In this document: one piece after another, positions 1 to 64,000 of the stretch
Layout: the number at the start of each line of letters is the position of its first letter
Position numbering within the stretch: the first letter of the stretch is position 1
Assembly (NCBI GenBank): GCA_963783575.1
Contig: CAWAOD010000011.1
Coordinates: forward strand, 32,001-96,000
Direction of reading: 5' to 3'
DNA length: 64,000 bases
DNA from: an uncultured Spirochaetota bacterium
GTDB lineage: Bacteria > Spirochaetota > Brevinematia > Brevinematales > JAOACQ01
Notes under the pieces: model-generated
Told to the model about the DNA's origin: nothing
The model's input: only the letters and a program-made list of their open reading frames with translations
Database searches by the model: none
Made by a program: the position numbers and the translations under genes

Positions 1-9
1 GAAGGCCGG

Positions 10-3000
10 GTGTTGGTGCAGGCAATAATGTCGCCGGGAGAAGAAAAGAGTTTATTCGGCGGGTTGATGGGAATATTGAAGACAGCGGAGCAGGAGAACC
101 CGAAGATAACTGGACAAATGATAGAGTTGGAAGGGAATGAAATTACGGAAGTGGTGGCGTTGAAGCTGGAAGAAAACGCGAGAGAGGCGGCAGGAGGGAG
201 AATAAGGTATAGTGAGGGAAAGAGATGGCTTGAGGAATATAAGGAAATAGAACAGGGTAAAGATACGGAAGAAATACCGTGGAAAGATGGAGGAGTGTAC
301 CTGATCACAGGGGGAACCGGGGGATTGGGAAGGATATTTGCGGAAGAGATAACGGAGAAAGCGAAGGAAACCGTATTGATATTAACGGGACGGTCGGAGT
401 TGAGCGAAGAAAAAAAGGATTGGATAAAAGAACTGGAACAGAAGGGGAGTCAGGTTAAATATAGTCAGACCGACATCACAGTCCGGGAAGAGGTTGAAGG
501 ACTGATTAAATTGATTAAAGAGAAATACGGCAAGCTGGACGGGATCATCCACAGCGCGGGAGTGACCAGGGATAACTTTTTTCTGAAAAAGAGCATAGAG
601 GAAGTGGAAGAGGTTCTTAGACCCAAAGTAAAGGGAGTGGTAAATCTGGATGAAGCAAGCAGGGGATTGAAGTTAGATATCTTCATACTATTTTCATCGA
701 TGGCAGGTGCGCTGGGGAATGTGGGACAGGCTGATTACGCGGCGGCGAATGGGTTTATGGATACTTATTCAAGGTATAGGAATGGACTTGGTGAGTCGGG
801 TGATAGATATGGTCGAATGTTATCAATAAACTGGCCGCTGTGGAAAGAAGGCGGGATGAGAGTGGATGAGGAAAAAGAAAAAATGATGCTACGGCAGATA
901 GGATTGATAGCGATGAAAACGGAAACAGGGATACACGCATTATACCGGAGTATGGGGTCTAGGAAGGACCAGGTAATGGTAATGGCAGGATACATAAACA
1001 GGATACGAGAGAAAATGCTTTCAAGGCAGATAGGTTCTGGAGAAAAGAGAGAGGAGACTAAAGTAAGAAATGAAAAGCCAGTATTATCGGGGGCTGATAA
1101 CGTAATACTCCGTGAGAAAGGGGTCAATTACTTTAGAAAACTTATTTCGACAACATTGAAGTTACCGATGAATCAAATCGAAACAGATGCATCATTAGAC
1201 AAGTATGGTATAGATTCTATAATAGGTATGGAATTAACCAATAAATTAGAAATAGTGTTCGGTTCCTTGTCAAAAACATTGTTTTTTGAATACCAGGATA
1301 TAGAGAGCCTTACCGATTATTTCCTAAAATCATACCACAGAAAGATGATTGAAATATTAGGAGAAGTTGAAAAAAAGAGGTTAACGATCGAAGATACAAG
1401 AAATTGGGAAGCAGGCGGATCGGATATAAAAACGCCGATCAAAGATCGGAGGCGGACACGTTTTGGTAATATAGTCAGAGGGCAAAAGAAAATAACAAAG
1501 GGAGACGACATAGCAATCATAGGGATATCAGGGAGGTATCCCGGAGCGAGGAATTTGAATGAATTCTGGGATAATCTGAGGAATGGTATGAATAGTATCA
1601 CAGAGATTCCTAAAGACAGATGGGATTGGAGGGAATATTTTGATGAAGATAAGAGTAAACTTGGAAAAATATATACAAAATGGGGGGGATTTATTGATGA
1701 CATCGATAAATTCGATCCATTATTTTTTAAAATATCCCCTAAGGATGCGGAATTTATGGATCCGCAGGAGAGATTGTTTTTAGAAGAGGCTTATGCTAGT
1801 ATTGAAGACGCAGGATATACACCTGATAAAATCTGTAATAATAAAAAAGTGGGTGTATTCGTTGGTGTCATGAATATAAATTATCCAATGACTACAAACT
1901 ATTGGTCGATAGCGAACCGACTGTCCTATGTATTTAATTTTAAAGGGCCTAGTATGGTTGTAGATTCCGCCTGTTCTTCTTCATTAACGGCCTTATATTT
2001 AGCTGTAGAAAGCCTGCAAACTGGTTCCAGTGAGTGTGCAATCGCCGGAGGTGTTAATTTGATCGTATCTCCAATCCATTTCATAAAATTGTCAGCGATG
2101 GGTATGCTCTCGTCGAGTGATTATTGTAAGTCATTTGGAAGTCGAGCGGATGGCTTTGTTGATAGTGAGGGAGTGGGAGCAATGCTCCTCAAGCCATTAT
2201 CGAGGGCTATAGAGGATGGCGATCATATTTATGGGGTCATTAAGGGATCTATGCTAAATGCCGGGGGAAAAACAAATAATTATATGGTTCCAAATCCTGT
2301 AGCGCAGGGCGAAGTGATAAAGGAAGCTATAGAAAAGGCTGGAATAAATGCGCGATCGATTAGTTATATAGAGGCTCAGGGTACGGGGACTCCACTGGGT
2401 GATCCAATAGAGATAGTTGGATTAACAAGGGCCTTTCGACATTTTACAGACGATAAGCAATATTGTGCGATTGGCTCGGTAAAGTCAAATATAGGACATA
2501 GTGAGAGTGCGGCTGGAATGTCGGCCATAACAAAAGTATTACTTCAGATGAAACACAGGGAACTGGTACCGAGTCTGCATTCTGAAGAAATAAACCCGAA
2601 CATAGATTTCAGAGAGACTCCATTTGTATTACAGCATCAGCTATCAGAATGGAAAGTTCCGGAGGGACAGGCGAGAATAGCGGGAATATCGGCGTTTGGA
2701 GCTGGAGGATCGAACGCGCATATCATAATAGAGGAATATGTTGATGTCAAAGAAAAAGTTAATTTTATCAAAGTTGATAGTGATAATCCGGCGATCATAG
2801 TACTGTCTGCGAGGGAAGAGGAAAGGCTGAAGGAGAGGGCAAAGGATCTCATTAGCTGTATAGAAAGAGAAAGCTATGGGGATGAAATGTTGGCAGAAAT
2901 AGCCTATACTTTGCAGGTAGGCCGTGAAGGGATGGAGGAGAGACTGGGTTTTACCGCAGGTACAGTGAAAGAACTAAAAGAGAAATTGAAGGGTTATTTG

Positions 3001-4908
3001 GATGGTGAGGATGGATTAGAAAACGTCTATAAAGGACAGGCAAAAAAGAATAAGGAAATTTTATCAATATTAGCAATTGATGAAGATATGGCAAAAACAA
3101 TAAATGCATGGATTGAAAAAAAGAAGTATGGGAAATTATTGGATTTATGGGTTAATGGATTATTTTTTGATTGGAATTGTATATACAAGGGACAAAAACT
3201 TCAAAGAATAAGCCTTCCAACATATCCTTTTGCAAGAGAAAGTTATTGGTTGACAGCGGGAAAGAACGGGATAAACCGGGATAATTCAGTACAATTGGAA
3301 TTTCTGAAGCCCATAGCTCAAAAAAACAATAATGATTTGGTAAACAATGTGCAACCAAAAGAAATAAAGACAGAAGAATTAAAAGAAAAAGGTAAGGAAT
3401 ACTTTAAGAAGATCCTGGCTGAAATATTAAAAATTCCTGAAAATAAAATAGATACAATGGAATCTATCAATAATTATGGAATTAATTCCATTGGGATGAT
3501 ACAACTAACAAATTTATTAGGGAAAGTATTTGAAAATATTTCCTATTCTATTTTTGTTAATAATCCAAATATTGAGGCATTGGTTGACTATTTTATAAAA
3601 ACACAAAGAAAATCATTAATAAAATTAGTTGGAACAGAGGCAGAATTATTAGCAGATAAAGCTGAGAATGAAGTTATTAATGCAAAAAAAGACGATACTG
3701 ATATCGAATCATTATATCCTTGGGAAAAAGATAAAATGATGCCTTTAGGAGTCATCCGGAAAAATGATATTATATTATATAGACACGAAGCATCACCTAA
3801 AAGAATTTTATTAACTGGAGTGACAGGAACCGTAGGAGCATTTTTATGTAATGAATTATTAAAAAATACTTCAGCGAATCTATATTGTCTTGTCCGTGCT
3901 GAACTTGATTTGATTCATTTAAAAACACGTATTCAAAATAATTTAAAAAGATTCAAATTATGGAATAATGATTATCATTCACGTATAATACCGATAAGGG
4001 GGGATATCACAAAGCCTGGACTTGGAATTGAAAATAAGGTTTACAAAGAATTGAGTCAATCTATTGATACAATATATCATTGCGCAGCGAATGTAAACCA
4101 TGTCCTCGGTTATGATATGTTAAAAGCGCCAAACGTTGATGGGACATTGTCAATTATTGAATTTGCCGGGAAAGATAAAATAAAACCCATACAATTTATT
4201 TCTTCTATAGCGTTATGTATGCAAGCCAAAAGTTTTGATTCCATACAAATACATCTATCCGAAACTTTATTAGAAAATGGAAAATATATATTCGGAGGTT
4301 ATGGGCAGACAAAATGGGTTTCTGAACATCACCTTATACAAGCTTATGAATTGGGGATTCCGGTTATTATTTTTCGATTAGGACAGGTGACTGGTTCCAG
4401 TCAAAATGGTTATGGGATTACAGCTGATTTAATGCATAACTTTTTAAATTTATTTTCAAAAATTGGAAGTGTCCCCGATTGGGAAGAAGGCACTATCAAT
4501 ATTGTACCAATTGATTATGCTTGCCAAGTAATATTTACATTGAGCCGACAGACGCGATGTTTTGGAAATATATATAACTTAATCAATAATCGATCAATTC
4601 CAATACAAAATTATTTCAATTATTTACAAAAACAAAATCCGGCATTATCAAAAATTGCTTTTGATGTATGGGCTGATTCTTGTGTTAAATATATTGGGAA
4701 ATTTCCGGAAAGCGATGAGAAAAATATTTTAATGGGTTATTTTGAAAAAAATAAAACAGGCCAAAGATTATTTCAATATCATTTTGTAAATTTTAATTTC
4801 AGTAATATGAAATTGCAAAATGCACTAGAAAATACAGGCATCAAGTGCCCTATAATAGATGATGATTGGTGGGATAAAAGTATGAGCCAGATAAAAACAT
4901 TATGGTGA
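10..4908 (+). CDS. trans-AT type I polyketide synthase, C-terminal part (KR-ACP-KS0-ACP-thioester reductase); probably 5'-truncated by the window
   Basis: KR GGTGGLG...HSAG...YAAAN; ACP YGIDSI; KS DSACSSS, EAQGTGT, KSNIGH; flanking subdomain ending LPTYPF with no AT domain; second ACP YGINSI; terminal reductase LLTGVTGTVG...GYGQTKW. Confidence 0.92.
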   Translation: MLVQAIMSPGEEKSLFGGLMGILKTAEQENPKITGQMIELEGNEITEVVALKLEENAREAAGGRIRYSEGKRWLEEYKEIEQGKDTEEIPWKDGGVYLITGGTGGLGRIFAEEITEKAKETVLILTGRSELSEEKKDWIKELEQKGSQVKYSQTDITVREEVEGLIKLIKEKYGKLDGIIHSAGVTRDNFFLKKSIEEVEEVLRPKVKGVVNLDEASRGLKLDIFILFSSMAGALGNVGQADYAAANGFMDTYSRYRNGLGESGDRYGRMLSINWPLWKEGGMRVDEEKEKMMLRQIGLIAMKTETGIHALYRSMGSRKDQVMVMAGYINRIREKMLSRQIGSGEKREETKVRNEKPVLSGADNVILREKGVNYFRKLISTTLKLPMNQIETDASLDKYGIDSIIGMELTNKLEIVFGSLSKTLFFEYQDIESLTDYFLKSYHRKMIEILGEVEKKRLTIEDTRNWEAGGSDIKTPIKDRRRTRFGNIVRGQKKITKGDDIAIIGISGRYPGARNLNEFWDNLRNGMNSITEIPKDRWDWREYFDEDKSKLGKIYTKWGGFIDDIDKFDPLFFKISPKDAEFMDPQERLFLEEAYASIEDAGYTPDKICNNKKVGVFVGVMNINYPMTTNYWSIANRLSYVFNFKGPSMVVDSACSSSLTALYLAVESLQTGSSECAIAGGVNLIVSPIHFIKLSAMGMLSSSDYCKSFGSRADGFVDSEGVGAMLLKPLSRAIEDGDHIYGVIKGSMLNAGGKTNNYMVPNPVAQGEVIKEAIEKAGINARSISYIEAQGTGTPLGDPIEIVGLTRAFRHFTDDKQYCAIGSVKSNIGHSESAAGMSAITKVLLQMKHRELVPSLHSEEINPNIDFRETPFVLQHQLSEWKVPEGQARIAGISAFGAGGSNAHIIIEEYVDVKEKVNFIKVDSDNPAIIVLSAREEERLKERAKDLISCIERESYGDEMLAEIAYTLQVGREGMEERLGFTAGTVKELKEKLKGYLDGEDGLENVYKGQAKKNKEILSILAIDEDMAKTINAWIEKKKYGKLLDLWVNGLFFDWNCIYKGQKLQRISLPTYPFARESYWLTAGKNGINRDNSVQLEFLKPIAQKNNNDLVNNVQPKEIKTEELKEKGKEYFKKILAEILKIPENKIDTMESINNYGINSIGMIQLTNLLGKVFENISYSIFVNNPNIEALVDYFIKTQRKSLIKLVGTEAELLADKAENEVINAKKDDTDIESLYPWEKDKMMPLGVIRKNDIILYRHEASPKRILLTGVTGTVGAFLCNELLKNTSANLYCLVRAELDLIHLKTRIQNNLKRFKLWNNDYHSRIIPIRGDITKPGLGIENKVYKELSQSIDTIYHCAANVNHVLGYDMLKAPNVDGTLSIIEFAGKDKIKPIQFISSIALCMQAKSFDSIQIHLSETLLENGKYIFGGYGQTKWVSEHHLIQAYELGIPVIIFRLGQVTGSSQNGYGITADLMHNFLNLFSKIGSVPDWEEGTINIVPIDYACQVIFTLSRQTRCFGNIYNLINNRSIPIQNYFNYLQKQNPALSKIAFDVWADSCVKYIGKFPESDEKNILMGYFEKNKTGQRLFQYHFVNFNFSNMKLQNALENTGIKCPIIDDDWWDKSMSQIKTLW

Positions 4909-7028
4909 TTGATACCTAATACTAAGTAGCAATCTATATAGAACTAATATCACGATATCCTTTTCAAGCTTTTTAATATCGGCTTCAATGGCTTCTAGCG
5001 GCCGGTGAGGCTCGTAACGGAAAAAATGGCGGTTGAGCGGTATTTCATAGCCTACTTTGGTTTTACTTTTATCGATCCAGGCATCCGGTACGTGGGGCAA
5101 AACCTCGCGTTTGAAGTATTCTTCGATGTTTTCTTTGAGCGGCACATTCTCGGTGTCGTGTAAATCGGGATCAGGCTCATATTCAACGGTTTGATTTTTC
5201 CTTTCATCTTCAATCTCGAAAAGACCGTATATAGGATCAGGATTATCCTTGAGTTTGTATTTGATCACCTTCATGGCGTTTTCATCCTTTTCCGCTAAGA
5301 TTGTCATTAATATCTTCAAACGTTTAGGTGTTAAAACGTTTTGATGTTCAAACGCGTTTTCTTTACATGTTTTTAAAAATTCATTGTAATCATAATGCGG
5401 TTCTTCCCCTATTATTTCCGCAACCCGCTTTACCAGAGTAGCGAGAGGGGAAGCATCGTTTTCTTCGCAATAATTTGTAAAATAATCCAATCTTTCCGTA
5501 TTTAATGAAACTTTCAGCCTGAGAGGGCGTTCCACAGTGATTTTGTTATAACCGAAATCGGCATTATCAAAGATTTTTGAAACAATAACCTTCTTCTTCA
5601 CACCTTCGATTTCCAGTGTCCGGGTTTCATCATGCTGAAAATTGCCGTATATTTTACTGATGACTGCTATCTTATTCGGCCTGTTTTCTTCACCATCGCC
5701 GATCTGATTGCGTTTATTACCAAGGCTCTTGCGCATTTTGACATAGAATTCACGAGAGTCGATCAGGTGGATTTTACCATTGCGTCTTTTTTCCTTACGG
5801 TTGGTGATGATCCATATATAGGTTGAAATACCGGTATTGTAAAATAGCTGGTCAGGCATTGCGATAATCGCTTCGAGCCAGTCATTTTCAATAATCCACT
5901 GTCGGATATTGGATTCTCCACTTCCCGCGTCGCCGGTAAAGAGCGGTGAGCCATTGAAGACAATGCTGATACGACTGCCTCCATCCTCGGGATTACGCAT
6001 TTTAGAAATCATGTGTTGAAGGAACAATAACGAGCCGTCATTAATCCTGGGTAGGCCTGCGCCAAAGCGGCCGTCATAACCGAGGGAATCATGCTCATTT
6101 TCAATAAACCTTTGCTGCTGTTTCCATTCTACTCCGAAAGGAGGATTGGCCAGCATGTAATCGAATTTGTCTTTAGGAAAGCCGTCTTTTTCAAAGGTGT
6201 CATCGGGCTTTATGTTGTCGGAATCTTCTCCTTTAATCAGCATATCAGCCCGGCAGATGGCATACGCTTCATCATTCCAGTCTTGCCCGAAAAGGTGCGG
6301 TTGAGCCTCGGAATTTAATGTTCTGATGTAGTTTTCAGCGACTGAAAGCATTCCCCCGGTTCCGCAGGCCGGATCATAGATTGTTTTCACTACATGACTT
6401 TTCCGCAAGTCGGTTTCTGGCGAAAGAAGCAGGTTGACCATGAGCTTGATGACTTCGTGCAGAGTAAAGTGCTCCCCGGCTTCCTCGTTTGCTTGTTCTG
6501 CCCCTATCCGTATAAGTTCTTCAAAAACATAGCCCATTTGCATATTTTCTATATTTGACGGAGAAAGGTCAATCTCATCGGAAGCAAATTTCTTGATGAC
6601 ATTGAAAAGTAAATTCTTTTCATTCATTTTATTTATTTGTACGCCAAACTCAAACCTCTCGAATATCTGCCGGACATTCGAGGAAAAAGCATTGATATTG
6701 CTATTCAAGTTCAGGGCAATTTAATTGGGGTCGTCGAGTAATTTTTTAAAGTTCAATTTAAAAGGTTATAGAATGGTACGCCTGTTATTGTCCTTAATTT
6801 AGCGCTTACAATATTATCGGACTTGCCTTTCAGGTTTTTGATTTCCGCTAAGACTTTATCTTTTGATGGTTCAAGAATAGAATCAAACCGACGCAATACG
6901 GTCAATGGCAGTATTACTTTCCGGTATTCATTTCTTTTATAAGGCCCGCGAAGTAAATTACAGATACTCCAGATGAAGTTAGCCATTTGACCATGTGTTT
7001 GCACTGACATAAGAACACTCCGATTCAA
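4900..7028 (-). pseudogene. hsdM: type I restriction-modification methyltransferase subunit M, frameshifted near 6760, with an atypical C-terminus
   Basis: N-terminal piece FIWSICNLLRGPYKRNEYRKVILP (6753-7028); main piece with DPACGTGGM and NPPF motifs; HFTLHEV replaces the usual HFTPREV; no hsdS or hsdR adjacent. Confidence 0.85.
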
Positions 7029-7244
7029 TTTATTAATTTTCCATCTATTATATTTGAATGAATACAGGTTAATATTGTGGAAGCATTACGTCTTACTTTA
7101 AGTGTATATTCATTATAATTGTAACATATTATATTTGCAAAAAAATTTACCTGAAATGATCTCGGTACAGTCTACATATTTGAAGCAGATAGAGAACACA
7201 ACTATATTAACATATCATCTATTGAAAATAGAATCACCCTAGTA

Positions 7245-7435
7245 GGCCTAAACCCGACATAGCAGTCACCAGGTGCAAAGTAAAATTTTAATTCCAATAA
7301 AATCAACAAGATCCTATTATTGCTTTGGGGAATTTTTGCTTATTTTTGGATGTTTTGAAAATACTGTAATGTATTGTTAATAAATCAATTACAAGAATAT
7401 ATCGCCCCTGGTTGCAGCTATGGTGGGTCTAGGCC
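7245..7435. mobile_element. MITE-like remnant with 32-bp imperfect terminal inverted repeats
   Basis: ggcctaaacccgacatagcagtcaccaggtgc (7245-7276) vs reverse complement of 7404-7435 ggcctagacccaccatagctgcaaccaggggc, 25/32 identical; AT-rich non-coding interior. Confidence 0.55.
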
Positions 7436-7600
7436 GAGATGGAATGGGAAGCCCTTCAGAAAGCTATAGATCAGGATTATCTTGTGAAGCAAGGAATGAT
7501 GATTGGACCTCTTGGAGAACTGAAGAAAGATAATGGAAGGACTATACTTCCAGCTGGTTTTAAGAGTGCAATAAAAAAATTGATAGGTAAATGATCAAGA

Positions 7601-7921
7601 GGGGTATCGCCAACGAAACCGACAAAAGTACCTCTAAGCTTGGACATGTTTCTGTAACTGATATTATTGCAATTAGTTAGAGATTATCTGCAGCAGTACC
7701 ATAAACCCTCGTTTTTGGGAAGAATTATATCTTATGGAAATTATAGCAATTTAAGCCTTATTTCAATCCCAAAACTAATACCATAATCTAATTAACGTAA
7801 TTACTCATATTTATTTTTTATGGAAAAAATAATATGTGTTAGCTTAAAGGTACAAATTTTTCATAGCACGGCCCTTTTATTCCTTTAGCGTGACTTTTGT
7901 CGGAAATGTTAGCGGTACCAC
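7601..7921. mobile_element. degenerate Tn3-family MITE (38-bp IRs, no ORF)
   Basis: ggggtatcgccaacgaaaccgacaaaagtacctctaag (7601-7638) has the GGGG...TAAG Tn3 IR form; partner at 7884-7921 matches 27/38; no TSD retained. Confidence 0.6.
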
Positions 7922-8202
7922 TAAATCTATTGATAAAACTTCATATTATCAAAATAACCTTGTGCTTGAGCTGCCATTTTAAATTTTATTTCACTATAAT
8001 AATATAAAAATAAATTGTACATATCACCCCTTATGGGTGATACGATCTCAGATCAACTATGTTATAAATTATATTACGAAATGAATTTACATCTGAAAAT
8101 TGTTGAATAAATATTCAGAATTTAATTTTCAACTCATTTTGAAATAATATAAGGAGTTAGAAATGAGTAAATCATATAGCATAGAATAAAGGAGGAAGAG
8201 TT

Positions 8203-8352
8203 ATGGAATTTTTAAAGGCTGGAATTCTCACAATTATCCTCATCGTTGTAATTGGCGTTGTAAATGCCTTTACGGTTGGTTTTGCAGAATTAAAAATTAC
8301 CGATCATAACAGCAATCCCGTGTCTGATGTTAGCATTCAACTTGTGAAGAAT
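8203..8352 (+). pseudogene. 5' half of a small secreted protein gene interrupted by the Tn3-family transposon
   Basis: RBS aggagg and signal-peptide-like N-terminus; the frame continues after the right TSD at 15272. Confidence 0.75.
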
Positions 8353-8433
8353 GGGGGGACCGCAGAATTCGGGAAAAATAGCACGCTAAGGAAAATTTAT
8401 AAACACTAACTTATACATGGTGAGCAATTTTTA

Positions 8434-8754
8434 TTAAAACGTTAGAACTTTATCTGCCCATTCAACCATTTTTACACAATCAACCATCGTTGACAAAGGG
8501 CAGGCTTCCGACCCTTCTTTATTTCTTAATTTTAAACATGTACCGCAAGCAAGTATTTCACCACCCTCCCGGACAAATATTTTTAACTGCTCATCGACAT
8601 TATATTTTTCATCGATTAAACCTTCACATTCTAAAGCTTCACCCATAAGAAATACCTTGACTTCATGTCCATTCTTTTTTGATGCTACCGCAAAACGAAA
8701 AGCATTCCAGGCTTTTTCAAATTCTTTTGTTTCAAGAATTATTCCAAACTTCAT
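8434..8754 (-). CDS. DsrE/DsrF-family protein
   Basis: VKVFLMGEA...ILACGTCL...ADKVLTF pattern; 106 aa. Confidence 0.85.
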   Translation of the reverse strand: MKFGIILETKEFEKAWNAFRFAVASKKNGHEVKVFLMGEALECEGLIDEKYNVDEQLKIFVREGGEILACGTCLKLRNKEGSEACPLSTMVDCVKMVEWADKVLTF

Positions 8755-8819
8755 ACTTTTCTCCTTTGATTATTATAAAATAAGATGTATCCTTGTTGAC
8801 AGTATTCCAATATGATTGA

Positions 8820-10095
8820 TCAATAAGCCGGCGTTGGGACATTTTCCCAGGCAGTGGATTTTTTTACAATTTTCAGGTTTACTATTTCACCGGTCCTTGT
8901 ATCAATATCGGCATAAAACGAAGGTGTTTTGATCGTATTAAAAGACATTAATTGTTTACCCTGAATATGGTTTGTATCGATGTTTTGTATTTCAGTGAAT
9001 ATTACTCTCCTGTAAGGACATGCATTGCAATTAAGAGATTGATCGTTGATTCCCAAAGGGCAATGATGTCTCCTGGCGACTGCGGGATCGACATGGTTTA
9101 TCAGAGCCATGTTTAAAGCAGGCGTTGCCCGCAAGTGCTGAAAAGGATGTAAAATCCAATCGTTAATTAAAGAAACAGTGTGATGCTGTTTATATAAATG
9201 AAAATTTTCCTCGGTATCGGCTATCATTCCCTGCATGATGTAATCGACGGGCATCAGATAACCAAGATATTCTTTATTTTCTTCTAATTGATCAATCTTG
9301 CCCTTTGTATGGTCTTTTTCCAGTTCATCTGCCACTATCGTCATTAATCTGGAATCTTCGGGCAGCATCGATACAAGGCTAAAATTGTTCATTGATGCTA
9401 TTTTCAGGGAATTCAATGTAATATTGTAAAGGGCAAAACCTGAAATCATAACGACAATTACAAGCGATAATGGGATTATTATATTTTTAAGGATTTTATT
9501 CGGGATTAATGTGTCAATAGGCCTGAACCATTTATCAATGAATATCGGGAAAAACATGCCTGTTTTTCCCATGTATTTTTTATAACTGTCGCCATATTGA
9601 TTCAACATCCTCCTTTCTTCGTCTTTGGCAAGGAAATAATAAATAATAAACATAATCGATAAAGTCGACAGGACAATAAATCTCGGCCACAATATGCTCA
9701 TTCCTATCCCCCACAACGCGAGCGAAAGGTATTGAGGATGACGTATTATTTTATATATTCCCTTGTCCGCTATACCCCATTTAAATATCTTTCCCAAATA
9801 AACCTGCAGCGCGCATATAATAAAAGATAAAAGACCGAGGACAAATAAAAAAGAACCCGCAATCCGGACTGATTTCAGGAAAATAGTCGGGGGCAATATC
9901 ATATGCGGTAAAAAGAAAGATGTCAGCCACCTTGTCGAAGAGTATTGGCCCAGGAAATTAAATATTGGATTGAAAACAGAGTAAAAGAAAAACGCAAAAG
10001 GGCTTATCATGATCCATGAATTCAAAAGCCATGATAAAAAATACTACTATCCCACCGTCGGCGAAAATCCTGGCGATAATTCCCTTGTTATTCAT
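8820..10095 (-). CDS. ICMT/PEMT-like methyltransferase-family membrane protein with a Cys/His-containing C-terminal domain; frameshift near 10014
   Basis: GIYKIIRHPQY and EERRML...Y..Y motifs; ATG at 10095 with ggagg RBS lies in a different frame from ORF 8820-10025. Confidence 0.7.
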
Positions 10096-10132
10096 ATGAA
10101 TCCTCCTGATATTTGATAATCATTATCAAGGC

Positions 10133-10531
10133 TTATCTTGAAAGTTTAATAAAAGATGTCCAGGAAATATAGGCGCCCATAACTATTACAAATAAGCCGA
10201 ATGCAAACCTTAAATAAGTAGTATTGATCTTTAAAGCAATTTTTGAACATATCCATGCTGAAATAAGGAGTGAAACCGCTATTATAATGCCGGCTTTGAT
10301 ATCGACATGACCGTTATTATAGTATTCAATAACCGATGCGATACTGACTGGTAATAGAAGTACAAAGAGGTTGGTTCCTACAGCCGTCTGCTGTGAAAAA
10401 CCGATAAAATATACCAAAGCCGGAATAACAATTAACCCTCCCACGAGGCCGAAGAAACCGGTCGTAGCACCTGAAGCAATACCGATCAAAATTAATAAAA
10501 TATATTGATTAAAATTCATAAAACGACTCAT
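10133..10531 (-). CDS. TauE/SafE (TSUP) family sulfite exporter, half-size
   Basis: GFFGLVGGLIVIPAL...AVGTNL; four hydrophobic segments. Confidence 0.8.
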   Translation of the reverse strand: MSRFMNFNQYILLILIGIASGATTGFFGLVGGLIVIPALVYFIGFSQQTAVGTNLFVLLLPVSIASVIEYYNNGHVDIKAGIIIAVSLLISAWICSKIALKINTTYLRFAFGLFVIVMGAYISWTSFIKLSR

Positions 10532-10859
10532 AAGCGGTATGAAGCATGGTATTTCCGGTTATAATGCCGGCTATCAGCATCGTTTGTATAATTTCATCTT
10601 CGCTGACGCCCGTTTTTTTTGCCTCTTCAATTTTTGTGTGAATACAATGGTCCGCTTTAAGCACTACTGTCGCAGTAAGAGAAATCAAAGCTTTTTCTCT
10701 TTCATTAAGGGTTCCATTTTCAAAAACCAGATGGTTATAAGATATGAATTTTTCAACTGTTCCAGATCTCTTTTCCATAAGTTTCAAGGGATTGGAAACC
10801 CAGCCGTTTTCCATTTCAATTTTGGAAATAATTTCTTTGTCCCTATTCATGTTTTCCAC
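10509..10859 (-). CDS. carboxymuconolactone decarboxylase/AhpD-like protein
   Basis: LNEREKALISL...ADHCIHTK...GVSEDEI. Confidence 0.75.
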   Translation of the reverse strand: MENMNRDKEIISKIEMENGWVSNPLKLMEKRSGTVEKFISYNHLVFENGTLNEREKALISLTATVVLKADHCIHTKIEEAKKTGVSEDEIIQTMLIAGIITGNTMLHTAYESFYEF

Positions 10860-10871
10860 AAATAGCCTCCT

Positions 10872-11009
10872 TTAAATTATTTTATTAGTATCGCATGGAT
10901 GTTCTTTTACATCGCCATGACATTCTGCAATTTGCTTTTCATCGCATTCCGTATTTTCAGGTCTTGATTCAGGTTGTTTGCAGTTGCAATCACAATTACA
11001 TTTTTCCAT
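10872..11009 (-). CDS. 45-aa Cys-rich peptide
   Basis: MEKCNCDCNCKQPE...ECHGDVKEHPC; aggagg RBS; start overlaps the end of the arsR-like gene. Confidence 0.6.
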   Translation of the reverse strand: MEKCNCDCNCKQPESRPENTECDEKQIAECHGDVKEHPCDTNKII

Positions 11010-11346
11010 TAGTTTCCTCCTTTTTATGACAGGGTTTATTTTCGTCTCGCTTATCTGAACAAGAACCATTACATTGTCGATCCTGTGATGCGGTCTTTAT
11101 GATTTTATCAGCAGTATCTTTTAACACATCCTTGTCCGCATAATAATGTGTAAAATATCCTCTTTTCTCGCCTTTGATGACACCGGCTTTTCTCAGCACT
11201 TGAAGGTGCTGGGAAACGGCTGCTTCTGAAATACCAAGATTATTTGCCAGGGCACCTACACAAAGGTCATTGGTCAACAGAAGATTCAGGATTTTCATAC
11301 GTGTTTCATCAGATAAAGCCTTTAAAACTTCAAGTAATTGATCCAC
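10996..11346 (-). CDS. ArsR/SmtB family transcriptional regulator
   Basis: LKALSDETRMKIL...LCVGAL...SQHLQVLR; probable GTG start at 11346 after gaggtg. Confidence 0.9.
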   Translation of the reverse strand: MDQLLEVLKALSDETRMKILNLLLTNDLCVGALANNLGISEAAVSQHLQVLRKAGVIKGEKRGYFTHYYADKDVLKDTADKIIKTASQDRQCNGSCSDKRDENKPCHKKEETNGKM

Positions 11347-11385
11347 TAAATACACCTCATTTTGATTAAATATATACTTATCTAT

Positions 11386-11414
11386 ATAATAATACACTTA
11401 AATAAATGTGTCAA
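11386..11414 (-). promoter_or_regulatory. sigma70-type promoter of the arsR-led cargo operon
   Basis: TTGACA-17 nt-TATTAT on the minus strand. Confidence 0.6.
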
Positions 11415-11479
11415 TGAAATACGATGAAAATATTGAAGGAAGAATTAGTAAGGTAAAAATATTTCATTAACCAAAAAAT

Positions 11480-11585
11480 CACGTTGCTAAAACATACTAA
11501 AATAGCAACATGAGGGGTCTTAAAAGGCATTGCACCCCAATAAAAAATATTGACAGGAGGGCCAAAACCGGTTAATATGTTGCTA
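11480..11585. promoter_or_regulatory. putative recombination/resolution site of the tyrosine recombinase
   Basis: inverted pair cacgttgcta (11480-11489) / tagcaacatg (11503-11512) plus a third copy tatgttgcta (11576-11585) just upstream of the recombinase gene. Confidence 0.45.
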
Positions 11586-11590
11586 TAATA

Positions 11591-12257
11591 ATGAAATGGC
11601 AAGAGGTAACCATGAGCCAATACCCCGAAAAATTACCCTCCACAGAAACCGATTCCCAGGACCAGGAACACGGCGACTGGTACGACGGGGAAACAATCAA
11701 ATATTTTTCCATTGATGAAGCGGACAAGATCCTCTCCTTGGTCTCCGAGTGGTATCAACTTATCTATCTCTTCCTGTTCGAAACAGCGACCCGTATCCAG
11801 GAGGCCAGAGCAGTCCGGATTCGGGACATCGATTTTCGAAACAACACTCTCCGTGCGAATACCCTTAAGCAAAGAAAAGAAGCCTTTCGGATTATTCCTA
11901 TCTCCGACCGGCTCAAATCAATGATCCTCATGCACCAGGTTGCTGACGGCCTGACTTCCGAAGATTTTGTTCTTGCAAGGAAGCCGGGTCTGAACCCCAT
12001 TTCACGGCAGGTGATCCATGCAAGACATGATCCGGCACTGTAAAAAACTCGGTATAGAGAGAGACAAGGTTTCCCCCCATACCTGGAGGCATACCAGGGC
12101 GATCCAGCTCCTTGAATCCGGAGAGGTGGACGTGGTGCGCCTGAAAGACTTTCTGGGTCATCGTAGCCTCGCTTCAATCCTCGTCTACGTCAAATTCTCA
12201 AACAAGCATGTAAACGAGGCCGTACAGAGGGCAAATTTGAAATTGGGTCTAAGATAG
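11591..12257 (+). pseudogene. tyrosine recombinase (TnpI-like role), frameshifted near 12020
   Basis: ETATRIQEA (catalytic R), SPHTWRH, LGH and Y motifs split over ORFs 11591-12043 and 12018-12257. Confidence 0.85.
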
Positions 12258-12268
12258 GAGAATAGACA

Positions 12269-15233
12269 ATGACTTATCAACCGATTTTATCCGATACGGA
12301 ACGCTCCGGGCTTCTCGCTTTTCCGGATAATCAGGACGACTTAATACGTTACTACACTTTTAATGAAACCGACCTGTCGCTGATCCGGCAGCGTAGGGGA
12401 AACCCAAACCGGATAGGATTTGCAGTACAATTAGCCCTATTCCGTTACCCTGGAGTTGCCTTATCCGACGAGTTGAATGTCACTGAGCCGGTCCTTCAGT
12501 GGATCGGTCAACAGATTGGCGTCGATCCTTCCGAGTGGCCGAATTACGCCCTCAGGGATCAGACTCGCCGAGAACACTACCAGGAACTTCGAACCTATCT
12601 CCTATTGGATACTTTGGGATAACTCATTTCCGGTATTTGGTGAGTGCAATAACTGATCTGGCCATGCAGACAGACAAGGGGTTACTGCTTGCTTCGCATA
12701 CGATGGATATCCTTCGGGAAAAGCGGATTATCCTACCGTCATTAAATGTGATCGAACGAATTTGTGTAAAAGCCATTGTGAACGTGAACCGGCGAATCTA
12801 CCGGATCTTGGTGGAACTATTGTCTCTATCTCAAAAAGAAAATCTTGACGGGCTGTTAAAGTTAAAGCCGGAAAGCAGCATTACCTGGCTGGTCTGGCTG
12901 AGGCAGTCACCGTTCAAACCGAATTCTTACCATATTCTGGAACACATCGAGAGGTTAAAAACCTTTCAGTCTTTTCCACTTCCGGAAGGGATAGGCCGTC
13001 TTATCCATCAAAATCGTCTCTTGAAGATCGCTCGGGAAGGTGCTCAAATGACTCCACAGGACCTGGCTAAATTCTCGGATGACAGGCGGTTTGCAACCCT
13101 TGTTGCGCTGGTCCTGGAAGGAACCGCCACGGTCACGGATGAGCTAATCGACCTCCATGACAGGGTGATGATGAAGCTCTTCAGTACCGCCAGGAACAAG
13201 CACAACAAGCATTTCCAAAGCCAGGGAAGGGCGATAAACGATAAAGTTAGGCTGTATTCGAAAATTGGCCATGCGATCCTGGAAGCCAAATATAAGGGTG
13301 AGGATCCTTATACTGCAATCGAGGCGGTCATCCCGTGGGATGATTTTACCCGAAGCGTCGTAGAGGCCGAGACTCTCGCGGAACCAGAAGCTTTCGATCA
13401 TCTGTATCTGATCGGCGAACAATTCAGCACCTTGCGCCGCTACACGCCGGAGTTACTGGAAGTCATTCAGTTCCGCGCTGTTCCGGCTGCTCAATGTGTT
13501 CTGGACGCGATCGAGGTTTAAAAGGGATGAACCGGAGTAATTCCCGGAGGATCCCGCTGGGCGCGACAACTGATTTTATTAAGCCCCGGTGGAAATCCCT
13601 GATTTTCACGGATGATGGGATAGACCGCCGTTTCTATGAAATATGCGCTCTTTCTGAATTGAAAAACTCCCTCAGGTCGGGAGACATATGGGTTAAAGGA
13701 TCCCGCCAGTTCAGGGACTTCGATGAATATCTGATGCCAATGGAGAAATTTCGGGTTCTTCAAAAGGCTGGAGAATTACCGATTGAAATCGAATCCAAAT
13801 TTGATAAATATATAAAAACCCGAATGGAATTATTGGAAGATCAACTATCCACGGTCAGCCGGTTAGCAGCGGTCAATGAACTGCCTGACGCGATTATTAC
13901 CGAATCGGGGCTTAAAATTACTCCGCAGGATACTGTGGTACCCGATGCTGCTCAGGTATTAATTGATCAGACTGGAATGTTGTTGCCTCGAATCAAGATC
14001 ACCGAACTGCTTATGGACGTCGACGACTGGACGGGATTCACCCGGTATTTCGTCCATTTAAAGGATGGAGAAGCCGCAAAAGACAGGACATTACTTCTGA
14101 CCGTAATCCTGGCCGATGCCATCAATTTAGGGCTGACAAAAATGGCTGAGTCATGCCCTGGTGTTACCTATTCAAAGTTATCCTGGCTTCAAGCTTGGCA
14201 CATTCGCGATGACACATATTCCGCGGCTTTGGCCGAACTGGTCAATGCGCAGTTCAGGCGCTCTTTTGCCGGGAACTGGGGGGATGGAACAACTTCTTCC
14301 TCAGATGGGCAGCGCTTCCGTGCCAGTGGGAAAGCGGAAACGAGCGGGCACATTAACCCTAAGTACGGAAGCGAACCGGGCAGGCTGTTTTATACTCACA
14401 TCTCCGATCAATACGTGCCGTTCAGCTCCAGGGTGGTCAATGTCGGTATCCGGGATTCCACTTGCGTGCTCGATGGGCTTCTCTATCATGAGTCGGATTT
14501 AAGGATCAAAGAGCACTATACAGATACTGCCGGTTTCACTGATCATGTATTCGCTCTCTTGCATTTACTCGGGTTTCGATTTGCACCAAGGATCCGCGAT
14601 CTGAAGGACACCAAATTGTATGTCCCGGATTATAATAAAAAATATGAGGCCCTGGGACCAATGATTGGCGGCAGCATTAACATTAAGCATATCCGCAACC
14701 ATTTGGATGATGTTCTTCGTCTGGCGGCATCGATCAAACATGGGACCGTAACCGCCTCGTTGATGATCCGTAAATTGGGTAGTTTTCCTCGCCAGAATGG
14801 GCTTGCAATTGCCCTCCGGGAGCTGGGCCGCATCGAGCGCACTCTATTTATACTCGATTGGCTCCAAAGTGTCGAATTAAGAAGGCGTGTTCACGCCGGC
14901 TTGAATAAGGGAGAAGCCCGGAATGCCTTGTCAAGGGCCGTTTTCTTCAACCGATTGGGAGAAATCCGCGATCGAAGTTTTGAACAGCAACGATATCGAG
15001 CAAGCGGCCTGAATCTTGTAACCGCTGCTATTGTGTTGTGGAATACTGTTTATCTTGAACGTGCAACAGATTCACTAATGGAAAACGGAGGCGCCGTAGA
15101 TAATGATTTACTTCAATACCTTTCTCCTCTGGGGTGGGAGCATATAAACCTGACCGGTGATTATATTTGGTCACAAGAAAAGAAGCTGGAGAAGGAAAAT
15201 TTACGGCCGCTCCGGACTACTGAGAAACCTTAG
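12269..15233 (+). pseudogene. tnpA: Tn3-family transposase, two frameshifts (about 12610 and 13517)
   Basis: [15 protein letters not shown]-terminus; [18 protein letters not shown] and [11 protein letters not shown] motifs across three ORFs. Confidence 0.95.
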
Positions 15234-15271
15234 CGTGCTATTTTTCCCGAATTCTGCGTTCACCCCAGAAT

Positions 15272-15454
15272 GAACAAGTTATCTTTTCAGACGAAACGGG
15301 GCCGGCAGGAGTCGTACAGTGGTCAAGTGATAAAGTACCCGCACAGCGTTATATCGTACACATTATAAAAGATAAGTATTATTTTTCGATGAGTTTAAAA
15401 TCGAAATATAATGACGGAGGGTGGGTGTTTTACAAGTATAAGCTAAATGAATAA
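15272..15454 (+). pseudogene. 3' half of the gene interrupted by the Tn3-family transposon
   Basis: in frame with 8203-8352 once the element and one TSD are removed: EQVIFSDETGPAGVVQW...YKLNE*. Confidence 0.7.
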
Positions 15455-15555
15455 CTAAAACGTAACAGACTAATTCAATAATTAAACTTAAAAATATTGT
15501 TCATATTTTATGTTAATGGTAGTATATAGATTTTTCAATAAAGATAGGAGGGTTA

Positions 15556-15909
15556 TTGTATATGTCAAAAATAAAAATATTATCAACCATTCTGCTTTTG
15601 ACTATAAGCAGTATTTCCATCCTGAATGTACAAACTAATCCAAATTATAGCCGAAGCATGATACGTGTCACATTTAAATCTTTTCCTTATCTCGATGACC
15701 CAGCTGGAATTTCTTATAACAGTTATGGTCAACTTGGTGATTTATCTGCATATGTTTTACGTATTTACGCTAAGGCAGCTTTGAACCCCTATATTTCCGC
15801 AATGGAGCAGTCGGAAAAGATGCTCGGGGTCGGTAATATAAGTGGTGTGACAGTGTTACCAGACTCTAAAATATTTGGCAAAATTCTAGTAGTACTTGTT
15901 AAAAGATAA
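15556..15909 (+). CDS. hypothetical exported protein; its last codons come from the Tn7-like left end
   Basis: ggagg RBS, hydrophobic N-terminus; stop lies inside the transposon end. Confidence 0.45.
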   Translation: MYMSKIKILSTILLLTISSISILNVQTNPNYSRSMIRVTFKSFPYLDDPAGISYNSYGQLGDLSAYVLRIYAKAALNPYISAMEQSEKMLGVGNISGVTVLPDSKIFGKILVVLVKR

Positions 15910-16131
15910 AAAAGTTGGAAACTAGATGTCTTGATTTATCAATGTTTTTGGGTATTTTATTATTTTTAATCTAAATATAAAGTTGGAAACTATTAGAACT
16001 TCAACATCCAAATATACTCATAAAACGAATAAAAAAGTTGGAAACTTTACTCAATAAATTATTTAAAAGCCATAAACACTTAGCAGTTTCAAACTATTTT
16101 GTTCAGATCCCAACTTTTTTTTCTATCTACA
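15897..16131. repeat. Tn7-like left end with three spaced AGTTGGAAACT sites, followed by an opposing internal end
   Basis: agttggaaact near 15913, 15981 and 16036; inverted sites near 16085-16115 ending ...tctaca at 16131. Confidence 0.8.
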
Positions 16132-16894
16132 TCTCGCTATTTTTCCAACAAGACTAATTATACTCTGAAGTATGTTCATTTTCAGGTAACTAGGATCAAT
16201 ACCCTTCGTCTCCGGGTAGCCTATGGAATAGAGTGCTGCGATGAAAGGGACAATTGTTGACGGACAAAAAAGTTGGAAACTTTACTCAATAATTTTTTTA
16301 AAAGCCATAAACAGTTAGCAGTGGTAGGCTTTACAATATTGTTTTATCGCTATCTGGCCAGTCTGCTGCCGATCGGATTCAACAAAATAATACTAATGAA
16401 TTTTAAGAGATTTTTGAAACAGCTTAATATTATAGCACAATTAATTTGAAATCGTATCACCCATGAGGGGTGATACGGGTGAAATTTTGTATTAAATATA
16501 TGGTGTGGTGTTGAGATATATAATCGGCTGTAATTATGAAAACCTTGTAAAATCAATGCTATCTGCAACTTTATTTTTCATTCTACTACTTTTTTATCTG
16601 TGGACAAGTTAGTACCATATTTCTTCCCAGTTTAACTCACCGGGATTTTTTCGTACATTTTTCGAGTACATTTTTTAATATGAGACAACGAAACGTTTTC
16701 GACTACTTTAATTATAAAGTAATTCGGGGGTTTATTCACTTCAATTCAAGCTCTTCGGGCTGTTTGCCATAAACAATACTATTCATTTCAAGCCCCGGAA
16801 GATTATTGGGAATCAAATACCGGACTTAATTATTTCCGGTGAGGAAGTCGGATCGGCGGAAAAAGTTGCGCCGGTTAAGATCCTGGAGGCGTGG

Positions 16895-17149
16895 ATGAAG
16901 CGCACCGGGAAATACAAGGTTCTGAATAAAGAGAAAGATCCCCGGTATTCTTTGGACGGCTCAATTATGCAATATAACAGGAGCAGCGGGTTCTTCTGCT
17001 TTAACGGCGCACCGCTGCAGCCTATTAATGATAATGAAGCGGTGATTATGGGGCTGGGCAGGGAACTGGGTGATATAATACAAGCTACGAATACCATAGA
17101 TGGAGAGAAAATATTTTTCAACGGTTACGAGATGATAAAAGAGAAATAA
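16895..17149 (+). pseudogene. probable C-terminal gene fragment of unknown function
   Basis: short protein-like ORF without a convincing start, converging on 17158-18534. Confidence 0.3.
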
Positions 17150-17157
17150 AAACAAAT

Positions 17158-18534
17158 TTAAAAATTGTTTGTCTCAATACCATAATCCGCCGATGCGTCG
17201 ACTGAACTGTAAGAATAAGCGGTCAACCGGGAAAGGTCTGCTGAAATATAAAGACAGGTCAGCGATAAGGGAGCGAAAGAATATGTGATATTCGTGTTGC
17301 CGAGGAGCCCTCCAGCAAAATTTAAAGTCACGGAATAAGGGGCCGTTTTATTCCAGTTTACACAAAAAACGCTGGCATCGCCTGCCGTGTTATTATAAGC
17401 GTAAATGCGTATATCATTTTCAGGTTCTGCGCAGAGAACCATATTTGCGAGGACATGACTGGCGAATAATTCGTAGATATAATAAATCGGCCTGGGTCTC
17501 CTTACAGGACTGGAATCCAGGAAACCCATCACGCTTCCGACTTCGCAGATATCAAATGGAACTACCCCCTGCATTCCTGGCTGGGAAGTTGACGCTCCAA
17601 GAAGATCGGCCATCCACAATCCCCCTTCATAAGTTCCCATGGAAGCTTCGGCGGTAGCTTTATTAGGGCTGCCATCCGCGCAAACATTGCATTCTCCTAT
17701 GATTAAAGGCCGTGGCTGACCGGAGCTTTCTATAATGCTGATTACAGCGGATTCAATATATAAGATGTAATCGAATTGATTCGTTACAAAATCATATGTA
17801 GCTGACAGATCGTCTGAAGGGTAGTAGTGAACTGAAACAGCATCAACATATTGGCCGCAGTATTGTAAAAATGGTTTTATAAAACCATAGCTTTGATAAA
17901 CGCTTGGGCCGGCGATTTTAATCCATGGGTACCTGCCTTTTATCGCGACGGCGACATTGGTATAGCTGTCAATATAAACATTAAAGTCAGCCACATCGAT
18001 ATTATAATAATCATCAGGCTCAGCCCCTATTTCGACCCATGAGAGAGGATAATGCATTATATCGATATAATAAGAAAGTATATTAGTCGCCCTTGCAACC
18101 CTTGCGGCTACGTTTGGTAAGCTTGAAAACGGCAGTGAAAACCAGGGCGTCGCCCCGATATAGGAGCTGTAATAAGCCAGATTATCCATAAATTCCGAAT
18201 CAACACTGTTATCGGAATCCCAGTCCGCCCCCGCACGGAGAAATTTGACATTAAGCGGCTTTATCAACGATTCCGTTCCATAACTCGCCTTCAATGTCGA
18301 GAACATTTCTCCAAAAAAAAGCGGGTTAATAGTACTGATAACGGTCGAAGGTATGATAATTGAAAGGGTGTTTGTAACCTGATACGCCGGATACTTAGGC
18401 GCGGACGTTGAAGAAGAAGCCGAAGATCCCTGGGATGAAGAACCCTGAGAGGATAATCCGGGCATGGAAGCACAAGATGATATATAAATCGCTGGAACGA
18501 GCAGTACAAAAAGGAAGAAAAAGCGTATCTTCAT
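17158..18534 (-). CDS. lipoprotein with a clan-A-like glycoside hydrolase domain
   Basis: lipobox ISSC and Ser-rich linker; WVEIGAEPD, IKIAGP, DAVSVHYY, LIIGECN motifs; beta-rich C-terminus. Confidence 0.65.
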   Translation of the reverse strand: MKIRFFFLFVLLVPAIYISSCASMPGLSSQGSSSQGSSASSSTSAPKYPAYQVTNTLSIIIPSTVISTINPLFFGEMFSTLKASYGTESLIKPLNVKFLRAGADWDSDNSVDSEFMDNLAYYSSYIGATPWFSLPFSSLPNVAARVARATNILSYYIDIMHYPLSWVEIGAEPDDYYNIDVADFNVYIDSYTNVAVAIKGRYPWIKIAGPSVYQSYGFIKPFLQYCGQYVDAVSVHYYPSDDLSATYDFVTNQFDYILYIESAVISIIESSGQPRPLIIGECNVCADGSPNKATAEASMGTYEGGLWMADLLGASTSQPGMQGVVPFDICEVGSVMGFLDSSPVRRPRPIYYIYELFASHVLANMVLCAEPENDIRIYAYNNTAGDASVFCVNWNKTAPYSVTLNFAGGLLGNTNITYSFAPLSLTCLYISADLSRLTAYSYSSVDASADYGIETNNF

Positions 18535-18556
18535 AATTCCCCTCCGATCTTACTTA

Positions 18557-18598
18557 TTGACAAGATGAAATAGTTAATTTATAATTCTATTTCATCTT
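18557..18598 (+). promoter_or_regulatory. consensus sigma70 promoter overlapped by a perfect 12-bp inverted repeat
   Basis: TTGACA(18557)-17 nt-TATAAT(18580); aagatgaaatag 18562-18573 / ctatttcatctt 18587-18598. Confidence 0.7.
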
Positions 18599-18647
18599 AT
18601 AAAAATATTCAATAAAATCGCCAATTATAATTTTTAGGAGTTTTTTT

Positions 18648-19613
18648 ATGAAAAAAAACACAACTGGTTTTTGCTCCTTTTTATTATTTTACATAGTGAT
18701 TTCATCGGCGATTTTTTCAGGATGTTCGAATTCGCCAGGTTCTTCTTCCAGTTCTTCCAGTTCATCCAGTTCTTCAATCTCGGGATCTGTCTGGACTGCC
18801 GAAATAATTCTTCCTACCAACCGCTGGAATTCAATAACTTATGGAAATGGAACATTTGTCGCTGTCGGCCGTGATACAAATTTAGCTAATACTTCACCTG
18901 ACGGTATAAACTGGACAGCGCAAACCATGCCAACAGGTACTAGCAACTGGCAGTCAGTTACATTTGGAAACGGTACATTTGTCGCAATTGCACAATTACC
19001 AACGGCGGCCGCGACATCACCCGATGGTATAAACTGGACGGCCGGGACACTACCCGGCTCAGACTCTTGGCAGGCTGTAACATACGGTAACGGCGTTTTT
19101 GTCGCGGTTACCTGCGGTACATCGGCCGCGACTTCGCCCGACGGGATAAACTGGACGGCAAGGGCACTTCCCGGCTCACACAACTGGAAGGCAGTCACTT
19201 ACGGAAACGGCATTTTTGTCGCGGTTGCCTGCGAAGCAGGAGCGGCTACCTCACCCGATGGTATAAACTGGACGGCCGGGACACTACCCGGCTCAGACTC
19301 TTGGCAAGCGGTAGCATATGGAAACGGCATTTTTGTCGCAGTTGCCTACGGTACATCGGCCGCGACTTCGCCCGACGGGATAAACTGGACGGCAAGGGTT
19401 CTTCCCGGATTAGGTTCCTGGCAAGCAATAGCATACGGAAAGGGTGTTTTTGTTGCGGTCGGCTGCGGCATGGGAGCGGCTACCTCATCCGATGGAGAAA
19501 ACTGGGCTTTACACGCCATGCCGGACTATATTTACTGGAAATCCGTGGCCTATGGAAACGGAACATTCGTCGCCGTTCCGGACGGTAATGTAGTAGCGGC
19601 GATTTCACATTAG
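18648..19613 (+). CDS. lipoprotein with about 39-aa WD40/BNR-like beta-propeller repeats
   Basis: lipobox FSGC, poly-Ser linker, repeated W..V.YGNG.FVAV...ATSPDGINWT. Confidence 0.8.
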   Translation: MKKNTTGFCSFLLFYIVISSAIFSGCSNSPGSSSSSSSSSSSSISGSVWTAEIILPTNRWNSITYGNGTFVAVGRDTNLANTSPDGINWTAQTMPTGTSNWQSVTFGNGTFVAIAQLPTAAATSPDGINWTAGTLPGSDSWQAVTYGNGVFVAVTCGTSAATSPDGINWTARALPGSHNWKAVTYGNGIFVAVACEAGAATSPDGINWTAGTLPGSDSWQAVAYGNGIFVAVAYGTSAATSPDGINWTARVLPGLGSWQAIAYGKGVFVAVGCGMGAATSSDGENWALHAMPDYIYWKSVAYGNGTFVAVPDGNVVAAISH

Positions 19614-19666
19614 ATAAGGCGGTTCCTGAATTTCGATAAACTGATAGCCTAAAATTATATTTTGGA

Positions 19667-20734
19667 GTGTTTTTTATGGAAAAGTGCGGGGCTGGTTTTT
19701 GTGCAGTTCTGATAATATATGTCTTTATAATATACGGTGGAATTTTATCGGGATGTTCAAATTCGCCAGGATCTTCATCAAGTTCTTCCACCAGTTCTTC
19801 ATCAAGTTCTTCGTCCGTTATATCTATGCCTGGTTCGACCTGGACGCCTCAGACGCTTCCATGTTATGCCGGCTGGAGTTCTGTTACTTATGGCAATGGT
19901 ATTTTTGTCGCGGTTGCAAATGGGAGTTCAACAGCAGCAACCTCTCCCGACGGGATAAACTGGACGGCAAGAACAATTCCTGAATCTGCCAACTGGAGTT
20001 CGGTTACATACGGGAACGGCCTTTTCGTTGCTGTTGCCAATAGCAGTACATATATCGGGGTGACAAATGCGGCGGCGACATCGCCTGACGGGATAAACTG
20101 GACGGTACAGAAAATGCCCTTTCTTCCAGAATATGCCGGATGGATTTCAGTCGCGTACGGAAATGGTATTTTTGTCGCAGTTGTAAATGAATTTGGAGGC
20201 AATTTAGCGGCAATCTCCCCGGACGGGTCAAACTGGACGGCCCAGACACTTTCAACAAATACCGGGTGGAGTTCGGTCTTCTATGGGAACGGAATTTTTG
20301 TCGCTCTTGCCAATACCGGTACAGGTATGGGAAATATTACGGCAACCTCCCCGGACGGGTCAAACTGGACATCCCAGACGCTTCCGGCCTTTAACTCTTG
20401 GGCTTCGGGCGTCTACGGGAACGGTGTTTATTTAGCAATTGGAGGCAACCCGACCTGGACTATATCATCCAATGGTATAAACTGGATATCCCAAAACATT
20501 TCGGCAGTCAGCTTCTATCCGATAGATTACGGCTGGATATCCTTAGCATACGGGAACGGTATTTTTGTAAGTATTGCAGACGGAAGTTCGGAAGCGGTGA
20601 CTTCAACCGACGGGATAAGCTGGACGTTCCGGACTCTTCCAACAAGCGCCGACTGGACATCGGTTACATACGGGAACGGCAAATTTGTTGCGGTTGCAGA
20701 CGGAAGCTCATTGGCTGCGATATCTTCCAATTAA
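19667..20734 (+). CDS. paralogous beta-propeller repeat lipoprotein
   Basis: LSGCSNSPGSSSS N-terminus shared with the upstream gene; same repeat unit. Confidence 0.8.
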   Translation: MFFMEKCGAGFCAVLIIYVFIIYGGILSGCSNSPGSSSSSSTSSSSSSSSVISMPGSTWTPQTLPCYAGWSSVTYGNGIFVAVANGSSTAATSPDGINWTARTIPESANWSSVTYGNGLFVAVANSSTYIGVTNAAATSPDGINWTVQKMPFLPEYAGWISVAYGNGIFVAVVNEFGGNLAAISPDGSNWTAQTLSTNTGWSSVFYGNGIFVALANTGTGMGNITATSPDGSNWTSQTLPAFNSWASGVYGNGVYLAIGGNPTWTISSNGINWISQNISAVSFYPIDYGWISLAYGNGIFVSIADGSSEAVTSTDGISWTFRTLPTSADWTSVTYGNGKFVAVADGSSLAAISSN

Positions 20735-20814
20735 CATCTTGTTTTACGGCTGTTTGATAATAAATATTCTATTAATTAGAATTTTGTTAACAATCGTTAT
20801 TTTAGGGGTTTTAT

Positions 20815-22272
20815 ATGAAAACAAGATTTTCTGGCTTTTTTATTGCCCTTATTTTATTAGTGCTTTTGTCATGCTGTTCATTAGCGCAGAGTGGAGGAAG
20901 TGGAAGTAGCAGCAATATAGGCGGCAGCAGCAGCAGTATCACAACCAACAGCTTTAGCTCATACACTAATAGCGATGGTGTTATCTATACTAATACAGGG
21001 ACTTATTGGATTTTATCATCGGGCGCCATCACAAGCGGAAATATTACAATTCTATCAAATATCAATGGGATTCCTGTAAACAGCATTGGTGACTACGCAT
21101 TTTGCGTTTGTACTAGACTTACAAACATTAATATTCCTCCCAGTATTATAAGCATCGGTTATGAAGCATTTGCTTATTGTTCCGGTCTTAGCGGAATAAT
21201 CATACCCTCCGGCATAAAAAGCATCGGCAACAGCGCATTTTATTCCTGCAACAATCTTATAAATGCTGAAATACCGACCGGTGTTACTAACATCGGCGAT
21301 TACGCATTTGCGTACTGTTCAAGTCTTACAAGCATTACCATCCCATCAGGCGTTACAAGCATAGGTAATAACACATTTTGGAATTGCACCAACTTAACCG
21401 GGATAGTCATCCCCTCCAGTATTGCAAACATTGGCAGCTACGCATTTAATTCCTGCACCAGTCTTACAAATATTGTCATCCCCTCCGGCGTTGCCAGTAT
21501 AGGTAATTATGCGTTTACATACTGTTCAAGTCTTAGTGGAACAATAAACATTCCCTCCGGAGTCAAATATATCGGAGCCGGAACATTTCAGGAATGTTCC
21601 GGTTTAAATAGTGTCAACATTCCCTCTGGCGTTTTAAGCATCGGCGACTTCGCATTTTATGGATGTTCCGGCCTGACCGGTATAGCCATTCCATCCAGTG
21701 TTACAAGCATTGGAAACGAAGCATTTTCAGGATGTACCGGTTTTACCAATATCATCATCCCCACTGACGTTATGAGCATAGGTTACTGTGCATTTTTTGC
21801 ATGTTCAAACGCAACCGGCATAACCATCCCCTCAGCCGCCACAAATATTGAGTATGACGCATTCTGGGGATGTTCCGGTATGACTGGAACTATAATCATA
21901 CCTTCAGGCGTTAAAAATATCGCAGACGGAACATTCCAGGGATGTTCCGGTGTTACCGGCTTCATTATTTCCACCGGCGTTACAAGCATTGGCACGGAGG
22001 CTTTTTCTTCGTGCAGCGGCTTTCCCGGCATAACCATCCCATCTAGTGTTACTAACATCAACATGCTGGCATTTTTTGGCTGTTCAAGCCTGACCAGCGT
22101 CACTGTTCAAGAGACTACTCCTCCGGCTTTGCAATTAGGCTCAGGGGGAACAGCAGGGGCATTTAACAATTGCGCCGGTGGATTGCAGCTCCATGTCCCT
22201 TCTGGATGTGTTTCCGCTTATCAGACGGCGACCGGGTGGAGTTCGTATTCGAATATAATAGTTTCGCCTTAA
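20815..22272 (+). CDS. BspA-type leucine-rich-repeat surface lipoprotein
   Basis: many 23-aa IPSGVTSIG..AF..CS.LT repeats; signal peptide ending LSCC; Ser/Gly linker. Confidence 0.9.
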   Translation: MKTRFSGFFIALILLVLLSCCSLAQSGGSGSSSNIGGSSSSITTNSFSSYTNSDGVIYTNTGTYWILSSGAITSGNITILSNINGIPVNSIGDYAFCVCTRLTNINIPPSIISIGYEAFAYCSGLSGIIIPSGIKSIGNSAFYSCNNLINAEIPTGVTNIGDYAFAYCSSLTSITIPSGVTSIGNNTFWNCTNLTGIVIPSSIANIGSYAFNSCTSLTNIVIPSGVASIGNYAFTYCSSLSGTINIPSGVKYIGAGTFQECSGLNSVNIPSGVLSIGDFAFYGCSGLTGIAIPSSVTSIGNEAFSGCTGFTNIIIPTDVMSIGYCAFFACSNATGITIPSAATNIEYDAFWGCSGMTGTIIIPSGVKNIADGTFQGCSGVTGFIISTGVTSIGTEAFSSCSGFPGITIPSSVTNINMLAFFGCSSLTSVTVQETTPPALQLGSGGTAGAFNNCAGGLQLHVPSGCVSAYQTATGWSSYSNIIVSP

Positions 22273-22499
22273 ACAAATAAGTTATTACTCGAGTTTCGTG
22301 CCCCAATAAAAATAGGATAAATGTATATATATTAATAAGTTAAAATCTGAATGAAACATCAATTTCTGCTATAATATGTTGTAACCTAATCATGCAAAAA
22401 AGGAGAATTATCATGCTGTTGAGATTTAAAAATATAGTCTAATGGACAATTGATGATAAAGTTTTTACCGTAATAGTTGTTATTTTCATGTAAAACAAA

Positions 22500-22845
22500 T
22501 GTTGACGGATAAAATAGTTTTGCACTGGATCAGGCAAATATCAATCGATTATAAAGCAATTTCTTAATATCATGTGAAATAAAGTTGTGCACTGGTAAAT
22601 TCAGTAGAATGAATTAATATTAAAAAATCATCGGGCACTCTCATATACAATAAGTTAAGTTTCCTCGCGTAAAAGCCCATGAACCTTCAAAATTCAAGAT
22701 GACTAATTCAGTACACAACTTTTTTGTTCTGTAAACAACTTTTTTGGTCAGGGAACAACTTTTTTGTCCTCTGACATCAGTTCATAACTTTTTTATATAC
22801 TTCACAACTATCTTATTCAGTTCACAACTATTTTATAAACTCACA
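22500..22845. repeat. cluster of internal Tn7-type ends (one left-type, two right-type)
   Basis: TGTTGACGGATAAAATAGTT at 22500; three 20-bp-periodic acaacttttttg sites ending ...ctgaca at 22776; three ttca(c/t)aact sites ending ...ctcaca at 22845. Confidence 0.8.
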
Positions 22846-23839
22846 CCACCATTTTATCACTTGGTCTAATATGCCAACTTTCGACTTCTATTATCCAAGA
22901 GGGATTAATAATCTTATCATAGGGATTTTGAATAATAATTGGTTCATAATTTGGTGTTTCTAAATGAATTCTATCAACTAAATACAAAAAATATTGATCT
23001 TTTTTAAGTTTAGCAACATCTACCTCATTTCTTGACCAATAAAAATTTAGCCTTTCAGCAAATGATTTTACTTCAATATATTTGTCGATCAATTTTGATT
23101 CTTTATTTAGAAATGAAACAATATCATATCCAGCATTTACATCTATTTTACTGATGATTTTAATCTGATCAATAAAATTATGATCATTCAATCTTTGAAG
23201 TTCATAAGTTAGTACAAAATCTTCGGCATCATCTCCAAGTTCTGATTTGTATAATTGTAACTCTCTAAGACGTTCTAATGAAATAGTAGTTTTATTATTT
23301 TTAGAATAAAGTATTAAAATTGGAATGATTTCTTCTACAAAGTACTTAAGATACTGGATACTGATCAATAAAGTACTTGAAGTTCTATTATAAACAAAAA
23401 AACCGATACTAATTAATAAATTTCTTATTCCTGAAAAATCAAGGGGTATTAAATTCATACCAATAGAAGCCGTTGAAGCTATTACATCAAATTTAATCTT
23501 ATTAATATCAAGGAACCTATCAAGAACATTGTTATCAATGAATTTCTGAAATAATATCTTCAATAAAATTATTTTTAGATCATCATCATTTTTTTCTTGT
23601 GCATATAATCCAAATTCACTTAAATAAACTTCTCCATTCGAGTCTATGATCACCCAAGTTAAAAACTCAAGCAAATCTAACACACCTTTATAACAATAGG
23701 CTAGTTCTACTGATTGCCCTATACAATATCTTTCAATATCAACAACTTTCATTGATCGAGATGATAAAAGATATTTAAAGAGAAAAACAATAGATTCAAA
23801 AGAACCAAAATTATTGTTTTGTTGAATTTTGTGAAACAT
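22841..23839 (-). CDS. DUF3883 (NO VEIN C-terminal)-like PD-(D/E)XK nuclease domain protein
   Basis: LGDDAEDFV...GYDIVSF...YIEVKS...FYWSRNE. Confidence 0.75.
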   Translation of the reverse strand: MFHKIQQNNNFGSFESIVFLFKYLLSSRSMKVVDIERYCIGQSVELAYCYKGVLDLLEFLTWVIIDSNGEVYLSEFGLYAQEKNDDDLKIILLKILFQKFIDNNVLDRFLDINKIKFDVIASTASIGMNLIPLDFSGIRNLLISIGFFVYNRTSSTLLISIQYLKYFVEEIIPILILYSKNNKTTISLERLRELQLYKSELGDDAEDFVLTYELQRLNDHNFIDQIKIISKIDVNAGYDIVSFLNKESKLIDKYIEVKSFAERLNFYWSRNEVDVAKLKKDQYFLYLVDRIHLETPNYEPIIIQNPYDKIINPSWIIEVESWHIRPSDKMVV

Positions 23840-25783
23840 AATTGTTTATTAATGCCATAATATCATCCAAATCTGTATTTTCATTTAACCTATTAAATAA
23901 TGGTATTGGTTAATGTTCGATAATTTTTATCATACGCTCCTCTTTAAATATCAATCTATTATGGATTGTTCTATCTGTATTGTTATCTGATAGTAAATAA
24001 TAATAGTTTATTTTATCTCCTTTTTCTAGCCCATAACGATGGATACGATCTTTTGATTGAATGAAATGTGCAGCATTAAAAGTTCTTTCAATGTAAATTG
24101 CAGTATGACAAGCTTTATGTAATGAGATTGACTCTGAAATAGCGAAGGGATTTGCAATGATCACTTTAAATTTACTTTGCGGATTATGAAATTATTTAAC
24201 TATACTTTCACGCGTAGATTCAGAATTGTTATCATCATCTTGTTCAACAGGTGTAGCTCCATATAAAGTCTGATTCTCGATCCCAATAGATGATAAATAT
24301 TCTGATAGATCAAGAATATTTTTTATGAATATAGCCCAAACAATTATCTTCTCTCCTTTCTCAATCAATTTTTTTAACATCTCACCTAAATATATGAATT
24401 TCCTAGGTACTTCTAATTGATCATACGATATGATCTTTTGTATTATTAATGAATCATCAATAAAGGTTTCCATACTAATCTCTTCTTCATCAAAAAAAGT
24501 ATCTATTGGTTTTTGCAATAATGCTGGATTTGTTGATACTTGCATTAGTCTTATAAGACGAGCTTTTGTAAGAGCGTTCATTAGATTTTTTGTGGAATTT
24601 TTAGCTTTAAAAAATTCATATATTTATTTTCAATAAAGTTGTAGATTTCTCTTTGAACTGGCCCCATAGACACAATTATCGGTTCATTTTCAATAGGTTC
24701 GGGTATCTTTAAATCACTTTTACGAATACGTAAGAAAAAAGGGGAAATATTAGATAAAAGTTTTGATATACGAGGATCATTTGTATTTTGAGACATATCC
24801 TTAAGCTGATAAGGATAAAAATTTATAATATTTTTTGTTGGCCAAATAAATTGAAAAAGATTATCCATATCCTCATACCCATTTGGCGCAGGGGTACCGG
24901 TCAAAACAACCCTTGACTCACAATATTTTGATAAAGTCAACACAGAATTAGCAATTATTCCACCTTCAATATTTTTTATTTTGTGTGCTTCGTCAAGTAT
25001 GACCATTGTTCGATATTTTTTCAAGAAAAAAATTATATCATCTAATATTCCAGGTACGCCTAGATATGATAATAATGTTAATTCAGCAGGATAAGAAGAA
25101 TATAAGTGCTTTATACGTTCTGATTTAGGGACCCCTCCTGATATTCTCTTTGAGGATGGCTTATGACCAAAGCATTCAAAATATTCATTCTCCCAAGGTC
25201 CAAAAGAACTTAATGGTCCTATGATCAACAGTCTGTCAATCTTTTTCGGGTCATTATCAGGCAATGTTTTTAGATATGAATATGCTCCATAAACTATACT
25301 TGTCTTACCAGATCCTGGTACCGAAAAATTACAAGCATTTTGAGAGAAAGCCAAATGGTAAGATGATAGTAACTGAAGTGGATATAATCTTCTAGAGGGT
25401 AAATTTATGATTAGACTATCTGTAAACTTTTTAAATTGATTCAGTTGTAAATCGTCCAACTGATTGTTTCGAATATCAAAAGCTTGCTTGGAGAATAACT
25501 TAAAATTTTCTTCCTCTTGATAATAATCCCGAAGAATTTCCTTTATTGTTGACGTTGTACTTTCTGTAAAACCAAATTTTTGCAATAATTTCTGAATATT
25601 TTGTAAGACAACTTCTTTTTCCTCGGTTTCAAAAGGAATTTTAAGATGATCTTTTACTTCAATAACATGTAAATAATCCCGTAAATATATCAAAGATCTT
25701 CGATTCGATATAAGATTAATAATATCTCCTGAAAGAATATAAAGATTCTTCTGAGTATCAATATCAATTTCAATTACTGGCAC
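23808..25783 (-). pseudogene. SNF2-like SF2 helicase/ATPase, broken by one frameshift and two in-frame TAA codons
   Basis: SVPGSGKT, ILDEAH, LTGTP and QSKDRIHRYG motifs across ORFs 24581-25783, 24192-24581 and 23910-24164. Confidence 0.85.
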
Positions 25784-27070
25784 TTTTTCTTCTCTTTGCT
25801 ATCATTTTTTTAAACTCATAAGTAATACTATTAATTTCACATATTTTACTTTCTACATCAGAAGAATAAAAAGATTCGGTATCAGTATTTAAAGAATTCA
25901 ATGCATTTAATGCTTTTACTAGTAGTTCCATAGGTTGGTCTGATTTATTTAAGTCATCTAGTCTGCTTTTAGCTTTACCCAAATTCTCTTTAAGCTTATC
26001 TTCTACTAATTTTTCCCAATCCTCATCTCTACCTGAAAGTATTTTTGAAAGATCGGCTTTAGGGTTTTCTTCACGTAATTCTTCAATCGGTTTTTCTTGA
26101 ATTGTCTCAATATTATTCTTATGATTTTCTTCAAATTCTTTCCAAACTTCTTCGCGACTAAATATACTTTCATTTTTACTTGGTTTAGCTATGTTCCGAA
26201 ACTCTTTTCCTTCATACTGAGCACGAATATAATCATAACAGATTGATTTCAAAACGGATAAATCTAACTCACTATAGGGCCATTCGATAGGAGTACTTTT
26301 ATTCTCATATCGTTCCATATAACCACTTAGATTAACAAACTGGCCTTCTCTTTTATCAAGCCTTGTATAAATGCCTTCATATTTCAAATAGGAAAGATAA
26401 TCGTTCATCATTTCCATGATCTTTAACCATTCTTTTATTTGATTTTTGTCCGTGGCCATCATTTTGGCAATATCTGATTCTTCGAAACCAAATACTATCT
26501 TGAGATCTTTGCACCTTAAATATTTTTCGATTGGATTGTAATCAACCTTCTCGTCTTCCCCCATTTGATATTCGGTCTCTAATTTTACTATCTCTTTGGT
26601 TTCTGCTCCTTCAGGAAGTATTGCAGCGATAAAATATTTACAATTTTCAACATTATTATTATTTTTATTATGAATTTCTCTTGCAAGATATATTTTATTG
26701 AGAAGCATTGCTCTCCGATTTCCATCAATGATCATTCCGTCATTAGTGACAATACCATATATTCTCTGTCCATCTCTTATAAGACTATCCTCAGTGTTTT
26801 TATTTCTATCTAATTTCGAATCCCATAAGAATTTTTCAATGATCTTTTTATCATCATCTTTTTCAGCATCCAAAGGATGATCTTGTTTTTCAAATGATTT
26901 CACGAGGCTGCCAATACGACCGTTGTATTTATTATATATCAAATATTCAAGAGGGATTTTAAAAACATTAAAAGGACTAACACCTTTATAATTAATCCTG
27001 ACACCGGTCATGTATGGTGTATCATTTGCTTGAATTTCAGCCAGCTTTTTTACCCTGACTCTTTTGTCAT
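25770..27070 (-). CDS. ParB/Srx-like domain protein with a helical C-terminal region
   Basis: GQRIYGIVTNDGMIIDGNRR motif; own ggagg RBS and ATG at 27070, one base out of frame with the 739-aa ORF. Confidence 0.6.
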
Positions 27071-28692
27071 TTATTCCTCCTAATTCCATATTTGAAATAA
27101 TCAGTTTCATAGTATAATAACCAATTATGATTGATTTTGGAACAGGATAAGGGATATCAGTGATCATGATTTCTCTTAAATTTTCTTTATTTAAAAAAGA
27201 TATCTTTATAAATTTCTTTACTTCTTCTAGTAATTCATTTGGTCCCATTAAATTATTTTTCTTACGATCTTTTGCTATCATACAATATACTTCTTGAAAT
27301 TTACTAAAGTTATAATCCTTACAAAGGATTCTTTTGCTAAAGGAATTGATCAATTGAAATTCAGTGTCTGTGAAAGCTGATGATTCAATTTCTGGAGTAT
27401 ATTGTGTTGCTTTCTTTCCTTGACTTCGATGTATTTCGACATCCCATTTAAACACTTTATTTAAAAAATCAGAATGATGATTAGTTAATTCAACGCGAAA
27501 TGTTTTTAATTTCAAATAAGGGATATGATATTTGAACCTACTATTAGGCAATCTTGGTTTTTCTTTAGTTATTTTTAATGTTTTATAGTTTAGATTAATA
27601 AAATCTTGATCATTATATCTTTTAATTGGAATATACCTATCATTTGCCAACATAGTTTTTTCTTCTTGTACTATTGCAGATGCAAATGCGTAAGCCATTT
27701 TTGGAGGAACTGCATTACCAACTTGTTTATATTTAATACTGATGCTTTCACCATAGAATAAATAATCGATCGGGAAGCTCATTAAACTAGCCACTTCTCG
27801 AATTGTAGGAGCTCGATATTTACTAATATTAAATCCTAATATCATTGATTCTCTAGAACTAAATGTCAATGTTGCCATCACGGTTCTTGCAGGTTTGTTA
27901 GTGTTTTCAGGGAAAGACATCCTTCCCATATAACCCTTATCTTTTTTTAAGCCTTTCAGCTTTTCTCCATTGATATTTCGCAATCTCATGGATATAATGA
28001 TGGTCTGTCATATTTGATGATAAAATTGAAAGGTTTTTGTAATTAGGATCATTGACAATATTATCCAAATTTTGATTTGGATTACCTAAAGAATCAAGAA
28101 TCTTTTTTAAAGGAATAAGTTCTTGATCACATTGAATAATATATGAAGGTTTAGGAAATTCTCCACAAATAAACCGTTTTCTTCTGGATGGTACACCAAA
28201 ATATTCTGCATAATAAACATGACTGTTATCATTCTTAACAGTTAAAATAAAATTTCCATCACAGTCAAGTTCTGCAGCAGTATAGTTATCTTGAACGAAA
28301 TTTTGGATATTTGGAACATTTTCCATAATCCAATACTTTAAAATTGAATCTTTTTTATATTTCTTTCTTGCAATAATACGCAAAAATGCCTTGACAAGAC
28401 TGACTCCTTTAGATTTATCTGCTTTACCAGATTTATTAGAATTTGAAAAAGCGACACAAGGAGGGGAACCAATTATTATTTCAGAGTCAGGGATTATATC
28501 ATTAAATTCCTTTTCTGGAAGCATTGATAGTTTAACAACATCTCCCTGATAAGTATAACACGTAGGGTGATTAGCTCTATGAGTTTTTACAGCTGTTGGT
28601 GATATATCTATAGCCCAGATTATCTCGAAACCAGCATTTCGAAAACCCTCAGAAAAACCTCCAGCTCCACAAAAAAGATCAACTACCCTCAA
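27040..28692 (-). CDS. C5-cytosine DNA methyltransferase with a long C-terminal extension; frameshift in an A-run near 27945
   Basis: DLFCGAGG, GSPPC, MENV, PSRRKR, TIREVASLMSFP and QVGNAVPP motifs. Confidence 0.9.
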
Positions 28693-28713
28693 AGTATTTC
28701 TCCCAAGATGACA

Positions 28714-29166
28714 TCATCCATAAATTTTTTTTACTTGATCAATATACAACTGTATATTATTATTAATCTTACACTCCCACATCACCAATACTTTCCATCC
28801 TTTATCTTTGAGTTGTTGTATTTTAAAATTATCTCGTTCAACGTTTTTTTTAAACTTAGAAATCCAAAAATCTGTATGAGATTTTGGAATAGAAGGATTG
28901 CAAAAAGGACATCTGTGCCAAAAACAGCCATTTACAAATATGGCAATCTTTCTGCCAGGATAGCAAATATCTGGTTTACCCGGCACTTTTCCCCAATGCA
29001 ATCTATAACCTTTCATTTTATTAACAAAAAGGCTCTTTCTTAATATTATTTCTGGTTTAGTGTTTTTATTCTTTATTGTACTCATTATTCTTGATGTTAT
29101 TTCTTTTTCAGGAATAGGTGCTCGACCATCCCTTATGTATTTATCGCGCATTAAATTTAATATCAT
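28714..29166 (-). CDS. vsr: very short patch repair endonuclease
   Basis: SRIMSTIKNKNTKPE, GKPDI, FVNGCFWH, GWKVLVMWEC. Confidence 0.92.
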   Translation of the reverse strand: MILNLMRDKYIRDGRAPIPEKEITSRIMSTIKNKNTKPEIILRKSLFVNKMKGYRLHWGKVPGKPDICYPGRKIAIFVNGCFWHRCPFCNPSIPKSHTDFWISKFKKNVERDNFKIQQLKDKGWKVLVMWECKINNNIQLYIDQVKKIYG

Positions 29167-29381
29167 AAATATTCAACATCCTTTTGATTTTACATATGTA
29201 ATAAAAACTTCAAATTAAACAAAAAAATCATGTATCTTATTATTGATATTATAATTAGATTATAAATACTTGTCAATTTATTGTATCTCAACTTAATTAT
29301 TAAACGAATTTATAGAATTATTTTATGTCAGTTTAAGTTTAGTCGAATATGATATTAACTCTCCATATAATCACTATTTTA

Positions 29382-30983
29382 TTAAATTATAGAAAAATAA
29401 TTAATAATTATTTCCTCAATCCTTCTTCCCCAATCTTCAATACTTTGTCCTTTGACATGCTTAACAAATTTATATTTAAGACCTTCCTGCCTATTTAGAA
29501 AAGCAGTATTCCAGTGAAAATATTTATCTGCTAACATATTCAGATTATCAATAATTACATTACTATAATCATTAATTTCAAATCTGAATTGAAAAACCAA
29601 GGTAGATGCTGATTCACCATTTATTCGATTGATCTCAACAAGATAACATGTACCTATATCACTACCATCAATTCGGACAACAGTGCAGATCCTGCCGTCA
29701 CTGGAAATCCTTTTTTTACTATAAAGATTAATGAAAGTAATGGATATTTCCCAGTTTTTGTGTTTTTTCCGGATATAATCAATAACATCTAAAAAGTCTT
29801 CCAGACCTGGAAAAGTTTTATCCGCCAATCGGTCAAATGATAAAAACTCAATCGACCTGATCTGCCCGCCCCTTGTCCAATCCCTGACAGTTCCAATCAA
29901 TTCAGGCGATACATTTGAAGGTCCCTCTTGTGATGTTTTTCTGGCTTTATATTTATTATCCCGATCCCGTATTTTTATAACGATAGGTGCTCGTTTAAAA
30001 CTTGCTCCTAAATGACCGGATGTTACTTTGACAGTTTTTTCCCACCTGTTCGCGTCTTCTCCGGTCTCGTCAGGAAATATTTCCGGAAAACCATCAGAAA
30101 CAGATCCATTTTTATTATTTCCATCCGGGACATCTTCAAATACCGGTTGAATAAGATTAGGGGATTTGTATTTTATTTCACTGAAAGGATGCACTAACCG
30201 CTTTCTTTCAATTAGTTCTAATATAAGGAAAATGTCATTATATTTCAATCCCCGGTATCGCCAGATTTCACCAGGAATCACTGGAGGATCTGTTACAACA
30301 GGTATTCCATAAGAAAAACCTTTCCTAGGGTCACCGTATCTCCTTATTGCCTCAATATAAATGTTCCTATAAACAGAACACCAGGCATTATACCCTTTTT
30401 CATAAAAACGCAGCCAGGTAAAATATGAAATGGCATCATCCCTGAGTAAAATTTTAGGAAAATCAGGGGTTAATGTTATTTCCAGATTTTTATTATTAAT
30501 ATTATAAGATTCGATGAAAAAATCCAATCCGCTTGTTTCAAGTATCCGGTTTGCAAGAAGCCGGTAAGGAGTTAGAATTTTGCGGACTATTTCCATATAA
30601 GGAATATAATAATTAATTGAAGATATTTTAAAACTGCAAAGTAACTGGTTCCTGTAAAATGTATTATTATAAAATGGGTACAATTCCTTTGGAATATCTA
30701 ATCCTGAATTTTTGCTGAAATCAACATCACCTGGGAATATCAGAATTCCTCCTGAACCGGAAGCTTCAGATATAGCAGTTCCGTCCATATATTTACACCC
30801 TGTGCGAAGTATTGGCAAATAACCAATGGGTAGTCTTTCATCACTGAAACTCCCGTCCTGTCTTCTAAAGAGAACCCTGATATCCCATTGCTGCTCACTG
30901 TTCAAGACCGGTGAGCCAAGCCAGTATAATTCCACTTTATCACCAGGATCGAAATTCCAAGGAGTTATCCTAAAACCACTCAT
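29382..30983 (-). CDS. tnsE: TnsE-like Tn7 target-selection protein
   Basis: 533 aa, directly after tnsD; C-terminal R...VVRI...YLVEI.R...SASTL...W...VKH pattern resembles the TnsE C-terminal domain (by eye). Confidence 0.65.
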   Translation of the reverse strand: MSGFRITPWNFDPGDKVELYWLGSPVLNSEQQWDIRVLFRRQDGSFSDERLPIGYLPILRTGCKYMDGTAISEASGSGGILIFPGDVDFSKNSGLDIPKELYPFYNNTFYRNQLLCSFKISSINYYIPYMEIVRKILTPYRLLANRILETSGLDFFIESYNINNKNLEITLTPDFPKILLRDDAISYFTWLRFYEKGYNAWCSVYRNIYIEAIRRYGDPRKGFSYGIPVVTDPPVIPGEIWRYRGLKYNDIFLILELIERKRLVHPFSEIKYKSPNLIQPVFEDVPDGNNKNGSVSDGFPEIFPDETGEDANRWEKTVKVTSGHLGASFKRAPIVIKIRDRDNKYKARKTSQEGPSNVSPELIGTVRDWTRGGQIRSIEFLSFDRLADKTFPGLEDFLDVIDYIRKKHKNWEISITFINLYSKKRISSDGRICTVVRIDGSDIGTCYLVEINRINGESASTLVFQFRFEINDYSNVIIDNLNMLADKYFHWNTAFLNRQEGLKYKFVKHVKGQSIEDWGRRIEEIIINYFSII

Positions 30984-30987
30984 TTTC

Positions 30988-32571
30988 TCAGCCTACCTTA
31001 TCTATAGAATAAGTATGATTGGAATATCTTTTTATTTCTTCTTCTATTTCTTCATTAATCTTTGAAGAATAACCCGGTCTGATCCCTGCTTTACGTATGA
31101 TTTCCCATTTTTGTAAACATTTTCCATCAGAATTTAATTCTGCGGCAACCCACCTGATCCTTCTTATCCTGAATTTTTCCACTGATTCTGTAACTTTTTT
31201 TATATATACCATTGTATCTGGCATTTTATCGGGATGTCTATTAAGCCAGACCCGTGCTCCGGATTTTCTCCCGATTACATTTACCGTTATTCTTTCCGGT
31301 TTTAACTTACTTTCAAGCATCGCTTTTGTAATAAGTTTTGCTTTTACAAGGGTTTCCCTATCCCTCCGGGTCCAGTCGATTCTATGTGGATTATATTTAT
31401 TTATAACAGAGCATGGGGAAATATTATCCAGCCAGGCTTTGTCGTTCCTGATAAGCCAGGAGAATGTTTTATGTTTTTTGTTTGCCAGGATTGTTCTATT
31501 TACACCGGGATATTTATTTATTATGTCTACCCATTCATTCCTGTATTTTTCCTGTTCCGGAATGTTACAGGATTGTGTTTCATGAAAGCGTTGTTCGGTT
31601 TTTATCTCGTTTAATTTAAGCCATTTTATTTTAAAAAAATTCCTGGAATCCCCGCACAAATAGCGCATCATAAGAAGATGGCGGACAGGATGGAATGATT
31701 TCTCATGTTTTCTTATTATTTTTATCGGCCAGCTGTGAAGATCGGCAATTGAGAAATCCGATTGAACCATTCTGAGAAACTCGCTTCCATAATAATTATG
31801 GAGATCATTTATAAACTCGTTTAGGAAATGTCTCCTGTCTTTCTTTTTTATTAAACCTCGATCCGCAAGTAAATAAAGGTACTTGCGCCTGAAACCCTCT
31901 TCAATATCCTGCGATCTCCTGATTATTTCATAGTTATCATAGACCCATTGTATATCAGCCGCTAATCCATCAAGTTTCTCAATAATTTTATCCCCAAACA
32001 ACACATTTTGGGTATTATCCGGATAATTATCCGGGCTTGCTTCTGAAAATTCATTCTTTTGATCCGGGTGAATCCTAAAAGAACTATAATGAAGGACTTT
32101 CTTATGGTCCGGGCAAATCAGTACTCCGGGAGTATTTTGGATCCGGTGCCAGTAATATTCCCCATGATTTAAAAGATCTTCCCTGCAACAATCCGGGCAG
32201 AATTGAAAAAAGGGAAATATATGGACTGAACTTACCGTGATACCTGTTTTTATGTAGATATTCCCTCTATAGGGCTTTCCCATGGTTTTGTATACTGATT
32301 TTGCTCTGATGGCAGGCAAAAAGGCTGTATAAAATGGATAAAGAGTATGGTTTATTATCAAATCTTTCTTTGTTAATTGATTGTAAAATGGTAAATTCCG
32401 GACGAGATAATCAATATGGCAGGGCGGATCGACAGAAGCAATAAACCTTGGATTTCCAAACAATTCCCGGGTTGTTGTCCTGAAAAAGATATTTCCGCTT
32501 CGGATATGAGCTCTCGCTACGATACTATATAACAACTCTCCTTTGTAAGGTTGTGGAAAATAACACAGCAT
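30988..32571 (-). CDS. tnsD: TnsD/TniQ target-selection protein
   Basis: YFPQPYKGELLYS, HTLYPFY, FCPDC, YWHR...CPDH zinc finger, RIDW..RD. Confidence 0.9.
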   Translation of the reverse strand: MLCYFPQPYKGELLYSIVARAHIRSGNIFFRTTTRELFGNPRFIASVDPPCHIDYLVRNLPFYNQLTKKDLIINHTLYPFYTAFLPAIRAKSVYKTMGKPYRGNIYIKTGITVSSVHIFPFFQFCPDCCREDLLNHGEYYWHRIQNTPGVLICPDHKKVLHYSSFRIHPDQKNEFSEASPDNYPDNTQNVLFGDKIIEKLDGLAADIQWVYDNYEIIRRSQDIEEGFRRKYLYLLADRGLIKKKDRRHFLNEFINDLHNYYGSEFLRMVQSDFSIADLHSWPIKIIRKHEKSFHPVRHLLMMRYLCGDSRNFFKIKWLKLNEIKTEQRFHETQSCNIPEQEKYRNEWVDIINKYPGVNRTILANKKHKTFSWLIRNDKAWLDNISPCSVINKYNPHRIDWTRRDRETLVKAKLITKAMLESKLKPERITVNVIGRKSGARVWLNRHPDKMPDTMVYIKKVTESVEKFRIRRIRWVAAELNSDGKCLQKWEIIRKAGIRPGYSSKINEEIEEEIKRYSNHTYSIDKVG

Positions 32572-32574
32572 ATC

Positions 32575-34098
32575 TCAGCCTGCTTTGATAAACTCTTTTA
32601 CAGGATCTTTTATAAATCCAGCTTGTTTTAATGCTTCATAAGCACTTAACCCTTCTTTTTTTGCTTGCTTTATTATGATCCTTAGATCATTATTATCGAT
32701 TTTAGGACTTTTATTTATAGGATTACTGTTGTCATAAGCTTTTATCTGTTTTTCTTTACTTGTTTTACAGTTCCTGTTTTTATTTATACTCCCTCTTGAT
32801 TTGATATTGTCGGTTAAAATTATTTGTGATGCAGTACTGTTTATTCTATTTTCACACAGCTTATTTATATCCAGCGGAAGTAGATCTTCAAAATTGGAAA
32901 TGGTCCTATAATCTCCTGATTTAATCGCTTTTAACATAGGTTCAAGAAAGCTAAGACTTTCCCTTGAAGCACTTCTGACAACACTTGGAGTAAGTTTTTC
33001 TTTGCCGGAAATAATCGCCTCGACCTGCGAAAGAATAAAAAGCTTTACTGTTACATCTACAATGCCTTGGCTTAATTCATAGAATAGATCAGACATTCCT
33101 TCAGTTAATGGTATAGAATCTTTGGACCATTGAAATTTCCAGAATCCTTTTAAAAGTAAATCCCACCATTCATTTTTCTTCATATTCTCCCAGATCACGC
33201 TTCCCTGTTGTCCGGTACTGCGCCTTGCCTGTCTGAACTCGCCCTGGAGTATTGGCAGCGCTTTATTTGTCCCAATCAATATAATAGGAACACCAATAGT
33301 ATTCACTAAATTGACAAAAAAATTCAGCATTTTCTCAGAACCCCTGCTTTTTGCCGCACTTAAGTGCTGGATTTCATCAATTACAAGAAGCCCAAGACTT
33401 TGTCTTTTTGCTAACTGTGCCATCCGGGGGATCATCAAATCAGTTGTTGTATTATGTCCTGAAGCGAATTTGTTATATGTATTTTCTCCAAGAAGTTCGT
33501 CAAACTGCATAAAAAAACTTGAACACAAACCTTTAATACTACCGTCAAGCGGGCATTCAAGCTTCATCCAGACCAATTGATAATGCTGTAAAGGCTGATC
33601 CTCATATAAATTGTGGACAATAACACGGGGATATAAAGCCAAAATCTTTTCAATTGCTCTTGACTTTCCCACACCTGAATAACCAATAATTGTAAATCCG
33701 GAAGCGGATGAAGGCGAAAGATTTACCCCTTCAAACCTGCTGTCCTTTTCCTTTAAGGCTTTATAAAGCTGATGCATATCGGCAGCATAAGCCGGTTTGA
33801 TCGGATTTCTGGATATGTATCCCTGCCGTATAGCAGATGATATTTTATTTTCTATTTTAAGATGAATATCCCAGGGTTGAAAGAAATTACACAGTCTCTT
33901 GACACATTCTAAACGGAAATGGGGTTCAAGCAATCTTTCAGATTCATTGAAATCTGGATAATACTGTAGATGCTTTACTGCTTCTTGAAAAGACATCATA
34001 GGTGGAAGGGCTTTTATCAGCGGATTAGAATTGAATTCAGGCAGAACCTGTTCAGTATATATCGCTTCTTCTGGTTCAAAGCGGGATTCATTATTCAT
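32575..34098 (-). CDS. tnsC: TnsC AAA+ ATPase
   Basis: Walker A GYSGVGKS, Walker B LLVIDEIQ, FRQARR. Confidence 0.92.
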   Translation of the reverse strand: MNNESRFEPEEAIYTEQVLPEFNSNPLIKALPPMMSFQEAVKHLQYYPDFNESERLLEPHFRLECVKRLCNFFQPWDIHLKIENKISSAIRQGYISRNPIKPAYAADMHQLYKALKEKDSRFEGVNLSPSSASGFTIIGYSGVGKSRAIEKILALYPRVIVHNLYEDQPLQHYQLVWMKLECPLDGSIKGLCSSFFMQFDELLGENTYNKFASGHNTTTDLMIPRMAQLAKRQSLGLLVIDEIQHLSAAKSRGSEKMLNFFVNLVNTIGVPIILIGTNKALPILQGEFRQARRSTGQQGSVIWENMKKNEWWDLLLKGFWKFQWSKDSIPLTEGMSDLFYELSQGIVDVTVKLFILSQVEAIISGKEKLTPSVVRSASRESLSFLEPMLKAIKSGDYRTISNFEDLLPLDINKLCENRINSTASQIILTDNIKSRGSINKNRNCKTSKEKQIKAYDNSNPINKSPKIDNNDLRIIIKQAKKEGLSAYEALKQAGFIKDPVKEFIKAG

Positions 34099-36256
34099 TT
34101 TTCCTTTTTAAACCTTCTTCCTGCATTTTTCTTATATATTCAATATTGATAATATTCGTTGATGTATTATCCTCTTCCTCTATGCTGACATTATCAATGG
34201 AGTTCGGTTTTTTATCTTCTTTTCCCAGAATAAACGATTCTTTTTTTCTATTGACCAGTTTTTCATTTGCTCTGTTCTCTCTGATACCTCTTATGCGCGA
34301 AGCTTTACTGGCCTCTGGAAAAATATTTTTTTCTGTTTTCTTCTTTGATTTCTTTACAATATTCTCAAGTTCCGAAATCAGATCAACCTTTGACTGTATT
34401 ATTACACCTGCATTTTTCTGTCTGTTTAATTTTTCATACGCTTCCAGATAATCAAGTTCTTCAGCCGTTTTCCCAATAAACCCCTGGCCTTCAATTAGGT
34501 AACAGACATCATAATTCCGTCCGTCTTCTAACCTAGCATAAATACGGTCTAAAATCCTGGGATCATATGATATATCAATCTTCCAGCTTCCTCTGCTTCT
34601 TGCTTTTTCAAACCAGTGTTCTGAAATTGCCCTGTCACTTTTGTAATACCTTGTTTTAAATTTTATTCCCTTCTCTGTTACAGTTGCCGAAGCAGCAGGC
34701 ATTAAACTGAGCTTTACAATTTCATCTGGAGTTGACCGGAGGCTGCCGGACCTATGGATAATACCCCAGTTCCATATTTGAATTGGAATAGGATCAACAT
34801 TTCCTGCTGCTAATTCCTCATCCCTGCTATAACTATCCATCCAGTTATGATTATTATGATAAAGGACACAGCGTATTACCATTTCTGTAAACTCGCTGAT
34901 ATCCATCTTTGCGTCCAGTCGGTAATCCTGGCCGCCCCTTTCCCTGAAATCAGTGTCTATATATCCGGGCGCCAACGGTTTGACTTTTATATTAAGAGTC
35001 CTGAAATACTGTTCTACAATACCTTTCCAATCAGCCCTGTAAGGAGGGGTATTTTCTATTTTTACATGGAGGGTATTGATCAAGGTATCAATGTTTTTCC
35101 CTTCCATCTCGCCCCTGTCAGCCAGGATCGATTCCGGAATACCACTGCATGGCCAATCTTCTTCTGTAATATTAATTCCATAGTCCCTGCAGAACTCAAC
35201 CTTATCTGAAGCTGCGTTTGCAAGTGCCATCATCGCTCCAATCCATGATGGTCCTTCCAGGCCCACATAAATTCCTGCTACCATTCTCGAAAAAACATCA
35301 ATAATAACATAAATTACAGGGCGCCCTATTATCCATTCCCTGTTAATACTTGAAACCAAATAAATATCACCTACAGTCGCGTCTATTTGGTACTTAGCCC
35401 CTGGTCCCAGATTACCTTTATCGGATTTTCCCAATATTGCTCTGTGCTGAAGTTAATATTTTTTCGCTCCTAGTCTTGAAGACAATATTTTTTTAATATT
35501 CTGCTCTTTTTGAAACCAGTATTTAAATTGCGTAAATGACGGAATTTCTTTTATTGGGTACAATAGTGCCTTTTTTATGCCATTCTCCATTACGAATCCA
35601 TCGGTATAAAATTTCTTTACCATCATATGATAAGCGTCAACCAGGGAATTTTTTTTCGGGGTATTATAAAAATTACTTATAGCAACTCTAAAATTTCTCT
35701 TTGCAGCTTCATCAACATTTGTTCCATGGATGTTGAGATTTTGGGTCTTTCTGGGTCTTCCTATTTTCTTTTCGCCTAGAACTTTATCTTTTCCTTTTCC
35801 TCCGGATTTCCAATAATCCGGTAGAAGTGCATTTTTATTCTTTCCCCTCTGCCAGTACCTTCGAAGGTATTTATAAATATATTTTTTCTGGATACCATGT
35901 TCATTTTTTATTTCATTAATAATAGAGCCTCTTTTTTCACGGAAATATATTTCAGGTTCGTTTGACACTGCATTCTCAATTATTTTCCAGGATTTATCAC
36001 GGATAGTTTTTGATTTCGAATTGATTGATTCTTCTAATATTGCAATGGAAAATGGATCGTCCACAGTAATCTGAATCATTTTTTTCTCAATTTCTTCAAG
36101 TATAAAATCATGGTCTTTTATTTCGGGGAGGGCTTTATTGGATTGGATATCTATGGTAACAATTATACTATTGTCAACCCATAAAATTCTTTCAAAATTT
36201 ACTATGCCCTTTTCATTTATCAATTTTAAAATTTCATTCACTATAGGAATTTTCAT
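34091..36256 (-). pseudogene. tnsB: TnsB DDE transposase with an in-frame TAA at 35453-35455
   Basis: YLRRYWQRG N-terminal piece; QIDAT, IDVFSR, ADRGE and KGIVE motifs; both pieces share one frame. Confidence 0.9.
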
Positions 36257-36263
36257 GCTAACC

Positions 36264-37090
36264 TCTAGTTTTGCTCAGAGATATCTAAATTCAAATTATT
36301 AAAATTTAAAATCATATTTTCAGCTTTTTGATTAAGTTCAAATTTTACATTCATATCAATGATTACTTGCTTAGATGCAATTAAGTGTTTGAAGATTTTA
36401 AGAAATGTTTAGATCAAGAGTATCCAAAATATTCTGGATAGTATCGGTTTTATGGAAAAGGTTTTGTTTTAGAATATGAATCATTTCACTTAAATTATCC
36501 TGGTCTTTATATCCCAGGTCAACAGGATTTCTGAAAAAATGAATCCTCTCGATATTTTCAGTAAGTTGTGAAGGTAAAAGTCCATCAGTGACAATTCCCC
36601 AATCGATTCCCTTTTCCTCCCAATAACACCTTTCAATCTCCAGATTTTCAATTTTTCTTGATCTGTTAAGATCCTCTGACAGTTTTACTGTTCTTACAAT
36701 ATTCATTACACTGCAGGAATCACGTACAGTTATCATAAAATCCGATGTTAGAATAACAGGGGTTTGACTCTGCCTGTTGATAGGATATTTGATATCTTTT
36801 TCCTTAGCTATTTCTTTAGTTCTATTCCTATCCAGCAACGGAAACTGTTCCCTTATATCGACAACACGATCGGACCATTCTAAAAGATAAAATAATTTTG
36901 TTTCCTGGTCGGACATAAAATGATGGGTTCTGCTGGTTTTCCATCCGAATACACGTGATACTCTACCGAGTGACGGGAAATCATGAATACTAATCCAGGG
37001 TTTATAATTTTTACCTTCTCCGCTCCCGTACCCTTTCTTTATTTTCTCAGCTATATTATTTTCACTGGGTATTGATCTTGTTTTTGCCAT
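36264..37090 (-). pseudogene. tnsA: TnsA endonuclease, C-terminus frameshifted near 36400
   Basis: GYGSGEGKNYKPW, HHFMSDQE, DIREQFPL, LTSDF, EIERCYW motifs; tail FKHLIASK...IDMN continues in another frame. Confidence 0.9.
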
Positions 37091-37154
37091 CCTTCCGTCC
37101 TCTGTTATTCTTGATGCTATTTCATGATCGGATATACCCGGAGCAGAATATTAT

Positions 37155-37221
37155 AGTTTCCAACTTTTTTATCTAGTTTCCAACATTATTATTCAGTTTC
37201 CAACTATTTTATATTTCTACA
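37155..37221. repeat. Tn7-like tnsA-proximal end with three 20-bp-periodic TnsB sites
   Basis: agtttccaac three times, ending ...tttctaca. Confidence 0.9.
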
Positions 37222-38537
37222 GTACTCAATATAAGCAGCGCCAGCATTTCGACGTGCTGAGTCTGGGGAAACATATCTACAAGAACCAATTCTTTGAGTT
37301 GATATTTTTCCGAAAGCAAATGTATATCCCTTGCCATGGTTGAAGGCTTGCATGATGAATAGATGATCTTTTTGGGCTGCATTTTTAAGAGCACATCAAG
37401 ACATGCTTTGTCCATACCCCTTCGCGGCGGGTCGATTATCATAACATCCGCATAACCAAGTTCCGGAAGCTTTTCCTCGACCGCAGCCTGGATAAACCTC
37501 AAATTTGTGCCGATTTTATTTCTTATAACATTCTGTTGAGCGTCAAGAACCGAGCTTTTCGCTATCTCTACGCCAATAGTTTCCTTCGCAAAAAAGCTCA
37601 CAAAAAGTGTTATCAATCCTATTCCGCAATAAAGGTCAAAAATCCTTTCATGCCCGGCGGGATCAAGAAGACTTATTATTTTTTCGAGCCAGAGAGGGAT
37701 GACTCCATTATTCACCTGGAAGAAGCTATCTTTGGATATTTTAAACGAAATAGATTTCCCGGCGGCAGAAACCGTTTCGTAAACTTCACTGTCCCGGTAT
37801 CTATCGGTCAGAATCCAGTTTACTACCGTATCGCCCGAATCAGTTGTCCTTACCTTAAAATTATGCGGTGGAAAAACTGATTGTGATCTGATTAGGTTTA
37901 ATGCCTTGTTAATTTCGGGCATGGCTAAAAGGCATTCATTTATATCCACTATTGATTTGGAGTCTTTGCGGAAAAAACCGATATGCCTGCTTTTATTCCC
38001 GACTTTAAAAGTCTCGGTATTCCTGTAATTGTAAGGATTCGGGCTTTTTATCAGCCCGGTCAGGCCGTTAATTTCCATCTTACCGATTCTGCGGATGGTT
38101 TCAAGCACAGTCTGTTTTTTTAACTCGAGCTGTTTATCATAATCCAGCATCTGGTAATCGCAACCGCCGCAGATTGAGAAATAAGGGCATTTAGGTTTAA
38201 TTCTGCCGGGGGATGGTTCGATTATTTCCGCAGGCTCTGCCATGGCATAATCTTTTGTTTCTTTATAAATATTCGCTTTGACGGTTTCTCCGGGAATAAC
38301 ATATCTTACAAAAATAACCTTCTCATTTTCACGGGCGATACATGCCCCTTCGCCCGCATATTTTTCAATCTTAAGAATAGCTTCCCTTTTTACCGATTTG
38401 GTCCGGCGGGGATTTAAACCGTCAAATATGGTTTTATCATTATCCGGTCCGTTTATATTTGTTGATAAAGAGTCATTATTCATATCAACGGAATGAAATG
38501 ATTCATTTGGGGATTGTTTTTTTAGGCTGCTTTCCAT
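37209..38537 (-). CDS. rlmD: 23S rRNA (uracil-C5)-methyltransferase, RlmD/TrmA family
   Basis: TRAM domain, CPYFSICGGC, SFFQVN, DLYCGIG, DPPRRG, YSSCKP, DMFPQTQHVE. Confidence 0.92.
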   Translation of the reverse strand: MESSLKKQSPNESFHSVDMNNDSLSTNINGPDNDKTIFDGLNPRRTKSVKREAILKIEKYAGEGACIARENEKVIFVRYVIPGETVKANIYKETKDYAMAEPAEIIEPSPGRIKPKCPYFSICGGCDYQMLDYDKQLELKKQTVLETIRRIGKMEINGLTGLIKSPNPYNYRNTETFKVGNKSRHIGFFRKDSKSIVDINECLLAMPEINKALNLIRSQSVFPPHNFKVRTTDSGDTVVNWILTDRYRDSEVYETVSAAGKSISFKISKDSFFQVNNGVIPLWLEKIISLLDPAGHERIFDLYCGIGLITLFVSFFAKETIGVEIAKSSVLDAQQNVIRNKIGTNLRFIQAAVEEKLPELGYADVMIIDPPRRGMDKACLDVLLKMQPKKIIYSSCKPSTMARDIHLLSEKYQLKELVLVDMFPQTQHVEMLALLILSTVEI

Positions 38538-39810
38538 TTAAATTTATACCTTTCCTTTTTTCTTTTCTTTTTTTCGGTGAAATTTTAACGCGTTTCACCC
38601 TGATATTTGTGGCTGAAATTACCTCAAAAGTAAATCTGCCTTCATCGAAACTATCCCCGGCTTCAGGTATCCTGCCGAGTTTATAAAGCACAAATCCGGC
38701 AACTGTTTCAAAGTCAATCTTCTTTATGTGAAGTTTTAATTCATCATTGATTTCATCTATATTCAGCATTCCGTTAACCAGGTAGGCGTCGCCTTCCTTT
38801 TCGATCCAGTTTTCATGTATCTCAACAAATCCGCCGATGATCTCCGTTATAATATCCTGATTGGTAATGACCCCGGCAACACCGCCGTATTCATCGGCGA
38901 CAAAAGCCATCTGGACCATTTTATTCTGCATCCTGACAAGAACTTTATTGATCGTCATAAGGTCGGGCACAAAAACTGCTTCCTTTACATATTTGCCTAT
39001 TTTATCATGCTTATTTGCATCAAGCAGGTCTTTATTTTCAACAAAGCCGATCATATTATCGACCCTCATTCTGAAAACCGGGATCCTGGAATGCCTTGTA
39101 GTAAGCATAAGAGCCGAAGCCAGCTCAACGGAATCATTTTCTTCAACGCAGGTCATCCGGATAAGCGGAACCATTATTTCCTTCGCCTTGATATTCTTAA
39201 AATTCATTATACTTTCGATGAATTTCTTCTCATTTTCTTTCAAAATACCTTTATCAGCGGTCATATCGAGGAGAATATTGAAATCCTCTTTAGTATAAAG
39301 GCTCTTTTTCTTTTTTATACCAAGAACCCACAAAATTGACTTAACAATCCTCACGAATATTATCTGGACCGGGTACAGCAAAATATAAATGACCCGGTAA
39401 AAAGATGCCAGTGGAAACATCAGTTCATCGGCGAATTCCCTGAATATGACTTTAGGAATCAAAGTCGCTATGATCAATATTACCGGAGTAAGTATAAGGG
39501 TAGCGTAAAGCGGTATCAGCGGACTCGGTCCAAGGATTCCGGAAAGGAATTTTGTAAAATTGACTACTATCGCCACCTCAAAAACACTGGTTCCAATTAT
39601 AAAAGTACCGATCACATTCTCGGAATTCTTTAATAATTTTTCCAGGATTCTCGCTCTTTTATCCTTAAGCTCCAATCTTGAGTGCAGCTTAATGCGGCTT
39701 ATTGAAATAAAAGCCGTTTCACTGCCGTTGAAAAATGCGGCTAGAAGGATAAAGAGACATACATATAATAATTCCATTCCCTCTCCTACTTCTCTATCAC
39801 TGTAAACCAT
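38503..39810 (-). CDS. CNNM/hemolysin-family CBS-domain protein
   Basis: AAFFNGSETAF, HSRIPV, DEYGG, FETVAG. Confidence 0.9.
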   Translation of the reverse strand: MVYSDREVGEGMELLYVCLFILLAAFFNGSETAFISISRIKLHSRLELKDKRARILEKLLKNSENVIGTFIIGTSVFEVAIVVNFTKFLSGILGPSPLIPLYATLILTPVILIIATLIPKVIFREFADELMFPLASFYRVIYILLYPVQIIFVRIVKSILWVLGIKKKKSLYTKEDFNILLDMTADKGILKENEKKFIESIMNFKNIKAKEIMVPLIRMTCVEENDSVELASALMLTTRHSRIPVFRMRVDNMIGFVENKDLLDANKHDKIGKYVKEAVFVPDLMTINKVLVRMQNKMVQMAFVADEYGGVAGVITNQDIITEIIGGFVEIHENWIEKEGDAYLVNGMLNIDEINDELKLHIKKIDFETVAGFVLYKLGRIPEAGDSFDEGRFTFEVISATNIRVKRVKISPKKRKEKRKGINLNGKQPKKTIPK

Positions 39811-41018
39811 TCAATGTGCATTTCACTTCTGTCTTTTATTATAATCCTGTATTTCTCGGTATCAAAGGTATACCCGCTTTCCGGGATATCGCCGGCCAGT
39901 TCTATCATATAACCGGCAAGGGTTTCATAATCACTGCTCGATAAGCCGCATTCAAAAAAGCCGTTGAAATCGTCAAGGCTAATATCGCCGCTTACCAGGA
40001 AGCGCTTTTTCCCCGTACGGATGATCTTCCGCTCCATTTTGAAGCTTTCGTCCATAATCTCGCCGACAATTTCGCCCAGGACATCCGCTATAGTAACAAT
40101 TCCAAGGCTGCTCCCGTATTCATCAACAACCGCTGCAATGCCGAGCTTTTTCTTAAGAAAGTCCTCCAGCATTTCGGAAAGTTTTTTTGTCTCCGGTACA
40201 AAATATATCTGTTCCTGAATATCAGAGACTTTCATCCCTTTATCCTTTTCGGGATTATGAACAAACTGAAAAATAGCCCTCAAATTGACAACGCCGGTAA
40301 TATTATCATCGGTTCCGGAATAAACCGGGATTTTGGTAAGCCTTGTCCTTTTGAAAAGACGGATTAAATCTTTAACAGGTTTATCTTTTTCGATTGAAAT
40401 GACTTTTGTGCGCGGCGTCATTATATTCCAGACTTCACGGCCGGCAAAGTTAAGCACGCTCTCAATAAGTTCTTTTTCATCCTTCTCAAATATGCCTTCC
40501 CTGGAAACAATGTTCATAAGCGCTGAAATATGGCCGCTGTCGATCTCATTCTCATCTTTTTTAATATGGCTGATCAAATTAATAATCCGGCTGACCAGGG
40601 AGTCTATAAGAACAGATAAGGGCTTAACAAGTTTAAATACAGGCATTAATAACCTTGAATTAAACCTTGAAACCGGTTCTATCCTTAGTATGGCGATGGT
40701 TTTCGGGGATATTTCACTAAAAAACAGCAGAATCGCCGTAACAATTACAATTGACAATAATGCATGAGAAATGCCGAGCCTTTCGCTCAGAAGCGATGAA
40801 ACTGCTGTATTTGCCGCGGTATTTCCCAGTAATACCGTGATCAGCAGCAATGATGTTCTCTTTAAAAGAAATTTGATCCGGCTTCTGGCGTTTTTGCTTT
40901 TCATTTTTTTAAGCCTGATCTCGTCCATGGCAAAAAGAGCCGTTTCCGATGAGGAAAAGAAAGCGGAAAGCAGCAATAAAAATATTATTATAATGAGATT
41001 CAACCAATGGTATTCCAT
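39786..41018 (-). CDS. CNNM/hemolysin-family CBS-domain protein
   Basis: SAFFSSSETALF, IMTPR, VDEYG, YETLAG. Confidence 0.9.
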   Translation of the reverse strand: MEYHWLNLIIIIFLLLLSAFFSSSETALFAMDEIRLKKMKSKNARSRIKFLLKRTSLLLITVLLGNTAANTAVSSLLSERLGISHALLSIVIVTAILLFFSEISPKTIAILRIEPVSRFNSRLLMPVFKLVKPLSVLIDSLVSRIINLISHIKKDENEIDSGHISALMNIVSREGIFEKDEKELIESVLNFAGREVWNIMTPRTKVISIEKDKPVKDLIRLFKRTRLTKIPVYSGTDDNITGVVNLRAIFQFVHNPEKDKGMKVSDIQEQIYFVPETKKLSEMLEDFLKKKLGIAAVVDEYGSSLGIVTIADVLGEIVGEIMDESFKMERKIIRTGKKRFLVSGDISLDDFNGFFECGLSSSDYETLAGYMIELAGDIPESGYTFDTEKYRIIIKDRSEMHIEWFTVIEK

Positions 41019-41037
41019 TAATTAAACCGCCTCCCGG

Positions 41038-42136
41038 TTATTCCAGAGCTTTTATAACCTTATCCGCTACAAATTCTACCTGATCATCGGTTAAAAAAGG
41101 ATGCATAGGCAGACTTATAATTTCCTGGGCTACAGCTTCCGATACCGGAAAATCCCCTTTTTTATAACCAAGATATGAGTATGCTTCCTGAAGATGTATC
41201 GGCACCGGATAATGGATCGCTGTAGGCACGCCGTCTGATTTTAATTTCTGCGCCGCGGCATCCCTGTTTTTAATCCGCACCGAATACTGGGCAAATACGC
41301 TCCGGCCGGTGTAGCTTTCTAAGTAAGGAGCCTTAACATTCGTGCCTTTAAATAATGCGTTGTACTTTTTTCCGATTTCAAACCTTTTTTCGGCCTCATT
41401 TTCAAAATGGGCGAATTTTGCCAGCATTACACCCGCCTGAATGGAATCAAGCCGGAAGTTTAGCCCGATATATTTATGGACATAACTTTTTGTCTGGCCA
41501 TGATTCATAATGCACCGCATTTTTTCAGCAAGCCCTGCGTTGTTTGTAAAGATCATACCACCGTCACCGTAACATCCGAGGGGTTTTGAGGGATAAAAGG
41601 AAGCCGTGCCAACATCGGAGAGACCGGCATGATTTTTTGCCTTTATAAACAGCACCGAAAGACTGCGCTCCGTCTTCAATCACAAACAGGCCATGTTTCC
41701 TGGCGATTTTGTTGATCTCATCCATATCGGGTGTTTGTCCGTATAATGAAACCGGTATAATGCCTTTTGTTTTTTTCGTGATTTTCTTCTCAATCTGACC
41801 TATATCGATATTGTAATTTCTCTCATCAATATCAACAAAAACAGGCGTTGCTCCTATAAAAGCTATAACTTCAGCTGTGGCGACGAATGTAAAAGGCGTG
41901 GTGATAATCTCATCCCCGGGCTTCACTCCGTAAGCAAGAAGAGGAATGATAAGCGCGTCCGTGCCGGATCCGGCGCCGATTGCATAATTGGTTCCGACAT
42001 ATTGCGAGAGTTTTTCTTCAAGTTCCTTAACATCTTTTCCAAGGATAAAAGTGGCGTTTGACATATTTTCAAAAACCTTTTTGTCGATTTCTTCCTTATA
42101 AAGTTTATACTGCTGTTTCAGATCAATAAAATCCAT
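41038..42136 (-). CDS. DegT/DnrJ/EryC1/StrS PLP-dependent aminotransferase; frameshift near 41627
   Basis: MDFIDLKQQY, SGTDAL, EDGAQSFGA and SFYPSKPLGCYGDGG split over two ORFs. Confidence 0.9.
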
Positions 42137-42297
42137 ATTTTCTCCTTGCTTTTTATTCATCAAACATATTATTAAAAAACTTTGTTTTAATGATATTTTT
42201 GAACTGCCTAAATATTATAAATTAAAATGCCATAATTGACAATTTAGCTGTAAATTGTAATAATGTAAGCATAGAAGCATTTTCCGCCAAATGCCGG

Positions 42298-42867
42298 TTA
42301 TTTTTTTTCAACCAGATAGTCAAGCTCAATTACTCCTGATTTAAAAGTCCTGGATTTTACAAGTTTCAGATTCAGCCTCTCATTGATGTCTTTAAACAAT
42401 GGATTTCCTCCACCGATAATAACGGGATGAATGAAAATCCTGATTTCATCGATCAGGCCAAGTCCGAAAAAAGCCGATGCGATTCCGGCTCCGCCGAGCA
42501 TTAGGTCGCCGCCCGGCTGTTCTTTAAGTTTTGTTATCTCTTCCGCAATATTCTCCCTGATGATTCTTGTATTTGCTGCGGCTTTTTCGAGCGTCCTTGA
42601 AAAAACGATTTTGGGCATATCCTTCCAGATACGTGCAAAATCGATGACGTAATCCGGGTTCGCCGAATCAAAACCGGCAACCGGCCAGTAGCCTGCCATT
42701 GCCTCATAGACTCTCCGCCCGTAAAGGAAGGCTCCCGCCTCACTCAGACGGCCGTTAATGTACCGGTGGTATTCCCCGTCAATGACAGCCCAGTCGAGAT
42801 TTCTGCCAGGTCCTTCGATAAAACCGTCGAGCGTCACATTCATGCCATAAATGACTTTTCTTGCCAT
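42298..42867 (-). CDS. dihydrofolate reductase-family (RibD C-terminal-like) protein
   Basis: TLDGFIEGP, GRRVYE, GLIDEI...HPVIIGGG. Confidence 0.88.
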   Translation of the reverse strand: MARKVIYGMNVTLDGFIEGPGRNLDWAVIDGEYHRYINGRLSEAGAFLYGRRVYEAMAGYWPVAGFDSANPDYVIDFARIWKDMPKIVFSRTLEKAAANTRIIRENIAEEITKLKEQPGGDLMLGGAGIASAFFGLGLIDEIRIFIHPVIIGGGNPLFKDINERLNLKLVKSRTFKSGVIELDYLVEKK

Positions 42868-42887
42868 TTGATTTTCCCCTGGAAATT

Positions 42888-43376
42888 CTACTTCACGCGG
42901 ATCATTACTGCATCGTAAGATACATTTTCGGAATTCTCACTTCCTTCAACCGGTCTCCAGCCGCCTGTAAGACTTTTCCCATCCATGCTGAATGTCCCCA
43001 TGTATTTTGCCGTTTTCATCCAATGAGTCACTTCATCACCCCGCACATCCCACCAGTAAGGAAAAACATTCCCGGATATGCTTGAATAAACATTTGAGCG
43101 GAAAGTATGGCCCGCAGGATCATACGAAATTATTTCAAGGCTTTGAATTTTAAAGCCTTTGTAGTTTATCTCGCCTGCCGCTTTAAGAAAGAATCCACCC
43201 GGCATCCACTCAAAAGTTGTCCATCCGCTTATATTATCCTCCTTTGAGTCAAGAGTTCGGCCGGATAATTCCCAGGTGCCGACAAGTTTATCAAGGCGTT
43301 TGAGAGCCGGATCGGGGGACGGAATCTGCATGAATTCCGTATTAACTTCGGCAGTATTTAATTTTTCTTTTGTCAT
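42888..43376 (-). CDS. hypothetical beta-barrel protein (DUF1579-like)
   Basis: LKRLDKLVGTW...FEWMPGGFFL pattern. Confidence 0.55.
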   Translation of the reverse strand: MTKEKLNTAEVNTEFMQIPSPDPALKRLDKLVGTWELSGRTLDSKEDNISGWTTFEWMPGGFFLKAAGEINYKGFKIQSLEIISYDPAGHTFRSNVYSSISGNVFPYWWDVRGDEVTHWMKTAKYMGTFSMDGKSLTGGWRPVEGSENSENVSYDAVMIRVK

Positions 43377-43399
43377 AACCTTTCCTCCATATTTTTCAA

Positions 43400-43978
43400 T
43401 TAAATCATATTTCCTGCCGGTTCATATGTAAGAACGACAATGCCTTTATCGAACGATTTTGCATCCTTAAGTTTAAAAGCTTTCATAATGTTTCCGTCTG
43501 TAAACAGCTTCCTGCCGCTTCCTAAAATGACCGGATGGACCATAAGACGATACTCATCGACAAGGTCAAGTTTCATCAGAAATTTCACGAGTTCACCGCT
43601 GCCTGCAACAAGGATATCCTGTCCCGGCATTTCTTTCATCTTTTTTATTACCGCTTCAATATTTTCCCTGATGATAGTTGAATTGTTCCATTCGGCTTTT
43701 TCAAGCGTCTTCGATACGACAAATTTTGGAATGCCGTTCATTCTGTCTGCAAACCCAGCATCATCTTTCATAGACGGCCATGCTTTTGCAAAACCCTGGT
43801 AGGTTATCCGCCCGAGAAGAAGAGCTCCGCTTGAGAAAAGCTCATCATATTTGAACTTAGCAGCATCAGCGCCCCAGAATTTAAAGCTCCAGCCGCCATT
43901 CACTGTTTTTTCCGAACCGCCAGGGTCTTCCATTACACCGTCAAGCGTCAGGTACTCGGTTGCTATTATTTTTCTCAT
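43400..43978 (-). CDS. dihydrofolate reductase-family protein
   Basis: MRKIIATEYLTLDGVM, GRITY, LVDEYRLMVHPV; ATG after aggag. Confidence 0.88.
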   Translation of the reverse strand: MRKIIATEYLTLDGVMEDPGGSEKTVNGGWSFKFWGADAAKFKYDELFSSGALLLGRITYQGFAKAWPSMKDDAGFADRMNGIPKFVVSKTLEKAEWNNSTIIRENIEAVIKKMKEMPGQDILVAGSGELVKFLMKLDLVDEYRLMVHPVILGSGRKLFTDGNIMKAFKLKDAKSFDKGIVVLTYEPAGNMI

Positions 43979-44010
43979 ATTAAAAACTCCTATTTTAAAC
44001 CGGTTAAACC

Positions 44011-45405
44011 TCAGTTTAAGATTTCGGGGCAAGGTACCTCCTCGCACAGGCGGATGCAGGATACCGTTTTACGGAAGCTGAAGAGATAAAACATACCCCC
44101 GAGAAAAGTGACCAGTGAAAACAGGAGCAAAAGATTGCTGTAACCATAGCTCCCCGGCATCGTAACGACGGGGAGGAGCTGAAATTCAAGCCACCTTCCG
44201 TCGAGAATTTTTCCTGCCAGCGCGGTTCCGACAGCGCCGGAAATTATGGAAACAAGATTAAACAGCCCCATACCGATACCGGTTTCCTGTTCGGGAAGGG
44301 TCTGGGAAACGCTGTTTATCATGGCCGTCTGGAAGAGTGAAAAACCTGTATATGTCAGCAGCAAAGCGGCGGCAATGATCAGGGATGAAAAGCTCAGCAG
44401 GAACGACATCAATATCATGCTTGCAATCAGAAGGATCAGACCGATGGCTACAACAAAATTATTGCCTTTGCGGTCGGCTAGTGAACCGGCGATAGGGCCG
44501 AATATAACAGAGCTTATTGCACCGGGAAAAAGTATCAGGCCGATCTGGCCGGTACTCAGACCATGGATTTCATGCAGCATTAGTGGAATAATGAACAGGA
44601 TACCGATAACTATTGAGAACAGGCTGAAACCGACAATAACCCCGCTTCGAAACCTGGCGTTTTTGAACAGCTCCGGTTTAATGAACGGTTCGGAAGCCGT
44701 AAGTATGCGGTATATGAATGCGACAAGGAAGAAACCGAATGCCGCCAAGAAATACCATTCGCTGAAGTTCAGGTAAACGACAAAACTACCGACCGCCAAT
44801 GCAATCAATGCAGCACCGGTAATGTCGACACTCCCTGCCCTGCGTGGTTCTTCAGGAAGTTCCCTGACGAGAAATCCGATCGAAACAAGCATGAGGAGTG
44901 GAATAAGGAACAGGTACGACCAATGAAGTGATCCCGACACGAATCCTCCGATGACCGGTCCGACACCGATTGCGAATGAAACTGTTGAAGTTATAACGCC
45001 AAAAATCTTTCCCCTTTCCTGATCGGAAAAGTAGCGGGCAACAACAACAAAAATAAGCGAAGGGATTGCAGAAGCCCCGATCCCCTGAATGGCCCTGGCC
45101 AATATAACAAGCGGATAGGAAAACTGAAGAACAAAGCCCATGATTGACCCCGTGTTGTATAAAACAATCCCTATGACTATCAAATGGCGAAGGCTGTATA
45201 TATCGGACAGTTTTCCATAAATCACGGACCCGATGCCGAAAAAGACAAGGAAGATAGTCATCATCCAGCTTACACCCGAGTGGCTGAGGGCGAACTGTTC
45301 GGCTATCCTGGGCGTTGAAACATTGAACACGGTCTCGTTTAAAACCGAGAAAAATATTAAATAAATTATCCAGGGGACCAGCTTTTTCAAATTTTTAGTT
45401 TTCAA
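44011..45405 (-). CDS. DHA2 MFS efflux transporter, Tet(L)/Tet(K)-like
   Basis: FFSVLNETVFNVS.P.IA, YGKLSD, GPVIGG, EPFIKPELFKN; about 14 hydrophobic segments. Confidence 0.8.
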   Translation of the reverse strand: MKTKNLKKLVPWIIYLIFFSVLNETVFNVSTPRIAEQFALSHSGVSWMMTIFLVFFGIGSVIYGKLSDIYSLRHLIVIGIVLYNTGSIMGFVLQFSYPLVILARAIQGIGASAIPSLIFVVVARYFSDQERGKIFGVITSTVSFAIGVGPVIGGFVSGSLHWSYLFLIPLLMLVSIGFLVRELPEEPRRAGSVDITGAALIALAVGSFVVYLNFSEWYFLAAFGFFLVAFIYRILTASEPFIKPELFKNARFRSGVIVGFSLFSIVIGILFIIPLMLHEIHGLSTGQIGLILFPGAISSVIFGPIAGSLADRKGNNFVVAIGLILLIASMILMSFLLSFSSLIIAAALLLTYTGFSLFQTAMINSVSQTLPEQETGIGMGLFNLVSIISGAVGTALAGKILDGRWLEFQLLPVVTMPGSYGYSNLLLLFSLVTFLGGMFYLFSFRKTVSCIRLCEEVPCPEILN

Positions 45406-45467
45406 AATATATCTCCTTATTAAAGGCTATTGTAATAGCCTTTATATTTTTTAATCAAGCTTCTTTT

Positions 45468-46025
45468 TTATTTTAAGGGCTCGTAATTAAGGATCACGTT
45501 TCCCGATTTCATTTGCTTAACATTTATCAGTTTCAGCTTAAACCTTTCATTGATGCCTTTTAATAAAGGCTTGCCCCCACCCAGGAAAAGCGGGTTCAAA
45601 AAAATCACGAATTCATCTATCAAGCCGAATTGAATAAAGCTCAATGCAAGATCGGAACTGCCGAATATTGCCATATCCTTGCCCGGCATTTCTTTAAGTT
45701 TATTTATTTCACCGGCATTAAAGTTTTTTACAAGCCTTGTATTATGCCATTCCGCCTTTTCGAGAGTTTTTGAAAAAACGATTTTAGGCAGGTTATTCAT
45801 TCTTTCTGCAACGACAGAATCATCATTAATGGCCTGCCCGGTCGGCCAGTAACTGGCCATGAGCTGGTAAGTAACCCGTCCGAAAATAAGGGTTTCCAGC
45901 CTGTTCAGAAAATCAACCGCATATTCGTTAAATTCGGCATCCACATTATGCCAGTCAATTTCCCTGTTAGGGCCTTCATAATAACCGTCAAGGGTTATCA
46001 GATTTTGAAAAATAATTTTTCTCAT
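45468..46025 (-). CDS. dihydrofolate reductase-family protein
   Basis: MRKIIFQNLITLDGYYEGP, GRVTY, GLIDEF; ATG after aggagg. Confidence 0.88.
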   Translation of the reverse strand: MRKIIFQNLITLDGYYEGPNREIDWHNVDAEFNEYAVDFLNRLETLIFGRVTYQLMASYWPTGQAINDDSVVAERMNNLPKIVFSKTLEKAEWHNTRLVKNFNAGEINKLKEMPGKDMAIFGSSDLALSFIQFGLIDEFVIFLNPLFLGGGKPLLKGINERFKLKLINVKQMKSGNVILNYEPLK

Positions 46026-46119
46026 GACAGGAACCCTCCTTAAAAATACTCTATGGATTGTCCAAAAATTAGAAGTGCCTCTGTTATAATAATAATTAAA
46101 AAATATCAGAACGGAAACT

Positions 46120-46560
46120 TTTCCAAAGGCTTTTGTTTGATCGGAAATGGGGCTGAAATGCCGTTCTCCCTTTTGGGAAAAGGGAAGCAAAAGCCTGTTC
46201 CTTTCTTTCCTGGACAGCCAGGATAGAAAGGAACCAAAAGAAAGGAGCTGCCCCCGCAGCATATATTATACTGGGCTTTTTTAGTTATGCTAAGATCGGA
46301 GAAACACCGCGAGTATTGGAAAGATCACCGTAAAACCCGGATACCAAGTAACTACGGGCGCAGGATGCGCCATGACAGCTTTACTTTTACCAATCAAGCA
46401 GTGCAGAATATCAATACTTAATTGTATTAATACAAATTATTTATTTAATAAGTAGCAAGTCGGCAATTAATACCTTTATGACATTACCCTACAATTAAGT
46501 ATTGATATTCTGCGAGCGACACTATGTCGCACAGAAATGGCGCTCATACTGCGGGGATGA
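46120..46560. repeat. structured intergenic repeat, copy 1
   Basis: perfect 24-bp IR 46403-46426 / 46490-46513; motifs shared with the 49.6-kb and 59-kb intergenic regions. Confidence 0.65.
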
Positions 46561-46610
46561 AAGTCTTGTAAAAATGAGGATTTCCGTTTCACCGATTGTA
46601 TAATTAAAAT

Positions 46611-46644
46611 AAAAAAGCCGGACCTAAAAATAATCCGGCTTTTA
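46611..46644 (-). terminator. probable intrinsic terminator
   Basis: aaaagccgga...tccggctttt hairpin with a T-tract on the minus strand, just downstream of 46661-47548. Confidence 0.65.
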
Positions 46645-46660
46645 TATTTGATTCAAAAAT

Positions 46661-47548
46661 CTATATCTTTTTAAGAACATATATTACTTTGTTTAATTTA
46701 TCATGGACAGTTAATACCGAGGCGTCCCTGCTCAAAAAAACGGTGCCGACATTTATATTATTTAATTGGGCGGGCAGGCTTTCTTCCTTCCACGTTTTTC
46801 CTCCGTCTGCGGTTTGAAGAATCATCCATTTTTGTTTCTGTTCTAAGATAGCTGTTATAAGGGTGCCTTTACTTTCATCGGTAAAGCGGAGTGCTGCTTT
46901 TGGAGCCGTTGGAACCATGATAAGCAGTTGTCTGCCTTTAAAGTCTATTTTATGCGAATCCCAGGTCTTACAACCATCCTTTGTTATAAAAAGATCACCG
47001 CTCAATGTGAAAAGAAATCCCTGATCTTTGGAAAGCATGTGGATTGCCATAATATTTTTTATCTGCGGGGGGAGTGTAATCTCCGTCCAGCTTTTTGCGC
47101 CGTCATAGGTGACGGCCAGTCTGCTTTGCGAAGCTATCCAGCCTGACTCGGGATCTATGAAACTTAAATACCTGCATTCATTGGGTTCAAAATTACCGAA
47201 ATCTGCCGCTTCGACCCATGTCACTCCGCTGTCATGGGATACGCGGACATTACCATTGTTTCCGCTCGTCCATGCGTTATTCGGATCAAGAATTTCCAGC
47301 CCGAAACGGCACGCGGAAACATTTACACCATTCGGCCAGCTTTTGCCGCCATCGGATGTATAATGAACTTCACCTGCATATCCGGCTGTAATCCCGTTTG
47401 TCAGGTCGTAAAAACCGGCTATGTAAACAGCGTTGGTATTATAAGGGGAACTAAGCTTTATTTTCCATTTTACTGCGGCAAAAGCGCTGCCGGTAAATAA
47501 TACAGTCAAAAATATCAGGAAAGCGAGCGGGAACATGATTTTTTTCAT
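46661..47548 (-). CDS. secreted BNR/YCF48-like beta-propeller protein
   Basis: signal peptide ending AFA; repeated T.DGGK.W Asp-boxes. Confidence 0.8.
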   Translation of the reverse strand: MKKIMFPLAFLIFLTVLFTGSAFAAVKWKIKLSSPYNTNAVYIAGFYDLTNGITAGYAGEVHYTSDGGKSWPNGVNVSACRFGLEILDPNNAWTSGNNGNVRVSHDSGVTWVEAADFGNFEPNECRYLSFIDPESGWIASQSRLAVTYDGAKSWTEITLPPQIKNIMAIHMLSKDQGFLFTLSGDLFITKDGCKTWDSHKIDFKGRQLLIMVPTAPKAALRFTDESKGTLITAILEQKQKWMILQTADGGKTWKEESLPAQLNNINVGTVFLSRDASVLTVHDKLNKVIYVLKKI

Positions 47549-47562
47549 ATAATATTCCTCCT

Positions 47563-49101
47563 TTAAAATTTCATATAAAACTTGGATTCATTTTTTATCA
47601 ATAAGTCTTTACTCTCCTCTTTTTGTTGTGATCTTGTCGACATCAGGTAAAGCGCATCTTCTATTGATATTGTTTCCGATTCATCTTTATAATAATCAAT
47701 TCGTTTGATAAGATCCTTATCACAGATGGTATTACTGGCCGCTCTTGAGGCCAATGAAATTATTTCCGTAACGTCGCCTCCATATGTAACCGATATTTCC
47801 AGAAGATCTTTTAAGCGGGGAACTTCATGATCCGCCTTTGCTGCAATCTCCGCGATCCATGTAACCGGCATCGATTTATAATCAGCGCGGGGAATAATCC
47901 GGCCCGCGGTTCTGATTACATCCCTGTTATACCTGGCGATTCGGGCTGCAGCCAGCAGGCGTTTCATCGCATCATTTCGCGACTTTGACGTACTGTAATA
48001 GCTTTCAATCTCTGAAGCTAATTTCTGGCCCGGCGCTAATGCGCTGGTAAGCGTCACAAAAGAAAGAATCATAAATATTCCCAATAAAATAAGATTGATA
48101 ATTCGGTTATGCGCTTTGAAAAACATGATCTTTTTCAGCCGCCATTTGATCTGTCCAGGGCCGACTGCAATTGAAGCCATGGCTGGATTCGGCAAAAATG
48201 AACCGGATATTCTTTCCAGCATGCGTATGATAATAAGCGCGTAATTCCTTCTTTCCACAGGTTCTATGCGGGAAAGAACCCTTGAATCGCATGCCGCCTC
48301 CGCATCATTCTTCATCCGGTAAAATGCGTACCAGATAAGAGGGTTAAACCAGTGCAGAATCTGGAATAAATTGATCAGCCAATTGATAAGAATGTCTTTT
48401 CTTTTATAATGAAAAATCTCATGCATAAAAATGTAACGCAATTCATTATAATTAAAATTATTTTCCAGGTCAGCCGGCATCAGCAGCTTCGGATGAAATA
48501 ATCCGTAAATAGAGGGAATATTTATTGCATTACCGTAATATATCCCTATTGCTTTATTTATTTTTAATTCTTTTTTACATTCATTCCAGATTTCTAAAAT
48601 CTTACCACTGTTAATATAAATAAAGTTTTTTTTGATTTTAAAACCATAGAAAATATGAATCCAGACCGTATAAAAAACCAGGAGAATGACTCCCGTAAAC
48701 CAGATTAAACCAAAATGACCTATAAAATTCATATTCGAATTTGAACCGGATGTATTTCCTGAGGTATTTTGAAGAGGTTTGTTTTCAAGCGGCAAACCAT
48801 TGTTCCGGCCGGTTATCATAGAGGAAAAAATATTGGTAAAGTTTTCGTTCAAACCGGGGATATCCAGGCTATAGCTGCTGAACTGGTTTCCGTTAATCTT
48901 TACCAGGTTGAAAATACTTGCGATGCTGCCTGGTCCAAAAGGCACCGCCAGTTTCAGAATAAAAATGAACCAGAGCGCATACTGCCAGAAAGGGCTTAAA
49001 TAATTTCGAAAAACAAGCTGGATTCCAAGAATCAATAGTATCAATATACAGGCCATAAATGAAGAAATAAGGATCCAGTTAAAAAATATATTGATATTCA
49101 T
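47563..49101 (-). CDS. BlaR1/MecR1-like M56 metallopeptidase sensor
   Basis: HEIFHYKRKD, HWFNPLIW, EAACD; follows a blaI-like gene. Confidence 0.9.
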   Translation of the reverse strand: MNINIFFNWILISSFMACILILLILGIQLVFRNYLSPFWQYALWFIFILKLAVPFGPGSIASIFNLVKINGNQFSSYSLDIPGLNENFTNIFSSMITGRNNGLPLENKPLQNTSGNTSGSNSNMNFIGHFGLIWFTGVILLVFYTVWIHIFYGFKIKKNFIYINSGKILEIWNECKKELKINKAIGIYYGNAINIPSIYGLFHPKLLMPADLENNFNYNELRYIFMHEIFHYKRKDILINWLINLFQILHWFNPLIWYAFYRMKNDAEAACDSRVLSRIEPVERRNYALIIIRMLERISGSFLPNPAMASIAVGPGQIKWRLKKIMFFKAHNRIINLILLGIFMILSFVTLTSALAPGQKLASEIESYYSTSKSRNDAMKRLLAAARIARYNRDVIRTAGRIIPRADYKSMPVTWIAEIAAKADHEVPRLKDLLEISVTYGGDVTEIISLASRAASNTICDKDLIKRIDYYKDESETISIEDALYLMSTRSQQKEESKDLLIKNESKFYMKF

Positions 49102-49104
49102 AAA

Positions 49105-49479
49105 TTACTCCTTTTTTTTATCCAGTATGCGTTTGAGTTCAGCGATCTCTTCCGGAGAAAACTTTCTCGCGTCCAGGAAGCTTGCAAGCATAGCCTGAAG
49201 AGCCCCGCCATGGACCCTATCCAGGAAAGTTTCATTCTCAATCCGTACGCATTCGGCTTCAGGAACTATCGCGTAATAAGTAAAAGTACGGTTTTTTTTA
49301 TCAACCCCTAAGGCCCCTTTCTTCACAAGCCTGCTTAGGAATGTTTTTATCGTACGGTGATTCCAGCTCGTCTTCTCAGACAATTCATTCACAACCTGGC
49401 TGGCAGTCATTGGCCCTTTCGACCAAATTTCCCTCATAACCGTCCATTCCGTATCTGAAATATGCGGTATAGTTTTCAC
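49105..49479 (-). CDS. BlaI/MecI/CopY family repressor
   Basis: ISDTEWTVMREIW, TIKTFLSRLVKKG. Confidence 0.92.
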   Translation of the reverse strand: MKTIPHISDTEWTVMREIWSKGPMTASQVVNELSEKTSWNHRTIKTFLSRLVKKGALGVDKKNRTFTYYAIVPEAECVRIENETFLDRVHGGALQAMLASFLDARKFSPEEIAELKRILDKKKE

Positions 49480-49496
49480 ATAAACCTCCTGTTAAT

Positions 49497-49545
49497 GACT
49501 ACAAATGAAGTCATACATATTACAATTGTAGTCAATTTTTGTCAA
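49497..49545 (-). promoter_or_regulatory. BlaI-type operator pair overlapping the promoter
   Basis: TACA-NN-TGTA box tacaattgta 49521-49530, variant gactacaaatgaagtc 49497-49512; TTGACA at 49540-49545 on the minus strand. Confidence 0.7.
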
Positions 49546-49617
49546 GATAAAATAAAAAATATTTTTTCATGCAACATATGCAATCAGTGCACTGCCATGC
49601 AACATTGTGTTACTGAA

Positions 49618-50150
49618 GAACTAGCGTTCGGCTGGATGTTAACTTTTAGGCGGATATCATGGAGCATCCTGCTCCCTTTATTACTTGGTTTTTCCCGATT
49701 TAGCTCACATCCTGTTTCATACGGAATTTCATTCCTTATAGATCGGTAGGTCGCTTTTCCGAGTCGCTCTCAACAGTGACTTTTCTTTCCTGGGCAGCCA
49801 GGGAAGGTGCCGCCCGAGAGGGCGGGTTGCTATCGGAAGCTCGCTGCGGCAAAACACACTCACGCCGATGCGGCCTATCTCTGTGAGTATGTTTTGCCTC
49901 CGCTTATCTTTCCGAAAGCCTTGTAAAAAAGAACAGCCGGGAAATTTATAAACAATTCTTTTATCATTAATAAAAATCTAAAATTACCAATTCTTTTTGG
50001 TTATTCGCCGGCTGTTCCAAGTATGATAAATATCAAAGTAATTCCAATTAAGAAATACTCCGGGGGGATGTTTCCCCAAAGACGGGGAAATGGTAAACAA
50101 GTTCGGGGAGGCAGTGTTTTGATTCGGGGGAATCATCCCCGAAAGCTGGG
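49618..50150. repeat. structured intergenic repeat, copy 2
   Basis: gaactagcgttcggct and atggagcatcctgctcc shared with 59176-59232; several GC-rich hairpins. Confidence 0.6.
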
Positions 50151-50161
50151 AGAGTATATTT

Positions 50162-53100
50162 TCACATGAAATTTGTTAGTTTCGAAGAGATATTATCCAT
50201 CCGGCGGTTCTCAAACCTACTGAGCGCGCTATAGACACAGGGTACTACAAAAATAGTTAATAAAGTAGAAACTATTACACCCCCGATCAGGGCAATCGCC
50301 ATTGGGATCCGGCTTTCCGCCGACGGACCGATTGAAAGCGCGGGGGGAACTGCTCCAGCTATTGTCGCAAGCGAAGTCATCAAAATCGGACGTAAACGTA
50401 TAGGACATGCTTCCAACAGGGCATCTTTGACGGATTTTTTCCCCTCCGTCCTGACCCGTTTTGTAAAATCAATCAGCAGAATTGAATTTTTCTTTACAAT
50501 TCCCATTAGAAGGATGAGTCCAATCATACTGTAAATATTGATAGAACGGCCGGTGGCGTACAGGGCAATTAAAGCGCCTGAGGCGCTGAATGGTAGAGCC
50601 ATTAAAACTGTGACGGGGTCAATGAAACTATTGAACTGTACCGCGAGTACCATATATGCGATAAAGACACCCAGAATCAAGGCGAATATAAGACTTTGAT
50701 AAGATTCATCGAATGTCTTGGAACTGCCGCTCATAGTAATATAATAGCCGACAGGCAGGACCCGTTTGGATATTTCTTCAACAGCTTGCAGGGCCTTCTG
50801 CTGAAAACTCCCGGCTTTTACATTGGCATAAACGGTTATTGCGCGTTCGCGATTATATCGATTTACGGTAACCTTTGTATTCTTTTCCTCAATATTGACA
50901 AGATTGTATAGTGGTATCCTTTGACCATGATTGTTCCATACATAGAGGCTTTTTATCTTATCTTCAGGAAATTGCTTTGTGTCTTCAAGTTTTACATTAA
51001 TATCATAACGGTGGCCGCCCTGGGGATATGTTCCGATTATAATGCCTCCTATCATCGCGTTCACTGTTTGATCAATACCGGCAATGCTAACCCCATACTC
51101 TATGGCTTTTTTTCGGTCCGGAATGATATGAAGTTCGGGAGCCCCTTCCTGATAATCCGAGTCCAGATCATTGACAAGGCCGGTTTTATCCAGTTCAGTC
51201 ATAATCTGGCGTGAATACCCGGCGAGTTTGTCCCAATCAGGGCCCTGCACCGTAAATTCGACAGGGAAACCCCTGGAAGCCACGAAACTTTTCATCGAAA
51301 GATCCTGAAGAACTGCCCGGACATTATGCAGCTTATTGAAACGGCTGCGGCATAGCGCCATAAATTCCTGCTGGCTCAGCTCATGCCCTGCATCCGGATC
51401 AATACCACGATGCCTGCGGTCTTTCATAGTAACCAACACCTGCCCGCTGTTTGCGTCGCCCGGGGAACCTCCCCCAACTTGAAGGACATATCTGTCAATT
51501 TCCTTCCTTGTCGCAAGGAATTTTTCAACCTCGGAAAATCTTGTATCGGAATAATCAAGTGATGATCCTATGGGCGTCTTCAGGCGGATGTTAAAACGGC
51601 TCTGGTCCTCAGCGGGAAGAAATTCTTTATTGATGTAGCGTATGGTCAGGAAACTCAAACCGAAGAAAGCGAATGACAGAATAATAACGATCAACCGGTG
51701 TTTCAATACCCATAATAGTGAGATTTTATAAATATTTGTCAATCCGGAAAGGAGCCAGTCCATAAACCTGCCTATAATTGTCTTCCTTTTCCCGGCATCG
51801 ACAAACTGGGAGCAGAACATTGGGGTTAGTGTTAAGGCATTTACCAGGGATAATAATACCGCTACAGTTATTGTTACCCCGAACTGGAAAAAATATTTCC
51901 CTATCACACCGCTCATAAACGCGACAGGCAGAAAAATAGCCACAATTGAAATAGTCGCCGCGATAGCGGCGAAACTTATCTCTCTGGAACCATCAATTGC
52001 CGCATTAAGCCTGTTTTTTCCCTTTTCCTGGTGCCGGACAATATTTTCCAGCACTATTATGGCATCGTCGACAACTATTCCGACAGATAGGCTCAATCCC
52101 ATTAAAGTAAATGTATTTAATGTAAATCCGGAAAAATATAGCACGATGAAAGTCCCGATTACCGAAGTCGGCATGGATAATAACACATTCAGAGTTGATG
52201 ACCATGAACCGAGAAATATAAAACAGACGAAAGCGGTAAGAAGTATGGAAAGAATGAGTATGAAATTCAGTTCTTTGACAGACTGTTCAATATAACGTGT
52301 ACTGTCGAAATTAATTGCCAGATGCATTCCCTCCGGAAGAGTTTTCTGTATCTCATCAACCTTGGCGCGGATTGCCCTGGCTACATTAACCGCATTTGCG
52401 CCGCGCTGTTTTCTAATACTCAGTCCGACACCTGGGACACCGTTTCCACGGCTCATTCTTGTAATATCTGCAAGGCCTTCGTCGACTTTTGCCACATTTT
52501 TAAGAGAAAGAAGGGCATAGTTTGGCTGTCCGTTACGCTGATCAATATTTAAATTCTCAAATTGTTTAACAGATGTCGCTTCACCCATTATACGTACGAA
52601 AAGCTGCTTATTGTCCTTGTTGATGATGCCAGCCGGTGATTCCGTATGCCCTTTCTGAATGGCATCGATAATATCAGATACCGTCAAATCATAATCGTTA
52701 AGCTTTTTCGCGGACAGCCAGATCCGCAGGTTCGGATCAACATATCCGCCTAGAGTGATATCGCCCACTCCCGTAACCATGGCAAACTGATTTTTCAAAC
52801 GGTCGTTGACAAATTCCATCAGATACCTTAGCGGGTACCGGGCGCTGTCCAAAGTCAGTAACATAATAGGCTGGTCTTCAGGGTTAACTTTTGAAATAGT
52901 CGGAAGCTTGGCGTCCTTTGGAAGCCGCTGCTGAATTTGAGCTACCTTGGCCTGTACATCCTGGACCGCGATATCGATATTACGGCTAAGATCAAATTCA
53001 ATAGTAACAGTCCCTTCACTATTTTCCGATTGGGAAGTAACATGACGGACACCCTGGATGCTCATCACCGCGTCTTCCACGGTGTCCACGATCTCTGTCT

Positions 53101-53278
53101 CTATGATTTCAGGCGCGGCGCCTTCCAGTCTGATATTTACCGATACTACCGGAAAATCAACATCCGGAAGCTGGCTGATTCCCATCCTCATAAAAGAAAT
53201 CCCGCCCAGCACAATGAGACCTGTCATCAACATCCAGGCAAATAAAGGGCGTTTTATAGACAGTTCAGGCAATGTCAT
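50162..53278 (-). CDS. RND efflux permease (AcrB family)
   Basis: GIVVDDAIIVLENI, GIVKKNSILLIDF, RLRPILMTS; 1038 aa. Confidence 0.95.
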   Translation of the reverse strand: MTLPELSIKRPLFAWMLMTGLIVLGGISFMRMGISQLPDVDFPVVSVNIRLEGAAPEIIETEIVDTVEDAVMSIQGVRHVTSQSENSEGTVTIEFDLSRNIDIAVQDVQAKVAQIQQRLPKDAKLPTISKVNPEDQPIMLLTLDSARYPLRYLMEFVNDRLKNQFAMVTGVGDITLGGYVDPNLRIWLSAKKLNDYDLTVSDIIDAIQKGHTESPAGIINKDNKQLFVRIMGEATSVKQFENLNIDQRNGQPNYALLSLKNVAKVDEGLADITRMSRGNGVPGVGLSIRKQRGANAVNVARAIRAKVDEIQKTLPEGMHLAINFDSTRYIEQSVKELNFILILSILLTAFVCFIFLGSWSSTLNVLLSMPTSVIGTFIVLYFSGFTLNTFTLMGLSLSVGIVVDDAIIVLENIVRHQEKGKNRLNAAIDGSREISFAAIAATISIVAIFLPVAFMSGVIGKYFFQFGVTITVAVLLSLVNALTLTPMFCSQFVDAGKRKTIIGRFMDWLLSGLTNIYKISLLWVLKHRLIVIILSFAFFGLSFLTIRYINKEFLPAEDQSRFNIRLKTPIGSSLDYSDTRFSEVEKFLATRKEIDRYVLQVGGGSPGDANSGQVLVTMKDRRHRGIDPDAGHELSQQEFMALCRSRFNKLHNVRAVLQDLSMKSFVASRGFPVEFTVQGPDWDKLAGYSRQIMTELDKTGLVNDLDSDYQEGAPELHIIPDRKKAIEYGVSIAGIDQTVNAMIGGIIIGTYPQGGHRYDINVKLEDTKQFPEDKIKSLYVWNNHGQRIPLYNLVNIEEKNTKVTVNRYNRERAITVYANVKAGSFQQKALQAVEEISKRVLPVGYYITMSGSSKTFDESYQSLIFALILGVFIAYMVLAVQFNSFIDPVTVLMALPFSASGALIALYATGRSINIYSMIGLILLMGIVKKNSILLIDFTKRVRTEGKKSVKDALLEACPIRLRPILMTSLATIAGAVPPALSIGPSAESRIPMAIALIGGVIVSTLLTIFVVPCVYSALSRFENRRMDNISSKLTNFM

Positions 53279-54513
53279 AATTTAATATCCTCCGGGAGCT
53301 GGAACTCACCGGAATAAATGCGCAAGCGCAACCATTCCAGTTGAGCTGAATATATTAGGGAGTCCAGCGTACGGAATGAATCTTCATAAGAACTGTATGC
53401 TGAAAGAACATCGGTAATTTTTACGGCTCCAACCTTGTAATCTTTTTCCATTAGCTGATAATTAGTTTTAAGATATTGAAGGGCTTCCTGAATTGTGTTG
53501 ATCTGGTTAATATCGGACAAAAGAGACGCGTATGAAATACGGATATCACGCTGGATACCGTTATAAAGGTATTGATAAGCGGAATCTGACTGTCTATTCA
53601 ATGATTCAGCCTGCCGGATTCTTGATTGAATGTAAGTACCTGAAAAAAGGCTGTATGTAAGGGATAGCTGAATATTCCAATTCCAGGATATATTGTTTAT
53701 TAACTGGGAATTACCCGCTGATATTGCCAGGTCGGCCCAGGGGTACTGTTCGCTCTTTTCTATATCAATCGCCTTTTTGGTACTGAAGCTTTGAGCTTTT
53801 GCCGCTTTTAAGTCGGGGCGTTCCTCCATGGATTTAAGAAATTGATTAATTTCCGGGAGATTCCCAGGCAGATTTGTTTCTGAAACCAGTGTAGTAAAAT
53901 TTGAAACGCCTGTCAAAAATTGAAATAACTCAAAGACATTTGATAGTTCTCCTTCCATTTGCGCCTGCTGGGAATAGGAAAGTGCCCAGGCAGCCTTAGC
54001 GCTTGACAAATCGCTTGCCCGGCTTCTGCCTATCTTTACCCAGGACTCAATTTCTTTTGTTTGTTCATTATAAAGCCCAACCTGATTCCGGATATGCTCC
54101 AGTTGTTTCCGGATATTTACCAGATTATAAAAAACTATTGCCGAATCCAGGTATAGCTGATCGTAAGCCCAATTCCAGGCCTCTTTCTGCTCCTTAATCA
54201 GCGACTTAGACTGCTCAAGTATTGCAATGCTTTTAAAGCCGCGAAATATAGGCTGCGACAGTGAAAGTTCAAGACCGCCGTTGAGTGGCGCGGACTGGGT
54301 TTGCGAAGAATAGCCGCTTCCGTTTACGGAAAGGGCCGGCATGAAATTCTGTCTAGCCTGCAGGTAAACTTCCTCTGCCTGTTTCAATGACTCACCCTGG
54401 TTAGCAATGACATAACTCTTTTCTACCGCTTTCAGGAAGCAGTCATTCAGGGTCAGGTTAGAATCTGGGGAGGTATTTAATGTCATAGCAAATAACAAAC
54501 TTATTATCGGCAT
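53275..54513 (-). CDS. TolC-family outer membrane efflux protein
   Basis: two OEP-like halves (LSQPIFRG; ERPDLKAA; YKVG); overlaps the RND gene start. Confidence 0.85.
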   Translation of the reverse strand: MPIISLLFAMTLNTSPDSNLTLNDCFLKAVEKSYVIANQGESLKQAEEVYLQARQNFMPALSVNGSGYSSQTQSAPLNGGLELSLSQPIFRGFKSIAILEQSKSLIKEQKEAWNWAYDQLYLDSAIVFYNLVNIRKQLEHIRNQVGLYNEQTKEIESWVKIGRSRASDLSSAKAAWALSYSQQAQMEGELSNVFELFQFLTGVSNFTTLVSETNLPGNLPEINQFLKSMEERPDLKAAKAQSFSTKKAIDIEKSEQYPWADLAISAGNSQLINNISWNWNIQLSLTYSLFSGTYIQSRIRQAESLNRQSDSAYQYLYNGIQRDIRISYASLLSDINQINTIQEALQYLKTNYQLMEKDYKVGAVKITDVLSAYSSYEDSFRTLDSLIYSAQLEWLRLRIYSGEFQLPEDIKL

Positions 54514-54804
54514 AATGATTTTATTTATTCCTTATACAATTTTCTATAAATCGATATTTACAAAATGATGATTCAGAGAATTACAGAAAAGTTTTTTAGG
54601 ATATTCTCGATATTTGGATTCAAGTATATAATTTTATAAGAAAAAAGTCAAAATAGAAATGAGCTTCTTATATTATAAGCCGCTTAATTATCACAATAAG
54701 AAAATCGAAACTCTTGTTAAAATATCAAAAATTTTAGCATTGACATTTGACTGATAAAATTGTATCTTTTGGTATTATCTTGATAAAGTTAAGGAGGCTT
54801 CATA

Positions 54805-55239
54805 ATGAAAGATAAAAATTCGAATGGTTTTTTATCCGCTGTTCCGTTTGTATTTTTCCTCGCCATCTCGCTTTTAGGCTGCGCGGGTGAAAATAAAAAG
54901 CTGACAAAAGCTGAAATAAGCTCTCTTGTTCCTTCAGGCCAGGTTGAAAACGGAGTACGGATAATAAAGGTCAAGGCTGTTATGTATGAATTCACCCCCA
55001 ATCCTATTGTCGTTAAAAGCGGAGAACAGGTGCAATTAGAGGTTACCAGCCAGGATACGACTCATGGGATCAACATTCCCGCTTATAAGATTGACTGCAG
55101 GCTTGAACCCGGGAAAACCGAAGTAATAACTTTTAAGGCTCAGGAGGAAGGGAGAATTCCTTTCCGCTGCTCTGTTTTTTGCGGGACAGGCCACTTTGGG
55201 ATGCACGGGGATTTAGTTGTTTTACCTGCGGATCAATAA
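54805..55239 (+). CDS. cupredoxin lipoprotein with a CuA-type motif
   Basis: lipobox LLGC; DTTHG and CSVFCGTGHFGM. Confidence 0.85.
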   Translation: MKDKNSNGFLSAVPFVFFLAISLLGCAGENKKLTKAEISSLVPSGQVENGVRIIKVKAVMYEFTPNPIVVKSGEQVQLEVTSQDTTHGINIPAYKIDCRLEPGKTEVITFKAQEEGRIPFRCSVFCGTGHFGMHGDLVVLPADQ

Positions 55240-55335
55240 TAATAAAACCTATTTTGAAATTTAATGATTTGCTTTGCCAGTCAGGGATCTTGAAGTCTTA
55301 AATTATTCGTTACAAGCCGAGGCGAGCGTGATGAC

Positions 55336-56047
55336 GATCGCCTCGATACAATTTTTGCTGATGCAAAAATCACTCGGCGACCGAAGCATGTTTTATACGA
55401 TTCAATAATAATAAGTTGACTTGTTTTACCATAAGTATTATAATTTCCCAGCACGAGACATAATCTTTTAGGTAATTTTCTGCGGTAATGCGTATATATG
55501 GGCGATAGCGAAGGCTGTCGCCTTTTTTTGTGGGAAGACTTCGAAACCGCTTGGTAATTATAAAAAATAAGGAAATATTGCAATGCCCTATATGTATATC
55601 ATTGAATGCTCGGATCAAAGTTATTATACCGGAAGCACATGGCATCTGGAACAACGGATTGAGGAGCATAATGCCGGATTGGGAGCGAATTATACTAGAA
55701 AGCGGCTGCCTGTCAAACTGGTTTATTATGAGGAATACAACCGTATTGATGATGCTTATAAGAGGGAAAAGCAGGTACAAAATTGGGGACATGTAAAGAA
55801 AAAAGCATTGATAGAAGGTAATAAACTTAAATTATCTGAATCAGCAAAAAAGTATTTGAAAAGCCTTCTTCGCTCCCCGAGTGATCGTGATAGCGATTGT
55901 ATCGAGGGGAGTGTCATAGTGATCGCCTCGATACAATTTTTGCTTCGCAAAAATCACTCGGCGACCGAAGCCACTTTTATACAATTCAATAATAATAAGT
56001 TGACTTGTTTGAATATAAGTATTATGATTTTCCCGGCATATGACATA
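55336..56047 (+). repeat. 127-bp direct repeats (55336-55462 and 55921-56047) flanking the GIY-YIG gene
   Basis: both copies read gatcgcctcgatacaatttttgct...gcaaaaatcactcggcgaccgaagc...ttcaataataataagttgacttgttt...gacata. Confidence 0.9.
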
Positions 56048-56056
56048 CACTTGTAA
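55583..56056 (+). CDS. stand-alone GIY-YIG nuclease (UPF0213-like); the ORF tail runs into the repeat
   Basis: YMYIIECSDQSYYTGST...RIEEHN.G.GANYTRKRLPVKLVYYE...REKQVQ.W...KKKALI. Confidence 0.9.
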   Translation: MPYMYIIECSDQSYYTGSTWHLEQRIEEHNAGLGANYTRKRLPVKLVYYEEYNRIDDAYKREKQVQNWGHVKKKALIEGNKLKLSESAKKYLKSLLRSPSDRDSDCIEGSVIVIASIQFLLRKNHSATEATFIQFNNNKLTCLNISIMIFPAYDIHL

Positions 56057-56095
56057 TACTGTTTACTGTGGTTATACCTATATTATTAAATAAAA

Positions 56096-58295
56096 TTGGA
56101 TATAAATATGCAAAAGCTTTCGAAAATTAACAAAAACAAAAAAAAGAAAAAATATACGTTTGTTAAAGATATAAAGTCTTGGATTATTAGTTTATTTACT
56201 GAAAATAAAATTAAAACTATTTTTGCAAATATAATTTTCTTTATAATAATACTTTGCATAATTATTATAACTCTTAATAATATAAAAAAAGATTTATTAC
56301 TATTTGAGAGATTTGAAATAGTTGATAGTTTGGAAAAAAAGGGATAACTCAAAAGTTTTAACCCGGAAAATATTTGACAAACTTATCGAATTAAATGAAA
56401 CTGCTAAGTTTTATACTAATTCAATGTTTTTTAATGTTTTCCAGGTAAACAATCATAATAACAAATTAACAAAATCTTTTGATATAAATGACCAAAAATT
56501 TCAAATGAATCCATCTGATTTATCAATAAATTATGGTTTACCAGAGTTTTCATTATCTATTAATGATTTGTATAGTCTAATTAGTGATATTTTAGGACTC
56601 TATAAAATTAAAATTGGTGGAGAAATTGTAGAAAATAATAAATCCTATGAATTAAAATTAAGAATATCTACAAAAAAAAGAATTTATGAAGAAATAATTT
56701 TTCGAGATAATATTGAAGAACTGATATCAAATGCGGCAGAAAAAATTTATAATTATAGTTATCCTTATGATTATGCTCTATATTTATTTCATAAAACACC
56801 ACCTGATACTAATATTCAGGAAATAATTGAATTTTCTAATACTATCCAAAATGGTATTCAATATGAGGACAAACCATACAAAATTTATAATTTATTAGGT
56901 TGTATAAAAATTTTTTATGCTACAAAAAAATATTTAACCAATGATTATGATTTATTTAAACAAAAAATTCTGGAATCTATAGAAGATTTTAAAAAGTCTT
57001 ATAATCTAAATAATAATAATTATGATAATTTAATGAATCTCGGCCTGATATATTATTTTTACTTACATGATAATAAAAATGGAACCTACTATTTTAATAA
57101 AGCAATAAAAATTAAACAGGATTTATTTACTTTATTTTACTGGGGCTCATCATATTTAATGCAAACAGACAATATAAAACCAGTAATTAAAAAAGCTGAA
57201 AAATTAGCCAATAAAGATAAATCTATTAATCTTTATTTAGGTTTGCTTTATCTTTATGAAAATCAATATTATAAATCAATTCAATCTTTTTCAAATTTAT
57301 TAATAGATAATCCCTCAAATGATAATGGATACAATGGCATTGGAATGAACTATATGGTTCAAACAAATTATAAAGAGTCCAGAAATTATTTTTATAAAGC
57401 TTTGAAACTTAGCCCTTCAAATCAAAACACGTTAAATAATATTTCTTTATCTTATTTATGTGAAACAAATATCAAAGCCGCAAGCTCAAATTATTTATTG
57501 ATGCTTAAATATGATTCAAACTCATTTTTAGCTTATTATGGACTTGGCTATGTAAAATATAAAGAGAAAAATTATTATTCCAGTTTAACATACTTGGAAA
57601 AAGCATTATTCATATCTCCTTTCAGTGAACAAGTTTATTACTCTATGGGAAGTAATTATAAAGAATTACAAAATACTAATAAGGCAATAGGATACTATAA
57701 AAAAGCATTAAAAATTAATCCTTTTTTATTAGAAGCTTATAGTAATCTAAATATGATATATGAAAATAATAAAGATGATTCAAATTTAATTCTTTTAAGA
57801 GAAAACTTTTTAAGTAATAATTTTGATATTTCCATAGCTAATAAATTGATTATCCAGTATTATAATTTAAAAAATTATGATGATGCTATCTTATACTCAA
57901 AAAAAATTATCGAAAAAGATCCTACTAATGAACTTGCGTATCTTAATTTAACTATTAATTATGATGGTAAGAATGATCTTACTAATGCATTGTTATCTAT
58001 AAATAAACTAATATTAATGAACAACACAACTAACAATAATTCTCTTTTTAATCATTCTGTCAAAGGACGCATACTATCAAAAATGGAAAAACATAAAGAA
58101 GCAATAAAAGAATTGGATTTCGTTACTATAAATGATACAAATGATATTTTAAGTCTGTTTATACAAGCAGAAGAAGCATTCATATATTTAAGTAATAAAA
58201 ACTTAGTTTATAAATATACAGATAAAATATTAAAAATGTCACCAACAAATAAAAAAGCATTATTATTAAGAAAAGAAGCTGAAAAGTTTAAATAA
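56096..58295 (+). CDS. membrane-anchored TPR-repeat protein; frameshift near 56340
   Basis: TM segment in 56096-56347; many TPR-like repeats in 56322-58295; very AT-rich. Confidence 0.7.
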
Positions 58296-58835
58296 ATGAA
58301 CAATGATAATAATCAACTAATTAAGGTAAATGGTAAAAAGATGTACCTAAAATGGTTATTCTTTTTGTTAAGTTTAATAATACTCTGCATCATTGCTTTT
58401 ATACTATGTCATGAAAAAGGATTTGCAATATCAGGTTTATTAATTGGTTTTTTTGGTTTTGGAGCTACTATTTATACGCTTCAAAAAGGAAATATTATTC
58501 GAGAATCTGAATTTATTGAAAGACTTTGCGGTGTCTTTGAAAGACCTAATATCAGCAAGCTCTATTATAAAATTGAATATAACCATCTTGACCCTATTTT
58601 AGATGAATCCGAGGATGAAAAAGATTTAGATGAATTGATTAGTTTTTTTGATAGTATGGAGTATTATCACAGGAAAAAAATAATCTCTGATGATGAAGTG
58701 GAATTTGTCGCTGTTGAATTGTTGACAGTTTATGAGAATAAAGTTGTTCGTCAATATATAAAGAAAGTTCAAAAATATTTTAAAAAATATCAACATGAAA
58801 ATTATCCCATCAACTGGTTTTCAAGATTTAGCTGA
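58296..58835 (+). CDS. hypothetical membrane protein
   Basis: two N-terminal hydrophobic helices; abuts the TPR gene stop. Confidence 0.55.
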   Translation: MNNDNNQLIKVNGKKMYLKWLFFLLSLIILCIIAFILCHEKGFAISGLLIGFFGFGATIYTLQKGNIIRESEFIERLCGVFERPNISKLYYKIEYNHLDPILDESEDEKDLDELISFFDSMEYYHRKKIISDDEVEFVAVELLTVYENKVVRQYIKKVQKYFKKYQHENYPINWFSRFS

Positions 58836-58989
58836 AAAACTAATAAAAAAACCAAAATTCAATATTTATAAAAAGAAATAATAACCTTTAACTCTTTACT
58901 CTCAAAACCATCTGCTATGTCATTTTTCCACAACATCACTCACTTCAATTTTCTTACTCAATCCATCCCCCTTTCATTATATATTATTA

Positions 58990-59670
58990 ACCGGCACAAA
59001 AAGTTCAGAATTTTGCCGACAGAGGCTCAAATGATTTTTAGTTCCGTTAACTGGCCGGCAATGGTGTCTGCCTGGTTCTGAATATTGCCGTCGATTCAAT
59101 CTGGTACTGGCCAAATATTTTTTTCCGTCCCCGTCCCCCGGAGTATGAACGCCATCCCTGTGCGACATCGCTGCCGAACTAGCGTTCGGCTACTTTTAAC
59201 TATTGGAAGAATGTTATGGAGCATCCTGCTCCAATTGATTATTTGATTTGTTGGTTTATACCAGTGATTCTCTTTCCTGTAGCTTTTTCCAATAATCTTT
59301 AGCATAATAAAATAAGCTTGCTTAAACGCACCCCGCAGCATTAGCACCATTTCTGATTGAGCCTTAGTATGGTTAAAAGAGAATTCGGATTAATAACTGT
59401 TGTTATTCATGTCAAATAAAATAATAAATGTATAACTTATCTCACGGCAGGGATGCCGTGACCGACGCATAAAGCCAGGGACGGCGACATAAGGAGGCTA
59501 TTATAATAAGATTTCTTTAATTCAAAAACTTGAATAACAACACCTCGGAATGATCAGATTGCTTCACAAGAAATGGCGCTAATGTGAAGGGGCGATTTTT
59601 CTTTTCGATTCCTTTTCTTTTGATCGTTCAAAAGAAAAGGAATAAAGCCTATTACCGCGGCTTTGCGGTT
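58990..59670. repeat. structured intergenic repeat, copy 3
   Basis: IR 59331-59354 / 59569-59592, inner IR 59398-59409 / 59531-59542; motifs shared with copies 1 and 2. Confidence 0.65.
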
Positions 59671-59757
59671 CTTTATTTTAGGATAAAATCCCTATTGTTA
59701 TTTATGGATAAATATTATAAAATATAGTGTTAAGTTAATCGTGTTCAGAGGATTTTT

Positions 59758-60102
59758 ATGAATTATACCAGAAAAAGCCTTGCAAATAAGTTGAATATCG
59801 GGATAGAAACATTGCGGTATTATGAAAAAATGGAATTAATACCGGCCCCTCAAAGAGCGGCTAATGGCTACCGGATTTATACCGAGGATGATGCTTCTAA
59901 AATCAATCATCTTTTAGCGGCAAAAAAATATGGATTTTCATTAAAAGAAATTAAGGCAATGATAGATAAGGCGGAAAATTCCGAATTGCAAAATGAAGAT
60001 TTTGAGCTTTTATTCCGCAACAAAATCAATGATATAGATAGTCAGATCAGCGAATTGAACAATCTCAAAAAACTTCTTCTGAATTTTATTCAACCCAAAT
60101 GA
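59758..60102 (+). CDS. MerR family transcriptional regulator
   Basis: ETLRYYEKMELIP...NGYRIY...GFSLKEI. Confidence 0.92.
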   Translation: MNYTRKSLANKLNIGIETLRYYEKMELIPAPQRAANGYRIYTEDDASKINHLLAAKKYGFSLKEIKAMIDKAENSELQNEDFELLFRNKINDIDSQISELNNLKKLLLNFIQPK

Positions 60103-60298
60103 GTAATAAGATTTTTTACTAAACTATGCGATTCTTTATACTTTTTTTATGAAGAGGTCATCTCGGTAGTGCTGTAAAGCAAGTAGCGGTGAACTCGATG
60201 ACCGTTCCCCGAGTCCACTGCTTCTTCATTTTACAGCACTACGAGGGGAACATTTTAAGATCTGTTCAATTTAATTAACCATTCTTTTAAAAAAAAGC

Positions 60299-60330
60299 TT
60301 GACACTGTTCTATACTACAGGGTGTATAAT
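60299..60330 (+). promoter_or_regulatory. MerR-type long-spacer promoter
   Basis: TTGACA-20 nt-TATAAT with a ctgt...acag dyad in the spacer, downstream of merR. Confidence 0.7.
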
Positions 60331-60349
60331 GAATATCGGAGGATATTTT

Positions 60350-61264
60350 ATGATCAATAACAACGGACAAAACAATCCGGACGGTTCATTACCCGTTTAT
60401 ACCCTCACAGGCGCGGGCGGCCATCTCGGCGGGCTGGTTCTTAATTATTTGCTGGATCAGGTTCCGGCTAAACAAATTATCGCGGCAACACGGTGCCCTG
60501 AGCTATTGGCCGATTTTACGGCTCAAGGTGTTGCCGTACGAAGGGCGGATTTTAACGATCCGTCATCATTGCCGGAAGCGTTTTCAGGCGCGGCAAGACT
60601 GCTTATTATCAGCACAAATGAATATCCTATGGAAAAACGCTCCGCTCAGGATAGGGCGGCGATATCAGCTGCTGTCAAAGCCGGGATAAGGCATATCACG
60701 ATTACTTCTTTTTCCCTGTCGAAGGCGGCGGATGAAGATGATGAAAATCCCTGGCTGCGGGGCCGCCGGCAAACCATGGAAACGCTTGCGGGGTCCGGCG
60801 CGGAATGGACTGTGCTTAATATGAATATCTGGATGGCCGGAGTACCGTACTTTCTTAACGCTTTGCGCATTGGAGAACAGGTACTTGTTCAGGAAGGTTC
60901 GGGCAAACCTTGCTGGATTACTCATGAAGATTATGCCAGTACGGCGGTATCCGTACTGACCGGTAAGGCTTTGTTCAGCGGCGCTGTGGATGTAACCGGC
61001 CCGGAATCTCTCGGTATTGACGATATAGCCCGCCGCTGGTCAGACCTTCATAGCCGCAAGCTTGAGGTTCAAATCCTGCCCGGCAGGGAAGTGATTGAAA
61101 GATTGGCTTCGAACGGTATGCTTTTGGAATCGGCGCATGGAATTGCTAGTTACTGCGAAATGTTTCGGTTATTTGACGTGAGGGTTTCAGATACTGTGGA
61201 GCGTGCGACTGGAACTCCCCCGTCCACGGTGGACAGGCTGCTTCAAGCACTTAGCATTGATTGA
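60350..61264 (+). CDS. NmrA-like NAD(P)-binding oxidoreductase
   Basis: LTGAGGHLG, VRRADFNDP, TGPESL; ATG at 60350 after ggagg. Confidence 0.85.
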   Translation: MINNNGQNNPDGSLPVYTLTGAGGHLGGLVLNYLLDQVPAKQIIAATRCPELLADFTAQGVAVRRADFNDPSSLPEAFSGAARLLIISTNEYPMEKRSAQDRAAISAAVKAGIRHITITSFSLSKAADEDDENPWLRGRRQTMETLAGSGAEWTVLNMNIWMAGVPYFLNALRIGEQVLVQEGSGKPCWITHEDYASTAVSVLTGKALFSGAVDVTGPESLGIDDIARRWSDLHSRKLEVQILPGREVIERLASNGMLLESAHGIASYCEMFRLFDVRVSDTVERATGTPPSTVDRLLQALSID

Positions 61265-61295
61265 GATTTATTGATAAATATCCGGAGGATTAAAA

Positions 61296-62150
61296 ATGTT
61301 TTACTTGAGGTATATTGTTATAGTAATTCTATTCATGGCGCTTTCAGTTGGGGTGGTTTTTACTATGGGTAGTAAGCAGCTTGTGCCTATGAAAACTTAT
61401 TCAGTAATAGGCATCCCCGATGGAGAGTTTCTTCATTACGGTATTTATATCGGTGATGAAAAAAGTTCTGATCTTTATATGGTTGCGAAAAAGGTTACGG
61501 ATGGAAACGGAAAGTTGTTTTACCTTGTTTATTCCGATGAGATTACAGTTTCGGGCGAAAAAAAGCTGCCGGAAAATTACTCAAATTGGCCGTCATTTTA
61601 TCTGGTAGACCCAGCCCGGGGTTCATTAATCGAAGCGAAAGTCAGCTACAGCACCAATGATTTTCAGGGTAATTCCCCGGACGATCTTAAGGGCATGATA
61701 TACTCTCACTATCAATTGTACCTGAACGAGGGCTATGTGGAATACAGGTCAAAAAAGGTTAAGGATAATAAAACAAATGAATATAAAAACAGGGTGAGGA
61801 TAAATCCTGATTTTCCTTCCTGGGACGGGAATTCGGCGGGTTATTTATCCATGCGGTTTATGGATGTAAGCAGCCCGGGAATTATGTATATAATCAGCCC
61901 GGGAGGCTTGAAAGATCCCATTCCTTTTACTTACAGGTATGTAGCAAAGGAAACTATGTTAACAAAAGTTGGAAAATTCCGTGTTAACAGGGCAAAAACC
62001 GTTCTGGGCGATCCTTTCCTCGGTAAGCTTATGGAACCTATATTGAAGAAAGCCGATTTATGGTTTGAGGATTCGGACAGGAGGCTTTTAGTAAAAGTCG
62101 ACGGCTTTGGACAGGTGCTGGTACTTGAGGAGATTTCTAATGTTAAATAA
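61296..62150 (+). CDS. hypothetical exported protein
   Basis: ggagg RBS, N-terminal hydrophobic segment, 284-aa ORF. Confidence 0.6.
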   Translation: MFYLRYIVIVILFMALSVGVVFTMGSKQLVPMKTYSVIGIPDGEFLHYGIYIGDEKSSDLYMVAKKVTDGNGKLFYLVYSDEITVSGEKKLPENYSNWPSFYLVDPARGSLIEAKVSYSTNDFQGNSPDDLKGMIYSHYQLYLNEGYVEYRSKKVKDNKTNEYKNRVRINPDFPSWDGNSAGYLSMRFMDVSSPGIMYIISPGGLKDPIPFTYRYVAKETMLTKVGKFRVNRAKTVLGDPFLGKLMEPILKKADLWFEDSDRRLLVKVDGFGQVLVLEEISNVK

Positions 62151-62181
62151 AAAAGGAAAGTTTCGAGTGGAGTCTTATGTA

Positions 62182-63465
62182 TTAGCTCTCTTCCTGCATC
62201 TCGGGGAAAACCCTTTCAAGCGCGTCTTTTATCGATATTATTCCTTTGATCGAGCCCGATTTATCGACGACCGGAACTACGGTGAAATCGTATTTGAAAA
62301 AGATCTGGGCTACTCTCCTTACTTTTTCATGGATGTTGACTTTAACTATATTTTCTCTCATTATATCTGATATAACGGTTTCTGGCGCTGATGTCAAAAG
62401 GTCCCGTAAAGTTACGACGCCGGTTGGAATATCTTCGTCATCGACGGCATAGATATAATAGATCGATTCAACCTTACTGCATTCGGTTTTAATCAGATTG
62501 AGGGCTTCCTCAACCGGCTTGTGCTGGTTGATTGTTATGAACTCTGTGTTCATAAGGCTCCCTGCACCTCCTCCCGATTGGGCTAGAAGTTCCTCAATCT
62601 CAACAACTTTATCGAGCGGAATGAGCTGGAACAATTCCTCAAGTTTTTCATGCGGGATCTTGTCGAGAAGGTCGACAACTTCATCCATCTGCATCTCGTC
62701 AATGATTTTTACGATCCTTTCAAGGTCAAGATCTTCAAAAATCTGCACGCGCATTGAAAGCGGAAGTTCCTGGAGTGTTTTTGCCGCAGTAGGGTAGTCG
62801 AGCGACTGAAATAGCAAAAGCCTTTCATCATAGCCAAGGTCTTCAAGGATATCGGCAAGGTCGGCGGGATGTATTTCGGATAATCCCGAAGATGATATTT
62901 TCAAAGACAGCGATCCATGAACATTTGTAGTACTTACAGGTTGAGCATACTTCCAGGGTATGAAATTATCCCTTATTTCCCTTGACATAAGCCATTTGCA
63001 GATACCATTGAAGAATTTTAGCCATCCGAGCCTTCTTAATAGGCCCTTTACTCCGACATCAATATGGATCAGCCAGAGGTTATCATTTTCGAGAAAAAAA
63101 TGAAGATCGTTTACCCGAACTACTTTTAAACCTGATATGTCAACAATCTGTTTGTCAAAAAAGGTTTCTTTTATCATAATCTCGTTTTCGGACAAATTTT
63201 CGGGAATGCCTGATTCAAGCAATGTGTTTCTAAGGTAAATAGTACTGTTTTCGGGGCTGATCTTTTTAATGTTTCTCCAGGGGATATACATCTTTTTTCC
63301 CTGTTCATCATTTTTGCTGACCAATAAACCGGATACTTTCGGGTAAGCCTGCTGAAGGCTGGCAGAAACATCCGATACCCTGCCGATTTTTCTTCCGGTA
63401 TCGTCGTCTTTGACACTGAACCTGATCAAATATGAGAGATAAAGAGATTTCTTGTCGTAATCCAT
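62182..63465 (-). CDS. MgtE N-terminal/CBS domain protein without a membrane domain
   Basis: DKQIVDISGLKVVRVND, HPADLADILE, AGSLMNTEF, CBS pair. Confidence 0.85.
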   Translation of the reverse strand: MDYDKKSLYLSYLIRFSVKDDDTGRKIGRVSDVSASLQQAYPKVSGLLVSKNDEQGKKMYIPWRNIKKISPENSTIYLRNTLLESGIPENLSENEIMIKETFFDKQIVDISGLKVVRVNDLHFFLENDNLWLIHIDVGVKGLLRRLGWLKFFNGICKWLMSREIRDNFIPWKYAQPVSTTNVHGSLSLKISSSGLSEIHPADLADILEDLGYDERLLLFQSLDYPTAAKTLQELPLSMRVQIFEDLDLERIVKIIDEMQMDEVVDLLDKIPHEKLEELFQLIPLDKVVEIEELLAQSGGGAGSLMNTEFITINQHKPVEEALNLIKTECSKVESIYYIYAVDDEDIPTGVVTLRDLLTSAPETVISDIMRENIVKVNIHEKVRRVAQIFFKYDFTVVPVVDKSGSIKGIISIKDALERVFPEMQEES

Positions 63466-63498
63466 AAATTTTCCTTGAGTATGAAGGCGTAAACAGTA

Positions 63499-64000
63499 TT
63501 ATAAGGATAAAGCCCTGTTTAAGCGCTTTAATGTCCTTTCTTTGCCGATTACGGGGAGAAGAATGTAAATTTCCGGGCCGTTAAGACGCCCTGTTAAGGC
63601 CACCCTGAGCGGCATAAAAAAGTTCTTGCCTTTTATCCCTGTCTCCTTTATAATCCTTATGGCGATTTCACCGAAAATCCCTTCGTTAACCGGCCGGGTT
63701 TCTGACTTAACGGCTTCTCCGAATTTACCGATAACTATTTTTGATTCTTCTTTCCGAAGGTATTTCAAGCCTTCAGGATCGATTTCATAATCGTCGGTTA
63801 AAAAATAACCGATATGATTTTTTATCTCTGAAAGATGCGAACAGTAACCTTTAGTTAATTCAACAACACCTTTTAAAAACCTGATGTTTTCTTCCCGTTT
63901 CAGATAATCTTCGCCGATCAATCCGGTTTCTTTAATGAAAGGAAGCGCAAGTTCGAATATCTTATTCTTATCCTCATTTATTATATAATGCTTGGCTATC
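63499..64000 (-). CDS. gltX: glutamyl-tRNA synthetase, C-terminal anticodon-binding part (runs off the window)
   Basis: [17 protein letters not shown]...GPE...[10 protein letters not shown]. Confidence 0.8.

Follow-up and report, generated by a model that had tools for sequence, protein, structure and literature searches.

A Tn7-like transposon at the 3' end of rlmD in a Spirochaetota bacterium, with a separate lineage of Bacillota elements at the same apparent attachment site

We analyzed a 64,000-nucleotide stretch of DNA from an uncultured Spirochaetota bacterium (the window; positions 32,001 to 96,000 of contig CAWAOD010000011.1, assembly GCA_963783575.1). The window contains a Tn7-like element of 21,325 bp (15897-37221, 35.8% GC) with TGT...ACA termini, and its features are as follows.

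15556..15896, + strand: orphan ORF in the left flank, its frame continuing into the left end of the element; probably foreign DNA, which would have replaced the native rlmD stop earlier
15892..15896, + strand: left copy of the target site duplication, GTACT
15897..16049, + strand: outer left end, with TGT and three TnsB-type sites that lie far apart
16083..16131, − strand: degenerate internal right end, forming with the outer left end a 235-bp gene-less mini-element
16132..16254: 123-bp spacer from the mini-element to the second left end, probably captured donor DNA
16255..16322, + strand: second left end, 92% identical over 63 nt to 16025-16087, with no matching duplication
16560..16606, − strand: internal right end whose site sequence differs
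17158..22272: cargo, four serine-rich lipoprotein-like genes (one weak GH39 match, two repeat proteins, one BspA leucine-rich repeat protein)
22500..22845: cluster of ends derived from other Tn7-like elements, with a left end at 22500 and a pair of abutting right ends at 22776 and 22845
22841..29166, − strand: cargo, a defence-type cassette with a NOV_C protein, a split SNF2 helicase, a split DNA cytosine methylase fused to a long second domain, and Vsr
29382..30983, − strand: tnsE (533 aa), with fold matches to TnsE C-terminal domains
30988..32571, − strand: tnsD (527 aa), intact, TniQ and TnsD domains, putative rlmD target selector
32575..34098, − strand: tnsC (507 aa), AAA+ ATPase with Walker A and B
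34091..36256, − strand: tnsB, single frame with a stop at codon 268, DDE motifs present
36333..37090, − strand: tnsA, frameshift after codon 230, Pfam PF08722
37152..37221, − strand: outer right (tnsA-proximal) end, three TnsB-type sites at 20-bp spacing, facing rlmD and encoding its last codons and stop
37209..38537, − strand: rlmD, 23S rRNA m5U1939 methyltransferase (TIGR00479), the target gene
37222..37226, + strand: right copy of the target site duplication, GTACT
37248..37277, − strand: conserved DMFPQTQHVE codons of rlmD, the probable TnsD recognition site

The terminal TGT starts at 15897 and the terminal ACA occupies 37219-37221, with exact copies of GTACT on both flanks. An earlier note made from the sequence alone had recognized these exact ends and the duplication. 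Its start coordinate stands, whereas the end it gave, 37226, takes in the right-hand GTACT as well. The two outer termini are identical at 23 of 27 nt, and the arrays of TnsB-type sites are asymmetric between the ends, spaced by 68 and 55 bp at the far (left) end and, as the note had described, tightly packed at the end that faces rlmD. The exact-core pattern of TGT plus a site matches twice on the + strand and once on the − strand of the genome, always inside the rlmD element.

Pfam searches confirmed an operon of tnsA, tnsB, tnsC and a TniQ/TnsD selector (PF08722, PF09299, PF13401/PF05621 and PF06527 with PF15978). These four genes and the 533-aa gene occur as one copy each in the 4.9-Mb, 18-contig genome. 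In Tn7, TnsABC with TnsD directs insertion to attTn7 behind glmS, and TnsABC with TnsE directs insertion into plasmids. Unlike TnsE of Tn7, the 533-aa protein is too divergent for a Pfam match of its own, and Atlas and homolog searches with it were blank. A fold search with its model placed TnsE C-terminal domains at ranks 1 to 6 (E 6.9e-4, probability 1.00), and it matches a profile that contains known TnsE-domain rows at 3e-7. These matches support its assignment as a predicted TnsE homolog, and with it the second pathway that had been suspected from the sequence and a two-pathway Tn7 organization. The lesions in tnsA and tnsB are either real or assembly errors. The latter are possible because a nearby host aminotransferase gene is also split and because another assembly has a TnsD, 99% identical, with a frameshift at a point where the TnsD of the rlmD element is intact.

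Six additional Tn7-like ends, absent from the earlier note, lie within the element; four of them are right ends (16131, 16606, 22776 and 22845) and two are left ends (16255 and 22500). The end pattern occurs 75 times in the genome; with repeated sites there are eight matches, six of which are in the rlmD element. A duplication is common to the outermost pair of ends only, and a clean nested insertion was ruled out for the internal ends because no internal pair has a common 5-bp duplication. The simplest reading is a composite, in which a main element, together with the 235-bp mini-element and what remains of other Tn7-like elements, was last mobilized as a unit by the outermost ends. Internal ends and a captured flank are also features of the Tn6022 composites, as described in the accessible text of PMC11014353.

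The identity of rlmD is given by TIGR00479 (298 bits against a cut-off of 183.55). The insertion point is 26 nt past the E codon of DMFPQTQHVE, in line with the approximately 25 bp first estimated, and the transposon end encodes the final RlmD residues and the stop, also as proposed at that time. Removal of the element in silico yields a protein of 472 aa instead of 442, with 42 codons after E before a stop. We examined 28 loci in relatives, of which 24 have the motif and one of these 24 is occupied; the rlmD stop lies 8-11 codons past E in all unoccupied relatives with the motif (23/23). The length of the open empty site relative to these tails indicates that foreign DNA had replaced the native stop before the insertion. 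The duplicated GTACT bases are likewise unlike the native rlmD tail. Leftward of the element we found the orphan ORF, which has no useful match in the genome or the Atlas, then a Tn3-family element whose 38-bp-type ends, near 8352 and 15267, match each other, as well as a remnant of hsdM and the terminal part of a polyketide synthase gene, which supports the earlier suspicion of a foreign left flank. We also considered whether an 8-bp direct repeat across the empty site could be an older duplication, and set this aside because, judged from the translation, it would not restore a tail of native length. The usual distance was kept even though the bases at the insertion point are non-native, which would fit a ruler mechanism.

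The rlmD element resembles Tn7 in its gene order (tnsABCDE), its TGT...ACA termini, its asymmetric site arrays and its 5-bp duplication. It also resembles Tn7 in having the tnsA-proximal end towards the 3' end of a conserved gene, approximately 25-28 nt past conserved codons, a geometry that we measured on glmS elements among the loci collected (insertion 26-28 nt past the last glmS codon in 8 of the 11 sites inspected). It differs in its target and in an insertion at or inside the last codons, so that the end supplies the stop. The genome's own glmS is empty, and no transposon end was found at its purU or its second rlmD paralog.

The non-native flank and duplicated bases, the empty site that lacks a stop for 42 codons, the entry of ORF 15556 into the left end and the presence of tnsE would all suit an insertion by chance or by the TnsE pathway, with foreign DNA (ORF 15556) as the target and its position next to rlmD a coincidence. 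We consider this highly improbable: the element with the closest TnsD homolog would need to have landed by chance within 2 nt of the same position with its orientation unchanged, and behind rlmD the end pattern is rare, being found in 1 of 401 sampled Clostridia, which is the centre genome itself (0/400 of the others).

TnsD matches were found in 6/401 genomes of the phylum, including the source genome. The closest TnsD homolog (55% identity), whose position bears on the earlier claim for rlmD, is in G011, a member of the same family but another genus, and it sits at rlmD, not at glmS or a random locus. The next-closest TnsDs are at purU (one case) and glmS, and the spirochaete rlmD clade thus has two located members only. 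The G011 element has the order tnsABC-tniQ-tnsD, and its right end is 28 nt past the same rlmD codons, directly behind the native stop. A further right end, oriented like the first, is present in G011, as is an extra TniQ (331 aa), a possible alternative targeting protein. G019 (TnsD 42%) has its element 25 nt past the purU stop, a site that is empty in its congener G025, and the elements of G012 and G331 are at glmS. A left end was looked for in G011 and G019 and none was found. TnsA, TnsB and TnsC of the source element are less similar to those of G011 than to those of the purU element of G019 (36.5 vs 46.5%, 47.2 vs 53.1% and 46.3 vs 50.9%), while TnsD is closer to that of G011 (55.1 vs 41.9%). 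Since only TnsD is closer to G011, the insertion site follows TnsD and not TnsABC.

Of the 24 motif-bearing relatives, G011 alone has an end behind rlmD. Of the four G011 congeners, G003 and G008 have an empty rlmD site, while searches with TnsA and TnsD gave no match in G006 or G010; the empty rlmD of G003 is accompanied by a TnsD copy on a 1.5-kb contig. That the source genome and G011 acquired their insertions independently is supported by the offsets and TnsB sites, which differ, and by the congeners whose rlmD is unoccupied. A single ancient rlmD insertion inherited by both genera, then decayed and rearranged with no ongoing targeting, would agree with hosts from one family and two copies that both look decayed. 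It is the least probable of the alternatives we weighed, as the offsets are 26 and 28, the TnsB sites differ, TnsABC are only 36-47% identical as against 67% for RlmD, the element is absent from the G011 congeners and the duplication of the source element is still perfect.

The rlmD and purU TnsDs lack approximately 120 aa found in relatives of 630-645 aa. Length was rejected as a marker of the target, because TnsDs of 497 and 512 aa occur at glmS, and no residue set unique to the rlmD-targeting TnsDs stands out. A metagenome search (39 loci) gave no close TnsD (best whole-gene identity ∼40%) and no rlmD neighbor, and the upstream host gene, where visible, is glmS. A plasmid search gave distant TnsDs only (<30% among the best 25 of 226).

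A genome search identified a second group of elements at rlmD, starting from an Anaeromicrobium locus with a 503-aa TnsD that is 30% identical to that of the rlmD element and an end 25 nt past the rlmD E codon. We followed this Bacillota clade through 13 genomes, and 11 of them (G401, G708, G405, G1141, G1142, G1197, G1255, G1280, G1304, G1359 and G1418) have a Tn7-like end at +25 to +27 of rlmD; the end is weak in G708 and begins GGT in G1255. The remaining two, G404 and G608, have the clade TnsD and no end at the rlmD copies seen. In six Bacillota genomes the tns genes are located downstream of rlmD, sharing its contig and strand. Four elements are bounded by 5-bp duplications (25.9, 41.0, 56.5 and 59.5 kb; end identity 15-21 of 30), and two of the duplication-bounded elements have another right end directly behind them, a stacked second element. 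A left end was not confirmed in G1359 or G401. Four genomes with TnsDs of other clades had no end at the rlmD copies examined. The end pattern is present behind rlmD in 4/61 genomes of the G1359 family; pattern matches in G1448 and G1442 were left out of the counts. G1459 has a three-site end at +26, and the clade TnsD was not found in that genome. In the order of G401, 31 regions surrounding TnsD matches were collected; glmS is present in 14 of them and rlmD in none. Together with the +26 of the source element and the +28 of G011, the Bacillota ends are independent insertions at a fixed distance and in a fixed orientation. Unrelated elements in other bacteria at the same rlmD spot make rlmD look like a dedicated landing site, and not a chance one.

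The 13 occupied rlmD sites have their conserved bases in the DMFP-x-T-x-H-V-E codons and not at the insertion point, though these codons are conserved for protein reasons anyway and their conservation is no proof of TnsD binding. Targeting of rlmD by a route other than TnsD on these codons, whether homing to an earlier integrative element that used rlmD, recognition of a terminator-like structure or the action of another TniQ, is very unlikely, if the least unlikely of the alternatives. It draws on the earlier replacement of the native stop by foreign DNA at the source locus and on the extra TniQ of G011. Yet the native stop lies directly before the end in G011 and just behind the far end of the element in G405 and G1141, so no earlier element is needed; the source element has no extra TniQ, and what is conserved is the upstream codons, not the sequence at the insertion point.

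We built trees from whole TnsD proteins and from each half with FastTree and quick IQ-TREE (77 rows and 6 added; long-branch rows were dropped, leaving sets of 50 and 24 rows). The two spirochaete rlmD TnsDs are sisters (support 99) and group with the purU/glmS proteins of their own order or apart, never with the Bacillota clade. Both the trees and the identities thus have the site following TnsD, with the source's own clade at n = 2. Forcing the seven rlmD rows of the 24-row set together was rejected by the AU test (log-likelihood 65 lower, p-AU 0.00024; LG+G4, quick search), in which the rlmD group was defined by site but after the earlier trees were known. Rejection of one origin for both TnsD clades indicates that rlmD was adopted convergently.

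We conclude, with high confidence, that this is a two-pathway Tn7-like transposon whose TnsD, ancestrally directed to a glmS-type site, was retargeted to the 3' end of the rlmD coding sequence, and that a separate Bacillota TnsD lineage arrived there independently. In Tn7, TnsD binds conserved codons, TnsC sets the distance and TnsAB inserts with the right end towards the gene. By analogy with this biochemistry, TnsD of the rlmD element would bind the DMFP-x-T-x-H-V-E codons and load TnsC, and TnsAB would insert the right end 25-28 nt past the E codon, whatever the sequence there. Such insertion would keep the catalytic part of rlmD, with the transposon end often supplying a new stop, and TnsE would give a second, plasmid-directed route. 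The use of the site and its association with TnsD, both anticipated in the earlier note, are upheld, with most of the support for the site coming from the separate Bacillota clade; direct recognition of rlmD by TnsD, the other half of that claim, is suggested by the association. A more specific proposal, to which we give slightly better than even odds, is that the DMFP-x-T-x-H-V-E codons are a convergent landing pad for at least two unrelated TnsD lineages (Spirochaetota and Bacillota), that three neighboring TnsDs of the spirochaete order read glmS (644 aa), purU (524 aa) and rlmD (527 aa), the latter two having lost an insert of approximately 120 aa, and that the Bacillota rlmD elements may use an unusual, cointegrate-like cycle, bounded by two direct copies of a gene-less mini-transposon.

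Protein-guided sites other than glmS are known from the parE and tRNA TnsDs and from comM/TnsF of Tn6022, in the parts of PMC11406308, PMC10293859 and PMC11014353 available to us. As in these systems, a Tn7-like core has been retargeted to a conserved coding sequence. The rlmD element carries no CRISPR-Cas genes (a Pfam search of its ORFs gave no cas families, as would mark a CRISPR-associated transposon) and no TnsF. In streptococci, serine-integrase IMEs and other elements integrate at rumA/rlmD, according to the accessible text of PMC13693407; the landing gene is the same, but those IMEs use site-specific recombination within the gene, as opposed to DDE transposition with a 5-bp duplication. 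Genes named rlm are unmentioned in the main text, as available, of PMC8649781, PMC10293859, PMC11406308 and PMC11014353. The available supplements of PMC10293859 and PMC8649781 do not name rlmD or rumA, although their tables may hold such elements without naming the site. A literature search, with subscription papers and preprint supplements outside its scope, returned no report of a Tn7-like element at rlmD or rumA. We regard rlmD as a real attachment site, as yet apparently unpublished, that is reached by ordinary Tn7 homing.

The Tn7 family thus gains a widespread and apparently unpublished attachment site, and rlmD becomes a locus to search for large islands of defence and cargo genes (26-59 kb among the Bacillota elements). 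Two TnsD lineages on one motif, and close relatives that read glmS, purU and rlmD, make the change of TnsD target directly testable. If true, the glmS/purU/rlmD trio would be a natural series for mapping and swapping TnsD specificity, and the Bacillota rlmD-homing TnsABCD could serve as a single-copy integration tool in Gram-positive hosts.

Ends of additional Tn7-like elements are found both within the rlmD element of the window and at the related rlmD locus. The segment 22500-22845 holds one left end and two right ends from other Tn7-like elements, and the two right ends abut exactly, right after the third TnsB site. In G011, a member of the same family but another genus, a second right end lies immediately beyond tnsD in the same orientation as the first (L039:1566-1650). 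Neither a left end nor cargo for this second end was found at the locus, and we therefore read it as the trace of a decayed tandem stack at rlmD.

Three further features of the window are listed here by position:

10-4908, end part of a large polyketide synthase, abutting an hsdM remnant
8352-15267, Tn3-family element that carries terminal inverted repeats and has a split transposase
25770-28692, a DNA cytosine methylase whose coding sequence is broken across two frames

Judging from motifs in its sequence, the polyketide synthase presumably carries a terminal reductase-like domain. The Tn3-family element has ArsR/TauE/CMD/methyltransferase cargo. The second part of the methylase is fused to about 600 additional residues, in which no Pfam match was found; the gene's neighbours are Vsr, a NOV_C protein and an SNF2 helicase that is also split, and together these genes possibly form a defence cassette. 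The host DegT-family aminotransferase (41038-42163) occupies two frames in the window genome and is intact in G011, which hints at assembly errors in the former. The interval 56001-59000 is very AT-rich, at 21-26% GC versus 37% for the genome.

A second attachment site is suggested by a single case. On contig C25 of the relative G019, a Tn7-like element (L040:13303-13489) has its right end 25 nt past the purU stop, and the TnsD of this element is a sister of the window TnsD (42% identity). A search of the locus for the left end found none. The purU site is unoccupied in the congener G025. On this one case purU is a candidate attachment site. In another relative, G012, several tandem repeats of the final purU codons plus about 60 bp lie 3' of the gene (L252).

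At L071, a putative type I cas operon (508-4283), so read from motifs in its genes, immediately precedes tnsA; a short TniQ accompanies it.

In the separate Bacillota TnsD clade, a mini-element of 294-608 bp that contains no genes is present in two direct copies, which flank the rlmD islands of G405, G1141 and three further genomes. The loci of these three are as follows:

G1197, L211-L213
G1359, L214-L217
G1418, L218-L221

The paired copies are 100% identical in three of the five islands, and 99% and 80% identical in the other two. The inner junction bases are kept across species and are not duplicated. In G1359 and G1418 tnsA is adjoined by a putative integrase-like gene. The life cycle of these islands looks to be of the cointegrate type.

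Follow-up and report, generated by a model that had tools for sequence, protein, structure and literature searches.

Tn7 and other Tn7-like elements of the TnsD type carry the genes tnsA, tnsB, tnsC and tnsD next to their right end, are bounded by TGT/ACA termini and a 5-bp target duplication, contain three dispersed TnsB sites in the left end and contiguous sites in the right end, and insert in a specific orientation at the 3' end of a conserved gene. All these features were found in an element located in the window (the whole stretch of DNA analysed, 64,000 nucleotides). This element differs from Tn7 in its attachment site, located at the stop codon of a gene for an rlmD-like methyltransferase rather than at glmS; in its right end, with three sites vs the four given for Tn7 in PMC8649781; in the presence of a gene for a 533-aa protein without Pfam family where Tn7 has tnsE; and in a nonsense codon within tnsB.

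According to passages in PMC8649781 and PMC11014353, multiple left and right ends result from insertions inside a resident element or next to it, and sub-combinations leave as new elements. In the Acinetobacter islands presented in PMC11014353, several left and right ends share a single att-site island, insertions lie internal or proximal to the resident element, and the outer ends can take inner material along. The locus studied here shows the same basic organization, with more than one left and one right end in one att-site island and the tns genes beside the right end that is proximal to att. Separate insertions in the Acinetobacter islands were traced by complementary duplications, whereas only the outer pair has one here (1 of 12 pairs); in addition, two families of sites are mixed in our locus, a fragment of a former target gene is kept between two ends, and the host belongs to an uncultured-type lineage unrelated to Acinetobacter. 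A parallel can also be drawn with composite transposons made of two IS copies, where the DNA between the copies moves when the outermost ends are used, a position occupied here by a 123-bp fragment. Unlike those transposons, this locus has Tn7-like ends with heteromeric TnsA/TnsB and target selectors instead of IS, and only 123 bp lie between its facing inner ends. Island growth by carrying earlier related elements is a known route, and the present case is instructive rather than new and leaves the known model unchanged.

The outermost ends, which are cognate, delimit one Tn7-like transposon of 21,325 bp (positions 15897-37221). It is flanked by a perfect duplication of 5 bp, GTACT, read from the sequence at 15892-15896 and 37222-37226. 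This element combines tnsA and tnsB with a TnsC and a TniQ/TnsD protein, asymmetric TGT...ACA ends and the 5-bp duplication. The outer left end La (15897-16046, plus strand; terminus TGTTAAAA) contains three dispersed TnsB-type sites at 15904-15923, 15972-15991 and 16027-16046, each of them GTTGGAAACT, and is 85% complementary over 27 nt to the outer right end Rg (37155-37221, minus strand; terminus TGTAGAAA), which has three contiguous GGAAACT sites. The right end coincides with the stop codon of a gene for an rlmD/RumA-like (uracil-5)-methyltransferase (37209-38537, minus strand; Pfam), whose 3' end constitutes the attachment site. In the distant relative G003, the orthologous rlmD-like gene carries at its stop codon, likewise oriented, a different and independent element (TnsC 47% and TnsD 55% identical), so that site- and orientation-specific insertion beside this conserved gene was observed in both genomes; the site was empty in eight of the nine loci inspected in relatives. 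With these data, an att site at an rlmD-like gene is documented for a lineage that has been little studied.

The transposition module adjoins Rg and consists of five genes on the minus strand (29382-37090), identified with Pfam: the conserved 533-aa gene (29382-30983), homologues of which come after tnsD in G166 and G200; tnsD (30988-32571; TnsD 6.5e-50, TniQ 2.4e-20); tnsC (32575-34098; AAA_22/TniB, 4e-20); tnsB (34091-36256; Mu-transpos_C); and tnsA (36398-37090; PF08722/TnsA_N, 1.6e-16). The C-terminal part of TnsB (34091-35434) matches Tn7 TnsB (7pik) with an E value of 1.3e-90, and the gene is interrupted by an in-frame TAA at 35453-35455. This is the only set of tns genes in the assembly, and the whole island is likely to be immobile today, because the only tnsB carries the nonsense codon. 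It has to be noted that the assembly is a draft in 18 contigs, 89.85% complete, and that the TAA might be a sequencing error.

Seven ends with the arrangement TGT-N13-AGTT had been reported in the earlier note, and both the pattern scan and the site arrays bore them out: three left-type ends on the plus strand (15897, 16255 and 22500) and four right-type ends on the minus strand (16131, 22776, 22845 and 37221). The simple pattern has 13 matches in the window (5.97 ± 2.49 in shuffled sequences, two of 100 of which reached 13), seven being these ends and six lying elsewhere. Arrays of 20-bp sites were found at each of them, with three dispersed sites at 15897, two contiguous at 16131, one at 16255, two dispersed at 22500, and three contiguous at 22776, 22845 and 37221. 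The site variants quoted in that note (GGAAACT, GTGAACT, GTGCACT and GTTCCCT) proved correct, and the sites form two families: alpha, with GGAAACT sites, which comprises La, Rb, Lc and Rg and is cognate with the outer ends, and beta, with GTGnACT-like sites, which comprises Ld, Re and Rf and matches ends in three relatives.

The genome scan with position weight matrices that had been proposed picked out the inner ends almost uniquely in 4.9 Mb. Circularity was avoided by building each matrix solely from the outer ends or solely from an intact element of another genome. With the six outer sites, the three other alpha sites scored 26.2, 19.4 and 19.0 bits, and just one site elsewhere in the 4.91-Mb genome reached 19 bits. 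With the six sites of the intact G166 element, which bears beta-type sites at its ends and the duplication GCGGG, six hits of at least 18 bits were obtained genome-wide, five of them within 22480-22850. Furthermore, the terminal pattern TGT-N8-AAAAWAGTTK has nine matches in the genome, seven of which are these ends (five for the reversed control). Comparison of the flanks of the left ends (15897 GTACT, 16255 ACAAT, 22500 ACAAA) with those of the right ends (16131 TCTCG, 22776 TCAGT, 22845 CCACC, 37221 GTACT) gave a match only for 15897/37221 and none for the other 11 of the 12 pairs checked, which confirms that the alternative pairs lack a duplication. Judged from the DNA, the five inner ends are genuine ends of other Tn7-like elements, with arrays of TnsB-type sites.

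Two alpha ends face each other in the left cluster. The right-type end Rb (16085-16131, minus strand; terminus TGTAGATA, similar to that of Rg) is decayed and retains contiguous sites at 16085-16104 and 16105-16124, of 19.0 and 19.4 bits with the outer-only matrix. The left-type end Lc (16255-16322, plus strand; terminus TGTTGACG) has a single site at 16262-16281 (26.2 bits), and positions 16260-16322 repeat 16025-16087, that is, La site 3 and the following 41 bp, with 92% identity. A 123-bp fragment of a foreign gene of the adenylate-cyclase/AAA-ATPase/TPR type (16132-16254, minus strand) fills exactly the space between the Rb and Lc termini. Its homology to G001:C2 (75% nucleotide identity) spans from terminus to terminus, and 33 of 42 amino acids are identical to residues 345-386 of the G001 protein (>881 aa; E value 6e-20); no close homologue of this protein was found in the element's own genome, the best being only 33% identical. 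This arrangement needs a transposition event using ends outside the fragment. At the level of sequence, the fragment directly documents at least one capture, because foreign DNA sits precisely between Rb and Lc within an element bounded by a target duplication. Of the earlier proposal that the cargo was built by taking up earlier Tn7-like elements through cross-recognised ends, the capture part is supported. Cross-recognition is not needed, since the duplication-bearing ends at 15897 and 37221 have identical GGAAACT sites and a cognate pair explains the move.

The beta ends lie together at the boundary between the two cargo blocks. Ld (22500-22593, plus strand; terminus TGTTGACG) has dispersed sites at 22507-22526 and 22574-22593 (TTGCACT and GTGCACT; 18.0 and 22.2 bits with the G166-derived matrix). 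Re (22710-22776, minus strand; terminus TGTCAGA) has three contiguous sites, with scores of 18.2 and 18.7 bits, and is 90% identical over 48 nt to an end in G003:C3. Rf (22779-22845, minus strand; terminus TGTGAGT) also has three contiguous sites, with scores of 17.9 and 18.9 bits, is 80% identical in register to Rg, and provides with its terminus the stop codon of a gene for a NOV_C-domain protein (22841-23839, minus strand). Cargo block 1 (16323-22499; GC 40-51%), characterized through Pfam, paralogues and short repeats, encodes a GH-like lipoprotein (17158-18534, minus strand), two repeat lipoproteins (18648-19613 and 19667-20734) and a BspA-type LRR protein (20815-22272), with paralogues elsewhere in the same genome at 64-68% nucleotide identity. 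It also contains copies of a host repeat, U, of about 190 bp, at ~16410-16601 (left half diverged) and at 22411-22499, the latter cut off by Ld; three more copies are present on contig C14, and identity for repeat U is 88-91%. Cargo block 2 (22846-29380, minus strand; GC 25-31%) encodes the NOV_C-domain protein, an SNF2 helicase-like protein, a C5 DNA methyltransferase, apparently split, and Vsr (Pfam). GC content runs 40-51%, 25-31% and 36-40% in successive blocks, with a sharp change at the beta ends.

Three inner units had been suggested from the pairing of these ends. The regions 15897-16131 (235 bp) and 22500-22776 (277 bp) do consist of inverted left and right ends, with no tns genes between them and no ORF of at least 60 aa, as expected of the empty mini-elements that they were taken for. 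On the other hand, neither has a duplication of its own (GTACT vs TCTCG and ACAAA vs TCAGT, respectively), no further copies of either were found in the 4.9-Mb genome, which has no other site cluster, and DNA searches of the relatives found only the site arrays themselves. Judging from the flanks alone, a chimera of two beta elements, formed by deletion or recombination, is a better explanation of region 22500-22776 than a mobile unit. As for 16255-22776, supposed to bracket the lipoprotein genes, it does not stand as a unit: it joins an alpha to a beta end, lacks a duplication, and its alpha end has only one site. Separate mobilisation of sub-modules at present, also suggested, is unlikely, since the single tnsB carries the in-frame TAA and no beta transposase was found in the assembly; the lack of mini-element copies agrees with this.

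Altogether, we consider it probable that the five inner ends are fossils of at least three earlier related elements and that the outermost alpha ends then mobilised the entire composite. A pair of alpha elements, one of which may have been a deletion derivative of the other, would have inserted 123 bp apart and in the same orientation in the cyclase/ATPase gene of a former host; TnsB would then have joined La with Rg, and the TnsD pathway would have placed the whole composite at the rlmD-like stop codon. Sites 2 and 3 of Lc may have been lost by recombination between sites 1 and 3, as suggested by the fusion of its single site to the sequence that comes after La site 3. Beta elements would have entered the cargo at three places, and deletion or recombination between two directly oriented copies could have fused Ld to Re into the apparent 277-bp mini-element, whose flanks would never have matched. 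Neither a parent element nor a sister copy of the composite was found, and the order of events is thus not fixed. Two aspects fit this history poorly. First, alpha insertions 123 bp apart conflict with target immunity of the Tn7 type, although PMC11014353 reports proximal insertions of this kind for Tn6022. Second, block 1, with its paralogues and repeat U, looks native to the present genome, in contrast to the foreign appearance of the trapped fragment.

We regard it as rather unlikely that the island grew in tandem at its present site, with an older composite (La and a right end now lost) at the rlmD-like gene, a second alpha element (a left end now lost, and Rg) landing there, and one deletion taking out both of those lost ends together with the GTACT copy between them. 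Such a process would leave the outer duplication in place and would not require the 21 kb ever to have moved as a unit. Reuse of one att site would keep the duplications on either outer side identical, the deletion joint could correspond to the sharp shift in GC at 22.8 kb, and relatives offer similar arrangements: G003 has an internal right-type end directly after its tns module without left-end partner, and G004 an R-L, R-L, L, L array at another att gene. However, the joint at 22845/22846 falls exactly at the Rf terminus, a position more readily explained by a transposition junction than by a random deletion, no GTACT follows Rf, and one event more is required than for a single composite insertion. 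Composite transposition would still be needed for Rb, the fragment and Lc, so that tandem growth changes the order of events, not the principle.

It is much less probable that the inner arrays are functional parts, serving as TnsB-binding arrays for target immunity, in the regulation of neighbouring genes, or as alternative ends in use, even if TnsB sites do confer target immunity in Tn7 (PMC11014353), all inner ends retain an intact TGT terminus, and an R-type array follows the tns module in G003 too. The arrays adjoining the cargo belong to the beta type and are not cognate with the alpha sites that the functional ends carry; Lc contains a single site, and Rb is left with two decayed ones; the positions differ between the window and G003; no internal array was found in the intact G166 element; and no alternative pair shows a duplication. 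Least credible of all are a chance origin of the inner motifs in AT-rich DNA and an assembly chimera as the source of the nested arrangement. The genome has 37% GC, the simple pattern recurs six times elsewhere in the window, and the draft includes two contigs of deviant GC, but the independent matrices single out these sites genome-wide, and chance origin was rejected. In addition, the sites form arrays, phased by 20 bp as in right ends or dispersed as in left ends, homologous ends exist in three other genomes, and the repeats (at most 63 nt, 92% identical) are too short and too diverged for misjoins.

The preferred history, with a composite moved by its outermost alpha ends, makes the locus a clean natural footprint of Tn7-like island growth: a piece of a former target gene sealed between two ends shows that inner elements, along with DNA flanking them, were brought to a new site by outer ends. 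The locus also illustrates that what look like mini-elements but lack duplications can be chimeras produced by recombination. This is relevant when the boundaries of Tn7-like elements and their cargo are called automatically, since the cargo would here be cut at 16255, 22500 or 22845. Regarding other ends and elements in the relatives, orphan ends with beta-type sites occur in G003 and G004, G004 also contains a true 1.2-kb alpha-type mini-element (duplication matching at four of five positions), and G001 a 4.9-kb element without tns genes.

Finally, beta-type elements might home to the end arrays of resident elements, stacking their own end just inside in the same orientation, a possibility that we judge improbable. 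If it were true, end arrays would themselves be a target, and islands would grow by end-directed parasitism. Two cases of stacked ends were observed. One is in the window, where 2 bp separate the Re terminus and the innermost Rf site; the other is in G003:C3, where the Re-like end starts 7 bp after the first site of a La-like end.

The element spanning positions 15897-37221 of the window (21,325 bp) is flanked on both sides by GTACT. Its outer ends, the left-type La (15897) and the right-type Rg (37221), were the single one of 12 possible left/right pairs with matching flanks, which bears out the statement of the earlier note that the inner ends lack a matching TSD. Search for the pattern TGT-N13-AGTT yielded 13 matches in the window vs 5.97 ± 2.49 in shuffled sequences, and seven of them were the ends previously claimed: La, Lc (16255) and Ld (22500) on the plus strand, and Rb (16131), Re (22776), Rf (22845) and Rg on the minus strand. 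Each of these ends is backed by an array of 20-bp sites, which consist of AYAAAAWAGTTG and 7 further nt. The sites are contiguous, at 20-bp spacing, in the right-type ends Rg (37155, 37175, and 37195), Rf (22779, 22799, and 22819), Re (22710, 22730, and 22750), and Rb (16085 and 16105); they are dispersed in La (15904, 15972, and 16027) and Ld (22507 and 22574), and Lc has a single site (16262). This arrangement of dispersed left and contiguous right sites is an asymmetric Tn7-like end architecture. Analysis of the site sequences revealed an alpha family (GTTGGAAACT) at La, Lc, and Rg, with decayed versions at Rb, and a beta family (GTTGTGnACT-like) at Ld, Re, and Rf. The termini of Rb (TGTAGATA) and Rg (TGTAGAAA) are alike. 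No Rfam match was obtained at gathering thresholds for region 15000-38000, nor for the window copies of a ~190-bp repeat (U) located there, indicating that neither the ends nor the repeat are known RNAs.

The distinctness of these sites from chance matches was determined with position matrices. A matrix restricted to the six outer sites, and scanned over the 4.91-Mb genome, gave scores of 26.2, 19.4, and 19.0 bits for the remaining alpha sites (16262, 16105, and 16085, respectively), with a single site elsewhere in the genome scoring at least 19 bits; the scores of this matrix were weak (3.7-15.9 bits) for the sites in 22500-22845. With a matrix derived from the intact element of a relative (G166), which has six sites, five of six genome-wide matches of at least 18 bits, and 6 of 18 of at least 16 bits, were located within 22480-22850. 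At a cutoff of 17 bits, a matrix from all 17 sites produced 21 genome matches, of which 17 fell within the element (a circular result for those 17), and revealed no further site cluster in the genome. The pattern TGT-N8-AAAAWAGTTK had nine matches in the genome, seven of which were the named ends, and its reversed control had five. The inner motifs are thus not background, and they match the ends of other Tn7-like elements, since beta- and alpha-type ends are also present in relatives; neither of the outcomes that the earlier note named as refuting its reading was observed.

The intact 18.5-kb element of G166 has beta-type sites (GTGCAYT at the left end and GTGCCCT at the right end), a GCGGG TSD, and no extra ends. 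Beta-type sites were also observed in orphan ends of G004, and an array 90% identical to Re over 48 nt was found in contig C3 of G003. In this contig (10565-10660), a one-site La-like terminus is followed, after 7 bp, by the Re-like end in the same orientation, with three phased and partly decayed sites. Next to this pair are chromosomal AcrB and LTXXQ genes, and the other border of the island was not found within the 18 kb examined. In G003, the tns module is also immediately followed by an R-type end of three contiguous sites, for which no left partner was seen up to the contig end. In contig C13 of G004, an FtsJ/S4 (TlyA-like) gene has at its 3′ end an R-L, R-L, L, L array (6260-12510) with a hydrolase and other genes as cargo; the 14 kb examined there contained no tns genes. 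An alpha-type mini-element of 1.2 kb in G004 (7203-8378) harbors one hydrolase gene and is flanked by AGATG/AAATG, a 4/5 duplication. In contig C1 of G001, a stretch of ~4.9 kb (7623-12460) is bounded on both sides by inverted cognate arrays with GCGTAAT sites and adjoins a putative TlyA-like gene, assigned from its C-terminal sequence; the sizes of its ORFs are unlike those of tnsABC, and no TnsC match was found in G001 at E 1e-10. The extra and orphan ends of these relatives reflect the same habit as in the window. A scan for the shared terminus TGTTGACGGAYAAAAWAGTT resulted in 10 genome and 20 metagenome loci, without retrieving a parent element of the window ends. By eye, several of these loci (L049, L052, L054, L060, L062, and L063 among them) bear Tn7-like arrays of other lineages, and many resemble fortuitous matches within coding sequence. 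Homologues of the window Tns proteins were not detected at any of these loci at E 1e-5. This terminus is not lineage-specific.

The genes tnsA, tnsB, tnsC, and tnsD lie beside the right end, along with a gene for a 533-aa protein. The C-terminal part of TnsB matched Tn7 TnsB (7pik) with E 1.3e-90, and TnsC shares ~39% identity with Tn7-like TnsC proteins encoded on plasmids. In a sample of 401 genomes of the phylum, 6 had a TnsC of this clade; a TnsC search of the genome contigs gave 34 pattern matches, none confirmed. The tnsB gene, the sole one in an assembly where no second tns set was found, is a single 722-codon frame with one TAA at codon 268 (35453-35455), at a position that falls in a tyrosine-rich stretch of the G003 homologue; the TAA may represent a genuine nonsense mutation or an error in the draft. 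The 533-aa protein gene (29382-30983) is directly 3′ of tnsD and its product belongs to no Pfam family. Homologues immediately follow tnsD in G166 (34% identity) and in another relative, G200 (30%), and in G003 a short TniQ occupies this position, with no homologue there. The protein is possibly a second target selector of the clade.

The right end of the element lies at the stop codon of a methyltransferase gene of rlmD/RumA-like type, which 11 of the 12 family genomes carry. The equivalent site in G003 is occupied, in the same orientation, by a different element (TnsC 47% and TnsD 55% identical), and no end was present at this site in the remaining eight of the nine relatives' loci inspected. 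The shared site and orientation are the outcome expected of a TnsD-directed pathway. A search of the whole window revealed no tRNA, so the attachment site is not a tRNA. To the left of the element (11591-15233, GC near 50%), a second mobile-element relic lies beside this site, comprising a 150-aa integrase fragment and a two-piece Tn3-family transposase (a DUF4158 part and a DDE part).

The 123-bp segment separating Rb from Lc (16132-16254) was 75% identical to part of a G001 gene encoding a cyclase/ATPase/TPR-type protein of more than 881 aa, with a minus-strand translation identical in 33 of 42 positions to residues 345-386 (E 6e-20). This homology spans from transposon terminus to transposon terminus. 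The window's genome has no close copy of the gene (best homologue, 33% identical). Since neither 15897-16131 nor 16255-37221 has a duplication of its own, the data point to two alpha insertions, 123 bp apart, that would have occurred in such a gene in another genomic context; later transposition using La and a right end beyond Lc would have carried the fragment along. In addition, 16260-16322 repeats, at 92% identity, region 16025-16087, which corresponds to La site 3 and the next 41 bp. In the simplest reading, recombination between sites 1 and 3 may have generated Lc without sites 2 and 3, and the 235-bp La-Rb unit would then have arisen by deletion within the same alpha lineage.

In the beta cluster, Ld interrupts a copy of repeat U (22411-22499). 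A second window copy lies at ~16410-16601 and three more on contig C14 of the same genome (98365-98549, 99005-99290, and 152578-152691). These dispersed copies are mutually 88-91% identical and were seen in this genome alone among the 12 of the family. The remainder of the copy cut by Ld was not found beside any right end, and the possibility of U having been divided into two complementary halves, one at each border of the lipoprotein cargo (16323-22499) was weakened when a relaxed alignment revealed the copy at ~16410-16601 as full, although diverged. The Re terminus is 2 bp from the innermost Rf site, the NOV_C-domain gene ends in a stop codon contributed by the Rf terminus, and the flanks of Ld, Re, and Rf are all different. 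This layout might derive from two beta elements in direct orientation, one located in U and the other within a third element ending at Rf, through a single deletion or recombination between them. The 277-bp mini-element (22500-22776) would then be a chimera.

Altogether, the best explanation for this locus, and a likely one, is a composite Tn7-like island with fossil ends. Its main rival, tandem growth in situ followed by deletion, which differs from the composite reading in the order of events only, appears rather unlikely; transposition with La and a right end beyond Lc is required in every scenario that we constructed. A nested pairing of ends (La/Rg, Lc/Rf, and Ld/Re) was rejected because the inner pairs carry no duplication, and a simple tandem array at the attachment site because no R-TSD-L joint exists and non-att DNA intervenes between ends. 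Regarding the composite reading, the capture of earlier Tn7-like elements proposed in the earlier note is directly supported by the 123-bp fragment, cross-recognition of ends is unneeded, and the suggested mobility of sub-modules is unlikely at present. Multiple left and right ends produced by insertions within or next to a resident element are described in passages of Benler et al. (PMC8649781). Passages of Correa et al. 2024 (PMC11014353) describe internal or proximal insertions of Tn6022 despite target immunity, and suggest that, where an element has multiple ends, sub-combinations of them can depart as new elements. On the basis of these passages the capture model was therefore already established, and the locus is a fresh example of the multiple-end model in another lineage.

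The lipoprotein cargo (16.5-22.4 kb) has a GC content of 40-51%, vs 25-31% in the NOV_C/SNF2/methyltransferase/Vsr cargo (22846-29380; 22.8-29.4 kb), 36-40% in the tns module, and 37% in the genome. Contigs C7 and C17 of this draft, with 52% and 49% GC vs 36-39% for the rest, could be contamination or foreign replicons. The lipoprotein block contains paralogous gene cassettes and short repeats present elsewhere in the genome. Among short dispersed repeats, 16425-16475 is 84-94% identical to 8022-8071 of the window and to 81616-81663 of contig C14, and 16644-16726 is 89% identical to 81030-81112 of contig C5. In the low-GC block, along with the Vsr, SNF2, and NOV_C genes, a C5 DNA methyltransferase (25770-28692) is apparently split, its two frames (27937-28692 and 25770-27989) overlapping.

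Follow-up and report, generated by a model that had tools for sequence, protein, structure and literature searches.

A decayed Tn7-borne copy of a conserved ParB-SNF2 cassette, possibly a methylation-gated defence of the AbiR kind

What do the genes directly downstream of a Tn7-type transposition cluster encode, do they form a defence system, and could the copy found here still work? In the window (the whole 64-kb stretch of DNA that was analysed), five genes on the minus strand abut or overlap immediately after tnsA-B-C-D and a tnsE-like gene, with a GC content of 29.5% versus ~37% in most contigs. The sequence-only reading had picked out these co-oriented, AT-rich genes as a candidate undescribed defence operon, and both the arrangement and the gene identities that it proposed were confirmed.

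A broken cassette inside a Tn7-like element

The first gene encodes a Vsr very-short-patch endonuclease (28714..29166; PF03852, E 1.6e-19) with an intact frame. It is followed by a C5 cytosine methyltransferase (28692 to ~27070), in which PF00145 matches in two frames and which aligns by tblastn to the relatives L002 and L005, and by a ParB/Noc-fold protein of ~430 aa (~27070 to 25770), recognised from its predicted structure, with a helix-turn-helix (HTH) and a helical tail. An SNF2-family ATPase (25783..23811; PF00176, E 1.5e-18) is present in pieces that align to L002 and L005. The last gene, an effector with an open frame (23839..22841; NOV_C, also DUF3883; PF13020, E 7.2e-13), combines a ~170-aa N-terminal domain with the PD-(D/E)xK nuclease fold of NOV_C and carries the GYD..EVK motif; its stop codon overlaps a Tn7-type end. 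In relatives, the methyltransferase is ~540 aa long, including a ~170-aa C-terminal extra domain, and the SNF2 ATPase is ~655 aa long.

A 21.3-kb Tn7-like element (15897-37221), whose insertion point is the end of rlmD, encloses the cassette. The left end (15897..16050, plus strand) has TGT at 15897 and spaced TnsB-site-like repeats, and the right end (37150..37221, minus strand), inside the last rlmD codons, has TGT and three such repeats. The two ends share an identical 5-bp flank, the target duplication, and the element encodes tnsABC and a TniQ/TnsD protein. Its tns genes (29382..37090, minus strand) are tnsA, tnsB, tnsC, tnsD and a 533-aa gene in the tnsE position, with Pfam matches to TnsA, Mu-transposase C, TniB/AAA_22 and TniQ/TnsD. 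The 533-aa gene product has no Pfam match and gave nothing useful in a PDB sequence search; a homologue also follows tnsD in G019 (E 6.9e-97). The proposal that the cassette is Tn7-like cargo is supported. An internal pair of Tn7-type ends (22500..22845, six sites facing left from 22845 and two facing right from 22500) is without matching 5-bp flanks. We found no description in the literature of Tn7 insertion at rlmD/rumA.

Compared with the intact relatives L002 and L005 by tblastn and alignment, the cassette is broken in five places. Frame slips occur at ~27945 in the methylase (in a run of seven A), at ~27065, where the methylase tail is fused to the ParB frame to give an apparent 739-aa ORF and the start of the ParB gene is out of frame, and at ~24612 in the SNF2 gene. 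The SNF2 gene also carries two in-frame TAA codons, at 24192-24194 and 23910-23912; both positions are Glu in L002 and L005. Five breaks in 6.3 kb compare with 0.68 expected from a background of 131 conserved genes of the assembly (Poisson P ~7e-4). The assembly has frame changes of its own (10 in 149 kb), so single slips may be assembly errors; reads from one run (share 0.08) gave seven short contigs, none of which spans a break. That all breaks are sequencing errors became less credible given the break alignments, the background-rate test and damage to the transposition genes themselves (a frame break at ~36400 in tnsA and an in-frame TAA at 35453-35455 in tnsB). Most likely, then, the window copy is dead: its two in-frame stops and three frame slips clearly exceed the assembly background. 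Only the Vsr and effector frames are open in the cassette of this genome, and therefore the system would be inactive in it, as the earlier reading had suspected. Being broken, this copy is a poor object of study.

A four-gene unit conserved across phyla

A locus scan with a single protein gave no relative; an alignment-based scan gave them, and the 80 related loci considered here are the best of 233, near-copies included. The conserved unit consists of four genes, encoding a C5 methyltransferase, a ParB-fold protein, an SNF2 ATPase and an effector, and Vsr is an accessory. SNF2 follows ParB in 75/75 loci with room for it, a count that includes L043, whose shortened ParB escapes a distance rule (74 then). 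The N-terminal domain of the effector is present in 74/74 loci and the C5 methylase, whose gene often overlaps the ParB gene, in 75/80; the five loci lacking it (L051, L055, L057, L059 and L075) are contigs of 2-7 kb. The expected synteny across genomes thus stood for the four-gene unit, which is spread over roughly a dozen phyla plus one archaeon, but not for Vsr as a core part, since it occurs in only 25/80 loci (16/44 among those flanked by at least 6 kb on each side). Closer to the host the cassette is sparse (0/11 same-family genomes and 2/400 others of the host phylum). The family is large, comprising 1,734 proteins at 90% clustering and 294 clusters at 50% identity (E up to 1e-30). Intact cassettes occur, for example, in Paenibacillus (L004, L006) and Fictibacillus (L026).

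Catalytic motifs are retained in the relatives, which supports the earlier interpretation: the PC and ENV motifs of the methylase in 50/50, Walker A, DE[AS]H and motif VI of full-length SNF2 proteins in 73/73, 71/73 and 73/73, and GYD..EVK in 64/72 relatives with a NOV hit. On the common N-terminal domain, the effectors of the 74 loci carry a NOV_C nuclease in 64 cases and a TIR domain in 6, among them L037 from Pedobacter.

No Pfam, NCBIfam or PADLOC model matches the ParB-fold protein, and loci of this kind would therefore be annotated as orphan methylases. Its model (pLDDT 92.8) matches ParB 7bnk in Foldseek (E 2.9e-4), and in VIA 6ryk (Z 9.4, rmsd 2.5, 95 aligned) and 5k5d (Z 9.4, rmsd 4.0, 209 aligned) tie as top match. 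A DGNRR motif is present in 86/87 relatives. At the sequence level the profile matches chromosomal ParB weakly (hhalign probability 46%, E 2e-4), and a PDB sequence search with it gave nothing useful. The protein has the ParB/Srx fold, the nucleotide motif and the HTH of the ParB clamp fold, with CTP binding as a prediction. Like the ParB/Noc/KorB CTP clamps, it has a GxxR-type motif aligned to GERR and an E-x-x-x-Q aligned near ENxQR; unlike them, it is ~430 aa in length and carries a long helical tail, it lacks a ParA partner, and its identity to them is 10-17%. A ParB fold with an HTH could also belong to partition, repair or regulation genes of a mobile element. This non-defence explanation is very improbable, because the cassette has no ParA, the effectors are nuclease and TIR proteins, and the window tns proteins have no match in L001-L083.

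Relationship to AbiR and other known systems

No catalogued system among the PADLOC 2.0 or NCBIfam models matches the cassette in full, in line with the earlier view of the gene combination, and we found no description of the four-gene cassette in the literature. "Undescribed" was nevertheless too strong, since AbiR, a methylase-dependent system of ParB, SNF2 and nuclease that has been little studied, is published. According to section 19 of a 2026 review (PMC13064643), AbiR of Lactococcus lactis pKR223 consists of AbiRa, AbiRb and AbiRc and depends on the LlaKR2I methylase, in whose absence it is toxic; it is classed as abortive infection (Abi). Its subunits include a ParB-like protein and an SNF2 protein, 5K5D is the structure on which AbiRb is superposed, and the mechanism is still open. 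AbiR also appears in the DefenseFinder wiki, in the part of PMC13712998 available to us.

Like AbiR, the cassette pairs a ParB-like protein with a neighbouring SNF2 ATPase and has a nuclease domain and a linked methylase, and the structure superposed on AbiRb in that section of the review is a tied top match of the cassette ParB. Loci of AbiR build carry ParB homologues (27-30% over 220-320 aa, E 1e-19 to 1e-27) and SNF2 homologues (29-32% identity). Because these ParB-SNF2 homologues exist, if distant (~30%), the idea is only partly new. The link to AbiR is made by way of look-alike loci (27-35% identity), AbiR itself being compared by description. There are also clear differences: (i) NOV_C (or TIR) is encoded as a protein of its own, whereas in AbiR the nuclease is an N-terminal domain of SNF2 (the window-type SNF2 of ~655 aa has no PLD match, and PLD-SNF2 occurs only in L082 and L084); (ii) a counterpart of the sigma70-like AbiRa was not found with the cassette in G000 (89.9% complete) or L001-L080, using three sigma70-like stand-ins from AbiR-build loci as queries; (iii) the methylase belongs to a different family, sharing 21-29% identity with those of AbiR-like and Sau3AI-like loci, and has the extra domain; and (iv) cassette and AbiR-build ParB proteins fall on opposite sides of a long, well-supported branch in a quick-method, midpoint-rooted tree, in which L087 sits on an unreliable branch and L053 and L054 are mislabelled. 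No AbiR-named match was found in PADLOC, even for AbiR-build proteins, or among the 120 homologues listed. From these comparisons, the cassette is likely a distant relative of AbiR.

Other systems share parts of the scheme. In Hma (HmaA-HmaB-HmaC), an SNF2 ATPase works with a NOV_C nuclease, a nickase required for defence (PMC11232893); HmaA, however, is one fused protein that defends alone, whereas the cassette encodes SNF2 and NOV_C in two genes that overlap, both in the window and in its relatives, and adds ParB and a C5 methylase. The ATP-dependent restriction-modification (R-M) systems CglI and NgoAVII, in the parts of PMC4267653 and PMC5737866 available to us, likewise combine a methylase, an SF2 motor and a separate nuclease, but with a DEAD-Z1 motor and a site-reading R subunit in place of SNF2, NOV_C and the ParB fold. 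By analogy, their scheme is likely the working principle of the cassette.

DISARM class II and Druantia type II operons also combine a C5 methylase with a helicase-like ATPase and further genes. Core subunits are DrmB, DrmC and DrmE for DISARM, DruE for Druantia, ZorAB for Zorya and PglZ for BREX. The window genes match only generic methylase and helicase domains, and in PADLOC and NCBIfam the DISARM II, Druantia II, Zorya I and BREX models gave only partial methylase/helicase matches, far below cut-offs; family matches of the methylase N-part were judged on the best 25 of 56. Apart from NOV_C, which may or may not cut at specific sites, the window cassette has no stand-alone endonuclease of the kind that Type II R-M pairs with a methylase.

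Methylation readers and a proposed mechanism

The gene beside the ParB-SNF2 pair is repeatedly methylation-linked, as judged from its predicted family. It is a long methylase in 52 loci and a DpnII/BanI-like protein in 24; elsewhere it is a Sau3AI/MutH-like or BglII-like enzyme with a short methylase (L035, L053, L039), a Type III Mod/Res (L081, L083, L086) or a sigma70-like protein (L084, L085, L160), and in some relatives (L085, L160) a methylase is absent within the stretch read. The extra C-terminal domain of the long methylase is found on C5 methylases only (41/41 matches). It has no similarity by hhalign to the restriction-fold protein or to the N-domains of effector and SNF2, and Atlas leads were all below 0.9. 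Whole-model fold searches of the methylase covered residues 1-346, upstream of this domain (L002 model, pLDDT 91.9), and complex prediction of L002 ParB with the extra domain scored 0.00 in two runs, which carries no weight for or against. In a sister clade, its place is taken by the restriction-enzyme-fold (DpnII/BanI-like) protein with altered catalytic residues, the acidic residues being replaced as judged by eye in 22 true members. The two occur together in 0/80 loci, which counts as one event because the restriction-fold proteins form one clade. RGATCY was rejected as a target site: its depletion in 34 long-methylase operons (0.64) is matched by that in the flanking DNA (0.65).

Our preferred reading, to which we give about even odds (~0.5), is that the window holds a decayed Tn7-borne copy of the conserved four-gene cassette and that intact copies are a methylation-gated defence of the AbiR kind, likely protecting bacteria against unmethylated foreign DNA. 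For intact copies we infer the following steps. The C5 methyltransferase would mark host sites. Vsr repairs T:G mismatches left by 5mC deamination, and where present it would do so here. A reader would recognise the unmethylated form of the same site; in the window subtype this is probably the methyltransferase itself, linked through its extra domain, and the sister clade would use the restriction-fold protein. The ParB-fold protein would then be loaded at the unmethylated site as a nucleotide-switched clamp and engage the SNF2 ATPase, which would travel along DNA and activate the effector via the conserved domain at its N-terminus. NOV_C effectors would cut DNA, and TIR variants would harm the infected cell.

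The same components could act differently. ParB, SNF2 and effector might kill or stall the cell when a phage removes or inhibits host methylation or a partner R-M system, or when these are lost. The reported toxicity of AbiR without its methylase and its classification as Abi (PMC13064643, section cited above) point this way, as do the TIR domain replacing the nuclease in six loci and the pair being appended to complete-looking Type III and Sau3AI-like R-M systems, which need no extra nuclease. Restriction, however, also predicts toxicity without methylase; nucleases make up 64/74 effectors, and the partner is a long methylase in 52/80 loci, with a separate restriction-enzyme-like gene noted in just one of these (L023). 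We consider such a guard role a real but minority prospect.

The cassette might instead be a selfish addiction module, keeping mobile elements stable through post-segregational killing and defending the cell only incidentally; this would account for its presence on a Tn7-like element here and on plasmids elsewhere and for its patchy distribution across genomes. Such a role is improbable, because an ATP motor, a clamp fold and effector swaps exceed what addiction requires, and the window cassette decayed while its element stayed. Somewhat less probable still is that the cassette restricts modified DNA in a Type IV-like manner and that the methylase beside it acts independently: PLD-SF2 enzymes such as SauUSI cut methylated DNA, as far as the accessible descriptions go, and PLD-SNF2 proteins occur in L082 and L084, but the motif-intact C5 methylase is tightly linked (75/80), often overlapping the ParB gene, and no 5mC-reader family matched in domain searches of the window genes and relatives.

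Methylation-gated defence could also be one case of something broader. More tentatively, ParB-SNF2 may be a plug-in immunity engine, a CTP-switched sliding clamp with a chromatin-remodeller-type motor. It would link exchangeable readers of methylation (a methylase equipped with a docking domain, a restriction enzyme that has been disarmed, Type III Mod/Res or a protein like AbiRa) to effectors that are likewise exchangeable (NOV_C, PLD or TIR). AbiR would then be one member and the window subtype a C5 restriction system whose methylase doubles as the specificity subunit. If the ParB fold does act as a nucleotide clamp, a mechanism of chromosome segregation would have been adapted to tell self from non-self. 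Because the family has many compact members with all four genes intact and with naturally exchanged readers and effectors, in culturable, harmless strains, the AbiR mechanism can be tested directly.

The conserved cassette and its parts

Five genes for Vsr, a C5 methyltransferase, a ParB-like protein, an SNF2 ATPase and a NOV_C/DUF3883 protein lie in that order on the minus strand at 22841-29166, as the sequence-only reading had described. Searches with the ParB-like protein yielded 1,734 relatives among 5,876 candidates and 1,791 among 1.84 billion representatives. Among species genomes, 233 of 263 pattern matches were confirmed, and locus counts below rest on the best 80 of these 233, which were picked by similarity and include near-copies. 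In these loci, SNF2 follows ParB in 75/75 with room for the gene, an effector is present in 74/74, and the C5 methylase is found in 75/80, the remaining five being short contigs. The cassette is conserved. The five genes proposed earlier do not form a fixed unit, however, since Vsr accompanies only 25/80 loci. Hosts include Bacillota, Bacteroidota, Chloroflexota, Acidobacteriota, Pseudomonadota, Caldisericota, Saccharimonadota, Actinomycetota and Methanolobus. By ParB alignment, 3/401 genomes of the host phylum match, counting the window's own, and 0/11 of the host family.

The methylase motifs PC and ENV are kept in 50/50 relatives. In 52 of the 80 loci the methylase bears an extra domain of ~170 residues, confidently folded in the model and found only on C5 methylases (41/41 matches). 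In 24 other loci, which form one clade, the methylase comes from another family and a DpnII/BanI-like protein, in which acidic residues are replaced, lies upstream of ParB; the two features coincide in 0 loci. Short methylases occur in four loci, beside a MutH/Sau3AI-like enzyme in two of them and a BglII-like enzyme in another.

The ParB-like structure model (pLDDT 92.8) best matches ParB, Noc, KorB, PadC and pNOB8 ParB. Profile alignment, a weak match (probability 46%), sets DGNRR opposite the GERR of ParB and aligns the HTH as well; DGNRR is kept in 86/87 proteins. Among 73 full-length SNF2 relatives, the motifs recur in 71-73. All 74/74 effectors share an N-domain of ~165 residues, followed by NOV_C with GYD..EVK in 64/74 or a TIR domain in 6/74, the remaining 4/74 being cut or broken. 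Vsr endonucleases act on T:G mismatches arising at 5-methylcytosine, and a TIR effector would harm the infected cell. The TIR effectors, in which TIR replaces the nuclease behind the same N-terminal domain (loci L012, L022, L023, L037, L041 and L045), group on a single branch in the ParB tree with a support of 82, and that of L041 matches PADLOC ThsB1 (E 3e-45). Other arrangements were Vsr-methylase fusions of 694 aa and, besides the one in the window, a further methylase-tail/ParB fusion (proteins P0271, P0274 and P0147), a second ParB-like gene 3' of the effector (L033:13325-14584) and an effector with a peptidase S24 domain (L072:12147-13643).

State of the copy in the window

The methylase frame is broken near 27945, its tail continuing in frame into the ParB gene as a 739-aa ORF, and the SNF2 gene appears as several fragments in the raw frames. 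Alignment to two intact relatives (loci L002 and L005; 38-61%) located three frame slips together with two TAA stops in frame, each at a position where the relatives have Glu. For background, 288 proteins from 400 kb of a related genome were compared with the window's genome; the 131 that matched well (148,857 bases) contained 10 changes of frame along with 6 internal stops, an upper estimate because one place was counted twice and several stop rows resemble non-coding frames. This background predicts 0.68 breaks in 6.3 kb, and the cassette has 5 (P about 7e-4; frame slips alone P 0.009, stops alone P 0.027). Homopolymers are just slightly denser in it than across the genome, and rpoC of this genome is an open frame. 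The transposon genes are damaged too, tnsB by another in-frame TAA and tnsA by a frame break. Individual frame slips may be assembly errors, and a look for sequencing reads across the breaks found none; the copy as a whole is likely a decayed pseudogene cluster, which strengthens the earlier suspicion of inactivity. A search of the rest of this genome found none of the five genes a second time.

Predicted function and relation to AbiR

A role in defence of some kind is very probable. Our main reading, at a probability of roughly 0.5, is methylation-gated restriction by a chain of reader, clamp, motor and effector: the methylase would read the site, the ParB-fold clamp would use CTP, the SNF2 motor would translocate and the effector would become activated. 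Parts, folds, motifs and linkage are what was observed directly for this chain. The main rival, a guard or abortive variant, is less likely.

The predicted working mode of the cassette most resembles that of AbiR of Lactococcus lactis, and CglI/NgoAVII are alike in principle. Because the sigma70-like subunit and fused nuclease of AbiR were not found for window-type cassettes, we did not assign the cassette to AbiR. ParB matches at about 30% occurred in 70/72,556 plasmid records, and seven distant loci (L081-L087) were examined. L081, L083 and L086, on lactic-acid-bacteria plasmids, have Type III Mod/Res directly followed by ParB-SNF2; L082 and L084 have PLD-SNF2 with dcm and Vsr; L084 and L085 have a sigma70-like gene close by; and L087 has ParB-SNF2-DUF3883 with Vsr and dcm. 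L084 carries every part that a review (PMC13064643) gives for AbiR. Of two further genomes, G242 has sigma70-like, ParB and SNF2 genes, and G215 has ParB, SNF2 and NOV_C with Vsr and dcm.

No model of the ParB-like protein exists in PADLOC 2.0 or NCBIfam, and the cassette is undescribed in the available portions of PMC3632139, PMC10853773, PMC12839542, PMC11529989, PMC3710099, PMC13712998, bioRxiv 2024.10.26.620412 and PMC8765062. The cassette is unnamed in the libraries and literature searched, but the earlier claim of an undescribed system is too strong: it is best regarded as an AbiR-type variant and does not form a category of its own.

The Tn7-like element and its target site

A Tn7-like element (15897-37221) encloses the cassette, with TGT ends, TnsB-site-like repeats and an identical 5-bp flank on both sides. 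Tn7 ends carry the sites bound by the transposase TnsB, and insertion duplicates 5 bp of target. Since the window's tns proteins had no match in loci L001-L083, the transposon is the vehicle of this copy and stands outside the system. Its right end sits within the final codons of rlmD, which scores above the TIGR00479 cut-off. In another genome of the same family (G011), a tnsABC-tniQ-tnsD element begins one base past the rlmD stop, and its TnsD is 55% identical. The rlmD 3' end is therefore likely the TnsD target site, of which no published mention was found in the literature searched. The two elements, in genomes of one family, meet rlmD at 37209-37221 in the window and at L157:9028-9142 in G011, and the insertion point is about 20 bases past the conserved EML codons. 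In four other genomes (L009, L024, L049 and L063) the cassette also has an rlmD homologue 1-3 kb upstream, without tns matches there.

Four additional Tn7-type ends within the element (16131, 16255, 22500 and 22845), without matching 5-bp flanks, suggest that insertions were repeated or nested; the end at 22845 provides the stop codon for the effector gene. Other cargo at 17158-22272 comprises lipoprotein-like genes with Ser-rich linkers, repeat proteins, a BspA-type LRR protein (PF13306, E 2e-115) and a protein weakly similar to GH39. A 533-aa gene in the tnsE position (29382-30983) had no match in Pfam or by PDB sequence; a homologue follows tnsD in genome G019 (E 7e-97) and is absent from the 11.5 kb read of G011. 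The related Tn7-like element of G019 adjoins a gene other than rlmD, and the cargo beside it (L158:7548-13574) holds another kind of C5 methylase clustered with Vsr and three further genes (788, 553 and 189 aa). Further broken mobile DNA lies left of the window's element (4900-7028 and 11591-15233): a Type I methylase gene and a Tn3 transposase, both split, and an integrase fragment.
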